Shown here: positions 1-64,000 of the stretch, piece after piece | How the letters are laid out: each line of letters begins with the position of its first letter | Position numbering within the stretch: position 1 is the first letter of the stretch | Assembly: GCA_977017645.1 (NCBI GenBank) | Contig: OZ360231.1 | Coordinates: 8,184,001-8,248,000 of the forward strand | DNA length: 64,000 bases | Direction of reading: 5' to 3' | Source of the DNA: Torpedo marmorata | Lineage: Eukaryota | Notes under the pieces: model-generated | What the model saw: the letters and a program-made list of their open reading frames with translations, nothing else | The model's database searches: none | What the model was told of the DNA's origin: nothing | Translations under genes and position numbers: made by a program

Positions 1-567
1 ATTGAAAACTACCGAGCATTTATTATCTTATGTATTTGTATCTTTTAATTTAATTCAATTAGTTGACTATTATAGTTTTTCTTAATTAATTCCTGTTCAG
101 CTGCAAGAATTATGTACATATCTACAATGTTTATGACAATAAATTCATCATTATCATAGTGAAAGCACTGTATAGAATGGATGTGGAGATGTTTGCAGAA
201 GTGGGAGAGTCTAGGACCAGAGGGTACAGCTACAGAATAAAAGGATGTCCCATTAGAAAAGAGATGAGGAGAAGTTTCTTCAGCCAGAGGGTGGCGAATC
301 TGTGGAATTCGTTGCCACAGACTGTTGTAAAAGCCAGGTCATTGGGAAGATTTATAGTGGAGGTTGACAGGTTCTTTAAAGTTCAGATTTATTGTCAGAG
401 TACTACATACATGCCATCACATACAACTCTGAGATTCTTTTTCCTGCGGGCCAGGCAGAATTTCTACTTATCAGCAACTGTAAACAAGAAGAAACATATG
501 TGTACAAAAGAGAGAAATGTAAACAAAGAAAGAAATGTAAACAAACTGTGCAATACAGAAATAAATA

Positions 568-775
568 CAGGTATACCCCGCTTTACGAAACTAGAGTGTT
601 CCTATGAAACCTTTCGTAAGCCGAAATGGCATAAAGCAAAGACCCATTCACTACTATTGAAGGCTATTTTCGTAAAAGCGAAAACCCATTAAAATCCTTT
701 CGTAAAAGCGAACACAGGTTTCTTCGTAAAAGCAAATTTTTGTAAAGTGAGTATTCGTAAAACAGGATATACCTG
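568..775. mobile_element. Tc1/mariner (Tigger/pogo-like) MITE, 208 bp
   Basis: TIRs CAGGTATACCCCGCTTTACGAA and TTCGTAAAACAGGATATACCTG, flanked by TA (566-567, 776-777). Internal TTCGTAAAAGC repeats. Confidence 0.88.
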
Positions 776-864
776 TATTCAATAATAAATAATGTGCAAA
801 GTAAGAGTCCTTAAATGAGTCTCTGATTGAGTTTGTTGTTGAGGAGTCTGATGGTGGAGGGGTA

Positions 865-1016
865 GCAGCTGTTCCTGAACCTGGTGGTGTGAGTCTTGTG
901 GCACCTATACCTCTTTCCTGATGGCAGTAGCGAGAACAGAGCAGCTGTTCCTGAACCTGGTGGTGTGAGTCTTGTGGCACCTATACCTCTTTCCTGATGG
1001 CAGTAGCGAGAACAGA
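865..1016. repeat. Perfect tandem duplication, 2 x 76 bp, inside the Rex1/Babar copy
   Basis: 865-940 is identical to 941-1016. The paralogue near 56327-56400 has a single unit. Confidence 0.92.
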
Positions 1017-1830
1017 GCATGTCCTGGGTGGTGTGAATCCTTTATGATTACTGCTGCTCTCCGACGGCAGCCTTTCATGTAGATTTTCTTGATGGTGGGA
1101 GAGTTTTGCCTGTGATGTACTGCACTGTGTTCACTATCATTTGCAGGGCTTTCCGCTCAGAGGTATTGGTGGCCCCTTACCAGGCCGTGACACAGTCGGT
1201 CAGCACACTTTCCACTACACATCTGTAGAAGTTTGCCAGGGTTTTTGATGTCATTCCAAACCTCCGCAAACTCCTGAGAAAGTAGAGGTGCTGACATGCT
1301 TTCTTCACAATGATATTCGTTTATTGGGTCCAGGAAAGGTCCTCCGAGATAGTGACTCCTAGGAATTTAAATTTGCTCACCCCCTCCACCTCTGATCCAC
1401 CAATGATTGTTGAATTGTACACCTCTGGTTTTCCCTTCCTAAAATCCACAATCAGTTCCTTGGTTTTGGTGACATGGAATGCGAGGTTGTTGTTAGTACA
1501 CCATTCAGCCAAGTTTTCAATCTCCTTCCTGTACGCTGACTCATCGCACTTTTATTCAACCCACTACCATAGTATCATCAGCAAATTTGTAGATGGTGTT
1601 ATTGTAGTACCGAGCTTGTTTAGTAAGGATATCAAAGGTTAGGGGAGCAGGCAACAGACTGGGCTTGAGAGGAAAAATACATCAGTCATGATTCAAATGG
1701 CAAAGCAGAATCGATTGGCTGAATTGCCTAATTCTGTTCCAACATCTTATAGTCACCATTGCCACTGGCCTTTATGCCATCTCATTACACCATTATGTAC
1801 AATCTAGAAAATGTAGTTAATAAGGAGATA

Positions 1831-2749
1831 TTAATGTTATAATTGATGAAAAAAGATGGTCGAATTTATGTCAAGATAGTATGACTAATATTATTAATGT
1901 AAGATATAGATTAGTACAGTATAATTTTTTACATCAACTATATCTTACACCACAAAAATTGAATAAGATAATATCTACATTATCAAATAAGTGTTTTAGA
2001 TGTGGTGAAGAGGAGGGAACCTTTCTACATTCAACATGGTTATGCCCTAAAGTAAAATGTTTTTGGATAGAGTTAGGGAACCAGTTAAAACAAATTACAG
2101 GTGTTACATTTCCACAGAATCCTGATTTATTTTTATTAGGGAATGTGGAAGGAACTAGACCAAAGTTGAAGTTATCTACATATCAATTGAAATTTGTAAA
2201 AATTGCTTTAGCAGTAGCAAGGAAGTGTATAGCAGTAACTTGTAAATCAGATACAAATTTAGGCATGGATAGATGGAATATAGAGATGTGGAGTTGTATT
2301 CCATTGGAAAAAATAACATATGAGAAACAAATATGGGATATTTTTGCAAATTTGGCGTCCAGATATCCAATCATCATGTCTGAACATTTAAATGTGTTGC
2401 TCTACATCCTAGACCCTGTTGACTCTCTCAAATTTAAAGAATAAATATTGTTGAATGCCACGCGTCGAATCGTGGACCCAGCAGCGATCCGTGCAGATGT
2501 TTTTTTTTAATAAGTAATACCAATGCCTTCCTTTCTGTTCTTTTCTTTTAGTTTTTAGTAAGGGGAGGGAATTAAAGGGAGAGGAAGGGTGGAGGGTGGG
2601 GTAGCAGTATTATAGAGGGTGGGTTAAGTGATGGGTTAGATACACTGTAATACAAACTATGTTTTTTATTTACTGGAATTAATAATGTATATTACCTATG
2701 TTGTACTACTGTGAGAAAATTCAAATTTTAAAATAAAATATTTTTAAAA
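1831..2749 (+). mobile_element. L1/Tx1-clade LINE 3' fragment (divergent subfamily)
   Basis: ORF 1881..2444 has the CFRC...GTFLHSTWLCP zinc knuckle. G-rich 3' UTR, AATAAA and A tail. TSD aaggagata (1822-1830, 2750-2758). Confidence 0.88.
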
Positions 2750-2954
2750 AAGGAGATACTGAGATAAGGAGCCAAAGTCTGATGCCCACAGTCACTCAAC
2801 TACCATCAAGAGCCCAGGGAAAAGGAACAGAAGTGACTGTGGACAACAATGCTAAATACGTGTTACCTAGTGAAAGGCAGATTTATGCAGTGACCAACAC
2901 TATGGTACATACAATGAACAGAACAAGGCTGTCAAGAGATGATTTACAAATAAA

Positions 2955-3700
2955 AACTACAAATGCTGAAAATCTGAAGTAAAAAAATAGAAAATGTTGG
3001 AAACACTTAGCAGGTTAGGCAGCATCTGTCGTAAGAGAAACAGATTTAACATTTCAGGTAAAAGATCCTTGTTCAGAGCTTGGAAAGAGGGAAAAGAACT
3101 TAGTATTAAATACAGGGAGAGTTGGGGCACATGGAAAGGACAAAGGGAATATCTCTGATACAGTGGTGTTAGGGTTACCCTGAGGATAAGCTGCAGACAA
3201 ACTCATCTGATCAGTGTGTTAATGACAGCAGTCAGGGAGAGAGAACATGCTTCTTTGTTCATAAGAAGCTATGTAATGAAGATATCTGGAGCACAAGGAC
3301 ACAGACAAAATGTAAAAATTGCCAAGTACAGGGCTGCTGGACATGCCTAGCAGGTCACACTGTGCTAATGGAGAATGAAAAACTCAATCAATACCAAATA
3401 AATGACCTGGTCTCTTCTGATAGCAACAGGGAAAGCACGTTACCTGAAGTTGTTGAATTCAATGTCGAGTGCAGAAGGTGGGGTACCGTTCCACAAGCCT
3501 GCACTGGATTTCTTTACCACAATGCAGGAAGGTACAGGCAAACAGGTTAGAGTGACAGTGTCACACCAAGGGAGTGCATGCTGCTTTTTGGAAGTTTTGC
3601 CTTTCAAGTGAAATGTCAAACTAATGACCATCTAATCTTGATGCTCCAAACAAGCCTCCACAATTCAACCTCTAGGGGCATGGATCAAGTGCTATTAAAC
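2955..3700. mobile_element. Decayed Penelope-like fragments in both orientations
   Basis: cagcaggttaggcagcatctgt tail (minus) similar to 54500-54570. cctttcaagtgaaa at 3601 resembles 53920. Confidence 0.5.
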
Positions 3701-3716
3701 AGGATTAGGTATGGAT

Positions 3717-4247
3717 TGATATTTTTATTTGGAGATATTAAAAGAATTAGTATTATGACAAAATTAAATATGTATCAAATAGAGTTTTTGAGAATTGCTC
3801 TAGCTGTTGCTAAAAAATGCATTGCTATTACTTGGAAATCTGATGTAGATTTAGGTTTAGAAAGGTGGCATGCAGAACTTCGTTCATGTATACCACTTGA
3901 AAAAATTACTTATAATTTACGTAATAAATATCATTTCTTTTTGAAAACATGGAGCCCATACATAAAAGCGGTTGGTTTAAGAATTTGAAGATCTCCAGAG
4001 ATCAGATCAGACTGGTGAACCTAATTTCCACAATAGATTTAGTTGATAGTTGTTCTTTTTTCTAGATTGACATTCTCCTTATTCTATCTTTTTCTTTCTT
4101 TTATTTTATAGATTAGTGGGGGTGGGAGGGTTAGGGTGGGGAGGGTGGTTGGGGGGGAGAAAATGTATCACATGTATTTTGATAATTTTATATTTTGCCT
4201 TATGTATTTTGTGATTTAAAAATTTTAAATAAAATATTAAAAAAAAA
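3717..4247 (+). mobile_element. L1/Tx1-clade LINE 3' fragment (main subfamily)
   Basis: IFLFGDIK...CIPLEKITYNLR C-terminus and A tail. 16-bp TSD aggattaggtatggat (3701-3716, 4248-4263). Confidence 0.93.
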
Positions 4248-6902
4248 AGGATTAGGTATGGATGAATGGACAATGTGGGACAAAGGGCCCATATCTTTGT
4301 TCTATGATGCCACGACTCCATGGTAAACCCTGGAGAGAGTGCAATGTGCTCCTTATCTTGATAGTTACCTTTTTCTAACAGGACACATCAACAATATTGT
4401 TCGTGCTAATGCCTCCTTTGGAAATTTTCCAATAAACTTTGCCAACTATGACCAATGGAATTACATTAAAATCTAGGTGTATAGCTCAATTTTCTTCGCA
4501 ATGTGAAACATGAGTGACTCACTGACATCAGCAGTAGAGCTTGGAGAGGTACTCTGAAGATACTTCGGTGGAATCCTCTGCTTTGAGAAGATCACTGCAC
4601 TAAATATGTTCTTGCCAAAACCAATATCCCCAGTAATTAAGGCAATAATTCTGAACATTATCTCCAGTGGAATGGATACATGTCTGACTTTCGACTCTCC
4701 AAACAAGTTTATAATCCTAACTCAATCATGCCCAGACAATCCACAGCAGTCAAAGCAAATGTAACAAAAATGCACTGAAGGCATACCTCAATAAGCTGTA
4801 CCTCCACATGCTGGGAAACACTGGCCACCAAATGATGTGAATGGAGTTAAAATGTCCATCAAGTCTGCGTCATAGAAAGCCTTCTCACTCTAGAAAAGGA
4901 AGAAAATGTATAAAGGGAAACGGTTCATAGCTCGTATGCAGTGCTTCCACTTGGAAATGTCTGCAATGTGCAGAAGGATCTTTAGTTGGAGGAGCAGATT
5001 AAATTATTCAAATGCAAATGACTTTCAGTTACATTTCCCACACAATGCTTTCAGTAAAAATGAAGATAAAATTAAAGTCAACAAATAAAAATGTGCCTAA
5101 ATAACTCACGAGAATTGTTGCAGGAGGAATGCAATATGAAGGAGACAGAGGTTTGTCCAGTAGCTGCAATACTCCTTGCTCACATGATATTTCTCTAGTT
5201 TACTGAATATATTAGTAAGAGAGGCAGTTCAGTAAAAAGTAGTAAAATTAGTAGCATTATATATAATGTTATAGTTTCTAAAAAGATGTAGTAACCGTAT
5301 TTGGCAATCAGGTTCACTCAACAAAAACTCAGAATTTACAGTTAACTGGTCGGGAAAATATGTAGTACATTTCATATCTTCAGAACATCTCAATGCAATT
5401 TATCACCGCAGATATACAGTATTTTGTTTGGAAAGTGCCAAGCTTTGTAATATCGGAAAGATTTAGTAATGTGTAATGTTTATAAGAAGTTCAAAACTAC
5501 AAATTTTCGACATCCACCACAGTGTAATTATTAAAATATATATACCGGTAGTTACCGGTATATTACAAAGTACTTAATTTCACACAGAAATAAAAAACAG
5601 CAATCTTGAATCAAAATTTACATTAATCAAATGTAAAATAAAATTCAGAAAACAACATTGAATTGAATACAGCTTAACATTAGACAGCTTTAAGAATCAA
5701 TACTTTTTTGATTTTGCAACAAACAAAATACAGCTATGCAAATTAATGATACAAGGTTAATTTGGTTAATCAAAACCAGCAGAAGTGAGCCTGTAATGAC
5801 TTTTAAATTACATGTACATATTTTTACACTAATACCACTTTTATTGATCATTACACAATCAAAACTGAAGCATCAGGTCTCCAAAAACATGAAATCATTA
5901 TTTGGAATATCTACTATTTCATGACTGGCATTTTTATTGCTATTTCTTTAGTTTTGAAGCTGATAAGTCAAAACCAAAATAAAATAATACAGCAACAGTC
6001 TTACAGCAGAGACATGAATATGTCTTCACAACATTCCTGTGCTCATAAATAGGACAAGACCCACAAACCAGAAAAGCAGCTGTAAGGATGATTTACTGTG
6101 GATGGATGATCCTGTAATTGGCTGGAAAACCTGCAACCTCCATCAATGGTGCATTACAGCCTTATGCCAGGAGTGCAAAAATAAAGTATACATTATATTT
6201 GAATGGAGCATGCTAGAAACACTAATCTTTTGACTGCTATAAGAAAAGAGAAACAGATCTATAATGCTTACTCTGTTTCCTTTTCCATAGATGTTGCCTG
6301 ATCTGAGGGTTTCAAGCATTTTCTGTTTTTATTTACCAGCATCTGCAGCTTTTTGATTTAATGTCATTACATATAATTTAATGTCATTATTTTTAATCAC
6401 AATTACTTCATTCATTTATCTTATCCTCTTCCAAATAATTGGTACTGATTCTGACAAACAAGAGATTCCTAGATCAGTGATTGTCACAAGATTATTTGAC
6501 TGTGGTGTAAGTGTAAGCCATTCATTCTTCCCCCAGCACCCCCAACTCACATGCACTTTCTACTATAACCACTGGTTAGCTCACAGGAGTGGAAAAACAA
6601 CTTTCAACAATTAAATCACGCAACATATCTCAAAGCAGAAATCAAAACTGGAGCCTACTGCTGTGTATTACTGAGTACAATGACCTTGTAGGGCTTTCAG
6701 TCCCATATAATAAAGGTAATCTTTCTGTGTACAGTCTTTAAAATCATAGAAATCATATGATAACCACAAGATCCATAGATTCAATTAGTTTCAACATTCA
6801 AATTTGAAAATAAAAGTCCTGGTGCAGGATAATAAAGTTACATACAAATATAACGATTAATTGTCCAACCAAAATTTAAGAAAACTGAGATATGCAGAAT
6901 CA

Positions 6903-6908
6903 TTTATT
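6903..6908 (-). promoter_or_regulatory. Candidate polyadenylation signal (AATAAA) for SETDB2
   Basis: tttatt on the + strand about 125 nt past the stop. The AT-rich context makes a chance match possible. Confidence 0.4.
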
Positions 6909-7030
6909 TCTGACATACAAGATTACATTCTTATTTCTGTTCCCTGTGATTAAAGGTAGCTTTGTTGGTAGAACTTAGAAAATTACGTCTCCATTTTCAA
7001 AATCTGTAATGACGAAGCTAGGTGAAGGCA

Positions 7031-7148
7031 TCACACTATAATATTCCTGCATTTGATGGATCCACAAAAACATGGAATTTCTTCTTCAGGTATGGTCCCC
7101 ACTGAGTAATTGTAGTCCCATGTCAACTCTGATCCTGCTTTAATATGC
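7031..7148 (-). CDS. SETDB2: SETDB2 last coding exon (118 nt incl. TGA): HIKAGSELTWDYNYSVGTIPEEEIPCFCGSIKCRNIIV*
   Basis: ELTWDY and post-SET CxCxxxxC. Acceptor tgtttttgttag. Confidence 0.96.
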
Positions 7149-7419
7149 CTAACAAAAACAGGAACACAGAATAAGTCTTTCAAATAAGGAACTTTGTTAA
7201 AACTGCTTTCAAACAACTGCAATTAATAGACAATTGCACATGATAAGGATCAAACACATGAATAAATATGGTTTGTACTATACTTATTAAACAAGTCCAG
7301 TTCAATATTGGTGTGTAACAAGTGAATGAATCCTGTGTCAGCTGTTTTTCAAAATTCTAATTAAAAATATTACATTTATCAAATAAATATTTTGTATTTG
7401 TCTGTTAATATTCACTTAC

Positions 7420-7508
7420 CTATTGGTAAAAAATGCCACCCAGGGGAAATTCTTATTGTGAGTATCCACAAAAACACTTTGCACCATGAGATTTGGATCA
7501 CAGCTGTG
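7420..7508 (-). CDS. SETDB2: SETDB2 coding exon K (89 nt, phase 0-2): [30 protein letters not shown]
   Basis: Completes the NHSCxPN motif. Acceptor gcttacag, donor gtaagt. Confidence 0.96.
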
Positions 7509-7885
7509 CTGTAAGCAAACAGATTATGAATACAAGATCAGAATGCACAAAAATAATATTTCATGGAACATAAGAAATTGTAAGATGACAAAATACAAGT
7601 TCTGTAACGTGACCAGGAACCAGGACCAATACAGTCAATGTATTGGAAAAGAGATGAAGACGAGTGCCCAGAGTGCGCCTGAAATAAGGACTGTTCTACG
7701 TATCCCAAAGAGAGTCAAACACAACTTGGATCTATGCAGGATCCCTGAACTATACCTTTGATTTGGAGGATGTGAGCAGGAGACGTTATTCAATGTGAAA
7801 ATGAGTTCAGTCAGGAAAGGATGGGATGAAGGTGAACTGAATGAGCCCTCAGAAACAGTGGCAAGCCTTTAGATCAAGAATTATG

Positions 7886-8629
7886 TTTTAGATGTAATAG
7901 AGGAAGGTTCTACATGGTTTTGTCCAAAGATATATGATTTTTGGTTGAAAGTTAAAAACTTTTTAGATAAAGTATTAAATATTACACTTCCATTGAACCC
8001 TATGATATTTTTGTTTGGAGATATTAAAAGAATTAGTATTAAGATGAAATTAAATATGTATCAAATAGAATTTTTGCGAATCGCTTTAGCTGTTTCTAAG
8101 AAATGTATTGCTATTACGTGGAAATCTGATGTAGATTTAGGGTTAGAGAGATGGCATGCAGAACTTCGTTCATGTATACCACTTGAAAAAATTACTTATA
8201 ATTTACGTAATAAATACCATTTCTTTTTGAAAATATGGAACCCATATATAAAAGCTGTTGGTTTAAGGATTTGAAGATCTCTGGACATCGGATCTGACTG
8301 GCGAACTATCCTCCACAATAAAATCAGTTTATAGATGTACTTTTTAGACTGACATTCTCCTTACTCTATTTTTTTCTTTCTTTTTTAAAATTATTTTAGT
8401 AGATTAGTATGGGCTCCCCGTGCTTTCGGCGTGGTTGTCGGCTGGGCCGTACAGTGTACTGTGCGACTCAACTGCACCTCATCGGTGAGCCGGTGTGAGT
8501 CAGGGGGGTGGGAGGGTTAGGGAGGGGAGGGAGGGAGGGGGGTGAAAATGTATCACATGTATTTTGATAATTTTATACTTTAATTTATATACTTCGTGAT
8601 TTAAAATTTTAAATAAAATATTTAAAAAA
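7886..8629 (+). mobile_element. L1/Tx1-clade LINE 3' fragment carrying an extra 94-bp GC-rich segment in its 3' UTR
   Basis: ORF 7945..8274, A tail, short TSD aattatg (7879-7885, 8630-8636). Confidence 0.9.
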
Positions 8630-9299
8630 AATTATGGGATGGAGGGAAATACAGCAAGTTGATCTGCACAAATGAAGTGGATGAGCTACAAAAGTTATAT
8701 AAACATAAGATTATCCACATTGGAACAGCCAATCTTAATTCTAGCATTCTATAAATGAAAGCCGAACATAAAGAAATAGGAATGGGAAAATTCCAATCCA
8801 TGAAAATTCATTAAAATGTGAATGATGAGAGACTGACCAGCCATGAACAGCTTCTCCTTGATCTAAATTTCAGAAGTGTTTCTGTCAAAAGTTTAGCCCT
8901 AAACTCGGCAGTGACAAAACTCTCCAAATATTTGACACCATCTATATAGTGAGCCAAATGAAAAATATATCCATTTATCTAAGAAAAATATTAACCGACA
9001 AGGCCGGTTTTAAGGGTAAATGCAACAAGATAGTTTTTTTAGGAAAAAAAAGTGGGATATATCAGGAATACCAAAATTTTGACATCCTGGCAACAAACAA
9101 GGAGTTTGAAACCCAATTTCTACTGGTGGAGAACAGGTGCTGAGAGAGCAAAGAACGCAGCTACTGGAACATGAAATTCTCATACCAAGTGAAAAAAATT
9201 GGAAGCAGTAAATGAACAACACACCAGTCTTATTTGTCACCCTTAAACTGCCCCACTAATAATTCAATCTCAGAGCAACATTCGCCTGAATCCAGCAGA

Positions 9300-9490
9300 G
9301 ACATTCCCTTTGTCTTATCCATCCGCTGCTTTCTCTGCAATTTGAAGCTAATTTTATTCTGTCTTTCCAGGTTCTGATAAAGGGCCTTCAACCTAAACCA
9401 CTAACTCAGTTTCTCTCTCCACAGATGTTGCCTGACTTGCTGAGTGCACGCAGCATTTTCTGTTTTTGTGTTAATTTCCAGCATTTGTTG
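9300..9490 (+). mobile_element. Decayed Penelope-like 3' repeat
   Basis: ctgataaagggccttcaacct...cacagatgttgcctgacttgctgagt...cagcattttctg, similar to 54445-54545. Confidence 0.6.
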
Positions 9491-9707
9491 TTTTTTTTAA
9501 AAAGTTTTAAACAATTAAAACTATTTAAGTGAAGGAATATGTTAAATTTTCCATTAGAGTTCATTGCTCATTTTCCCTTTGCCTCTTTGGTCATAATATA
9601 CATCACCTACTTTTACAGTAAAGGGAAATTCATAAAACTTGCAAAGAAATATAAGAAAGCTGACAAATATTTTACAGTTATTACTTCCTGCAATATTGGT
9701 TACTTAC

Positions 9708-9997
9708 GTTAAGAAAACGTCCTATGTTTCCTTCTTCCATAGCATCCAAAAAGTAATAGCAATCCCTTAGGTCATCACCTTCCCAGAATCTGTGTAATTT
9801 TGGCACCAGTTCCTTGTGATCGTTACTTTGGACCAATTTGTTTCCTCTCTTTGTATTTTCATTGTCTGTTTTATTTTCTTGTTTTTCTGTTTCTTGTTGT
9901 ATTTGTTGAGACAACAATGAACTCTCAAAAATGTTTCCTCTGAAAGGGACAGAATGGCTTTTCCCATAATCAATGCTGTTTCTGTTTTCTGAAACTC
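9708..9997 (-). CDS. SETDB2: SETDB2 coding exon J (290 nt, phase 1-0): ...CYYFLDAMEEGNIGRFLN
   Basis: Lies inside ORF 9681..10037 and carries the SET-C motif LDA..EGN.GRFLN. Acceptor ttttatag, donor gtaagt. Confidence 0.92.
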
Positions 9998-10749
9998 CTA
10001 TAAAATTTAAAATGTATACAATTTGTAAGTCAGGCAAATTTCTAATGTTACACTTAAACTATCAGCTAGGGCATATTTAGTTGCGATCGTAGCTGCACCG
10101 AGGTCAACTTCAATACCTGTTCAGTGGTCACCTGAAAACAAAAGCAAAATGTTTCACAGTACATCTATAAGGATACAGAGAAAGGAAATGGTTTCAAGGA
10201 GAAGACAGAGTTTCATCTTCATAATAACTATGTGGTGATACTGACACAAGCCAAAGTAGATTGGTGAGAATGAGGTTGGAGTTTTACTCCGTGTATTGGT
10301 TTCAATACATCTATTCGAAGTCCAGTCTGCCAGCTATACCATTTCAGTGTTATGATGACATGGAGGCCTCTACCCAGAGTAAATTTCACGCCTTTGATAC
10401 CCTTAATTCTCTTATGTGGTGCTTAAGTGAGTCGCGCTACTCATCAACTGACACATTACATTAGGTGGTTACCCATGACTGTTGACTGATATGAAATGCC
10501 AGTCTATACCAAAGACTCCCTAGACTACTTGTTTCCAAGTGTGTACTACTGTGTCACCATAATGCTGGGTCCATGTTCATTTGCTGTTAATGGACAAGTC
10601 TGAGGTGTTGATAAGATCTTTATTTCAATTCTAATGCACCCCTGGATGTTTATGAGGAGGATATTGGAGGGTTTATCATACTGGTGGCATCTCTTGTCAT
10701 TTCAAATTTTGACATTCTGGTCATTCCTTTTTATTATTGTCATGCTATT

Positions 10750-10990
10750 TTGCAACTGTTTCAGAGGGCGGCTGAGAATCAACCTCAATGTTATAGGTCT
10801 GGAGCCAGAGGTAATAATGGGAAGTTTACTTCTTTAAAAGACATCAATGAACCAGTTTGTTTAAATGTCAATCCAACAATCTCAAGGACACCATGAAGCT
10901 CTTGACATTAATTTTTTAATTTTAAAATAAACTATATTCAAATTCATCATATGCTGGGATTTTAACTAGCAAATTATTCGTCCTGTAATA
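10750..10990 (-). mobile_element. Old SINE fragment, LF-SINE/L2-tail-like
   Basis: ggtctggag...aaagacatcaatgaaccag resembles, from memory, the reverse complement of the LF-SINE-like core. Heavily diverged. Confidence 0.35.
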
Positions 10991-11684
10991 TAACCACCAT
11001 CCCATCTCCTAACTTGCACACAGTTAAGGGATTACATAAATAGGTAAAAGCAAATCACAGCCAAGTTGGGGGGAAGACGATGTGACATTGAATAACTTGG
11101 TTCTGGCAAGCTTGGAATGCAAAGCATTGCACATTGCTCCTCTAACGACGGGATGTGGTTAAGGATTACAATAATGAAAGAGGCTGTATGCTGTAATTTG
11201 TTTAAAAAACTCATGTGGTTAATGTCATACAGAAAGCATGCAGAGAAAATGGCAAACAATCTTTTGAGCTGGTGCATGCATCTTTATTCTTGAGAATAGA
11301 CTTCCTGTGCCCTGCACATCTAGTTCAGATGCAGTAGGCGAAGAACCTGCCAAAACATTTTGATCCGAGTAACAACAATGGATAAGAACTGCACGGTGTA
11401 TGGAATTGATAATTAACACTGGAACCAAACAAACAGTCTGAAATTGGTCATTATTACTGAAATCAGTTTACTACGGCGACTGTGAAGAAAGGTCATAAAC
11501 TGAAATGTTAACTTTCTCTTCATGGATGCTGCCTAATTTTGATCTCTCTCACAAAAGGTTATGAAAGCCAAGTCACTTAATACTTTTGAGAAGATGGACT
11601 TCTTACACAAAAGTCAGTTGTACTGAATGCCAAAGCAGACTCAAAAGGATTGAATAATTCTCCTGCTCCTTTCTTCTACGTTCT

Positions 11685-13240
11685 GAATCAGAATCAGAAT
11701 CAATTGTCATGAACAAGTCATGAAATTCAGTGTTTTGCGGCAGCATCATAGTGCAATTAACATTCATATTAACCATCTAACGACATTACTATAAAAAATT
11801 ATAAACAATAGTGCACGAAAAGTAAGGCAGTGTCTTTGGTTCATTGATTATTCAGGAATCTGATGGCAGCGGGGAAGAAGCTGTCCTTGTGCCGTTGAGT
11901 GCTCGTCTTTAGGCTCCTGTACCTTTTTCCCGATGGAAGCAGAGTGAAGAGGGCATGGCCTGGGTGGTGGGGGTCTTTGAGGATAGAGGCTGCTTTTTTA
12001 AGACACCGCCTCATGTAGATGTCCTCGATGGAGTGGAGTTTGGTGCCTGTGATGTCACAGGCCGAGTTAACAACCCTCTGGAGTTTACTTTTGTCCTGGG
12101 AGTTGGCGCCTCCATACCAGGCAGTGATGCAACCAGCCAGAATGCTCTCCACGGTACACCTGTAGAAGTTTACGAGAGTCTTTGGTGACATACCGAATCT
12201 CCGCAGACACCTCACAAAGTAGAGCCGCTGACGAGCCTTCTTTGTGATTGCATCAACGTGGATGCTCCAGGACAGATCCTCGGAGATGTTGACACCCAGG
12301 AATTTGAAGTTCTTGACGCTCTCCACGACTGAGCCTTCGATGAGGACTGGGTCGTGTTTCCCTGACTTCCTCCTGAAGTCCACAATCATTTCCTTGATTT
12401 TTCTGACGTTGAGCTCAAGGTTGTTGCCATTACACCATTCAACGAGCTGATCTATCTCCCTCCTGTACGCTTCCTCATTGCCGTTTGTGATTCTGCCGAC
12501 AATTGTGGTGTCATCGGCAAACTTGTAGATGGCATTGGAATTGTGCCTGGCCACACAGTCATGAGTGTATAACGAGTAGAGCAGTGGACTAAGCACGCAT
12601 CCTTGGGGTGCGCCTGTGTTGATAATCAGTGAGGAGGAGACGTTGTTTCCAATTCGTACTGACTGTGGTCTTCCGATGAGAAAGTCAAGGATCCAGTTGC
12701 AGAGGGGGGTACAGAGGCCTAGAGTTTGTAGCTTCTTGACCAGCACTGAGGGAATAATGGTATTGAAGGCCGAGCTGTAGTCGATGAAGAGCAGCCGTAT
12801 GTATGAATTGCTGTTTTCGAGGTGATCCAGAGCTGAGTGGAGAGCCAGCGATATTGCATCTGCTGTGGAGCGATTGTGGCGATAGGCGAATTGCAGTGGG
12901 TCCAGATCTTTGCTTAGGTATGTGTTAATTCTGGCCATGACCAGCCTCTCAAAGCATTTCATTACAGTAGAAGTTAGTGTTACTGGGTGGTAGTCGTTGA
13001 GGCAGCCCACACTACTCTTCTTGGGTACCGGGATGATTGATGCCCTTTTGAAGCAGGTGGGAACCTCTGACTGCCACAATGAGAGGTTGAAAATGTCCGT
13101 GTACACTCCGGCTAGTTGGTTGGCGCAGATTTTCAATACCCTGCCAGGTACGCTGTCAGGGCCTGACGCCTTGCGAGGGTTCACCCTCTTGAATGATGTT
13201 CTGACGTCGCCCTCAGAGACAGATATCACAGGGTCCTCAG
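11685..13240 (-). mobile_element. Rex1/Babar-type LINE, 5'-truncated, RT ORF still open
   Basis: ORF 11841..13277 with [25 protein letters not shown] and KFADD. (ATTCTG)n 3' tail, seen as gaatcagaatcagaat on +. Confidence 0.93.
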
Positions 13241-13679
13241 TTTTATTAGTAAGACCAAACAGCAACACAAGCAACAAACCACTTTTTAAAATAAAACTAC
13301 TAGCCCTAATGGATAATCTCTACTCATAGTCGTTGCTGATGTATCCAAAATGTCACAATTAAAGAAAATATAATTAAACCAGGTGTGATGTGCTGTTTGA
13401 AGAGCTAACTTTGCATATCTGCAGATATTATGAACCTGATTTAAGTAAATGGCAGTGCTTATTTAAGTGTAAAATATACCTTGCACATTTAATCTATATA
13501 TATGTGCCTATCTAACAGATCCACAAGGTGAAGGAAAATATTTTGCGTAGCTTCCCCGCAATAGATGGCTGCTGTGGACCATGTAGGTGCTGGCAACATT
13601 AATTGTTCAAAAGTACTGACAGCCTCGTAAGATCCAGGCTTTAGTCCTTTAATGAATTATATATTTTTTCTTGAAATAC

Positions 13680-13827
13680 CTTTATCACTGTTGATCAGTT
13701 GATTATCTCTCAGAGTCTTGCACTTTGGTGAAGATAGCAGATGTGTTTTGGGGAGTCGTTTGTGTCGCTCTGATGATGATTCACTTTCATCCTCCTCTGA
13801 ACTACTAGGCATTACCAAAATCTGGCC
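13680..13827 (-). CDS. SETDB2: SETDB2 coding exon I (148 nt, phase 0-1): GQILVMPSSSEEDESESSSERHKRLPKTHLLSSPKCKTLRDNQLINSDK
   Basis: Acceptor tttttgtccttcag, donor gtattt, open frame. Phases link exons H and J. Confidence 0.83.
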
Positions 13828-14116
13828 CTGAAGGACAAAAATACAAGCCGATTTTTCTAGCCAGAGATTTCAATGAAACTTGTTTACTTGCTGATATTCA
13901 CAAATAGAAAAAGTAAACAGAATCCTGAACTCTCAGAAAGAATAAAAAATCTTAGTGGATTAAAGCAGTTTTGCAAAGAAAGAGCCCTAATTTAAGTCGA
14001 CATAGTTCTGCCAGATATACAGACGTGATATTTTGAGGGATGAGGCATTGCAAGAGTAAAACAAAATCATACACTTCTCTATAAAATTATTGTTCTACAA
14101 AACCACATTGCCTTGG

Positions 14117-14868
14117 AACATACACAGTAAATGGTAGGGCACTGAGGAGTGCGGAGGAACAGAGAGATCTGGGAATACAGATACATAATTCCCTGAAAGT
14201 GGCGTCACAGGTAGACAGGGTTGTAAAGAAAGCTTTTGGCATCTTGGCCTCCATAAATCAAAGTATTGAGTACAGGAGTTGGGATGTTATGGTGAGGTTG
14301 TATAAGACATTGGTGAGGCCAAATTTGGAGTATTGTGTGCAGTTCTGGTCGCCAAACTACAGGAAGGATATCAGTAAGATTGAAAGAGTGCAGAGAAGAT
14401 TTACTAGGATGTTGCCGGGTCTTCAGGAGTTGAGTTACAGGGAAAGATTAAACAGGTTAGGACTTTATTCCTTGGAGCGTAGAAGAATGAGGGGAGATTT
14501 GATAGAGGTTTACAAAATTATGAGAGGTAGAGACAGAGTAAATGCGAGTCGGCTCTTTCCACTTAGATTAGGAGAGATAAATACAAGAGGACATGGCTTT
14601 AGGGTGAAAGGGGAAAGGTTTAGGGGGAACATTAGGGGGAACTTCTTCACTCAGAGAGTGGTGGGGGTGTGGAACGAGCTGCCATCTGACGTGGTAAATG
14701 CGGGCTCACTCTTAAGTTTTAAGAATAAATTGGATAGATACATGGATGGGAGAGGTGTGGAGGGTTATGGAATGGGTGCAGGTCAGTGGGACTAGCGGAA
14801 TGATGTTTCGGCACAGGCTAGAAGGGCCGAATGGCTTGTTTTCTATGCTGTAGTGTTTTATGGTTCTA
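14117..14868 (+). mobile_element. CR1-type LINE 3' end
   Basis: ORF 14199..14795 (LYKTLVRPNLEYCVQFWSP, RGDLIEVYKI, FFTQRVV..WNELP). Tail gggccgaatggc...ttttatggttctat. Confidence 0.93.
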
Positions 14869-15097
14869 TCTGCAAACTTCTGAAGGATTATATGTCATAA
14901 GTGAATTTTGTTACTGCATAAACATTCTTTTTAGAGAAGTGAGGAAGAGATCAGAGTGACACATAGTTTTCGTCTCTTTGCAACTCTGTGGGAATGAGGA
15001 AAATGTTGCAACTTCATATATTCATATACTGTATAATTACTTTCCAGCATTCCTAAGTTTTGCTTTACATTATAACATAATTTTAATTGTTTTAGGC

Positions 15098-15813
15098 AAA
15101 CAAGAAAGAATGCAGATGCTGGAAAACTGGAGAAACACACAAAAAGCTGAGGAACTCAGCGGGTCAGGCAGCATCTATGGAAGGCAATAGATAGTCAATG
15201 TTTCATGCCATAATCCTTCATCAGGAATAACAACTAAAAGGCAGAAGTCTGAATAAAAGGGTGTGAAAGAAACAGGGAGGATCACGTGCTGGCAGTTGAT
15301 AGGTGAATACAAGTGGGAGGGGAAGAAATGGGGGAAAAATAAACTATGTGATGGGAGGAAGAGGCAGAGGGTAAAGGAAGATGGATGCTGCAGCAGAGCG
15401 AAGGGGCTCAAACCGCTCCCCCCCCACCGCTCTTCCAGATCCATCTGACACCATTCCTCCTTCTTTTCCCTCCCCTCTCTACTACCTAATCACTCAAACT
15501 TTCCTTCCTCTAGCTCCCCACTCTTTCTCTTCATTCCATGACCTAGTGAGCCCCTATCAGAGTGCATCTACCTTTACCCTCTGCCTTTCTCCCATTACTT
15601 CCAAACTTTTTTGCCATTTCTTCTCCCTCTCACCTGTATTCATCGATCACCTGCCAGCCCATGCTCCTCCTCCCCCTCCCCTCCCTTTTATTTGGGTTTC
15701 TGACCTATTCTTGCTATACCTGATGAAAGGTTATGGCCTGAAATGTTGACCATGTATTGCCTTCCATGGATGCTGTTTGACGTGCGGAGTTTCTCCAGCA
15801 TTTTGTGTGTTGC
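15098..15813. mobile_element. Two Penelope-like 3' repeats in inverted arrangement
   Basis: Left arm (minus) and right arm (plus) both carry CTGATGA...GAAA followed by ttccat(a/g)gatgctg...cagc. Purine-rich and pyrimidine-rich mirror halves. Confidence 0.75.
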
Positions 15814-16694
15814 TTTCATTGCTTTATTCTCGTGTTTCTTTATTATTTATTAGAAGTGGGGAAAAGTTAGTTAAAATGTTAGGTTTTACTGACAGTTAAA
15901 TCTTATGGTTTTGAAGCTCCTAGTTTGTGTTATTAACTATGGAAACTGTAATCAAATTTGTGCTGATCTTTGCCTGTGATTGAGATAGATATATGCATTT
16001 GGGCTTTTGGGTTCTAATAAGTAAAGAAGGTTCAGTAGCACCAACATACAGATGTAGGTAAGAGTCAGAGACATACAGCATACAGTTTTTTCTCTCTTAC
16101 TTCCAATAGGGGATTTACACAACTGCTTTCATTCAAGAGATCTGTTCCATTTACCTTGTTTCTTACAAATCTGATGTTATTAATGCAATTATATTAGAGG
16201 GCCAAAAATGGACCAAAATACGTTAAAACAGGAATAATATTTGACATAACAGTTGACCCTGCTGCCTTTCTCTCCTTTCAGAACATAAGGTGCTATACCT
16301 TAATACTCTTTCTTTCCTCTAATGTCCAACATTTTAATGCACTCTATGCTGCTGAACCATGGTTCAGCACAGTGAAATGTGTTCAAGCATAAATTTAACA
16401 TCTAAAATTTGAAGACATGCCAGAATGATCAAATCTTCATTGGGAGAAAATATTTGCTTGCTTTTTGCATTTCATTTTGAATTAAAACTGTGTGCTTATT
16501 AAGGCTGTTATAAAATAAGCACACATCATTCAAAAAAAAAAGATCAGCAGAATGTCCTCCCAGTGGACCAGCTGGTTGAGTAACATGTGCTACTCAACTA
16601 ATACTGTACCACCAAAACAATTAATTGGAAATTATCAATTGAGTGAGTTTTATGTTATTTACTCAACAAAGCCTATTGAACGTTTTATTTTCAC

Positions 16695-16812
16695 CTGCTC
16701 CCGAAGCTTTCTTCGTCGAGTCTGAAGCACAGCAGTCTTAGTTTTAGGTCGTTCAATTGATGTCGATTCAGAGTGATGCAAATCGAACTTTTTAACTCTG
16801 GGTTTTCTCCTT
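16695..16812 (-). CDS. SETDB2: SETDB2 coding exon H (118 nt, phase 2-0): RRKPRVKKFDLHHSESTSIERPKTKTAVLQTRRRKLREQ
   Basis: P.(S/T)KTA..Q motif of the SETDB2 insertion. Acceptor ctcttataacag, donor gtgaaa. Phases fit. Confidence 0.87.
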
Positions 16813-17359
16813 CTGTTATAAGAGATTGTAAGGAGCAGTTACATCAACAAAAGGAATTCAAGTCAAATGAGCTTTAGTGGAGTTTTAACATTAGTGAGTA
16901 ACCATAGTGTTACGTACTTGTATAAAAAACAATTACCGGTAAGTGGAAAAAATGTTGCATGAAAAAGTATGGCCACTGACACTCCAGAAATGGCCTCCGC
17001 AAGTGTACTACAAGAGAACAAGTTCAAACAGTCCCATTTCCTCTCCCACGCCCTTAATTGTTCTTTTATTCCTTCTAAAACACATATTCCTTTTTCTCAC
17101 AGACACACTTACATAGAACCTCATTCACTATCTTCCATCTCTTTTCTTTCCAACTTCCATCTGCCGTTGCCTTCACTAGCTCTCTCATTCTGCAATGCTG
17201 AAAATTGTTCTAGGTGACTTTTGGCTCATGTACCAAATGGCACCTTTCCCAGAAGAAGTAATTTACTGCAGTAAAAGCATTATTATTCAATATCCTTGGG
17301 GAATGCAGGGTGCTAACTTGTCAAATATGCCATCTCATCATGAGTTAAGTATGTTGTTA

Positions 17360-20300
17360 AACAAGAATGTCTGCAGATGCTGGGGTCATATGCAATGCAC
17401 AAAAATAACAAACGTGCGAGGTCATGTGATGCAGAGGAGCTGAGCAGAAGTGGATTCCTGGGCTCTCTCTACATCATTGATTTAAAACAAGATAAATATT
17501 GATTTTTTGAATTTAAAAGAGGAGAAGCGTTAGGAGAATGGGGAAAAAGGGTAGATCTCAACCCCTGGCAGTAGGAGGGTCTCCGAATTCAACGGATTCA
17601 ACAGGCGAGGCCCCACACGGGAGCAGGGACATGGAGCCCTCATTAATGGTACTGGAGAAGAGGAAGATGAAGGGGGAGTTGATGAGTATTTCCACGGACA
17701 CGGCGAAGGTCATTGGGGACCTGACTAGAAGGTTTGATAGAATAGAAACCTGGATAAAGGAGGTGCTGGACGTCGTAAAGGATTTCAAGGATTCGATGGG
17801 GGTTTTAACCTCCCGTGTGGAAAAGATGGAGGAAACAGCAGAGAATATACAAGAAAGGCTGGGGAGCCTGGAAAAAGATAAGAATAACTGGAGAAAATAA
17901 AAACAGGAGATCATGGATAAAATGGATCACATGGAGAACTTTAATAGAAAACATAACGTTAGAATTATTGGATTAAAAGAAGGGGCAGAGGGAAGAGACA
18001 CCGTGGAAATTTTTTAGAAATGGATACCAGAGGTTCTGGGGAAAGATCGTTTTAAAAACCCTCTGAAGGTGGAAAGAGCCCACCGGACCTTCGGCCCCCG
18101 GACCACGACTGGTTCTGGTGCGACTGTTGAGCTGCCGGGATCGGGAGGAGATCCTCCGTGCGGCGGCAGCACGCGCCAGGGAAACGGGCGGGCCCCTGGA
18201 GATCGGAATGGACAAAAATGTCTTATTCCAGGACCTAAGCGCGGCCCTAGTGCGGCGTCGGAAGGAATTCGACGCCGTAAAGAAACAGCTGCGGGTAAGG
18301 AACATATCTTACTCGATGCTCTACCCCGCGACGTTGAGGCTGGAGCCGTCGGAGGGCGGAAGAAGATTCTTTGCGACGTCCAGAGAGGCGGAGGACTTCG
18401 TCCGAGGTCTGCGGGAGAGGTCGTAGGAGTGGAACGGGAGACGAGAAAGGAGACAGCACAAGGACTGAAAGAATCGCGGAGGATATAAATAGACGTTGGG
18501 TAAAAGAAATGGGGTGTACCATGTGGTGTAAAAGGAGGGGGGGTTTGGATTATCGCACATTGAACCACAGGGGTGTATTTTATTATAAGAAAATGTAAAA
18601 ATATAAGGAGAGCCCAGGAAGGGCTGGGAAGTTATGGTAGGATGGGCACATAATGTACTTCAAATTAAGGGGGCTGATAGCGTCAGGAGAGGGGTTGTTT
18701 TGAAAAATGGCGCTGGAGAAAAGGGGAGGGAATTTCTTTTTGCCTTGCAATTTTTTTTCGCGGGCTTTTGGGGTTTCCTGATGACGTCACTGTCAGTGTA
18801 GGGGAAATACATGTGTTACCTTATAAGGGAGAATGCACACTGGGAAAGAAAAATGTGAAGAAAAAACATCTGGCGGAAGTAAATGAATTAGAACGAGAAA
18901 TTCTAGAATTGGAAAAAGAATATCAACAATCTGGCTCAAAGGGAAAATATCAAATTCTGGTAAATAAGAAGCTTAAGTACAACACTCTACAAACATATCA
19001 ATTGGAGAAAACCATTTTGAGATCTAGGCAAAAATATTATGAATTAGGCGAGAGGGCCCATACTTGTCTTGGCAATTGAAGGCAGAAGAGACATCGAGGA
19101 CAATTAATGTGATTCAGTTAGGATCAGACAAGATAACACACAACCGAAAAGAGATAAACGATACATTCAAGCAATTCTATACTGAGCTGTATAAATCAGT
19201 CACCTAAAGATTCAAATAAAATAGATGAATTTTTGTCCAAGATTGATTTGCCTAGATTGGATCAAGACGATCAGACGAAATTAGATTCCCCTTTTTCTAG
19301 AGAAGAGATTTAAAAAGCCTTGAGTACATTACAAGCTAATAAATCACCGGGGGAGGACGGTTTCCTGCCTGAGTTTTACAGAGAATTTAAAGAACTTTTG
19401 ATGCCTCTTATTATGGATATGATTAATCAGGCAGCGGAGACACGGACCCTCCCGGAGTCCTTTTCAACAGCTATTATTACGGTTATACCAAAAAAAGATA
19501 GAGATCCATTAAAACCGTCTTCATATAGACCTATTTCAATGCTAAATGCGGATTATAAGATAATAGCTAAGGCATTAGCTAATAGATTGTGATTATCTAC
19601 CAAAATTGATAAATTCGGATCAAGTCGGCTTCGTGAAGAGGAGACACTCTGCCAACAACCTGGGTAGATTATTTAGTATTATACATTTGGCACAATCCAA
19701 GATAGACCCGAGCATAGCCGTGTCTTTAGACGCGGAAAAGGCTTTTGATAGGCTGGAGTGGCCTTTTTTATTTCAAGTACTTGAAAAGTTTGGACTGGGA
19801 CAATCATTCGTCCAATGGGTAAAAACACTTTACCACAACCCTCGGGCTAAAATTATAACGAATGGGCAGATGTCGTCGACATTTTTATTGAATAGATCTA
19901 GTAGGCAGGGTTGTCCACTGTCTCCAGGACTCTTCGTATTAGCGATTGAACCATTGGCGGAGGCTGTCAGGAGGGATCCAGAGATAAAAGGATTCAAGGT
20001 GGACCAGACGGACCACAAGATAAATTTGTTTGCAGATGATGTATTGTTATAACTAACAGACCCAGCTGAGTCTTTAGCCAATTTACAGACTACACTGGAG
20101 GATTAGGGCATGGTTTCAGGATATAAAATAAATTTAGATAAAAGTGAAATCATGCCACTGATGAAATTTGACTATAAAAAGCTTCAACAAGAGAGTTGCT
20201 TTTAATGGCAACCGGAAGGCATTAAGTATTTAGGGATAAGGACGGATAATAATTTGCAGAATTTATATAAACTCAACTATCTTCCGATGCTTGGAAAGAT

Positions 20301-22125
20301 TGAGGACGATTTACTAAGATGGAGAAGCCTACCTATCACATTAGTGGGCAGGGTTAACTGTATCAAAATGATGGTGATGCCGAAACTGCAATTCCTTTTT
20401 CAATCTTTACCTATCCCTTTGCCAAAAACTTTTTTCAAAACACTTAATGGATATGTAAGACAGTTTATTTGGAATGGCAAGGTCTCCAGAGTCTCCATGG
20501 AAAAGCTGACGTGGGATTATAAATTGGGGGGCTTGCAACTACCAGATTTTAAGAAGTATTATTTAGCAGCTCAGTCGAGGTTTCTTTTGTTCTTTTTTGA
20601 AGAGGGTGATACACCTTCATGGGTTTAAATTGGACTGGATACTATAGGGGAGAAAATAGCTAAGGACTTTATTTACAAATGGAACACCAAGTTAATATCC
20701 AAAAGAACGAGCAACCCTATTCTGAAAGACCTGATTAAAATTTGGCAAGAAATCAATGAGTGTGTTGGGGTAAAAATTGGAATATCCCCCAAGACACCTC
20801 TATTTCTAAATGAGCTTATGCCCATGATTTTGGGTAATAAAATATGGAGAGTTTGGTATCAGAAGGGTGTTCAATATATTGAAGATTGCTTATGTCCTTT
20901 GAACAACTCAAAAATAAATATGATTTGTCTAATAAAACCTTTCACTGTTTTCTCCAATTAAGATCCTTCTTGCGAGAAAGATGGGGTCCTGCAATGACCC
21001 CACCTATAAGCAATGAGGTAGAACAGTTACTTCGACTGGGAAATGCATTCAAAATTATATCCAGAATATATTATGTACTCCAAAGTGAAAGCCCTAAGCC
21101 GGGTATACATGGATCGAGGGAGAGGTGGGAGTCGGACTTGGGTACAACAATTCATGAGCGTTGCTGGTTGGATTGGTGTAGGGACAGTATGACGACGGTT
21201 ATTAATGCTAGATATAGATTGGTTCAATATATTTCTTGCACCAACTATATCTCACACCACAAAAGTTGCACAGGTCAAAATCCGAAATATCGGAACTGTG
21301 TTTCAGATGTGGTGGGGAGGTTGGAACTTTCCTCCACTCGGTCCTGTGCAATGGTACGACCCTTTTGGTATGATATATCTAATATACTAACTAAAATTAC
21401 GGGGTGGCCTTTCCACTGGACCCGGAGTTGTATCTCCTGGGAAATTTAATGGACATAAGCTACAAATTATCCAAATTCCAAATTCAATTTGTGCTAGTTG
21501 TTTTGTCCGTAGCAAAAAAGTGTATTGCAGTCACTTGGAAGTCCGACTCCCCCCTTCAAATCACTCGGTGGTCAACAGAAATGCGGAGTTGTATTCCTAT
21601 GGAGAAAATTACATATAACCTCAGGAATAGATATGATACATTTGTAAAGATGTGGCAATCATACCTGGAGTATGTTGGGGTCCAGTTGTAATCTAAACCC
21701 TGAAGTATAATATAATATAGAAATATTTAACGGTGTGGCATCTCCAGAAAGATTGAAAAATTAATGTAAGTACTAACGGTACGTTCAGTTTTTCATTTTC
21801 TTTCTTTTCTTTTGTACATTTTATTTTCTTTTTCAGTTGGGGAGAAGGAGGGAAAGTTCAATGATAATGTTGTATATAGTTGTGAATCGCATATTTCCTG
21901 TTTATATCTTGAACTTTGAAAATTAAAAAATTAAATATTCAAAAAAAACAAACAAACGTGCTGGAGAAACCCAGCAGGTGACGCAGCATCTAGAGGAAGT
22001 AAAGGATAACCAACATTTTGGGGCTGAGCCCTTTGTCAGGTATAAACAAAAACAGGCAGGCGCCAGAATAGAAAGGTGGAGTGAAGGGGAGGAGGAGAGA
22101 AGAGGAGGGAGGAAGGGGAGGATTC
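17360..22125 (-). mobile_element. Penelope-like 3' repeat split by the 17418-21950 LINE
   Basis: tctgcagatgctgg... before the TSD continues as tggagaaacccagcagg...cagcatct after it. Confidence 0.65.
17418..21950 (+). mobile_element. L1/Tx1-clade LINE with both ends, ORF1 and ORF2 remnants; endonuclease region deleted
   Basis: ORF1 pieces 17538..17900 and 18118..18426 (FQDLSAALVRRRKEF, YPATLR). RT motifs SLDAEKAFDR, RQGCPLSP, LFADD. TSD aacaaacgtgc (17407-17417, 21951-21961). Confidence 0.92.
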
Positions 22126-22171
22126 ATGTATTCATTCAGTTTTCATTCAATTAATGATACTAAAGGTTATG

Positions 22172-22285
22172 TAGAACATAACAGCACAGTACTGACCCAT
22201 CGGCCCATTATGTTGTGCTGACCTATACAAACCTACTCAATAAGCTAAACCTTCCCTACCTCATACCCATAACCCTCTATATACA
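22172..22285 (-). mobile_element. CR1-type 3' tail fragment
   Basis: agaacataacagcacagta...ccatcggccca resembles the reverse complement of the tail at 14820-14868. Confidence 0.55.
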
Positions 22286-22725
22286 AGTGTATTAAGGAAA
22301 ATTAAATACAATGTTCTACAATATTTATTAATGAGTTGACAATTAATATTATCCAGCAGGCAAGAGAAAAGATACACGTGATGTACATTGGCAGAGGATG
22401 CCAAGTTGCTTCCTCGGTGCTGTCCCGACGTTGATCAGGACGTTACCTCCGGACTCCCCGGATGTCAACCTAGGTGTTCCAGTGGCACTGCCTCAATATT
22501 GGCCCACATGATCTCTTAATGCGGCCCCATTTTTGCCCCAGGCACCACCTCTGAAGAGCCAGCCTTTCCCTCTCACACTCCCCTCACTGCCCTCTTTTCC
22601 CTCCTCCATTTACCATTTATTCTTTCATCCTCCCTTTCACTGCCATCTGTTTCTTTGCTAACTAGTGACCCTCACTCAAAAGTGCATGTTATTGCAAAGT
22701 TCCCAACAAATCTTACCATTAGAAA

Positions 22726-23548
22726 TGTTATGGACCATGACTGACCATTTGGACTGCGGACGGTCAGCAGGAAGGATGAAGTCTTCTTGGAGTACACACT
22801 GGGACCAGGTACTGAAAGAGTTAACTTGCCCAGGACTGGCTGTGCTCAGAGAGAGAGACAGAGAGAGAGAGAGACAGGCTGTGGAAAGATACTTTGTTGC
22901 ACATTTGCAAAAGCTGGTGCAAACCTCTGCAAAAAAGCATTCAGTTTGGAGTTGCAAAAGGCTGGAGCAACAACATCAGAAACAGGCTGGTGCATTCCAG
23001 TGAGAAAGGCTGGGAGAATAGCACATGGCCTCCTGTATCAGCAAAATCCTGAGATAAAGCAACTTTCGTGGAGAACAGGCGTGAGATCAGCGAGACAAGC
23101 TGTGACATCCAAGTACCGGTATATGCCTCAATCAAAACTGATTTGAATCCTCGTACACCTACCAAAAGGGAAAGTCATCAGGGAAGAAAAGCAGGCCAAG
23201 CATTCGTAAGCTTAAACAGTCATTGTCTCTCTCTCCAACGTTCATTAAGAAGTCCTTCGGGCCAGCGCACAGAGCTGAATTTGGACCCTGAACATAGAGA
23301 GTGATTTTTGTGGACTGTATTTTTGGGACTGACTTATTTTTATGACTGACCTTGGGTTTTGGGGAAGGTTTTCCATTTTTACATGAGGGTTGGGCACAGA
23401 CTGTAAAGGTCTGGGCTTTACACACACTCTTTAGATAAGAATAGTGTTTATAGATGTTTATAGTGGGGTTAATTGTTAAGAAATTATATGTTTAATTGTC
23501 TTTAATAAATATAAATTTCAATTTTACCCCTTTTGCATTGCGTCTTCT
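22726..23548 (+). mobile_element. LTR copy (solo-LTR-like), lacking the last ~26 bp
   Basis: Starts TGTTATGGACC and aligns along its length to the reverse complement of 59018-59889. AATAAA near 23504. Confidence 0.8.
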
Positions 23549-23767
23549 GAATTTATGCCTGAAGTTGCTCAATGTCAAGTTCTGGAACTTGTCGGAATAA
23601 ATGTGCTTCTAGTTGTTTTTATTTAAGCTGAACATGGTCTTTTCAACTTCTTTCATCAGATCTGGCAGCAAGACTGGACCAGATACTTTGCTGAAATAAA
23701 GTCAAAGGGCGCTCATGTCAAGGCCAGAGTCACAGCTGTCCTTTGAAGTGTTCTTCCAGCATGTAAT

Positions 23768-24863
23768 GAATCAGAATCAGAATTTATTGTCATGAACAAG
23801 TCATGGAATTCGGTGTTTTGCGGCAGCATCATAGTGCAAACATTCATATTATAACCATCTTACGACATTACTATAAAAAATATATATAAATAATAGTGCA
23901 CGAAAAGTAAGGCAGTGTCCTTGGTTCATTGATTATTCAGGAATCTGATGGCAGCGGGGAAGAAGCTGTCCTTGTGCCGTTGAGTGCTCGTCTTTAGGCT
24001 CCTGTACCTTTTTCCCGATGGTAGCAGAGTGAAGAGGGCATGGCCTGGGTGGTGGGGGTCTTTGAGGATAGAGGCTGCTTTTTTAAGACACCGCCTCATG
24101 TAGATGTCCTCGATGGAGTGAAGTCTGGTGCCTGTGATGTCACAGGCCGAGTTAACAACCCTCTGGAGTTTATTCTTGTCCTGAGAGTTGGCGCCTCCAT
24201 ACCAGGCAGTGATGCAACCAGCCAAAATGCTCTCCACGGTACACCTGTAGAAGTTTACGAGAGTCTTCGGTGATATACCGAATCTCCTCAGACACCTCAC
24301 AAAGTATAGCCACTGGCGAGCCTTCTTTGTGATTGCATCAACGTGGATGCTCAAGGACAGGTCCTCGGAGATGTTGACACCCAGGAATTTGAAGTTCTTG
24401 ACCCTCTCCACTACTGAGTCCTCAATGAGGACTGGGTCGTGTTCCCCTGACTTCCTCCTGAAGTCCACAATCATTTCCTTGGTTTTGCTGACGTTGAGTG
24501 CAAGGTTGTTGTCGTTACACCATTCAACGAGCTGATCTATCTCCCTCCTGTACTCTTCCTCATTGCTGTTTGTGATTCTGCCGACAACTGTAGTGTCATC
24601 GGCAAACTTGTAGATGGCATTGGAATTGTGCCTGGCCACACAGTCATGGGTGTATAACGAGTAGAGCAGTGGGCTAAGCACGCATCCTTGGGGTACGCCT
24701 GTGTTGATAATCAGTGAGGAGGAGACGTTGTTTCCAATTCGTACTGACTGTGGTCTTCCAATGAGAAAGTCAAGGGTCCAGTTGCAGAGGGGGGTACAGA
24801 GGCCTCGAGTTTGTAGGCTCTTGACCAGCACTGAGGGAATAATGGTATTGAAGGCCGAGCTGT
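23768..24863 (-). mobile_element. Rex1/Babar-type LINE, 5'-truncated (same subfamily as 11685-13240)
   Basis: ORF 23926..24831 is nearly identical to the C-terminal part of ORF 11841..13277. Same (ATTCTG)n tail. Confidence 0.93.
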
Positions 24864-24879
24864 ATCGCTATTGATAAGT

Positions 24880-25440
24880 TTTCCTCTGTTCTTGAATCAG
24901 AGGAGTGGCCCTAAGGTGTTTGAACAATGCTGGAGAATCCACACCATGGTTATCAACAACTTGCTGGACCTCCTGTGCTCCTTGCACCCACCATCTGCTC
25001 TTTGGTTATGGTTTTCTGCTGACCCTTGGTCCACATCAGTATTTCTTTTCCTTTAAGCCATGGTGGAGCTTCCAATTTAAAATTGGCTTGTTTTGGCACT
25101 TGGATCTACTTTCATTCTCATTAAATTAGTTCTGGTCTTTTCTGGTAAAAAAAAAACCAAGAGTCTCTTCACAGGTGCCAACTATTCCAGACAGTCCAGA
25201 CATTGAAATTTCTTCAGCTGCTGTTGGTTGGGGAATCATCAGTTTGCATGTGAGGCGCTCTCTGAGTAGAATTATCCTCGTGCGCACCTTGAGAACCTCC
25301 ACACTGATTTTCTAGTGCAGTGTTTCTGCCAGCAAACTGTAATAACCCATCCCAGTGGTGTGAACATTCAGGCATGAGTGGGAGTGCTGTTGCATGCCTG
25401 TTCACCCAATGCTGTTGTCATAACCCATCTTGCAACCCAG
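24880..25440 (-). mobile_element. Possible highly decayed RTE-clade LINE fragment
   Basis: Minus strand reads RWWVQGAQEVQQVVDNH, resembling an RTE-like WW.EKAQEIQQLAD.H segment recalled from memory. Frames are interrupted by stops. Confidence 0.3.
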
Positions 25441-25889
25441 ACTGGCTGACTGATAAGAAAATGTCACTCAGCTAAAGTGCACGGGTGAGATGTTCTCAGA
25501 GCTGGGTGGTACAGAGAGGACTGGTGGGGTTAGGCAGGAGAACAAGCCGTGAGAAGGGAAGGGGCAAGGATTATTGGTGCAGGGCAGGGGAAGGATTGTC
25601 AGTGAAGGGGCAAGGATTGTTGGTGAAGGGAAAAGGGAGAGGGTGGAGTGGAAGGGTACCAAAAGTATGCACTCATTTACGCATGTATCAGGCTAGGTAG
25701 GAAAAGAGTGTCACATAATTTCTCTCTCTTCTGCCATTAGATTGTTGTTAAATTGTATCACATCTCAACCCACCCACCTTCACTCTGCAGTCCTCAATGG
25801 CTTTACTTAACTACCGGTATATTTCAATCTGAGGTTTGAAATTCTGTCCTAGTTTCAACAGCTTTGCTGATTTGTGGTTTTAAGCTTAC

Positions 25890-26148
25890 CCAGTCAACTC
25901 TTTGCTTCCTTTTTGAGTTATTAAGGGTGATGCTTTAACAAATGGAGTTGTTTCTTCCTCCTTCAAAATTGCTTTTGTCTCTTCCATTTCTTCTGACAAT
26001 TCTTGTTCGGGTTTCAAATCGGATTCTTTTCTTTCTCTCTTGATGAAAGATATTGCTGATTTGCTGCTCCTCAAATCGGTATCGTTAAAATGAATGATTT
26101 TATCGTTTATTCGGCTTTCCATTTCATTTGTGATGCTTAGTATTCTAC
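25890..26148 (-). CDS. SETDB2: SETDB2 coding exon G (259 nt, phase 1-2): GRILSITNEM...KGSKELTG, start of the SET insertion
   Basis: Lies inside ORF 25886..26188. GRILS matches human GRLLS. Acceptor tacttttag, donor gtaagc. Confidence 0.9.
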
Positions 26149-26759
26149 CTAAAAGTAAAACCACATTGAAAACAATATACTCACACATTTTAGCAAAATT
26201 CTATTACAAGTACAATATCTAAATTTGAACAAAATATATCATCCATAATTATTCAACTAGAAAAGGCACCAAGAGATACAGCACTAATTCATGTGATCAC
26301 ACTGCTTCCAGGGCCAGTTCTACATATGCACCAAACAAACTAATAATGAAAATGAAGTTCAATATTGGACGTCAGCACAGAAAGGTAAAGAGAAAAAGAT
26401 TATCTTTCTTCATCAACCATTTAAATGCATTTTGCATAAAGGTAAAGAATGGACTGAAGTCAGCTTTAATGCCACTATTTATTTTTATAAATGTTCTGGT
26501 GATAAAATGGCCATTTCTTTTAATTCACAGATTGAAATGTGGGCATTGCTGGCTTTCACTGACCTTGTTGTCATTTGATAGAATTGACATGGGATATAGA
26601 CCATACAAATCAAAAGGGTTTATCCAAAGTCTTTTCAGTATTATGGATTTTCGGGCAGTACTTTTAAAATTCAAATTTAAGGAAGAATAAAGAAGAGATG
26701 AACAGGTAAATTTTGATAGTTTATTCATTAGCAAATACAGCATGCTTCATTTATCAAAA

Positions 26760-26938
26760 AGAGCAGTTTTAAAGAAAAATAAAGTCAACAAGTGTGGTCG
26801 TTTGTGCCGCTGTGCATTTGTAGCACTTACGCATGCACGCACACAAAAGTCCGCTAAATTTAAAAATTTTGAGTTTTGGAAATGTTTGGATTCTTGGGTG
26901 GTCTGGATTTCTGGCATCGGATTTTTGGATTTCTACTG
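26760..26938. mobile_element. Possible right end of an old Tc1/mariner MITE
   Basis: Ends ...ggatttctactg|ta, like the TIR at 56893-56913. Left end not found. Confidence 0.35.
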
Positions 26939-27624
26939 TACCTTGCTTACTCTGGAGGAAGTGTCATGTCCTATCCTTCAACGGAATGCAAGGACTGACA
27001 TAAGGATGTAATTGCAGGTGCAAATATGCAATAGCCAGATGTCTGACAGAGAAAAAAAACTTCTCTCCAAATGGTTGGGAACAGATAGAAGGAAGAACTC
27101 TTACCTGGCAGATTTCAAAGCAAATTTTATATTACTTTGAGAAGATATTAAAAAAAAAACGTAAAACTTACATGTCCACGAAAATATTCATTTTTATATC
27201 CTTAAGGTTTATACAGGATAGAAATAAAACTAAATTCACAAACTATTTCATTAAAATAATCAATAATTAAATCCTGAATGAGAGTTTGGAGTTCCATTCA
27301 TTCAGGTTTTAATTATTGAAATGAGGTTCTTTGGTCATGCAATTAAAAATTCATGCTTGAATAGACTAGTTCTAACATGTTGTATTTAGTCGCTATCTAG
27401 CAAGGTAACAATTTGCAGCTCCGTGTTTGTCATGTATCTGATTGCCAAAATCTCCAGGAAGGTTGATAGTTTAGTTTTGAATTCTATGGAGGATCTGTCA
27501 GTAATTTTCTGACCATTGCTTTTTTGCATGTGTAGTTCCAGAAATTGCTGTTGAATTTATCCCATAATAATTATATTCATGTACAAACTTGACATTAATT
27601 TAACTGGGTAAAAATCCATGCAAA

Positions 27625-28000
27625 CACTTCAGAGGAATATTAAAGTTGTGTCACATTGTTGGAGGTGCCACCATTCATTTGAGGTACTAAACTGATGCTT
27701 TGAGCGGACCAAATAATATCTCATGGCACTAATCTGAACATGAGCAAGGGAATTTTCCCAATGTCAGAATCAGGTTTATTGTCTTGAATGTGTCACAAAA
27801 TTTGTTGTTTTGCGGCAGCTGTATTGTGCATTACAGGTGCAAAATTGGTATAAATTACAGTTCTATAAATACAATATTTAAAAATAAATAATTAGTGCAA
27901 AAAAAGAAAAAAAGTGTTAGTATCTATAGGTATATGTCCTGGTTAATATTTTTGCATTAACTGACTTCACTAAAAAAATCTCCAGGCATTGATCTCCATG
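27625..28000 (+). mobile_element. DeuSINE-like remnant interrupted by a Rex1/Babar 3' tail (about 27766-27933, minus)
   Basis: ttggaggtgccacc...atctcatggcacta...atgtc, then agaatcaggtttattgtc...ttttgcggcagc, then atgtcctggttaatattt. Confidence 0.5.
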
Positions 28001-28477
28001 CTTTTGTGGAACCCTACTGTCCAAATTGGCTTCCACCTTTGCTTTATTGTTACATTCGCCGCATTTCATTTGCTGTTATATATTTTGTTACATTCTGAGT
28101 TTTGGAAAGGCATTAAAGGCCTTCTTTCAATTCATCATGAAGAAACATTGAAAAAATAATTCAATTTTTAGCAAAAATATAATTACAGATCAAATCTACA
28201 TGCAATTGTAAATACATGGATTTTATTTCAGCCTACGCTTTTATACAAGTTACATATCTTTCAGAATACTATAATGTGACAATTAATAACAAATACCATC
28301 AGTATAATATTTCTGGCAATGTGGAACATGTAAACAAACTGCAATGCTTGAAATTGAAAATATATTGAAAATAATCACATTATGAAGCATTTGCAAACAT
28401 TGTGTCAGTAACTTTATATAAAAAGTAACTCAAATCAACATCTTGATATACAGTACAGTATTTAATGGACATCATAC

Positions 28478-28647
28478 CTGCATAACAACACACAAAAGTT
28501 CCTTTATCAACATCATCCATACAACGCACTCCCCAGCCTTTTTTGTGTGTTTTAAACAATTGCAGTTGAATTCTAAGACCCTGTTGTACAACTCTGTTTT
28601 CACAAGATCTTTTGTTGCATTTGCACCATGTGTTACATTCGTAAACC
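28478..28647 (-). CDS. SETDB2: SETDB2 coding exon F (170 nt, phase 2-1): VYECNTWCKCNKRSCENRVVQQGLRIQLQLFKTHKKGWGVRCMDDVDKGTFVCCYA
   Basis: End of pre-SET plus SET-N with the GWG motif. Acceptor tctttttcag, donor gtatga. Confidence 0.96.
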
Positions 28648-28817
28648 CTGAAAAAGATTTGCTGTTAAAAATATCTCACTCAACAATTATTTCCAGTTGG
28701 CAACTAACATTGTGAGGCAGATACTCAATGCTGTCACTGGCATCACTTGATCTAAGCCCATGGACTTGATTCATGTTTCAATGCAATCTGCATATTGAAT
28801 ACAACAATGTGGTAAAA

Positions 28818-31800
28818 GCTCTAATTTGATAATAAGCAAAAAGTGTATTATCTAATATATTAAATTTATCTTTCATTCTTTGAAAAGTAATAAATTTCCC
28901 AGCTTCAAAACAATCATTTATTTTCTTAATTCCTTTTTGAAACCAAATTTTAAATAATTGATTATCAATAGTAAATGGAATAAGTCCATTTTGATATAAA
29001 GGCATCCTTGAAGAAATCAATCCTTTTCCTCCTATTTCCTTATCCGTCTTATTCCATATTTCTAACAAATGTTTAAGAATAGGAGAATTTTTCTTTCATG
29101 TTGATATTAATTTAGAATCCCATTTATAAATAACTTCTTCTTTGGAATCTTCTATATTATTTAATTCTATTTTAATCCAAGCAGAAGATTTAGTTGAATC
29201 AAAAAATTCATTAACAAATTTTAATTGAGCTGCTTTATAATAATTTTGGAAATTAGGAAGTTGTAAACCCACCCATTTCATAATTCCAAGTTAATTTTTC
29301 CATACCTACTCTTTCTAACTGTCCTTTCCATAAAAATTTTCTAATAATTGAATTTAAATCTTTAAAAAATTTTTGAGGAATTTCATAAGGAATTGATTGA
29401 AAAAGATATTGAATTCTTGGAAAAACATTCATTTTAATACAATTTATTCTTCCCATTAAAGTTATAGGTAAATCTTTCCAATTTTCTAAATTCTTTTTTA
29501 TTTTCACAAATAATGGTAAATAATTTAATTTATATAAATTAGCCAATTTTGTGTCAATCCTTATTCCCAAATATTTAATTCCTTCCTTTGCCCATTTAAA
29601 TTGTATAATTTCTTTACATCTACTATAATCCCCTTGTGATAATGCCATAATTTCACTTTTATCAGAATTAATTTTATATCCAGATGTTTCCCCATATTCT
29701 CTCAATAACGCAGACAATTGTACTAAAGATGTAGTGGATTTTGTCATATATATCATTCTTCCATTCCAACTTTAATACCAACTATTTTAGGATAAATTTA
29801 ATATATTAGATAATACACTTTTTGCTTATTATCAAATTAGAGCTTTTCTGATTTTTAAAAAAATATTTTATTTAAAAATTTTAAATCACACAATACACAG
29901 TTTAAAACGCAAATTTCTCAAATTACATGTGATACATTTTCACCCCCCCCCTCCCTAACCCTCCCGAAAAGAAAGAAAGAAGAAGAAAAGGATAGAGTAA
30001 GGAGAATGTCAATCTAAAAAGAACAACTATAAACTGATCTTATTGTGGAGGATAGGCTCGCCAGCCAGAACCGATGTCCAGAGATCTTCAAATCCTTAAA
30101 CCCACAATTTTTATATATGGGCTCCATACTTCCAAAAATAAATGATACTTATCACGTAAATTATATGTAATTTTTTCAAGTGGTATACATGAACGCAATT
30201 CTGCGTGCCATCTTTCCAACCCTAAGTCTACATCCGACTTCCATGTAGTGGCAATACATTTCTTAGAAACGGCTAAAGCAATACGTAAAAATTCTGTCTG
30301 GTACATATTTAATTTCCCTTTAACACTGGTTCCTTCAATATCTCCAAACAAGAATATCATAGGATCCATTGGAAGTGTAGTTCCTAATACTTTATCTAAA
30401 AAATTTTTAACTTTCAACCAAAAATCATAAACTTTTGGACAAAACCATGTAGAATGTACAAAAGAACCTTCCTCTTTATTACATCTAAAACATAAACCAG
30501 ATAATGTCGGATTAAATTTCTTTAATTTTTTAGGTGTTAAATATAGTTGATGAAAAAAATTATATTGCACCAATCTATATCTAACATTAATAATCTTCGT
30601 CATACTTTGTTTACATAATTTTTTCCAATGCTCTTCATCTATTGTTACATTCAAATCTTTTTCCCAATTTAATCTTGATTTATGAATTCCTGTTTTAGGA
30701 AGTTTCCTCTGTAGCAATCTGTACATTTGAGAAATAAATTTAGGCACACCTCCATTAGTAACTAATAATTTCAATTCAGTCTGTCTTGGTAAGGTCAAAC
30801 CGCGGCCCAACCTTTCCCCTAAAAACGCCCTAATTTGATAATAAGCAAAGATTGTATTATTTGCTACACTAAATTTATCTTTCATTCTCTGAAATGTAAT
30901 AAATTTACCAGCTTCAAAACAATCATTTATTTCCTTAATTCCCTTTTGGTACCAAATTTTATATAGTTGATTATCGACAGTAAATGGAATAAGTTCATTT
31001 TGATATAGAGGCATTCTTCGAGAAATTGATCCTTTCGCTCCTATTTCTCTATCCACTCTATTCCATATTTCTAACAAGTGCCTAAAAATAGGAGAATTTT
31101 TCCCTCTTGTTAATAATAATTTAGAATTCCATTTATAAATGACTTCTTCTTTCAAATCCTCTCCTATATTATTTAATTCTATTCTCATCCAAGCAGAGAG
31201 CTTCCCTAAATCAAACAATTCGTTAATAAATTTTAGTTGGGTTGCTTTATAATAATATTGAAAATTAGGAAGCTTTAGACCACCCATTTCGTAGTTCCAG
31301 GTTAATTTCTCCAATCCTACTCTCGCCAACTTTCCTTTCCACAAAAATGTCCTAATAATTAAATTTAAATCCTTAAAAAACTTCTGAGGGATTTCATAAG
31401 GAATTGATTGAAAAAGATACTGAATTCTCGGAAAAACTTTCATTTTAATACAATTTACCCTTCCCATTAAAGTTATAGGCAAATCCTTCCATCTCTCCAA
31501 ATCCTTTTTTATATTCACAAATAGTGGTAAATAATTTAATTTATACAAATTGGATAATTTTGTATCAATCTTTATTCCCAAATATTTAATTCCTCCCTTT
31601 GCCCATTTAAATTGTGTAATTTCTTTACAATCGCTATAGTCCCCTTGTGTTAAAGGCATAATTTCACTTTTATCCGAGTTAATCTTGTAACCAGATATTC
31701 CCCCAAATTCTTTCAATAAAACAGACAATTGTGTTAGAGAATTAATAGGTTTTGTCATATATATCAATACGTCATCTGCAAACAAACGAATTTTGTGTTC

Positions 31801-34630
31801 TTCCTTACCAACTTTAATACCTGCAATCTTACTATCTTGTCTAATTAATTCGGCTAAAGGTTCTATTGCTAAAATAAACAATGCTGGCGATAAAGGACAA
31901 CCTTGTCTAGTAGACCTGGTTAAGGAAAATTTTGAAGATATTTGACCATTTGTGACCACTCTAGCAGACGGTTCTTTATATATAGTTTTAATCCAATTAA
32001 TAAATGTACTTCCAAAACCAACTTTTTCCAGTACCTTAAATAAATAATTCCACTCTAATCTATCAAAAGCCTTTTCGGCATCTAATGTTAATACTAATGA
32101 CAGTTCTTCTCTTTTTTGTGCCACGTTTATTAGACTAATTAATCTAGCGATATTATCTTTTGAATATCTGTTTCTAATAAAGCCTGCCTGATCTACATGG
32201 ACTAAGTCTGGTAAGAACTTAGCCACTCTGTTTGCTAAAATTTTCGCCATTATTTTATAGTCCACATTTAACAACGATATTGGTCTATATGATTCTGTTC
32301 TCAACAAGTCTCTATCTTTTTTCGGTATAACTGTTATTAATGCATTGGTGAAGGATTCTGGTAGAGAATGGGTTTCCGTTATTTGTTTTAATACCTCCAT
32401 ATAAGGAGGAATCAATAAGTCCTTAAATTTCTTATAAAACTCTGATGGGAAACCATCCTCCCCCGGAGATTTCCCACTTGTCAAAGAACTAAGAACCCCA
32501 TCGACTTCCCTCATCGTAAATGGTGAATCTAAAGATTCTTTACTAAGTGTATCTAACCTGGGCATGTTAATTTTGGATAAAAATTTGTTAATTTTAGAAT
32601 CATCTTTATCGGCTTGAGATGTATATAAATTCAAATAAAAATCTTTGAAAGAATCATTTATTTCTCGTGGTTTATAAGTTATTTTCTTAGAATTCTTTTT
32701 TATAGCCGTTATAGTTCTAGAGGTTTGTTCCTTCTTTAATTGCCAGGCTAAAACTTTATGAGCTCTTTCTCCCAGTTCATAATACCTTTGCTTAGTCCTT
32801 TCAATGAGTTTTTCCAATTTATATATTTGTAACGTATTATAATATAACTTTTTCCCAATTAAATCTTTCTTCTTTTCTTCTGATCTCTTTTTTTGTAGAT
32901 CCTTCTCCAAAAATTCAATCTCCTTCTCCAAATTATCCAATTCCTGAATATTTTCCTTCTTAACTTTTGCTGAATAACTTATTATCTGACCTCTTAAATA
33001 ATCTTTCAAAGCATCCCAAATAATAAATTTATTTTCCATGGAATCCGCGTTAATCTGTAAAAATTCTTGGATTTCTCTTCTTATATATTTACAAAAATCC
33101 ACTCTCTTTAGTAAAGAAGAGTTAAACCTCCATTTATATATAATTTTTTCTTTTTCTGGAATTATGCACGACATTAATAAAGGCGAGTGGTCAGAAATTA
33201 ATCTAGCCTTATATTGTACTTGAGTCACCCTATCCTGTAATTGTGATGACAGCAAAAACATGTCTATTCTAGAATAAGAATCATGTCTAGAGGAATAAAA
33301 GGAGTAATCTTTTTCTCTCGGATTCAACTTCCTCCAAATATCAATTAGATTCAGGTCTTCCATCATCGTTAGAATTCTCTTAGCAGTTTTAGTTCTAATA
33401 ATTGATTTGGATGTTTTATCCATTACTGGGTCCAGACAACAATTAAAATCTCCACCAATTAAAATATTATTTGTATGCCTCTGACAGATGCATAAAAGAA
33501 TCTTGAATAAATTGATCATCTTGCGTATTCGGCACATATATATTCATAAGAGTCCACATTTCTGAGTATATCTGACAGTTTATTAAGACGTATCTTCCTG
33601 ACCCATCAGTAACCACTAGAGCTTTTCTGATTGAGAAATTAGGTTATGCTTTGATTTTACCAAGACAGAATGAATTAGAATTATTAGTTACTAAAGGAGA
33701 TGTAAACAAATTTATTTCTCAAATGTTTCAGAGGAAAATTCCTAAAGTAGGAATTCATAAATCAAGATTAAAATTGGAATTAGATTTGAACGTAACAATA
33801 GATGAAAATTATTGGAAAGAATTATGTAAATTAAGTATGACGAAGATTATTAATGTTAGATATAGATTAGTACAATACAATTTTTTTCATCAATTATATT
33901 TAACACCTAAAAAATTAAAGAAATTTAACCCGACATTATCAGGTTTATGTTTCAGATGTAATAAAGAGGAAGGTTCTTTTGTACATTCTACATGGTTTTG
34001 TCCAAAAGTCTATGATTTTTGGTTCAAAGTTAAAAATTTTTTAGATAAAGTATTTAAGATTATATTTCCGATGGATCCTATGATATTTTTGTTTGGAGAT
34101 ATTAAAAAATTTAGTATTAAGATGAAATTAAATATGTATCAAATAGAATTTTTGCGAATTGCTTTAGCTGTTTCAAAGAAATGCATTGCTATTACTTGGA
34201 AATCTGATGTTGATTTTTAGGGTTAGAAAGATGGCATGCAGAACTTCGTTCATGTATACCACTTGAAAAAATTACTTATAACTTACGGAATAAATATCAT
34301 TTCTTTTTAAAAATATGGAGCCCTTATATGAAAGCTGTTGGCTTAAGGATTTGAAGATCTCTGGACATTGGATCTACTGGCTACCTAACCTCCATAATAG
34401 AATTAGTTTATAGATGTATTTATTAGATTGACATTCTCCTTACCTTATCTTTTTCTTTTCTATTTCTTTTTTTAAAATTATTATTTTATTAGATTAGTGG
34501 GGTTGGGAGGGTTGGGGAGGGGAGGGTGGGTGAAAATGTATCACAAGTATTTTTGATAATTTTATATTTTATTCTATGTATTTTGTGATTTAAAATTTTA
34601 AATAAAATATTTTTTTAAAAAACAAGAAAA
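28818..34630 (+). mobile_element. L1/Tx1-clade LINE with 5' inversion (28818-29790 inverted; 29791-29853 and 33633-34630 forward)
   Basis: 15-bp TSD aacaatgtggtaaaa (28803-28817, 34631-34645). ORF pieces are minus at 28778-29756 and plus at 33651-34220. Confidence 0.88.
29854..33616 (-). mobile_element. L1/Tx1-clade LINE nested in the previous element; near-intact ORF2
   Basis: 1149-aa ORF 30088..33537 (GGDFN, SRID, SDHSP endonuclease; RT FADD; CCHC). 16-bp TSD tagagcttttctgatt (29838-29853, 33617-33632). Confidence 0.96.
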
Positions 34631-35118
34631 AACAATGTGGTAAAAAAAATATCAGAATAATAACTGGTGGTAATTTATTGTGAATCATTTTGTATTTGTT
34701 TTACTTTAAAGTAGTGACTAAAGTATGCAGCATTTCAGAAGTTTTCCTAAATATTGCACTGCAAACTCCTCCATGTGTCATTGAATCATGCTACTTTTAA
34801 AATTGGATCTACAAATCCTGCATTCAAACCAAACGGAAACAGCATAGTAGTAGTAAATACGCAAACATGCTGGAGAAACTCAGTCATGTATTTACTACAA
34901 TCACAGCATCTGCAGACTTTCTTGTTTCACAGCATAGTAGTAGTGTTATAGTTCAAGTGGATCTGTAGAGGACACAACTAAAATTTGCATCCAATGTAAA
35001 TCCAATCCAAGATACACTTGTATCTGAAAACAGTATGATAGATGTGCCTTGCATTCAAGAGCATGTAGGAAGAGGATTTAACTATCCTTTTAAAGAGATT
35101 AACTTTATCTTAACTCAC

Positions 35119-35220
35119 CCGGAAGGTGCACATTGCAGAAGTCGTTTGCATTCGTACCCAGCAGCCTTGCTAAATCTTTTGTTGACTTTGGCTGTTAGCT
35201 GTTGACATGCACACCTAGAT
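35119..35220 (-). CDS. SETDB2: SETDB2 coding exon E (102 nt, phase 2-2): SRCACQQLTAKVNKRFSKAAGYECKRLLQCAPSG
   Basis: Pre-SET CAC.QLTA...GY..KRL motif. Acceptor tttgtaag, donor gtgagt. Confidence 0.93.
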
Positions 35221-35896
35221 CTTACAAAGATACCACATCTTAATATATTAACACAAATTTAAACATCCATTTTAATTATGATAGTTGAAATCTTTCTTCT
35301 TTTCATGATGGAGGCAAATTCCTACAATGGACTCTATTAGAAACATGTACCATATACATCATGAATTCTTGCAGCACCTCCAGAAGGTAATCAACATTGT
35401 AAACTTATTACAGTTTTACTACAAAAGATACAGGAATAATTGCACATTCTGATAAGGAAATATATCATCTGATCTTTGTGGATTTATGCCACAGAAGGAA
35501 TTAAAGTAGCAGCCACAATTAAACAACACAAATTTATACATATCTTCTGGATTGGTACACGTCCAAAGATGCTTTCACTGTGTACAAGAAAACAAATGAG
35601 TGGTAAACCCAAGACAAGGTTTTGGGAAGGCAAGTGAAAGCTAGGTCACAGGCATGTTACAAACAGGACTTTAAAAAGGAGAGAGAAGGATTTCTGAAGA
35701 TCCAGTCCAAGAAGATATAACTGGCGCTGCCAACAGTGGGGTAATGAGAGTGGGAAATGCAGAAGGATTCCAATACATTGGAGGATTGGAACAGTTAGAA
35801 CTCGATAAAATGGTCATCACATTTGAAGTTAGTCTGTGCTGAGTTAATATATTTCATATGGGATACAATAATATTTCCAGAAAGATACACATCAAT

Positions 35897-35936
35897 GTAT
35901 GAGATATATATATATATTATTATATATGATATATAC

Positions 35937-35992
<56 letters not shown>
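35897..35992. repeat. Compound (TA)n(TG)n microsatellite
   Basis: Direct reading. Confidence 0.95.
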
Positions 35993-36270
35993 CGCAAGAT
36001 ATTAGATATAGATATTATGAAAGATTGTTTCACAGATTGTCAGTACATGTAACATTGAACAAGCTCTGGAAGTACCACTGGGTTTAGGCCCCACTCATTT
36101 GACAATATACTGCAGAGCTAAAGGAGTGCAGTACTAACATGTTAAACACGTTTAGATCGCTATAAAATATTTTAAGACAGTATTTGTAGGGAAGTAGGCT
36201 TATATTCTGGCCAATATTTAACCCTTGAGGAACATGCATTAAAATGATCGACCATTCCTTTCCTTAACAA

Positions 36271-36515
36271 GGGCGCACGGTTAGCGTAGCGGTTAGCACA
36301 ACGCTGTTACAGTGCCAGCGACCAGGGTTCGAATCCGGCGTTGTCTGTAAGGAGTTTGTATGTTCTCCCCATGTCTGCGTGGGTTTCCTCCGGGCACTGC
36401 AGTTTCCTCCCACCGTTCAAAACGTACCGGAGGATGTAGGTTAATTGGATGTAATTGGGCGGCACGGGCTCGTGGGCCGAAAGGGCCCGTTACCGTGCTG
36501 TATGTCTAAATTAAA
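36271..36515 (+). mobile_element. tRNA-derived V-SINE (HE1-like) with CR1-type tail
   Basis: A-box-like tagcgtagcgg, B box ggttcgaatcc, V-domain-like gttctccccatgtctgcgtgggtttcctccggg, tail gggccgaaagggcc...gtgctgta. Confidence 0.88.
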
Positions 36516-36885
36516 GAAAAATTCAGATATGTACAACATAAGAATACTGAATAAATATACCCCATTCTCTGGCTAAATTAGAAGCATTTAAAAAAAAAAA
36601 TCTTTAAAAAGCTGTATAAACAACGTTAATACGTGATGGAAATAAAGTGATGAAAAGTTAACTCTATTTCACTTTCCACAGATGATGCGCAACCAGATGA
36701 GTGCTTCCAGCATCCACAATATTTTGCCTTTGCATAAATAAATTGATGCTTTAATGTCCATTCATTAATTCTAAATGCGATTTTTGGCTGTAAAATTTGG
36801 AGTTCAGAAGCAATCCTACACAGAGAAACTCGTAATTTTTGAAGATCAAGGGAATTACCAAAATAAATCATGAAATTATACTAAC

Positions 36886-37488
36886 TTGTTACTGCAACCA
36901 TCTGTGCAGCTGCATTTCCCTTGGAACATCTCTGCTGAATTGCTAATAAGGTATCCATGAGGCAAACGAACTTTTCTGTATTTAAAGTGCTCTGGGGTAG
37001 AAGTGTCAATTACATTATGCAGAGGAATTGGAGCAGGTTCTATGCCACAGCTTATGTCAGCTTTGTAAACAATTGGGTTCTTGCAAGGAAATGTTCTTGA
37101 AAGCTGAACGTATGTATTGAAAGAGAAAAAATCCAATGAAAGGAAGTCACACTGGGTTTGAAAAAGGTAATCGCGCACCTCCTTGAAATTCCGCAAACTT
37201 CTCCCACAAGGAGCTTTGTATGATACATGTGGAGGATCCATAACCTCAGTATCCCAGTGCAATTTTGCATGTCTTCTTTGAAACTGGCAGAGTATGGGAA
37301 TTTTCAGTGGATTTTCCCCTTTGAAATGATCAGAGGTTGGAGGCATTACTCCTGCAATGCACATTCTACTGCACTTGTGCTGATGAAATATGAATTGATC
37401 AGGATAGTTTGCATGATTGAACTCCTTTGAAGGAGATGCGCAGGTGGTGGAGGGTGCCAATCTTTTAATAACTGATGTACCGGTATGT
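36886..37488 (-). CDS. SETDB2: SETDB2 coding exon D (603 nt, phase 2-2): MBD and start of pre-SET
   Basis: ORF 36876..37460: KGENPLKIPILCQFQRRHAK, HVSYKAPCGRSLRN, FSFNTYVQL, CSCTDGC. Acceptor ccttttcag, donor gttagt. Confidence 0.95.
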
Positions 37489-38459
37489 CTGAAAAGGCAA
37501 AAGAAAATATTTACTTAATATTCTATCACACTTGTACACAACCATGTTTCCCTCTGCCAACATTAGAACTTGCTGGTACATGATCAGCACAGTGCTTAGT
37601 GCACTCAGTTTGAACAGCTAGATATTCAAGCAATGGTTAAAAATAACTCTTTAAACACATACCAGATTCTGGTAAGTGATATGAAGCACCAGCTTGAACA
37701 GATTGCAACAGGACCCATTCACATAAATTTTAAATGTTAAAGGATAGTTCAATGAAATCACTACTTAGACTCCCAAATTCCAAACTTGCTCAATCTTTCC
37801 TCATCCCAGAAACAAGCTAGTGATGGGGGAGAGGGCTGAGGGTAGCTCTCTGATAGAAGGAAGGGAAGGGTTGCCTATCTGTTTACTAATTTAATTCAAT
37901 TAGTTTACTATCATAGTTTTTGTTTACAAGTACCTGTTCAGCTGCAGCAAATAAGAATTTCAGTGGATATGTACATTGTACAATGTGTATGCCAATAAAC
38001 TCATCATTATCATCGAATGTATCCTTGCACTATCTCCAAGTACATTCTTTCTTGGGTGGAGATAAAAGTTAGACATAGAACTCCACACTGGTTTCAAATT
38101 CCATACAATCACAGAAAATCTTTATTCTATTCGTACTCCAACAACTTGCAATAAAGGCAACACACCATTTGTTTTCCTTACTGCTTGTTGTGCCTTGCCA
38201 AACTCAGAGCAAAGAGGTTGAGATGTGCAAGATCATGACTGGTTCAGACATGGTAAATAGAGGGAAGCTGTTCCCATTACAAAAGATCAAGGAACAGGGG
38301 CCACATATTTCATGATTTAGAATTCATTGACTGGAAGGATAGTGGAAACAGATTCACTCAGGACTTTCATGAAGGAATTCAATACACACTGAAGAGAAAA
38401 TAATGAACAGGACAAAGGAGAATGGGATAATCAAGACACCATCAAAGACTCATTGGGCT

Positions 38460-41400
38460 AAATCAACAGCAAATATTACAGGCCATTTCAAGATTAGAAG
38501 TTAATATGCAGCAAGAATTTAAAGAGGTGAAGCAAAATATTAGGAGATTGGAAAATACTGTGAGTAAAATGGAAAATAGAGTTCAAAAAGTTGAAGATGA
38601 TATTAAGAATAATTATGATGAATTCGTGGACTGTAGAGAAAGAGTTGATAAATTAGATGATTCATTTATAGGATGGGAATTACAAAGAAATCAATTGATG
38701 CAAAAAATGGATCAATTGGAAAATCAAAGCCGAAGAAATAATGTTAAAATACTGGGATTGCCTGAAGATACTGAAACACAAGATGTAACTTAATTTTTTC
38801 AAAATTGGCTTATGCAAACTTTTGCTTTTGACAAACCAGTGGAGCTGGAAAGAGCACATAGAATTGGGAGATGAAATCAGATAGATCGAAGACCATGTCC
38901 TGTGTTGATGAAATGTCTTAGATATCAGGATAGAGAAAAAATATTAAGAGCAGCGATTCAGAAGGCGAGAGACAACAGAGCTCCAATGATGATTGGTGAA
39001 ATAAAGTGCTTTTTTATCCAGATTTAAGTCCAGCGGTAGTTAAGAGTCGCAAAGAATTTAATCCAACAAAAGCATTACTCTGGCAGAAAGGATATAAATT
39101 TTCGTTTAAATATCCTGCGGCTTTGAGAGTTCAAAGTAATGGAAATGAGTTCATTCTGTTTATGGATCCTCAACAAGCTTATAAACATGCACAAACTCTT
39201 CCATATTTGATTAAAAAATCTGGAGTGAATAATCGTCAGCAAGATCAAGAAAATCAATTAATGCAAGTTTCTTCACCAAATTCTTTGCCAAGAGAGGAGA
39301 GGATTCTAGTTCAGACTGAAGAAGAACAAGATGATTTGGACATTGGATCAGTTAATTGAAGATATGATGTATAAGTTTACGTTAATCTGTTGGGGGGAGG
39401 TGGACTTTTTGTCTCTTTTTCCTAGCCATACACCACCTTAGTGGCGAGAGCCACTTCTCAAACAATGGAGGGGGGTAATACTGGGACAAAAACACCAGTA
39501 TTTTATACGCGGGGATTTTCTTTTTTTTCTTTCTATCTTTTACTTTATTTGAGCGGATACCATGTAGTTTACAATTTAGGAGGGAAAAGCTAGTAGATTT
39601 GATTGAAAGAGATTTGCTACAATTTAATTATGATGGATAGTAGGAGTATAAATTTAGTAAGTATTAATATAAATGGGCTTAATAATCCGATTAAGAGAAA
39701 AAGAACTTTAGCATATATTAAAAAGTTGAAGGTAGATATAGCATTTTTACAAGAGACTCATTTGATAGACTTGGAATATCAAAAATTAAAAAGAGAGTGG
39801 GTTGGTCATGTGGTGGCTTCTTCATTTAATTCTAAAGCAAGAGGGGTAGCTATATTAATTAATAAAAAATTACCTTTTAAGATACAATTGGTAGTTACAG
39901 GAAGATATGTTTTGATACATTGTCAAATTTATTCAGAATCTTGGACACTTATGAATTTATATGTGTCAAATCCAGATGATGAGCAGTTTATTCAAGATGC
40001 CTTTTTACACTTGTCAGATGCTAATGAGAATATTTTAATTGGGGGAGATTTTAATTGTTGTTTAGATTCAATAATGGACAAGACTTCAAGATCACCTGTT
40101 AGAGCTAAAATTGTTAAAATAATTCTTAATTTGATGAAAGATTTAAATTTAATAGATATTTGGAGGAGATTGAATCCTAGGGAGAAAGATTATTCATTTT
40201 ATTCTTTTAGACATGATTCATACTCTAGGATAGACTTATTTCTATTATCTTCACAGGTTCAAGATAGAATAACACAAGCATCCTATAAAGCGAGAGTAAT
40301 CTCTGATCATTCGCCTTTATTATTGTCTTGTATAATTCTGGAAAAAGAAAAAACTATATATAATTGGAGATTTGATTCGTCTTTATTAAAAAGGAAAGAT
40401 TTTTGTGAATACATAAGAAGAGAAATGCAGGAATTTTTGTGAATAAATGCTAATTCTATTAATGATAAATATATTGTGTGGGAAGCTTTAAAAGCTTATT
40501 TAAGGGGTTTAATAATAAGCTATTCAGTTAAAATTAAGAAAGATTATCTTAAGGAATCAGAAAAACTTGAGAAGGAAATTGAACTTATGGAAAAGGATTT
40601 ACAGAGAAATAGATCAATTCAAAAAAGAAATCATTTAATAGGGAAGAAATTATATTATAATTTGTTACAAACATATAAAATGGAAAAATTAATTGAGAAA
40701 ACTAAACAAAGATATTATGAATTGGGGGAAAGAGCCCATAAGGTTTTGGCATGGCAATTGAAAAAAGAACAAGTTTCTAAAACTATAAATGCTATAAGGA
40801 AGAAAAATACTGGAGAAATAACTTATAAACCTCATGAGATAAATGAATCTTTTAAAGATTATTATCAGAATTTATATAAATCGCAGATTGACCAAGATGA
40901 TTCTAAAATTAATAGATTCCTATCCAAAATTACATTACCTAAATTGAACATTCAGAGTAGAGATTCTTTAGATCTGCCTTTTACAATGAGGGAAGTTAGT
41001 GAAGTTTTTTCTTCGCTGAAGAGTGGTAAATCTGCGGGTGATGATGGGTTTACATCAGAATTTTATAAAGAATTTAAAGATTTATTAATACCTCCATATA
41101 TGGAAGTACTAGATCAAATTACGGAAACTCATTTATTACCGAAAACATTTTTAAATGCTATAATTACAGTTATACCAAAGAAGGATAGGGATGTATTAAA
41201 AACTGAATCATATAGACCTATTTCATTATTAAATGTAGACTATAAAATAATGGCGAAAATTTTAGAAAACAGAATGGCTAAATATTTGCCAGATTTGATA
41301 CATCTAGATCAAGCTGGTTTTATTAAAAATAGATATTCAAAAGATAATATAGCTAGATTAATTAGTTTAATTAGTTTGCATAAAAAGAAACAAGATCTAC

Positions 41401-43669
41401 CATTAGTTGTAACATTAGACGTTGAAAAGGCTTTTAATAGATTAGAATGGGATTTTTTATTTAAGGCATTAGAAAAATTTGGTTTTGGAAATACATTTAT
41501 AAATTGGATTAAAACTATATATAAAGAACCATCAGATAAAGTAATTACAAATGGACAAATATCGCCAAAATTTCTTTAACATGCTCTACGAGACAGGGAT
41601 GTCCTCTGTCACCAGCCTTATTTGTTTTGGCGATAGAACCTTTGGCTGAATTAGTTAGAAAAGATCCTAAGATAGTGGGTATTAAAGTTGGTATGGAAGA
41701 ACATAAGATTAGTTTGTTTGCAGATGATGTATTGATATATATGACAAAATCTATTATATCACTTCAACAACTATCTATCATATTAAGAGAATATGGTGAA
41801 GTATCTGGATATAAAATTAATTCTGATAAAAGTGAAATTATGGCTTTATCTCAAGGTGATTATACTAGATGTAAAGAAATTACACAATTTAAATGGGCTA
41901 AAGAAGGAATTAAATATTTGGGAGTTAAGGTTGATACAAAATTGGAAAATTTATATAAATTAAACTATTTATCATTATTTGTGAAAATAAAGAAAGATTT
42001 AGAGAATTGGAAAGATTTACCCATAACTTTAATGGGAAGAGTAAATTGTATTAAAATGAATATATTTCCAAGAATTCAGTATCTTTTTCAATCAATTCCT
42101 TTTGGAATTCCTCAAAATTTTTTAAAAGATTTAAATTTTATTATTAGGAAATTTTTATGGAAAGGAAAGTTAGCAAGAGTAAGTATGGAAAAGTTAACTT
42201 GGAATTATGAGATGGGTGGATTGCAACTTCCTAATTTTCAAAATTATTATAAAGCAGCTCAATTAAAATTTGTTAATGAATTTTTTGATTCAACTAAATC
42301 TTCTGCTTGGATTAAAATAGAATTAAATAATATAGGAGAAGATTTTAAAGAAGAAATTATTTATAAATGGGATTCTAAATTAATATCAGTAAAAAAAGAA
42401 AAATTCACCAATTATTAAACATTTGTTAGAAATATGGGGTAAGACGGATAAAGAAATAGGTGGAAAAGGATTGATTTCTTCAAATACGCCATTATATCAA
42501 AATGGACTTATATCATTTACTGTTAATAATCAGTTACTTAAAATTTGGTTTCAAAAAGGTATTAAGAAGATTAGTGATTGTTTTGAAGCTGGAAAATTTA
42601 TTATGTTTCAAAGAATGAAAGATAAATTTAATATATCAGATAATACATTTTTAGCTTATTATCAAGTTAAAGCTTTTTTGACTGAGAAATTAGGTTATGC
42701 CTTGATTCTACCGAGACAAAATGAGTTATTTATTAGTTACTAACGGAGATGTCAATAAATTCATTTCTCAAATGTATAAATTGTTTCAGAGGAAAATGCC
42801 TAAAATAGGATTGCATAAATCAAGATTAAAATGGGAATTAGTTTTAAATGTAAATATAGACAAAAATCATTGGAAAGATTTATGTAAATTAAGTATGACG
42901 AAGATTATCAATGTTAGATATAGACTAGTACAATATAATTTTTTTCATCAATTATACTTAACACCTAAAAAACTAAAGAAATTTAATCCGATATTATCAG
43001 GCTTATGTTTTAGATGTAATAGAGAGGAAGGTTCTTTTGTTCATTCTACATGGTTTTGTCCAAAAATTCAAGATTTTTGGTTGAAAGTTAAAAAATTTTA
43101 GATAAAGTATTTAAGATTATATTTCCAATGGATCCTATGTTATTTTTATTTGGAGATATTAAAAAATTTAGTATTAAGAAGAAATTAAGTATGTATCAAG
43201 TAGAATTTTTGCGAATTGCTTTAGCTGTTTCAAAAAAATGCATTGCTATTACTTGGAAATCTGATTTAGATTTAGGATTAGAAAGATGGCATGCAGAACT
43301 TCGTTTGTGTATACCACTTGAAAAAATTACTTATAATTTACGTAACAAATATCATTTTTTCTTGAAAATTTGGAGCCCATATATGAGAGCCGTGGGTTTA
43401 AGGATTTGAAGATCTCTAGATATCGGATCTGCTGGCATATTTGACCTCCATAATAGAATTAGTTTAGAAGGTATTCCCCTTATTCTATTCTTTTCTTTCT
43501 TTCTTTTTTTCTATTTTACTTTAATTTTTTTATTAGATTAGTGGGGATGGGGGGGGTTGGGGAGGGGAGGGAGGGTGGGGGGGTGAAAATGTATCACATG
43601 TATTTTGATAATTTTATATCTTATCTCATGTATTTTGTGATTTAAAAATTTAAATAAAATAACTTAAAA
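38460..43669 (+). mobile_element. Near full-length L1/Tx1-clade LINE (ORF1 partial, ORF2 broken by stops and frameshifts), inserted in an old CR1 tail
   Basis: ORF1 LENQSRRNNVKILGLPE and FYPDLS. ORF2 NINGL, LQETH, GGDFN, SDHSP, LFADD, CFRC. 16-bp TSD aaagactcattgggct (38444-38459, 43670-43685). Confidence 0.95.
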
Positions 43670-44805
43670 AAAGACTCATTGGGCTGAATGTGTATATGAT
43701 TCTATGATTTTACCTGATGGCTTGGGTTTTGTTTGAACATCCATCTAAATACTGAGTATCATGTTATTTTCATCAATGTATGTACATTTTTAAAATTAGT
43801 TGTGACTACATGCACAGTTAAACCATACATCGTATTATTTTATTAATTTTTAATTTAGGGTTTTAAATTGGCTGTTATTTTATCTCCTTTTTTTCCCAGT
43901 TGTAGCTTTAAAAGTTAAAATGTTTTGCTCTTATCAACTATGGGACAATGAGGATTTAAATTTTGCATAAAAGAGTTAGCAACCTTTTTGTGTCAATTTT
44001 AGGTGTGTTGAGAAATAGAACAAAAATAACAAAGGGAACATGGAGGCCATTCATTCTGATTAATATCAGCCATGATTCAGTTGTATCAGGCTAAACTCAG
44101 CCTCTGAAATTTATGGTTCAAATTCCACTGCAGAGATTATTTTTGTCAATACTAAATAAATTACTACGCATGTTGGCAGAGATCATCCTTTCTTTGCCAA
44201 GAATAAACTTTGCTATCTGACTTTCACTCCAGAAACATAGCATCATCATTCTCCTCTTTGTTTGAATCTTACTAATGTGTATTCATCCCAATGCCAAAAA
44301 TGTAGTGATTAAGAAAATTTAGTGATTTGATGGTGTTTGCCTGACCTATATTCACAAACTACTAGTTTGCAATATTCGTTCATTAAATCACTATGTAAAG
44401 TTGCCTCCATTATAACAATTAAGACTAGATAGTCTGAAAGTACCAGATTATAAATTTAAATTATCTGAAGGATAACTCCATTTTAGCAGATTGACATAAC
44501 ATATCAATCTAACACAATAGCCACAGTGATTTGGGCAGCTACTGGTTGAATTACAGAAAATGTTAAAAAAAAATGTAAAGGTTAAAGTGTAAAAGAGATT
44601 TTAAAAAGTACACACAATTTTGGTTGACTTCACTTCAATTCACCCCAATTACTCCAAGTTATGCAGACAAACAAAAGTCTCAGAAGAAGATCAGGATAAG
44701 ATGATGACTTAATTTTGAACAATATCACAGTACATTTGAACAATTGTTAACAAAGTTACACAACTTTAACTCACAAAGATGAAGCCTTGAATACTGCATA
44801 CTCAC

Positions 44806-44905
44806 AAAAACAGGGAATTGTCTGTTGCTGATTCTCTTTCTATTTCTTCAGAAATCATCTTTTCTGAAATCTCTTCACAGTCAAACTGAAACCTTTCTTC
44901 ATTTT
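44806..44905 (-). CDS. SETDB2: SETDB2 coding exon C (100 nt, phase 1-2): (E)NEERFQFDCEEISEKMISEEIERESATDNSLF
   Basis: Acceptor attatag, donor gtgagt, open frame. It supplies the phase 1 to 2 change needed between exons B and D. Sequence conservation is low. Confidence 0.78.
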
Positions 44906-45159
44906 CTATAATTTGGGATACAAACCCCAAAAAATAAAATGTGTTTAGTTAAAGAATTACGGAAGCTTCTTTTAGTTTCACAGCTAGATAACGTACTGAA
45001 ATGGGTAGTATTAATTGGGCCAACTTGGTGGATGATCGGGAGGGGGAAGGGGGTTGGTTTGCAGGGAAAGAATATATCTATGCATGTGTATACACACAGC
45101 GAGGTTATTAACCTTGGCAGAATTACAGCACTTTTAATCAAAAGGATATGGAATTGAGG

Positions 45160-45300
45160 CTGACACCAGTACAGTACTGAATAAATTTAGCACTTTTGAA
45201 GGTATTGCCTTTTAGATGTGACATTAAAATGAGAACCCCATTCTCCCTCAGCCTCTTGTAAAAATAAAATCCCATAGTGGAAGGTAGATTACTTGCATCT
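45160..45300 (+). mobile_element. DeuSINE-like remnant
   Basis: cagtacagtactga...gccttttagatgtgacattaaa resembles the Deu domain (from memory). Confidence 0.4.
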
Positions 45301-45312
45301 AGCTAATAATAA

Positions 45313-45648
45313 AGGCAGCACAGCAACAAAGTTAGCAGAGCTGATACCTCACAGGTCCAGAGTTCAATCCTGATCTCGGGTGCTGTCTGTGCATAGTTTG
45401 CACATTCTCCCTGTGACTGCACGGGTTTCCTCTGAATGCTCGAGTGTCCTCCCACCTCCCAAAGACTTGGCTTGATGGGTTAAGTAGCTGCAGTAAATTG
45501 CCCAAGCATATGTGTGTGATAGAACCTGAGGGTAGTTGATAAAATGTGGGAGCATTAAAAAATTGGGATTAGTGCAAGATAAGTGTAAATAGATGCTTCT
45601 TGTTCAGTGTGGTTTGAAGGGTTGCTTCTGTGCTGCATCTATGACTCC
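45313..45648 (+). mobile_element. Older V-SINE
   Basis: gagttcaatcc B box, gtttgcacattctccctgtgactgcacgggtttcctc V domain, CR1-like tail. Confidence 0.75.
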
Positions 45649-46042
45649 ATTACGCCGTCAATCATAATCATTGTAAAGACAAATTATTTAGTTATATACC
45701 CTACTGTTGTACGTGCAACCTACTACAAACAAATTTGCTACCATATATTCTGTATTACAACACTGACAACACACCAAAATAGACATAAGAGTAGCCTGAA
45801 AATAAAATTTAGCCGATTGGCTTGAATGGTGAAAAATGCTCCTTAGATGTTATGCTTTCATTTTTTAGATACCTACCATTTTTGAAGATATAAAGGATGA
45901 GGTTACTTAGTAGAAGACAAGCATCAAGGGACTAGAGATCTAAACAAATGTCTTCTATTCTTTACATACGGTGATGCTGAGATTTTACTGCTGCCTTAAC
46001 TTAAATTCAAGGAAATAAAGAGTTTTAATGTTTTGCCTCTAC

Positions 46043-46114
46043 CTGCTGTGTCAGGTGAAATCGAATTCTTGTAGATTCCAGCTTTGTTGACCAAATTTAA
46101 AGCCTTCAAATATT
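46043..46114 (-). CDS. SETDB2: SETDB2 coding exon B (72 nt, phase 1-1): (E)YLKALNLVNKAGIYKNSISPDTA
   Basis: Acceptor ttttctctttctgcag, donor gtagag. Similar to human EYIQAMILVNEA. Too short for the ORF track. Confidence 0.88.
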
Positions 46115-47131
46115 CTGCAGAAAGAGAAAACTTAAACAACATAATGGATAGCTAGGCAGAAGAATCTATTCAATATTATTTGCATTACTGGATTATTTGT
46201 ACAACAAATTCCTATGTACGTTTTATAGTTAATTGAAATTGTTTCAGTTGATAGATCCACAATGTTTATATATCAGCAACCAATGGCTATTTATTAAGCT
46301 ACTTTAAACAAATATACATTTCACAAGAACAGAAATGACAAAATCTGAAACTCAATGAAATTATGATAATTGATTTTTAGTTGCTACGTTACAAAACTTG
46401 TGCTTAGATTCAAGACAAATTTACCCATGGTTTCAAGGTTTCCCAAACAAAATTATCCTTCAAAGTCCCCCTGCTGCACTTGTCACAAAGATATTTTAAT
46501 CTGGAAGACCTTCAGGAAATAACCAGTAACATCTCTTGTCAATTACCAGGAAATGCCACCCCTTCATTAATATTCTGACCACAAAGGCTTTTATTCACAT
46601 GCAACACTAGTAGAATACAAATTTCTAGAGTAAGATGAAATTATGCTTATCTCGTTGGATCCTGTTGAACAACAGTTAAATTGTTCAGGTTGAAATACAG
46701 AAAATAAATGCCATGCTAATCCCTTGACTGGCCCACCATTTATCCATTTTTCCCTTGCTGCCTCTACTACCCGCATGAAAAAACCACCCCATTTCCAACT
46801 TTATTATACAAAAACATTTCTCTTAACTTCATTCTCGACCTCATGGATTCAATGATGTGAAGACGTTTGGTGAAAAGACTTCTTGTTTGTCCTGTCAAAT
46901 AACCTTTAATTTCAATTAAATCTTCACAGTGGGAGATCATTTGACCTTTTGCATGTGCTCTGCCATTGAATAAGATCATGATTGATTGTTCACTTCACTT
47001 CATCAAATCCTTCAATTTCATCAATATCCAAAAATTTATCAATCCCTTGGCCTTTGCTGTATTAGTGGGCATAATTCCAATAATTTTTCAATCCTCATAA
47101 TTTTAGTTTCTTATCAATGACATCATTCCAA

Positions 47132-49584
47132 AATGTAGATTACAAGATAATGGCAAAAATTTTAGCAAATAGGATGGCTAATTATTTACCAGATTTAATT
47201 CATGTAGACCAAGCTGGTTTTATTAAGAATAGATATTCAAAAGATAATATAGCTAGATTAATTAGCTTAATTAATTTACAAAAAAAGAAAGAAGATTTAC
47301 CATTAGTATTAACGTTAGATGCCGAAAAGGCTTTTGATAGACTAGAGTGGAATTTTTTATTTAAGGTGTTGGAGAAATTTGGTTTTGGAATTACGTTTAT
47401 TAATTGGATTAAAACTATATATAAAGAACCATCTGCCAAAGTGGTTACAAATGGACAGATTTCTTCAAGATTTCCTTTGACTCGATCTACTAGACAAGGA
47501 TGTCCTTTGTTACCAGCGTTATTTATTTTGGCGATAGAACCTCTGGCAGAATTAGTTAGAAAAGATCCTAAAATAGTTGGTATTAAAGTTGGAATGGAGG
47601 AACATAAAATTAGTTTATTTGCAAACGATGTATTGATATATATGATAAAATCTACTACATCTTTAGTACAATTATCTGCGTTATTGAGAGAATATGGGGA
47701 AATATCTGGATATAAAATTAATTCTGATAAAAGTGAAATTATGGCATTATCACAAGGGGATTATAGTAAGTGTAAAGAAATTACACAATTTAAATGGGCA
47801 AAGGAAGGAATTAAGTATTTGGGAATAAGAATTGATACAAAATTGGCTAATTTATATAAATTAAATTATTTACCATTATTTGTGAAAATAAAAAAGGATT
47901 TAGAAAATTGGAAAGATACCTATAACTTTAATGGGAAGAGTAAATTGTATTAAAATGAATATTTTTCCAAGAATTCAATACCTTTTCCAATCAATTCCTT
48001 ATGAGATTCCTCAAAATTTTAAAAAAGATTTAAATTTAATTATTAGAAAATTTTTATGGAAAGGAAAGTTAGCATGAGTAGGTATGGAAAAATTAACTTG
48101 GAATTATGAAATGGGAGGTTTACAACTTCCTAATTTTCAAAATTATTATAAAGCAGCTCAATTGAAATTTGTTAATGAACTTTTTGATTCAACCAAATCT
48201 TCTGCTTGGATTAAAATAGAATTAAATAATATAGGAGAAGATTTTAAAGAAGTAGTTATTTATAAATGGGATTCTAAATTAATATCAATAAGAAAGAAAA
48301 ACTCTCCTATTCTTAAACATTTGTTGGAAATATGGAATAAGACGGATAAGGAAATAGGAGGAAAAGGAATGATTTCTTCAAGGATGCCTTTATATCAAAA
48401 TCATCTTATTCCATTTACTATTAATAATCAATTATTTAAAATTTGGTTTCAAAAAGGAATTAAGAAAATAAATGATTGTTTTGAAGCTGGGAAATTTATT
48501 ACTTTCCAAAGAATGAAAGATAAATTTAATATATTAGATAATACACTTTTTTCTTATTATCAAATTAGAGCTTTTCTGATTGAGAAATTAGGTTATGCTT
48601 AGATCTTACCAGGACAGAACGAATTAGAATTATTACTTACTAAAGGAGATGTAAACAAATTTATTTCTCAAATGTATAAATTGTTTCAGAGGAAAATCCC
48701 TAAAGTAGGAATTCATAAATCAAGATTAAAATGGGAATTAGATTTGAACGTAACAATAGATGAAAATCATTGGAAAGAATTATGTAAATTAAGTATGACG
48801 AAGATTATTAATGTTAGATATAGATTAGTACAATACAATTTTTTTCATCAATTATATTTAACACCTAAAAAATTAAAGAAATTTAACCCGACATTATCAG
48901 ATTTATGTTTCAGATGTAATAAAGAGGAAGGTTCTTTTGTACATTCTACATAGTTTTGTCCAAAAGTCTACGATTTTTGGTTGAAAGTTAAAAATTTTTT
49001 AGATAAAGTATTTAAGATTATATTCCCGATAGATCCTATGATATTTTTGTTTGGAGATATTAAAAAATTTAGTATTAAGATGAAATTAAATATGTATCAA
49101 ATAGAATTTTTGCGAATTGTTTTAGCTGTTTCAAAGAAATGCATTGCTATTACTTGGAAATCTGATGTTGATTTAGGGTTAGAAAGATGGCATGCAGAAC
49201 TTCGTTCATGTATACCACTTGAAAAAATTACTTATAATTTACGGGATAAATACCATTTCTTTTTAAAAATATGGAGCCCATATATGAAAGCTGTCGGTTT
49301 AAGGATTTGAAAATCTCTGGACAATGGATCTACTGGCTACCCGACCTCCATAATAGAATTAGTTTATAGATGTATTTATTAGATTGACATTCTCCTTATC
49401 TTATCTTTTTCTTTTCTATTTCTTCCTTTTTTTTATTATTTTATTAGATTAGTGGGGTTGGGAGGGTTGGGGAGGGGAGGGTGGGAGGGGGGGGTTGAAA
49501 ATGTATCACAAGTATTTTGATAATTTTATATTTTATTCTATGTATTTTGTGATTTAAAATTTTAAATAAAATATTTTTTTTAAA
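47132..49584 (+). mobile_element. L1/Tx1-clade LINE, 5'-truncated at the RT start
   Basis: ORFs 47117..49310. The catalytic motif reads FAND. TSD aat(g/t)acatcattccaa (47116-47131, 49585-49600). Confidence 0.93.
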
Positions 49585-50134
49585 AATTACATCATTCCAA
49601 TGAACCTACACTTAAATATTTCTACACAAGTATACATGTACATTCCACAGTTTATTCTTATTATTCTTTAAATAGATGTTGATGGAAGTGAAAAAAGCAA
49701 TGAGATTCAAGGAAACATCAAATGAAAGTTTATGAAGAACAAAAGTATTGTGAAGTATGAAAATATCTGAGAGGTTTGATAGTTAAATTAGATGTGTGCT
49801 TTTGCTCAGCTGCAGGATGATTGTCCAGCAGCCAAGAAAACTGCACAACATCAACGCTGCACAGTTGTAAGCAGGCTGCAGAACCTGGGCCAGTATTTAG
49901 GGTAATCAAAACATAACTTAATTAGTTTACTACATTATTTAGATTCAAAGAAATGGCTTCTGAAATATGCCAAAAACTATGTGCCAGCAAGTATGAAAGT
50001 CTGTGGATAAATGCAAATTCTTTGTTATTTAAAAAAAAACTACAACCAACTTCCAGTTCTAAATTCTAAGTTACACACATTAGAAAGTTACTGAAATCGT
50101 GAATTTGGGAAAAATAACTCAGTAAATCTCTTAC

Positions 50135-50260
50135 CTTGATTGTTTGCTGAACCATTGGCAATTTTCTTTTCAAGGCAGTTTAATACATTATTCAGTTGCT
50201 CAAAGATGTGCTCCACGCTCCCAGAAGCTTGCATTTTATTCCAAAATAATTTTGCTTTTT
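50135..50260 (-). CDS. SETDB2: SETDB2 coding exon A (126 nt, phase 1-1): (E)KAKLFWNKMQASGSVEHIFEQLNNVLNCLEKKIANGSANNQ
   Basis: Acceptor tttcctcag, donor gtaag. Resembles the human N-terminus AKTFWMELEDDGKVDFIFEQVQNVLQSLKQKIKDGSATNK (from memory). Confidence 0.9.
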
Positions 50261-50766
50261 CTGAGGAAATCAAGACCATTGCAGTAGGTCATTGGGCCCT
50301 TGAGCCTTTAACTTGTCCTGCCATTCTCCCCTGGTCCAATTCCTCCCCACCTACATCCGCGACACCTCACATGCCCTCCATCTCCTCAATGACTTCAGAT
50401 TCCCTGAACCGGACCGCATCATCTTCACCATGGATGTCCAATCCCTTTATACCTCTATCCCCCACACAGAAGGTCTGAAAGCACTTCGCTTCTTCCTGGA
50501 CCAAAGACCCGACCAGTCACCCTCTACCACCACCCTCCTCCGCCTGGAAGAACTTGTCCTCACTCTCAATAACTTCTCCTTCAACTCATCCCACTTCCTC
50601 CAAATCAAAGGAGCAGCCATAGGTACCCGCATGCCTGCCTGTTTGTGGGCTTTGTGGAGCAATCCATGCTGCAAGCCTACACAGGCAAGACCCCTCATCT
50701 CTTCCTCCGTTATATCGACGACTACATCGGGGCTGCCTCATGCACCCGCGATGAGCTTGTCAACTT

Positions 50767-53254
50767 TTTATTTTATTTTAAATATTTTATTTAAAATTTT
50801 AAATCACAAAATACATAAGGTAAAATATGAAATTATCAAAATACTTGTGATACATTTTCACCCCCCCTCCCTCCCTAACCATCCCATCCCTACTAATCTA
50901 CTAAAATAAAAATAAAAAAGAAAGAAAAAGATAGAATAAGGAGAATGTCAATCTAAAAAATACATCTATAAACTAATTTTATTGTGGAGGATAGATTCGC
51001 CAGTCAGATCCGATGTCTAGAGATTTTCAAATCCTTAAACCAAAAGCCTTCATATATGGGCTCCATATTTTCAAAAAGAAATGATATTTATTATGTAAAT
51101 TATAAGTAATTTTTTCAAGTGGTATACATGAACGAAGTTCTGCACGCCATCTCTCTAACCCTAAATCTACATCAGACTTCCATGTAATAGCAATGCATTT
51201 CTTAGAAACAGCTAAAGCAATTTGCAAAAATTCTATTTGATACATATTTAATTTCATCTTAATAATAATTCTTTTAATATCTCCAAACAAAAATATCATA
51301 GGGTCCATTCGAAGTTATAATACTCAATACTTTATCTAAAATTTTTTTAACTTTCAACCAAAAATCATAAATCTTTGGACAGAACCATGTAGAATGTACA
51401 AAAGAACCTTCCTCTCTATTACATCTAAAACATAAACCTGATAATGTTGAATTAAATTTCTTTAATTTTTTAGGTGTTAAATATAAATGATGAAAATAAT
51501 AATATTGAACTAATCTATATCTAACGTTAATAATCTTCATCATACTTAGTTTACATAATTCTTTCCAATGTTCTTCGTCTATTGTTACATTCAAATCTGA
51601 TTCCCATTTTAATCTTGATTTATGAATTCCTACTTTAGGGATTTTTCTCTGAAACAATCTATACATTTGAGAAATAAATTTATTTACACCTCCATTAGTA
51701 ACTAATAATTCCAGTTCACTCTGTCTTGGTAAAGTCAAGCTACAACCTAACTTCCCAACTAAAAATGCTCTAATTTGATATAAGCAAAAAGTGTATTATT
51801 CAATACATTAAACTTATCTTTCATTCTTTGAAAAGTAATAAATTTACTAGCTTCAAAACAATCATTTATTTTCTTAATTCCCTTTTGGAACCAAATTTTA
51901 AATAATTGATTATTAACAGTAAATGGAATAAGTTTATTTTGATATATAAAGGCATTTTTGGAGAAATCGACCCTTTCCCTCCTATCTCCCTATCCACTCT
52001 ATTCCATATTTCTAACAAATGTTTAAAGATAGGAGAATTCTTCCCTTTTGTTAATAATAATTTAGAATTCCATTTATAAATAACTTCTTCTTTCAAATCT
52101 TCTCCTATATTATTTAATTCTATTCTAATCCAAGCAGAAGACTTAACTAAATCAAACATTTCATTAACAAATCTTAATTGAGCTGCTTTATAATAATTTT
52201 GAAAATTAGGAAGTTGCAAACCACCCATTTCATATTTCCAAGTTAACTTCTCCATACCTACTCTAGCCAACTTTCCTTTCCACAAAAACTTCCTAATAAT
52301 TAAATTTAAATCTTTAAAAAATTTCTAAGGGATTTCATAAGGAATTGATTGAAAAAGATATTGAATTCTTGGAAAGACATTCATTTTAATACAGATTACC
52401 CTTCCTATTAAAGTTATAGGTAAGTCCTTCCAACTTTCTAAATCTTTTTAAATTTCATAAATAATGGTAAATAATTTAATTTATATAAATTAGTTAATTT
52501 TGTATCAATCTTTATTCCCAAATATTTAATTCCTTCCTTTGACCATTTAAATTGTGTAATTTCTTTACAATTACTATAATCCCCTTGCGTCAATGCCATA
52601 ATTTCACTTTTATCAGAATTAATCTTATAACCAGATATTTCCCCATATTCTCTCAATAAAACAGTCAATTGTGTTAAAGAAGTAATAGGTTTTGTCATAT
52701 AAATCAATACATCATCTGCAAATAAACTAATTTTATGCTCTTCTCTTCCAACTTTAATACCTGCAATCTTAATATCTTGTCTAATTAGTTCTTCCAAAGG
52801 TTCTATTGCTAAAATAAACAATGCTGGCGACAAAGTAGATCCTTGTCTAGTTGACCTAGTCAAAGAAAAGTTTGAAGAAATTTGTCACCACTTTAGCAGA
52901 TGGTTCTTTATATATAGTTTTAATCCAATTAATAAATGTAGTTCCAAAACCAAATTTCACCAATACATTAAATAAATAATTCCACTCTAATCTGTCAAAA
53001 GCCTTTTCAGCATCTAATGTTAATACTAATGCTAGGTCATCTTTTTTTTTTACACATTAATTAAACTAATTAATCTAGCTATATTATCTTTTGAATATCT
53101 ATTCTTAATAAAACCAGCTTGATCTACATGGATTAAATCTGGTAAATAATTAGCCACTCTATTTGCTAAAATTTTTGCCATTATCTTATAATCCACATTT
53201 AACAATGAAATTGGTCTATATGATTCTGTTTTCAATACATCTCTATCATTTATA
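50767..53254 (-). mobile_element. L1/Tx1-clade LINE, 5'-truncated, inserted in the Penelope RT
   Basis: ORF pieces 51027-53385. 13-bp TSD agcttgtcaactt (50754-50766, 53255-53267). Confidence 0.94.
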
Positions 53255-54438
53255 AGCTTGTCAACTTCATCCACTTCGCATCCAACTTCCACCACGATCT
53301 CAAACTCACCTGGTCCATCTCTGATAACACTCCCCTTCCTGGATCTCTCTGTCTCCATCTCAGGAGACAAGCTTTCCACCGACATTTACTACAAACCCTC
53401 CAACTCCCACAACTATATGGACTACACTTCCTCTGCAAGGATTCCATCCCCTTCTCTCAATTTCTCCATCTCCGCCGGATCTGTTTCCAAGATGAGGTGT
53501 TGCAGTCCAGATCTTCTGAAATGTCTGCCTTTTTCCACAAACGTGGCTTCCCCTACACCACCATCAATTCAGCCCTCACCCGCATCTCCTCCATTTCCCG
53601 CTCATCTGCCCTGGCCCCCTCTGCCCCCCAGACGCAACAAACATAGAATCCCCCTCATCCTCACCTACCACACCACCAGCCTCTGCATCCAACACATTAT
53701 CCGCCAGAATTTCCGGCACTTACTACAGGATCCCACCACCAGACACATTTTTCCTTCTCCTCCCCTCGGCCTTCCGTAGGGACCGCTCCCTCTGCGATTC
53801 CCTCGTGCACTCATCCCTCCCCACCCATCGCACCCCCGGCACCTTCCCCTGTGCCCGCAGGAGGTGCAACACCTGCGCCCACACCTCCCCCATCACCACG
53901 GTTCGGGGCCTCAAACAGGCCTTTCAAGTGAAACTACACTTCAATTGTACATCCAGAGAACTTATTTACTGCATCCGGTGCTCCCTTTGTGGCTTTCTCT
54001 ACATTGGAGAGACCGGTCGTAGATTGGGAGACCGCTTTTTGCTGAGCACCTCCTCTCCGTCCGCAACAACAGCGACCTCCCAGTAGCCAGCCATTTCAAT
54101 TCCGGGTCACACTCCCACACTCACATGTCTGTCCATGGCCTCATGTACCATCCCACCCATACTACCCGCAAATTGGAGGAACAACATCTCATTTTCTGTC
54201 TGGGCACTCTCCAGCCAGGTGGCATTAACATTGACTTTTCTGCTTTCCACTAAACCTGCTTATCGTTTCCTTCCCCTCCCCCCTCACCTGTCCTTCCTGT
54301 TTTTTTCCGCCATCCCAGCCATCCCTCCTCCCCCTCTTTGCTGCTGTCCCCTCCCTCCTTTCTCCACCTATCATCTCCTGCATTTGCCACCCCCCTTCCC
54401 CCCTCACTCTTTTGTTCGGACGCCTGCCGGCATTTTCT

Positions 54439-54479
54439 CATAGTTTGATGAAGGGCTCAACCCCGAAACGTCAGTTATG
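54439..54479 (+). ncRNA. Minimal hammerhead-ribozyme-like motif in the Penelope 3' repeat
   Basis: (T)TGATGA-agggctcaacccc-GAAAC-GTC, with catagt/agttatg as a possible stem I. Core C3 is replaced by T. Confidence 0.6.
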
Positions 54480-54819
54480 TATTTCTACCTTTTCTACATA
54501 AAAGACACTGTTTGACCTGCTGAGTTTCTCCAGCATTTGTGTTTTTTACTTCAACCACGGTGTCTACAGATTTTAATGTTTTACTGCCATTCAGTAAAAT
54601 CATTTCACCTCAGCATCCCATATTTGGACCAAATCCCTCAATTTTTCAATACTGTATGCAAATTCTATCAACCTCTGGCTTGAAGACACTCACTTGACTG
54701 AGCCTCCATAGCCTCTTGAGTAGAAAATTGCTGAGGATGAAAAAAAATCTCTTGCTTGTCCTTAATGATCAACACTCATTTTGAGACTATAGCTCCAGGA
54801 GTTTGATCCATTACTTTAT

Positions 54820-55570
54820 CCATGTATTTATTGTCATCTGATTGTACATGTACATATGCAACCTGTCGAAACAGCGTATCTCCGGACCATAGTGCACACA
54901 CACAGAGCCTACACACAAATAACATAGATACATAGCGATCCAAAATAAATATATATACAAATAATTTACAGGTTTCTAGGGTTGTTCAAAAGTCTCACTG
55001 CCTGAGGGAAGAAGCTGTTTCCCAGCCTGGCAGTCCTGGTTTTTATGCTCCTGTACCTCTTCCTTGAAGGTAGTGTCTCAGATACTGCCAGCTGGATGGT
55101 AAGGGTCCTCAATGATTCTCTGCACCCTCTTTAAGCACCACTCCCCCTAGATATCATAAATAGAGGGAAGGGAAACCTCAGCGATCTCAGCAGTTTTCAT
55201 CACCCTTCATACTGACCTCTGATCTGACGTTTTGCAGCTACCATATCAAACTATGATGCAGCCAGCCAGGACACTCTCTATTGTGCTCCTGCAGAACGTT
55301 GTTAGAATGATGGCCAGTAGCCTTGCCCTCCTCAACCTCCTGAGGAAGTGCAGGCATTGATGCACCTTCCTAATGAGGTGTTGTGGGTCCAGGGTAGGTT
55401 GTCCTTTAAAAGGACACCAAGGAACTTTGTGCTGCCCCCTTTCTATCTACGATGGACCCATTAATATGTAGTGGGGAGTAGTCCTTCATCCTCCTGAGAG
55501 TCCACAATTATCTCCTTTGTCTTGTCCACATTGAGACTCAGGTTGTTGTTATTGCACCACTCTCCAAGCC
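54820..55570 (-). mobile_element. Old Rex1/Babar-like LINE fragment
   Basis: gaagaagctgttt...ctcctgtacctcttcc...gtccacaattatctcctttgtcttgtccacattgag parallels the 11685 copy. Confidence 0.7.
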
Positions 55571-56045
55571 TTGTTGCAGATGCAGTGTACTTTTAGTACA
55601 GTTCCTTTAAATTTGCCCTTAACATTTTCCCACAATTTGGCCCAATTTGCCACCTGCCTTTGTTTCCACTGTGTTATTTATTTCTAATTACATTAAAATC
55701 CCCGGTATCCGGAATTCAAGCAACCGGCAAAAAAAAGGAGATAAATAAATAAATAATTGGAATAAATAAGAATAAAAAAAAATTTAAATAAAAGTTTAAA
55801 ATTGTAAAAGTAAATATTCTCTGAAGCAACACATAAATGCATGGTGAAGATGGGAGCAAACATGCAGCCAGCAGAGCGCCCCGGTCGTGCCCCACGCGCA
55901 GCAGCTGCTTGAATAAAGTTGTGTTTGAATAAAATGGCGTCGCCCAGAATGAAGAGCCGGCCGATGCTGCTCGGCACGTGGGCAATTCTCGCAAAGTGTC
56001 TCCCTATCCCTGCCTAGTAAGAGTCTTTATCTTTATTAGCATATT

Positions 56046-56570
56046 ATTAGATTTCAGATTTATTGTCAGAGTACATACATGACATCACATACAACCGAGA
56101 TTCTTTTTCCTGCGGGCGCGCAAGAATTATGACTAATTGGTAGTGCAAAAAAAACTGTACACAGCGTAAACATGTAAACAAAGAACTGTAAACAGATAAC
56201 GAATGTAAACAAACTGACTGTGCAATACAGAGAGAATAAAAAAGAAAATCAATAAAGTGCACAAGTAAGAGTCCTTAAATGTCTCTGATTGAGTTTGTCG
56301 TTGAGGAGTCTGATGGTGGAGGGGTAGCAGCTGTTCCTAAACCTGGTGGAGCGGTCTTGTGGCACCTACACCTCTTTCCTGATGGCAGCAGTGAGAACAG
56401 AGCGTGTGCTGGGTGGTGTGGGTCTTTGATGATTGCTGCTGCTCTCCAACGGCAGCATTCCCTGTAGATGTACTCAATAGTGGGGAGGGTTTTGCCTGTG
56501 ATGTCCCAGGCTGTGTCCACTACCTTTTGGAGGGCTTTACGCTCAGGGGTATTGGTGTCCCCATACCAGA
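56046..56570 (-). mobile_element. Rex1/Babar-type LINE 3' fragment (same subfamily as 378-1616)
   Basis: ORF 56275..56520 IIKDPHHPAHALFSLLPSGKR. Shares its 3' UTR with the 378-1616 copy. Confidence 0.87.
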
Positions 56571-56636
56571 ACGTGTATTAAGTATATTAGTAAGGCTTTA
56601 TCTGTAAACTTGGGGGAGGAGGGGGTTAGTTATGAT

Positions 56637-56690
56637 GGCGGCACGGTTAGCGCAATGCTGTTACAGCACCTGCAACCGGGGTTCGAATTT
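56637..56690 (+). mobile_element. 5' tRNA-like head of a V-SINE
   Basis: ggcggcacggttagcgcaatgctgttacagc...ggggttcgaat matches 36271-36333. Confidence 0.65.
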
Positions 56691-57259
56691 AAATTTTGTA
56701 AGTTATGGGAATTACCTGATTAAAGTGAACTTTACATAATTAAGGACTGCAATACTGATTTTTTTCAAATTACTTTACATTTTGTACTGTCTTTTGTCTT
56801 TTAAACTGTTTATTCTTAAAGTTAGGCATTCTAAGTGTTTCTCAGGCATCCGGAAAATACGCATATCCGGCATACACAATCCCCGTAGGTGCCAGATACC
56901 AGGGATTCTACTGTACTATTTTTGTAGTTTTTATTTCAATGTTTTTTCTCTTACTCTCCTCTCCGGTTCTCAACCCCTGGCAAACTAGTTTAATCTTTCT
57001 CCAAAGGCACCAGAAAATTCTATTGCAAGGTTATTTGTTGTGGTCTTGTTAAGATGTAACTCCTCCAATTCTCCAGCCACACATTCATTTAGCCCTACTT
57101 TTGCATCTTAACTGGTAGAAATTTCTGAGATGATTACTTTGATTTAAAAAAAAAACTTTTTCCTAACATCCGATAGCATATGGTCTGCACCCTCTCTCTT
57201 CCGGATACTTTGCAAACATTCAGTGACATCTTTGATTAAAGCATCAAGGATGCAACAGA

Positions 57260-58853
57260 TTGACTAGATCTACTAGACAAGGATGCCCTTTGTCACCAGC
57301 GTTATTTATTTTGGCGATAGAACCTTTGGCAGAATTAGTTAGAAAAGATCCTAAAATAGTTGGTATTAAAGTTGGAATGGAAGAACATAAAATTAGTTTA
57401 TTTGCAGATGATGTATTGATATATATGACAAAAACTATTACATCTTTAGTACAATTGTCTGCGTTATTGAGAGAATATGGGGAAATATCTGGATATAAAA
57501 TTAATTGTGATAAAAGTGAAATTATGGCACTATCACAAGGGGATTATAGTAAGTGTAAAGAAATTACACAATTTAAATGGGCAAAAGAAGGAATTAAATA
57601 TTTGGGAATAAGGATTGATACAAAATTGGCTAATTTATATAAATTAAATTATCTACCACTATTTGTGAAAATTAAAAGGATTTAGAAAATTGGAAAGATT
57701 TACCTATAACTTTAATGGGAAGGGTAACTTGTATTAAAATGAATGTTTTTCCAAGAATTCAATATCTTTTCCAATCAATTCCTTATGAAATTCCTCAAAT
57801 ATTTTTTAAAGATTTAAATTCAATTATTAGAAAATTTTTATGGAAAGGAAAGTTAGCAAGAGTAGGTATAGAAAAATTAACTTGGAATTTTGAAATGGGT
57901 GGTTTACAACTTCCTAATTTCCAAAATTATTATAAAGCAGCTCAATTAAAATTTGTTAATGAACTTTTTGATCCAACTAAATCTTCTGCTTGGATTAAAA
58001 TAGAATTAAATAATATAGGAGAAGATTCCAAAGAAGTAGTTATTTATAAATGGGATTCTAAATTAATATCAACAAGAAGGAAAAATTCTCCTATCCTTAA
58101 ACATTTGTTAGAAATATGGAAAAAGACGGATATGGAAATAGGAGGAAAAGGATTGATTTCTCCAAGGATGCCTTTATATCAAAATGAACTTATTCCATTT
58201 ACTATTAATAATCAATTATTTAAAATTTGGTTTCAAAAAGGAATTAAGAAAATAAATGATTGTTTTGAAGCTGGGAAATTTATTACTTTTCAAAGAATGA
58301 AAGATAAATTTAATATATTGGATAATACACCTTTTACTTATTATCAAATTGGAGCATTTGTGATTGAGAAATTAGGTTATAGTTTGATTTTACCAAGACA
58401 GAATGAATTAGAATTATTAGTTACTAAAGGAGATGTAAACAAATTTATTTCTCAAATGTATAAATTGTTTCAGGGGAAAACTCCTAAAGTAGGAATTCAT
58501 AAATCAAGATTAAAGTGGGAACTAGATTTGAATGTAACAATAGATGAAAATCATTGGAAAGAATTATGTAAATTAAGTATGATGAAGATTATTAATGTCA
58601 GATATAGATTAGTACAATATAATTTTTTTCATCAATTATATTTAACACCTAAAAAATTAAAGAAATTTAATCCGACATTATCAGCTTTATGTTTTAGATG
58701 CAATAAAGAGGAAGGTTCTTTAGTACATTCTACATGGTTTTGTCCAAAAGTTTATGATTTCTGGTTGAAAGATAAAATTTTTTTAGATAAAGTATTTAAG
58801 ATTACATTTCCAATGGATCCTATGATATTTTTGTTTGGAGATATTAGAAAATT
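57260..58853 (+). mobile_element. L1/Tx1-clade LINE fragment lacking both ends
   Basis: ORFs 57260..57685 and 57715..58869. Homology stops after IFLFGDIRK. Confidence 0.92.
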
Positions 58854-61800
58854 ATCAGATTACATGTGATACATTTTCACCCTCCCCCCCTTCCCTAACC
58901 CTCCCGAAAAAAAGAAAGAAGGAAGAAAAAGATAAAGGAGAATGTCACTCTAAACAAAACTACTGTAATCTAGTTTTATAGTGAAACACAGGTTCGCCAG
59001 TCAGATCCAATATGTGGTGTTACAAAATCAAACCAGCAACGATAGAAGACGCAATGCAAAAGGGGTAAAATTGAAATTTATATTTATTAAACACAATTAA
59101 ACATATAATTTCACAACAATTAACCCCACTATAAACGTCTATAAACACTATTCTTATCTAAAAGGTGTGTGTGTGTGTGTGTGTGTGTAAAGCCCAGACC
59201 ATTACAGTCTGTGCCCAACCCTTACGTAAAAATGGAAAAACTTTCCCCAAAAAAACCCCACGTCAGTCATAAAAAAACAAGTCAGTAAAAAAAAGAATAA
59301 TACAGTCCACAAAATTCACTCTCTAAGTTCAGGTTTCAAATTCAGTTCTGTGTCTGGTAGAAGTACTTCTAAATGAACGTTGGAGAGAGACAATGACTGT
59401 TTATGCTTACAAATACTTGTTTTTCTTCTCTGATGACGTTCCCTTCTTGTGTTTTCATAAGGATTGCGAGTTCAGATCAGTATACCACTGATTAAGGCGT
59501 GTGCTTGGATCTCACAGCTAGTCTCGCTGATCTCACGCCTGTTCTCCACAGAAGTTGCTTTACCTCAGAATTTCTCTGAGACAGGAGGCCATGTGCTATC
59601 CTGCCAGTCTTTTCTCTGGGATGCTGCACAAGCCTGGATTTGGCTGTGTTCTCTAGCCTTTGCAACTCCCAACTGTCTGCTTTTTGCAGAGGTCTGCACC
59701 TGCTTTTGCAAAAGTGCAACAATGTATCTTTTCCACAGTCTGTCTCTCTCTGCTCTCCCTCTCTCTCTGGGTACACCAAGTCCTGGGCAAGTTAACTCTT
59801 TCAGTACCTGGCCCCAGTGTATACTCCAAAATACTTCATCCTTCCTGCTGACCGTCCGCAGTCCAAATGGTCAGTCATGGTCCATAACAGTGGAGATCTT
59901 CAAATCCTTAAACCGACAGTTTTTATATATGGGCTCCATATTTTCAGAAAGAAATGATATATATCACGTAAATTATAAGTAATTTTTTCAAGTGGTATAC
60001 ATGAACGCAATTCAGCATGCCATCTTTCTAACACTAAATCTACATCCGATTTCCATGTAATGGCAATACATTTCTTAGAAACGGCTAAAGCAATACGTAA
60101 AAATTCTGTTTGATACATATTTAATTTCATTTTAACACTAGTTCTTTTAATATCTCCAAACAAAAATATCATAGGATCCATTGGGAGTGTAATTTCTTAA
60201 TACTTTATCTAAAAAATGTTAAACCTTCAACCAAAAATCATACACTTTTGGACAAAACCATGTAGAGTGTACAAAAGAACCTTCCTCACTATTACATCTA
60301 AAACATAAACCAGATAATGTCGGATTAAATTTCTTTAGTCTTTTAGGTGTTAAATATAATTGATGGAAAAAATTATATTGCACCAATCTATATCTAACAT
60401 TAATAATCTTCGTCATACTATGTTTACATAATTTTTTCCAGTGTTCTTCATCTATTGTTACATTCAAATCTGTTTCCCAATTTAATCTTGATTTGTGAAT
60501 TCCTGGTTTAGGCAATTTCCTCTGTAACAATCTATACATTTGAGAAATAAATTTAGGAACACCTCCATTAGTAACTAATAATTCCAATTCAGTCTGTCTT
60601 GGTAAAATCAAACTATGGCCCAACCTTTCAACTAAAAATGTTCTGATTTGATAGTAAGCAAGGATTGTATTATTTGTTACATTAAACTTATCCTTCATTC
60701 TTTGAAACGTAATAAATTTACCGGCTTCAAAACAATCATTTATTTCCTTAATTCCCTTTTGGAACCAAATTTTAAATAATTGATTATCAACAGTAAATGG
60801 GATAAGTTTATTTTGATACAGAGGCATTCTTCGAGAGATTGACCCTTTCGCTCCTATTTCTCTATCCACTCTGTTCCATATTTCTAGCAAATGCCTAAAA
60901 ATAGGAGAATTTTTCCCTTTAGTTAATAATAATTTAGAATTCCATTTATAAATGACATCTTCTTTCAAATCCTCTCCTATATTATTTAATTCTATTCTAA
61001 TCCAAGCAGAGATTTTCCCTCAATCAAACAGTTCGTTAATAAATTTTAGTTGGGCTGCTTTATAGTAATATTGAAAATTAGGAAGTTATAGACCACCCAT
61101 TTCATAATTCCAGGTTAATTTCTCCATACCTACTCTAGCCAACTTTCCTTTCCACAAAAATCTCTTAATAATTAAATTTAAATCTTTAAAAAATTTCTGA
61201 GGAATTTCATAAGGGATTGATTGAAAATGATATTGAATTCTCGGAAAAACATTCATTTTAATACAATTTACCCTTCCCATTAGAGTTATAGGCAAATCCT
61301 TCCAACTCTCCTGATCTTTTTTTATATTCACAAATAATGGTAAATAGTTTAATTTATACAAATTAGTTAATTTTGTATCAATCTTTATTCCCAAATATTT
61401 AATTCCTTCCTTTGACCATTTAAATTGTGTAATTTCTTTACATTTACTATAATCGCCTTGTGTTAAAGGCATAATTTCACTTTTATCCGAATTAATCTTA
61501 TAACCAGATATTTCCCCATATTCTTTGAATAAAACAGACAATTGCACTAAAGAATTAATAGGTTTTGTCATATATATCAATACATCATCTGCAAATAAAC
61601 TAATTTTGTGTTCTTCATTACCAACTTTAATACCTGCAATCTTAGTATCTTGTCTAAATAATTCAGCTAAAGGTTCTATTGCTAAAATAAATAATGCTGA
61701 CGATAAAGGACAACCTTGTCTAGTAGACCTAGTTAAGGAAAATTTTGAAGATATTTGTCCATTTGTGACTACTCTAGCAGAAGGTTCTTTATATATAGTT

Positions 61801-64000
61801 TTAATCCAATTAATAAATGTATTTCCAAAACCGAATTTTTCCAGTACCTTAAATAAATAATTCCACTCTAATCTATCAAAAGCCTTTTCGGCATCTAATG
61901 TTAATACTAATGCCAGTTTCTCTCTCTTTTGTGCCACGTTTATTAAACTAATTAATCTAGCGATATTATCTTTTGAATATCTGTTCTTAATAAAACCTGT
62001 TTGATCTACAAGAACTAAATCTGGTAAATACTTAGCCACTCTATTTGCTAAAATTTTCGCCATTATTTTATAGTCCACATTTAACAACGAAATTTGTCTA
62101 TATGATTCTGTTTTCAACAAGTCTATCTTTTTTAGGTATAACTGTTATTATTGCATTTGAAAAGGTTTCCGGTAGAGAATGAGTTTCCGTTATTTGTTTT
62201 AACACTTCCATATAAGGAGGTATCAATAAGTCCTTAAACTTCTTATAAAATTCTGATGGGAAACCATCCTCCCCCGGAGATTTCCCACTTGTTAAAGAAC
62301 TAAGAACCTCATTAACTTCTCTCATCGTAAATGGTGAATCTAAAGATTTTTTACTAAGTGTATTTAACCTAGGCATCTTAATTTTGGATAAAAATTTGTT
62401 AATTTTAGAATCATCTTTATCGACTTGAGATGTATATAAATTTAAATAAAAATCCTTGAAAGAATCATTTATTTCTCGCGGTTTATAAGTTACCGGTATT
62501 TTCTTAGAATTCTTTTTTATAGCCGTTCTAGTTCCAGAGGTTTGTTCTTTCTTAAATTGCCAGGCTAAAACTTTATGAGCTCTTTCTTCCAATTCATAAT
62601 ACCTTTGCTTAGTTCTTTCAATGAGTTTTTCCAATTTATATGTTTGTAACGTATTATAATATAATTTTTTCTCAATTAAATTTTTCTTCTTTTCTTCTGA
62701 TCTCTTTTTTTGTAAATCCTTCTCCAAAAACTCAATCTCCTTCTCCAAATTATCAAATTCCTGAATATTTTCCTTCTTAATTTTTGCTGAATAACTTATT
62801 ATCTGACATCTTAAATAAGCTTTCAAAGCATCCAAAATAATAAATTTATTCTCAATGGAATCAGAGTTAATCTGTAAGAATTCTTGGATTTCTCTTCTTA
62901 TATATTTACAAAAATCAGCTCTTTTTAGTAAAGAAGAATTAAACCTCCATCTATATATAATTTTTTCTTTTTCCGGAATTATGCATGACATTAATAAAGG
63001 CGAATGGTCAGAAATTAATCTTTCCTTATATTGTACTTGAGTCACCCTATGTTGTAATTCCGATGACAGTAAAAACATGTCTATTCTAGAATAAGAATCA
63101 TGTCTAGAAGAATAAAAAGAATAGTCTTTTTCTCTCGGATTCAACTTCCTCCAAATAACAATTAAATTCAAATCTTTCATCATAGTAAGAATTCTTTTAG
63201 CAGTTTTAGTTCTAATGATTGATTTGGATGTTTTATCCATTACTGGGTCTAAACAACAATTAAAATCTCCACCAATTAAAATATTATCGTTTGCTTCTAA
63301 CAAATGCATAAAGGAATCTTGAATAAATTGTTCATCTTGCGTATTTGGCACATATATATTCATGAGTCCACATTTCTGAATATATCTGACAGTTTATTAA
63401 GACATATCTTCCTGACCCATCAGTAACCACCGATTGTATTTTAAAGGGTAACTTCTTATTAATTAGTATAGCAACACCTTTAGCCTTAGAATTAAATGAA
63501 GATTCTACCACTTGACCAACCCATTCTCTTTTCAACTTCTGATGTTCTAAATTAGTCAGATGTGTCTCTTGTAATAAAGCTATGTCTACATTTAGCTTTT
63601 TGATGTATGCTAAAGTTTTCTTCCTTTTAATCGGATTATTGAGCCCATTTATATTAATACTGACTACATTTATTAATTTATTGTCCGCCATTGTTGATAT
63701 TTAATAACTCTCTCTCCATCGGATCCACCGGCTCCCCCTTCCACATTTGTAATCTATTTGACATCTCCTTAGAAAGAAAAAGAGAAAAGGATATAAAAAG
63801 AGAATAGAGAACTAAAGAACCCACTATATATAATACTGTTATATTTACACCAGTACTACCACCCTCCATTGCTCTGGAAGTGGCCCTCGCCACTAAAATG
63901 ACGCGCGACTAGGTACGAAGAAGACAAAAAGTCCACCTCCCTCCATACAGATTTCCAACAAAATTTGTTATCGTTTCTTCATCCAGCAACTTCAAGATCT
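58854..64000 (-). mobile_element. Long L1/Tx1-clade LINE (ORF2 complete but frameshifted, plus inter-ORF spacer); continues beyond the window
   Basis: ORFs 63332..63691 (NINGL, LQETH), 62098..63363, 61086..62120, 60219..60968 and 59900..60181. Closest relative by eye is the 29854-33616 copy. Confidence 0.95.
59018..59889 (-). mobile_element. Solo LTR (872 bp) inserted just after the LINE ORF2 stop codon
   Basis: TGTTA...TAACA inverted termini and 4-bp TSD gtgg (59014-59017, 59890-59893). No coding internal region. A second copy lies at 22726. Confidence 0.9.

Follow-up and report, generated by a model that had tools for sequence, protein, structure and literature searches.

The 64-kb stretch of DNA analysed here (the window) raises the question of why the palindromic word TACCGGTA, TA-CCGG-TA, occurs in it exactly seven times (Table 1). 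An initial annotation had noted at least seven sites where fewer than one per 64 kb was expected. This disparity is real: 100 dinucleotide shuffles of the window gave a mean of 0.26 copies and a maximum of 2, the expectation under Markov models of order 1 to 3 was ~0.2, and TACCGGTA is the most over-represented in the window of all 256 TA-NNNN-TA words. The explanation proposed at that stage was that a TA-targeting element had inserted, been excised, and left TA-CCGG-TA behind. The enrichment of the word, the paralogous and orthologous sequences, the existence of a CC...GG-ended transposon family, and the reading frame all support this interpretation, and we consider it highly likely that TACCGGTA here is the six-letter repair scar of excised Passer-type pogo DNA transposons.

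The excess extends to the 6.2-Gb genome, in which 83,690 copies of TACCGGTA (13.5 per Mb) were counted against a Markov background of 3.4 to 5.0 per Mb (two 200-kb samples), an enrichment of ~3- to 4-fold. The density in the window, which was picked because of its TACCGGTA excess, is 109 per Mb and thus far above the genomic value. About half of the genomic copies are background or intrinsic to repeats; copies intrinsic to repeats were found at L054/L065 and also at L109/L113/L153.

Table 1. Positions of the scars, the empty L1 site, and the SETDB2 exons in the window
Feature	Positions	Strand	Remarks
Presumed scar TACCGGTA	5543..5550		Unique DNA, ~1.5 kb beyond the final SETDB2 coding exon to be matched; A at -3, T at +3
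Second presumed scar TACCGGTA	5553..5560		10 bp from the 5543 site; A at -3, T at +3
SETDB2 coding exon span	7043..50261	-	tblastn of shark and ray proteins; more 5' exons beyond the window's right end
Presumed scar	16934..16941		SETDB2 intron, 123 bp from exon; A at -3, T at +3
Scar in interspersed repeat	23114..23121		+6 bp relative to paralogues
Presumed scar	25812..25819		SETDB2 intron, 73 bp from exon; A at -3, T at +3
Empty TA, homologous position of another L1 copy	32680..32681		Alignment to 62491
SETDB2 coding exon, MBD and start of pre-SET	36886..37488	-	Both ends are where contigs of run X2 depart from the genomic sequence
Scar in SETDB2 MBD/pre-SET exon	37478..37485	-	3 nt inside exon; adds ACC GGT (Thr-Gly)
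Upstream SETDB2 exon	44806..44909	-	Its 3' end and the loose end of the X2 contig at 37488 agree in 29/30 letters
Scar in L1 ORF2 copy	62491..62498	-	In frame; adds Pro-Val (KKI-PV-TYK vs KKI-TYK)

A scar should be an insertion relative to a single ancestral TA, and this state was seen at all three window sites that had comparison sequence (23114, 37478, and 62491, of the seven). The two 6-bp insertions relative to window paralogues that had been pointed out earlier, at 62491 (against 32680) and at 23114, are genuine. At 23114, a 6-nt gap was present in 12 of 15 paralogues and TACCGGTA in none of the 15; the paralogue inside the window, near 59500, is also without the 6 bp, but CA replaces TA there. 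At 62491, 10 of 18 paralogues (at least 75% identity) have the 6-nt gap and three carry TACCGGTA. The third site, 37478, is +6 bp relative to orthologues. Among the genomic sequences compared there were no paralogues of the 5543, 5553, 16934, and 25812 sites, and the simplest reading of the adjacent pair at 5543 and 5553 is two separate events at neighbouring TAs.

These comparisons bear on the alternative that TACCGGTA is a selected or amplified motif, such as a protein-binding site or a repeat-borne word, rather than a scar. Such a reading would account for the copies intrinsic to repeats, and three of the seven window sites do lie within 150 bp of an exon (P 0.02, a figure that counts the extra exon of a Narcine isoform at 45815-45904). 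Against it, the seven sites have no common flanks beyond A at -3 and T at +3, three of them are +6 bp relative to paralogues or orthologues, and insertions of equal length recur in unrelated repeats. For the tested sites the motif explanation is already largely refuted, and overall we consider it highly improbable.

The L1 site at 62491 is represented in empty, filled, and scarred states in different L1 copies. Eight genomic matches to the homologous TA comprised three that run into an element, four +6 scars, and one +5 scar. At L160, a complete 939-bp element has TA on both sides, against the single TA of the empty L1 copy, and its L1 flanks match the empty copy in the window at 98-99% identity. 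Among the four +6 copies, two are 97.9% identical to each other and may share a single origin. The seven window loci themselves showed no filled allele. In an alternative scheme, the same transposases generate the +6 product with no stably inserted intermediate, for instance because integration aborts or because the element inserts and leaves again at once within one germ cell, so that a scarred exon would never have been null. The apparent ~2-to-1 surplus of scars over extant elements is in keeping with that scheme. However, the TA that bears a scar in some L1 copies is filled in others, the footprints reported for Passer leaving a donor plasmid measure 0-4 bp (PMC9976928), and the terminal bases of both ends are kept, as excision of an integrated element predicts. 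We regard the scheme lacking a stable stage as very unlikely and favor excision of integrated elements.

A CC...GG-ended, TA-flanked, Tc2/pogo-like family had been predicted as the source. Such a family exists and can be defined more closely: the genome contains ~19,000 TA-flanked Passer-type pogo elements with CCG...CGG ends that read TA-CCGTATATTT, and the exact 12-mer ends number 38,570, against 449 for a reversed control. Judged by its sequence features, the source element is a Passer-type pogo. The transposase matches PF09607 (BrkDBD), PF03221 (HTH_Tnp_Tc5), and PF03184 (DDE_1), each above cut-off, contains the DD35D catalytic triad, and is encoded by an ORF of 445 codons from the first ATG (Passer range 400-500 aa). 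Eight copies with both ends measured 1,799-2,183 bp (Passer range 1.6-4.0 kb), and the two ends agree over ~27 bp, in line with TIRs of <30 bp. The TA target is duplicated, as at L160, and the target preference is of the AAGTACTT type. The published Passer TIR oligo likewise begins TACCGTA, and the published Passer target is AAGTACTT (PMC9976928). A search based on PF03184 gave, where ends were found among the top 30 loci, only CAG-ended (Tigger-like) ends; the CCG-ended family was recovered by a BrkDBD search instead. This search returned 13,207 candidates, of which 150 were scored, many with 456-aa open frames, and many Passer-type copies are intact and near-identical in their ORF. The inserted CC and GG of the scar match the terminal bases of these resident CCG...CGG ends. 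Because several CCG-ended families coexist, no scar is assignable to one family. As the initial annotation had stated of the source transposon, no Passer-type element is present in the 64-kb window. Local hopping from a nearby donor was considered and rejected, the L095 element being absent from the window and from 100 kb on either side.

A plausible route to the scar begins with insertion of the element, which would duplicate the TA. By analogy with the IS630/Tc1/mariner group, in which cleavage 2-3 nt inside the 5' ends is described (PMC2170065), the transposase would later make a flush cut at each 3' end and a cut 2 or 3 nt into each 5' end, so that terminal element bases would stay on both flanks. 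End joining could then proceed by fill-in of two CC overhangs or, if the overhangs are CCG, by annealing of their self-complementary CG; either route would yield TA-CCGG-TA, a net gain of 6 bp. Other products were sought. The 3+3 blunt product TACCGCGGTA was rejected, with only 70 signature-bearing copies in the genome (the A-3/T+3 signature is described below), many sharing flanks. The +5 product was seen directly once, at the L1 site, with one probable case at L134; its sub-pattern has 9,128 matches, which include background and the ends of other families. The +4, +3, and CG-only products showed no signature excess in 864 kb.

The flanks of TACCGGTA carry the target preference of the element. 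At element ends, A occupies -3 in 21 of 25 cases and T occupies +3 in 13 of 14 (together 34/39), and position -1 is mostly A or T rather than G. The combination of A at -3 and T at +3 is found at 7/7 TACCGGTA sites in the window vs 13.8% of the window's 5,206 TAs (P ~1e-6). Genome-wide, 36,489 of 83,690 TACCGGTA copies (43.6%) bear this signature vs 2,981 of 47,251 copies of a control word (6.3%). Paralogues were available for 12 of 26 signature sites outside the window; six were clearly +6, one was split between +6 and +5, one was mixed, one lay in a TA microsatellite, and three shared a site inside an element. A mixture estimate places the number of genomic scars very roughly at 30,000-45,000, or roughly two per surviving element; the estimate was 34,891-49,006 before correction for TACCGGTA in or beside short element copies, which accounted for 5 of the first 50 signature sites on C1. 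The count of CpG-decayed scars, 12,574, does not exceed the background, roughly estimated at 10,000-13,000, so most scars seem to have escaped decay.

Scar density is locally uneven. The window holds 7 signature scars vs 0.38 expected, 19 times the genomic scar density, and the 200 kb flanking it contain one signature site. In 799 kb around DEAD-box exons, 9 signature sites were found vs 4.7 expected (P 0.049); taken alone, the second 399 kb of such sequence gave no excess (3 vs 2.3). Around these exons there were 18 element ends vs 5.0 expected, each element contributing a pair. With element ends enriched no less than scars, the data do not support a general rule that excision is selected for in genes.

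The window lies in the chromatin gene SETDB2, of which the genome contains a single close copy; the gene and the scar in its coding sequence had both been missed in the initial annotation. The insertion at 37478 converts the x-T-S-V-I-K of relatives to H-T-G-T-S-V-I-K, and Thr-Gly is absent from SETDB2 of 14/14 shark and ray proteins. Orthologous DNA from other organisms was compared over 36850-37850, and exactly 6 bp are missing at 37477 in organisms C and D. A contig from the close relative organism B has the 6 bp and is spliced to the upstream exon, and a contig from organism A, which reaches just 28 letters past the scar, has the 6 bp with ACC replaced synonymously by ACG. Near 46054, an apparent stop is confined to the unusual frame of one Narcine isoform, and the conserved frame is open. 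The same contigs address the concern that the sites are assembly artefacts (adapter or linker remnants) or chance. The window was selected for its excess and this evidence comes from contigs, which lends that concern some weight; yet the 37478 insert recurs in organisms A and B, sequenced in independent runs, and in one of them has an internal substitution, an artefact would not mirror the flank preference of the element, and seven copies were never reached in the shuffles. We treat artefact or chance as a practically negligible explanation and retain excision as the origin of the insert. Because the insert falls in a linker ahead of the MBD that is variable in length among relatives, it is likely tolerated; it is probably nearly neutral, with a small effect on SETDB2.

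The expectation that a +6-bp product keeps the frame held at SETDB2 37478 and L1 62491. According to frame, the scar reads Tyr-Arg, Pro-Val, or Thr-Gly and never a stop, and 0/9,708 open contexts were closed by it. An exon into which the element had inserted would therefore be restored by excision, with two extra residues. The SETDB2 exon may accordingly have been knocked out by insertion and later restored with Thr-Gly. No further coding scar was found among 11 signature sites checked for spanning frames, where three long frames had no Pfam match, or at 4 more signature sites around DEAD-box exons.

The mechanism is textbook-known, the scale is unusual, and there is one protein-changing case. 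Tc1 leaves the footprint TA-CATG-TA and Sleeping Beauty TA-C(A/T)G-TA, the Sleeping Beauty type being a +5 product that shifts the frame. Footprints of the IS630/Tc1/mariner group likewise consist of the TA duplication plus retained terminal element bases; by contrast, tens of thousands are inherited here, mostly as one +6 product, and one is fixed in a host coding exon. Footprints that alter proteins were reportedly found in maize by Schwarz-Sommer et al. in 1985. For Passer (Gao et al. 2020, PMC7386202; Wang et al. 2023, PMC9976928), Table 1 of the latter, which lists 21 species, gives copy numbers of at most 294, compared with ~19,000 here. Cartilaginous fish are outside the vertebrate classes listed in PMC7386202 and outside that main table of PMC9976928, and inherited genomic scars, as found here, are not described in the accessible text of either paper. 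In rice, as here, inherited excision products diversify host sequence; perfect excisions there made up 8/94 and most products had deletions or filler, as described in PMC4423477. The present case differs in its vertebrate host and in how very common one uniform product is that never introduces a stop, messy products being invisible to the searches used. A search of the open-access literature, with most subscription papers outside it, returned no report of the TACCGGTA scar, nor of any animal protein in which a footprint has become fixed.

Of the two halves of cut-and-paste transposition, excision is the one that genome annotation normally misses. A rare word combined with the target signature of the element makes excisions countable, mappable against genes, and datable across related species. 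That a transposon scar can become a fixed part of a host protein is a long-standing idea in plant genetics, and SETDB2 supplies a specific example from a vertebrate. The Passer family is in use as a gene-transfer tool; the scar spectrum predicts the residue that this tool leaves, and the genome holds many near-identical intact copies. More tentatively, and at somewhat less than an even chance, the Passer burst may have acted as a natural, genome-wide linker-scanning mutagen in the ray lineage, in which the stop-free +6 scar would have rescued exon insertions and placed two-residue inserts (Thr-Gly, Pro-Val, or Tyr-Arg) in tens to hundreds of host proteins, with SETDB2 as the first example and the scars as a countable excision record that outnumbers the elements.

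The window contains exactly seven copies of TACCGGTA, an 8-mer read as a 6-bp scar at a TA, starting at 5543, 5553, 16934, 23114, 25812, 37478 and 62491, as the initial annotation had claimed. Shuffled versions of the window had a mean of 0.26 copies and never more than two, and Markov models of order 1–3 predicted ~0.2. Enrichment was also evident across the 6.22-Gb genome, where 83,690 copies (13.5 per Mb) represent ~3–4 times the Markov expectation of 3.4–5.0 per Mb, derived from two 200-kb samples. At 109 per Mb, the window is far above the genome mean; the surrounding 200 kb contains one copy.

The proposed source was a TA-targeting, Tc2/pogo-like element with CC...GG ends that is missing from the window, and a TA-flanked family of this kind was found. 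The top loci in a profile search with DDE_1 were CAG-ended, not CCG-ended; several abundant CAG-ended Tigger-like families occur among L001–L030. Searching with BrkDBD yielded 13,207 candidates, and many of the 150 scored had 456-residue open frames. The left end, TA-CCGTATATTT, was present in 25 of 30 loci read and the opposite-strand end in 14, two of which come from loci taken in reversed orientation. Copies with both ends (n = 8) span 1.8–2.2 kb. The transposase has BrkDBD, HTH_Tnp_Tc5 and DDE_1 domains and a DD35D catalytic triad, features described for Passer in the available parts of PMC7386202 and PMC9976928, and the element ends share the TACCGTA start of the Passer terminal inverted repeat (TIR) oligonucleotide in the accessible PMC9976928 supplement. 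Domains, triad and TIR start point to a Passer-type source. The exact 12-mer element end occurs 38,570 times in the genome (449 for a control), and elements number about 19,000, short derivatives included; the window and the 100 kb on either side of it contain none. The median distance among copies is 3.0% (28 of 30 aligned), and among the 15 whose ORFs are intact the median difference is 0.45%, some being identical. Since these near-identical copies coexist with one at 89%, element activity lasted long and extended to very recent times. Other families that start with CCG but differ from the main one have ends at L130:6457 and 6839, L151:6224, L155:6682 and L132:2214, and L130 resembles a 380-bp MITE with CCG-starting ends. 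With several such families present, single scars are not assignable to one family.

Element ends carry A at −3 in 21 of 25 cases and T at +3 in 13 of 14, in agreement with the Passer target preference, AAGTACTT, given in the available text of PMC9976928. This signature (A at −3 plus T at +3) marks 7/7 window sites, compared to 13.8% of window TAs (P ~1e-6), and genome-wide it marks 36,489 of the 83,690 copies of TACCGGTA (43.6%), compared to 6.3% for a reversed control word. A two-class mixture estimated 34,891–49,006 scars in the genome. Because short element copies contain 5 of the 50 signature sites that come first on one contig, this was lowered to roughly 30,000–45,000 independent scars, about two per surviving element, which is an estimate and not a count. 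The copies concerned belong to a ~0.8–1.1-kb nonautonomous Passer-type derivative with an internal, signature-bearing TACCGGTA (L109:1504, L113:1504 and L153:8482), perhaps a scar later amplified by transposition. One signature scar (L127:4421) lies at a CpG-island edge, 9 bp upstream of a minus-strand, start-like AAGATGGCCG motif, a position that fits the known bias of Passer to transcription starts. Another (L110:1504, equivalent to L109:1938) is preceded by GTAAG on the minus strand; the preferred target AAG-TA thus overlaps the splice-donor consensus GTAAGTA, the donor there being putative.

Site 62491 is located in L1 ORF2. A genome search with its left flank plus TACCG returned eight matches: three reading into the element, one +5 scar and four +6 scars, which include the window site and two others that are 97.9% identical and may share one origin. 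At L160, a complete element of 939 bp, with a TA at each end, lies within L1 flanks 98–99% identical to the empty window copy at 32680. Both sites described initially as 6-bp insertions relative to paralogues were recovered as such, 62491 against this empty copy and 23114 against 12 of 15 paralogues. Elsewhere in the genome, 30 distinct sites were examined, of which 26 had the signature and 4 did not. Paralogues (≥75% identity) existed for 12 of the 26: six sites were clearly +6, one was split between +6 and +5, one was mixed, one lay in a TA microsatellite and three were a shared internal site. Two of the four signature-less sites were intrinsic to a repeat. At least seven L1 pieces, 79–95% alike and some of them with inverted 5′ parts, are present in the introns of SETDB2.

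L1 features in the window
Feature	Position	Strand
L1 pieces in SETDB2 introns	28814-34642, 38492-43675, 47122-54589, 57259-64000	
L1 ORF2, open frame of 1,151 codons	30088-33543	minus

Enzymes of the Tc1/mariner type make flush cuts at the 3′ ends and cut 2–3 nt inside the 5′ ends (PMC2170065, available portion). A 2-nt cut with filled-in CC overhangs would give TA-CC-GG-TA, and a 3-nt cut with two CCG overhangs annealing via CG would give the same product; the two routes are indistinguishable here. The 3+3 product is almost missing from the genome (70 copies). In samples, TACATGTA was not enriched (20–25 per Mb against 15–32 expected), unlike TACCGGTA, a pattern that would fit CG annealing. 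Products of +5 (one of five scars at the L1 site) look less common than +6, their genome-wide pattern count being inseparable from background. No signature excess was found for shorter products in 864 kb, with searches blind to products with larger deletions. Passer footprints in cells are 0–4 bp in the accessible part of PMC9976928.

The window falls within SETDB2 (minus strand), the sole close copy in the genome, with its conserved frame open; the closest protein relative is from Narcine bancroftii (92% over the MBD/pre-SET exon), which makes the host a probable relative of electric rays. PHD-finger (PHF11-like) exons occur on both sides of SETDB2 (window 4770-4883; loci L033-L039 and L041-L046), and several database proteins of sharks and rays are SETDB2-PHF11 fusions. 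Site 37478 begins 3 nt past the acceptor of the MBD/pre-SET exon, and translation across it reads H-T-G-T-S-V-I-K, while the corresponding stretch is x-T-S-V-I-K or x-A-S-V-I-K in 14/14 shark and ray proteins, which lack the two residues. The proposed comparison of TA and TACCGGTA in orthologues was made with contigs from four other sequencing runs (organisms A–D). Organisms C and D lack exactly 6 bp at this position, their stretches differing from the window by 31 of ~920 and 39 of ~840 letters, respectively. The organism B contig has the 6 bp and departs from the genomic sequence at 37488; its loose end matches the upstream SETDB2 exon in 29/30 letters, so the contig is spliced, although the RNA label of the run is a guess and organism B and the genome may belong to one species. 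The 6 bp are also present in organism A, with a synonymous ACC>ACG change, on a contig that stops 28 letters beyond the scar. The linker that holds the scar also has a deletion of 12 bp elsewhere in organism A, which suggests that this region tolerates length change. Frame preservation, as first claimed, also held for the L1 ORF2 scar (Pro-Val), and conversion of TA to TACCGGTA closed 0/9,708 open reading contexts. No second coding scar was found among 15 sites checked for spanning frames.

The window holds 7 signature sites against 0.38 expected in 64 kb, and three of the seven lie <150 bp from an exon (P 0.02); P values on this excess are inflated because the window was picked for it. Passer favors expressed genes, according to the available text of PMC9976928. 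In 799 kb around DEAD-box exons, signature sites numbered 9, compared with an expected 4.7 (P 0.049; 6 against 2.3 in the first 400 kb and 3 against 2.3 in the second half), and element ends 18, compared with 5.0. This ~2-fold scar excess falls short of the 19-fold excess in the window.

Excision footprints and the Passer family are already known, and inherited excisions in rice were mostly imprecise (8/94 perfect; PMC4423477, available portion). The largely open-access literature searched described neither TACCGGTA scars that are inherited nor an animal protein in which a footprint has become fixed. New here are the scale of scarring in a vertebrate, a source identified along with the filled, empty and scarred states of its target, and a gain of two residues that is fixed in SETDB2.

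Follow-up and report, generated by a model that had tools for sequence, protein, structure and literature searches.

An in-frame six-base insertion in a SETDB2 exon of Torpedo marmorata as a probable excision footprint of a Passer-like transposon

Six bases in a coding exon of SETDB2 in Torpedo marmorata are, very probably, the excision footprint of a Passer-like pogo transposon that had entered a TA dinucleotide of the exon. They add two residues to the protein, are missing from every informative cartilaginous-fish protein that we aligned, and spell the outermost bases of a transposon family found elsewhere in the same genome. We describe the insertion and its distribution among relatives, the class of genomic motifs to which it belongs, and the candidate source family, and then weigh other explanations.

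Six derived bases in a SETDB2 coding exon

The window, a stretch of 64,000 nucleotides, holds much of SETDB2 on its minus strand (Table 1), and tblastn places further 5' exons of the gene outside it. Translation of the exon under study (37488..36886, 200 codons) gave 449 protein matches, the top 14 of which are SETDB2-type proteins of cartilaginous fishes, led by Narcine bancroftii SETDB2 at 93%. Pfam assigns an MBD at residues 84-128 and a Pre-SET match below the cut-off, and the order of the two, MBD then pre-SET, agrees with the best matches in identifying the gene as SETDB2. The DNA query matched the 6.2-Gb host genome once. On the minus strand the splice acceptor, ...ttttcag, is followed by A CAT ACC GGT ACA TCA; sequence, exon borders and protein matches all agree with the original prediction, made from the letters of the window, that TACCGGTA lies in frame within a SETDB2 exon, 3 nt past the acceptor. 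In run X2 (organism B; RNA by guess), contigs stop at 37488 and 36886, which are both borders of the exon, and the loose end at 37488 agrees by eye with the upstream exon at 29 of 30 letters, so that the six bases are present in spliced message of that run.

Table 1. Coordinates of features in the window
Feature	Position	Strand	Remarks
TACCGGTA, duplicated TA around CCGG	37478..37485	.	net +6 nt, adds Thr-Gly, H-T-S to H-T-G-T-S
SETDB2 coding exon (603 nt, phase 2-2)	36886..37488	-	linker, MBD, start of pre-SET
Upstream coding exon	44806..44905	-	spliced to 37488 in run X2, junction codon TT|A; ends from sequence
SETDB2 coding-exon span in the window	7043..50258	-	tblastn with Narcine and Heptranchias proteins; ends approximate
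TACCGGTA in L1 copy	62491..62498	.	93% paralogue at 32531-32834 with single TA, exact CCGGTA gap
TACCGGTA in intronic repeat	23114..23121	.	77% paralogue at 59360-59636, 6-nt gap, TA diverged
TACCGGTA, intronic, ~120 nt from exon	16934..16941	.	follows target rule; no paralogue
TACCGGTA, intronic, ~70-80 nt from exon	25812..25819	.	follows target rule; no paralogue
Two TACCGGTA motifs 10 nt apart, ~1.5 kb beyond stop codon	5543..5560	.	each follows target rule

Of the 449 matching proteins, 16 were aligned at the site: 14 from cartilaginous fishes (13 species) and two from farther afield, which give no information there. A two-residue gap lies exactly at Thr-Gly in all 14 cartilaginous-fish proteins, from sharks, skates and rays, so the two codons, which distant relatives would share if they were ancestral, are missing throughout. 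The gap is followed by TSVIK in 13 of these proteins and by ASVIK in one, and preceded by Q (nine), R (three), H (one) or P (one). At the DNA level we compared the exon with four of 24 listed read runs, from organisms A, B, C and D. Within the 90-95% band, organisms C and D each lack just six letters, at 37477; written left-aligned, this is the same gap. The original prediction had proposed to search relatives for a gap of exactly 6 nt at this TA, and these two organisms have it. The six bases are retained in organism B (RNA by guess), which has at least one difference in the exon, and in organism A (run X1, ~1% diverged), where a single contig at depth 11.5 has one change within them, ACC to ACG, still encoding Thr, together with at least five differences in the exon and a 12-nt in-frame deletion.

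Taken together, the gap in all 14 proteins, its exact 6-nt counterpart in C and D, and the retention in A and B indicate a derived insertion, gained where the ancestor had a single TA. It is common to at least two organisms with different names and postdates the divergence from Narcine. The synonymous change of organism A arose after the six bases had been gained and is no sign of an ancestral state. No empty allele was seen in the two nearest organisms, A and B, no transposon copy was seen at the site in the four runs, and a search at E 1e-60 found no short Logan-type relatives of the exon. Two other features of these contigs were recorded: the 12-nt deletion of run X1 covers window positions 37407-37418, in the same linker as the insertion, and one contig of organism C (run X3) has GATC added at a GATC site at 37234, an addition that would break the frame and resembles the junction artefacts of proximity ligation (DpnII-type).

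The inserted Thr-Gly forms residues 2-3 of the exon's translation, ~30 residues ahead of the part matched by the solved MBD-region chain of human SETDB2 (8HFP, exon residues 32-135). The original prediction had placed it in a poorly conserved linker, and this holds in part: the residue before the site varies and indels occur 10-20 residues on, but the well-kept TSVIK (13 of 14 proteins) directly abuts the insertion. Within the 20 residues after it, indels are tolerated in Hypanus, Hemiscyllium and organism A. The AlphaFold model of the Narcine protein is poor (mean pLDDT 35.8, with the SET region unfolded) and is thus uninformative on disorder at the site. The insertion is probably neutral; no result here indicates selection or a functional effect. 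As for the surroundings of the gene, PHD-finger (PHF11-like) exons flank SETDB2 on both sides (L085-L098), and database proteins fuse a PHF11-like PHD-finger part with SETDB2 in several sharks and rays, as a real fusion or an annotation merge.

A recurrent insertion with a flank rule

The same 8-mer recurs in the window, seven times against 0.26 expected from shuffles, and seven of the eight occurrences of ACCGGT are TA-flanked. All seven motifs follow a target rule of A at -3 and T at +3 (A at -3 on 14 of 14 sides), and the site in the SETDB2 exon, with flanks ATG|TGT, agrees with it. Both bases accompany 13.9% of the TAs in the window, which puts seven of seven by chance at ~1e-6. Paralogues point to insertion at two of the other sites (Table 1). 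In the L1 copy at 62491..62498 the motif adds Pro-Val in the ORF2 frame, and a second paralogue there, 78% alike, is ambiguous; four other queries from window motif sites returned no paralogue.

Genome-wide there are 83,690 copies of TACCGGTA, or 167,380 counted on both strands, vs 91,950 of TACCGGT with a different next base. The A(-3)/T(+3) context surrounds 36,489 of the 83,690 vs 2,981 of 47,251 copies of the reversed word, an unmatched control without CpG. We sampled 40 of the first 50 A..T sites, excluding five with one element-internal context, two already covered by other loci and the last three, and searched 674 kb of DNA for paralogues of the sampled sites. Thirteen of the 40 had paralogues, of which ten gave a modal 6-nt gap, three a modal gap of 4-5 nt in poor alignments (74-82%), and none was ungapped. 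Two of the ten (L134 and L148) share one L1 position and may not be independent, reflecting either a recurrent target or a copied scar. Among non-A..T sites, 17 of 20 had paralogues, all ungapped, and were native to two repeat families.

About half of the genome's TACCGGTA copies are native to repeats, a fixed motif inside a non-autonomous subfamily accounts for five of the first 50 A..T sites (three of the five were read), and a LINE-tail repeat also bears the motif, acquired by substitution. Since native repeat copies and a fixed internal motif exist, the 8-mer by itself proves nothing; it is non-diagnostic alone and, judged from these alignments, mostly diagnostic when joined to the flank rule. 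A rough count then gives ~30,000 such +6 scars in the genome. The doubled motif TACCGGTACCGGTA occurs only five times genome-wide, which gives no sign of repeated visits to one TA. A +5 form is also present: raw counts of its 7-mer are 21,376 in the A..T context and 65,214 in the opposite context. Paralogues were available for 25 of 40 sampled 7-mer sites; nine showed a modal 5-nt gap (one ambiguous), 15 no gap and one another result. These figures suggest, roughly, ~10,000 +5 scars vs ~30,000 +6 scars.

All seven target-rule motifs of the window (5543-62498) lie in or just beyond SETDB2, where 0.38 would be expected at the genome rate (P 1.5e-7, or ~0.015 allowing for ~97,000 windows of equal size). 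The surrounding 200 kb of flank holds one target-rule motif vs 1.2 expected, and the window holds no decayed motif with one mismatch. Spacing along contig C1 is mildly clumped, with four of 44 gaps below 10 kb vs 1.6 expected. We considered a general gene effect as the cause of the cluster and rejected it, as 197,670 bases around 60 helicase and UCH loci (housekeeping exons) contained no A..T motif vs 1.2 expected. Our best guess, which we hold as possible, is that the cluster is the trail of one locally hopping element. At window positions 28700-63700 the SETDB2 introns are also packed with L1-type copies, which lie in both orientations and are 85-96% alike; the copy at 30088-33543 has a 1151-aa open frame.

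A Passer-like family as candidate source

Using a degenerate end motif of CCGTA-ended pogo elements, we found 40,865 matches, vs 129 for the reversed pattern (an unmatched control without CpG). Matches are often paired in inverted orientation, 0.4-3.7 kb apart, and all 16 of the pairs that we retrieved, selected by length, start TA-CCGTAT and end ATACGG-TA. The inserted bases of the scar thus equal the ends of these elements, CCG...CGG, between two TAs, and such elements are present in the genome. Empty paralogous sites were available for five of 21 elements and showed a single TA, the commonest result, in four of the five, consistent with TA duplication on insertion; 37 of 42 element ends have A at -3.

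A transposase frame of at least 430 aa is found in five of the 16 pairs, and two of the 16 are non-autonomous, with a 27-nt tandem array. The 445-aa ORF of L071 matches the Pfam domains BrkDBD, HTH_Tnp_Tc5 and DDE_1 and carries the catalytic residues D177, D284 and D320, a DD35D triad. ORFs from 13 of the 16 copies are 1.1-5.6% apart (median 3.2%), a divergence of the same order as the ~1% between the window and organism A, and the family may have been active recently. By its ends, protein motifs, DD35D triad and target we call it Passer-like; at least two CCGTA-ended subfamilies exist in the genome.

Several members drew separate attention. The elements at L071:1497-2834, L067, L072 and L077 have intact-looking transposase frames of 440-445 aa, ~1-3% apart, and the Passer-like elements contain internal 32-nt and 54-nt tandem arrays that repeat the end motif. 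L078, L082, L032, L036, L040 and L048 are non-autonomous relatives with the 27-nt array, with a long stop-free frame in L078 and L082, and some of the non-autonomous relatives bear a fixed internal TACCGGTA, which may be an inherited scar.

Neither the window nor its 200 kb of flank contained a remnant of the family, and no site yielded a filled-versus-scar pair. As no element was seen at the SETDB2 site either, the proposed link between scar and family is one of sequence signature only. Tigger-type elements, which gave the top DDE_1 matches, were also tried as the source and set aside: their ends start with CA in five of the six loci that have a plausible element-length terminal repeat, and the copies compared are mostly 88-95% alike, hence older. 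Identical DDE_1 matches on several contigs may represent a multicopy segment or unresolved duplicates.

Three other accounts of the six bases deserve weight. An ordinary micro-insertion, by slippage or templated break repair, could have spelled the motif by chance; palindromic insertions can come from break repair, and no element was seen at the site. Yet the surrounding 1 kb has no other CCGG to act as a template, the insert does not repeat adjacent bases in tandem, and an identical insert recurs at unrelated sites that obey the element's target rule, so we rate such an origin as very improbable. We give marginally less credence still to the footprint of some other TA-targeting, CC-ended element outside the Passer-like family. 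Our search covered DDE_1-type elements, a set without the Tc1 and mariner families, and any of at least two CCGTA-ended subfamilies might be the exact source; against this, the ends, TA duplication, flank rule and age of the Passer-like family all fit, whereas Tigger-type ends mostly start with CA and their copies are older.

The least credible account, which we think has almost no chance of being right, is that the two codons are ancestral and were lost elsewhere, or that they are an artefact of assembly or alignment. The one synonymous difference of organism A within the six bases could be read in favour of age, but the account needs loss in 13 species of sharks, skates and rays, the closest named relative included, and contigs of two further organisms, each from a different study, contain the bases. 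Unless the orthologues compared share one annotation error, these comparisons refute it. The original prediction, that a transposon visit may have added two residues to this protein, is now joined by a matching family, a target-site rule and relatives without the six bases, and footprinting by a Passer-like element is the reading that we hold with high confidence.

Scar formation, reach and comparison with known systems

In the scheme that we favour, an element entered the exon at ATG-TA-TGT, three bases past the acceptor, and was later excised. A staggered cut would have left 3' CCG overhangs on both donor ends; pairing of the last two overhang bases (CG) with each other, followed by one-base fill-in on each side, would give TA-CCGG-TA, a +6 scar that stays in frame. 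Pairing of all three bases across a central C:C mismatch would instead give TA-CCG-TA, the rarer +5 scar that is also seen. Self-pairing CG overhangs would thus favour the frame-keeping scar. Alternatively, a 2-nt stagger with fill-in would produce the same 8-mer, as the Tc1 scar taCATGta suggests (PMC3520976). The filled allele was probably null or weak and carried in heterozygotes, and its effect could have been softened by SOS splicing, by which elements are spliced from mRNA (PMC12779559). The repaired allele, its frame kept, would then have spread, most likely as a neutral variant, before the lineages of the window, organism A and organism B separated.

A second host exon with such a scar was sought with an acceptor-anchored pattern, which matched 260 times. 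The 30 loci inspected included no convincing host exon; many were copies of one LINE-tail repeat that has the motif by substitution. The wider claim, that many proteins have been edited in this way, was thus looked for twice, by the acceptor pattern and in the 60 housekeeping-exon loci, and was not found in either. Among the helicase-domain matches, identical ones on nine small contigs (C164, C197, C310, C344, C464, C604, C1156, C1317 and C1710) may be a multicopy segment or unresolved duplicates.

The idea that departed transposons can leave extra amino acids in host proteins goes back to maize work of the 1980s, and the known cases are mainly plant alleles. It has been hard to test in vertebrates since scars are rarely recognisable; here the scar's fixed sequence and flank rule, together with a source family whose transposases look intact, make the idea countable. 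Assuming a coding share of 0.5%, ~30,000 scars would amount to ~150 coding hits before selection, a figure of arithmetic and not a result. We can picture Passer-type CCG ends, leaving mostly +6 scars, as a natural dipeptide mutagen, with tens of ray-lineage proteins carrying a fixed Thr-Gly, Pro-Val or Tyr-Arg, SETDB2 being the first found and the seven-scar cluster the trail of one local hopper; this is a tentative picture, and we would put its chances somewhat below even. The SETDB2 case itself is a clean example, natural and from a vertebrate, of a process already known, and its likely source has been identified. In the literature that we covered, which takes in few subscription papers, there is no report of this motif as a ray footprint, nor of a fixed footprint in a vertebrate protein.

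Excision of Tc1/mariner elements leaves 3' overhangs that are repaired by NHEJ, with footprints made of the first or last 2-4 bases of the element, as in the Sleeping Beauty footprints TACAGTA and TACTGTA (PMC6943129), and excision has been described as a source of small indels in rice and Arabidopsis (PMC4423477, PMC6668482). As in Tc1 (taCATGta, PMC3520976) and Sleeping Beauty (PMC6943129), the SETDB2 scar appears to hold an element's terminal bases between two TAs; the canonical Sleeping Beauty scar is +5 and frame-shifting (PMC6943129), whereas the ray's commoner scar appears to be +6.

The closest parallel for the source is Passer (PMC9976928, PMC7386202), which resembles the ray family in its TA duplication, Brk and HTH motifs, DD35D triad and transposase of 400-500 aa. 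Its short ends also start CCGTA, with a motif that ends TATAAG (compared by eye with a primer row, PMC9976928). For Passer, insertion is at the centre of AAGTACTT and footprints measure 0-4 bp (PMC9976928); the ray family likewise has an A..T target palindrome, and its inferred footprints are up to 4 bp. Passer's footprints come from plasmids in HeLa cells (PMC9976928); the ray elements differ in their internal 32-nt and 54-nt tandem arrays, and the gene bias reported for Passer (PMC9976928) is not seen for ray scars at the 60 housekeeping-exon loci. The supplement of the Passer paper has one Chondrichthyes row, for little skate, in which the ends are not given (PMC9976928).

For the coding scar itself, the nearest cases are in plants. 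Hd1a of Miscanthus has natural 6-bp MITE footprint alleles, also in a second species (PMC4493791), and the petunia allele PhDEF+6 carries a 6-bp footprint and is not fully functional (PMC10827313). Like SETDB2, both have a 6-bp coding footprint that adds two residues and restores the frame. They differ in that their elements are plant elements with a known filled allele, whereas the SETDB2 footprint is in a vertebrate, in at least two organisms, with the filled allele unseen in four runs.
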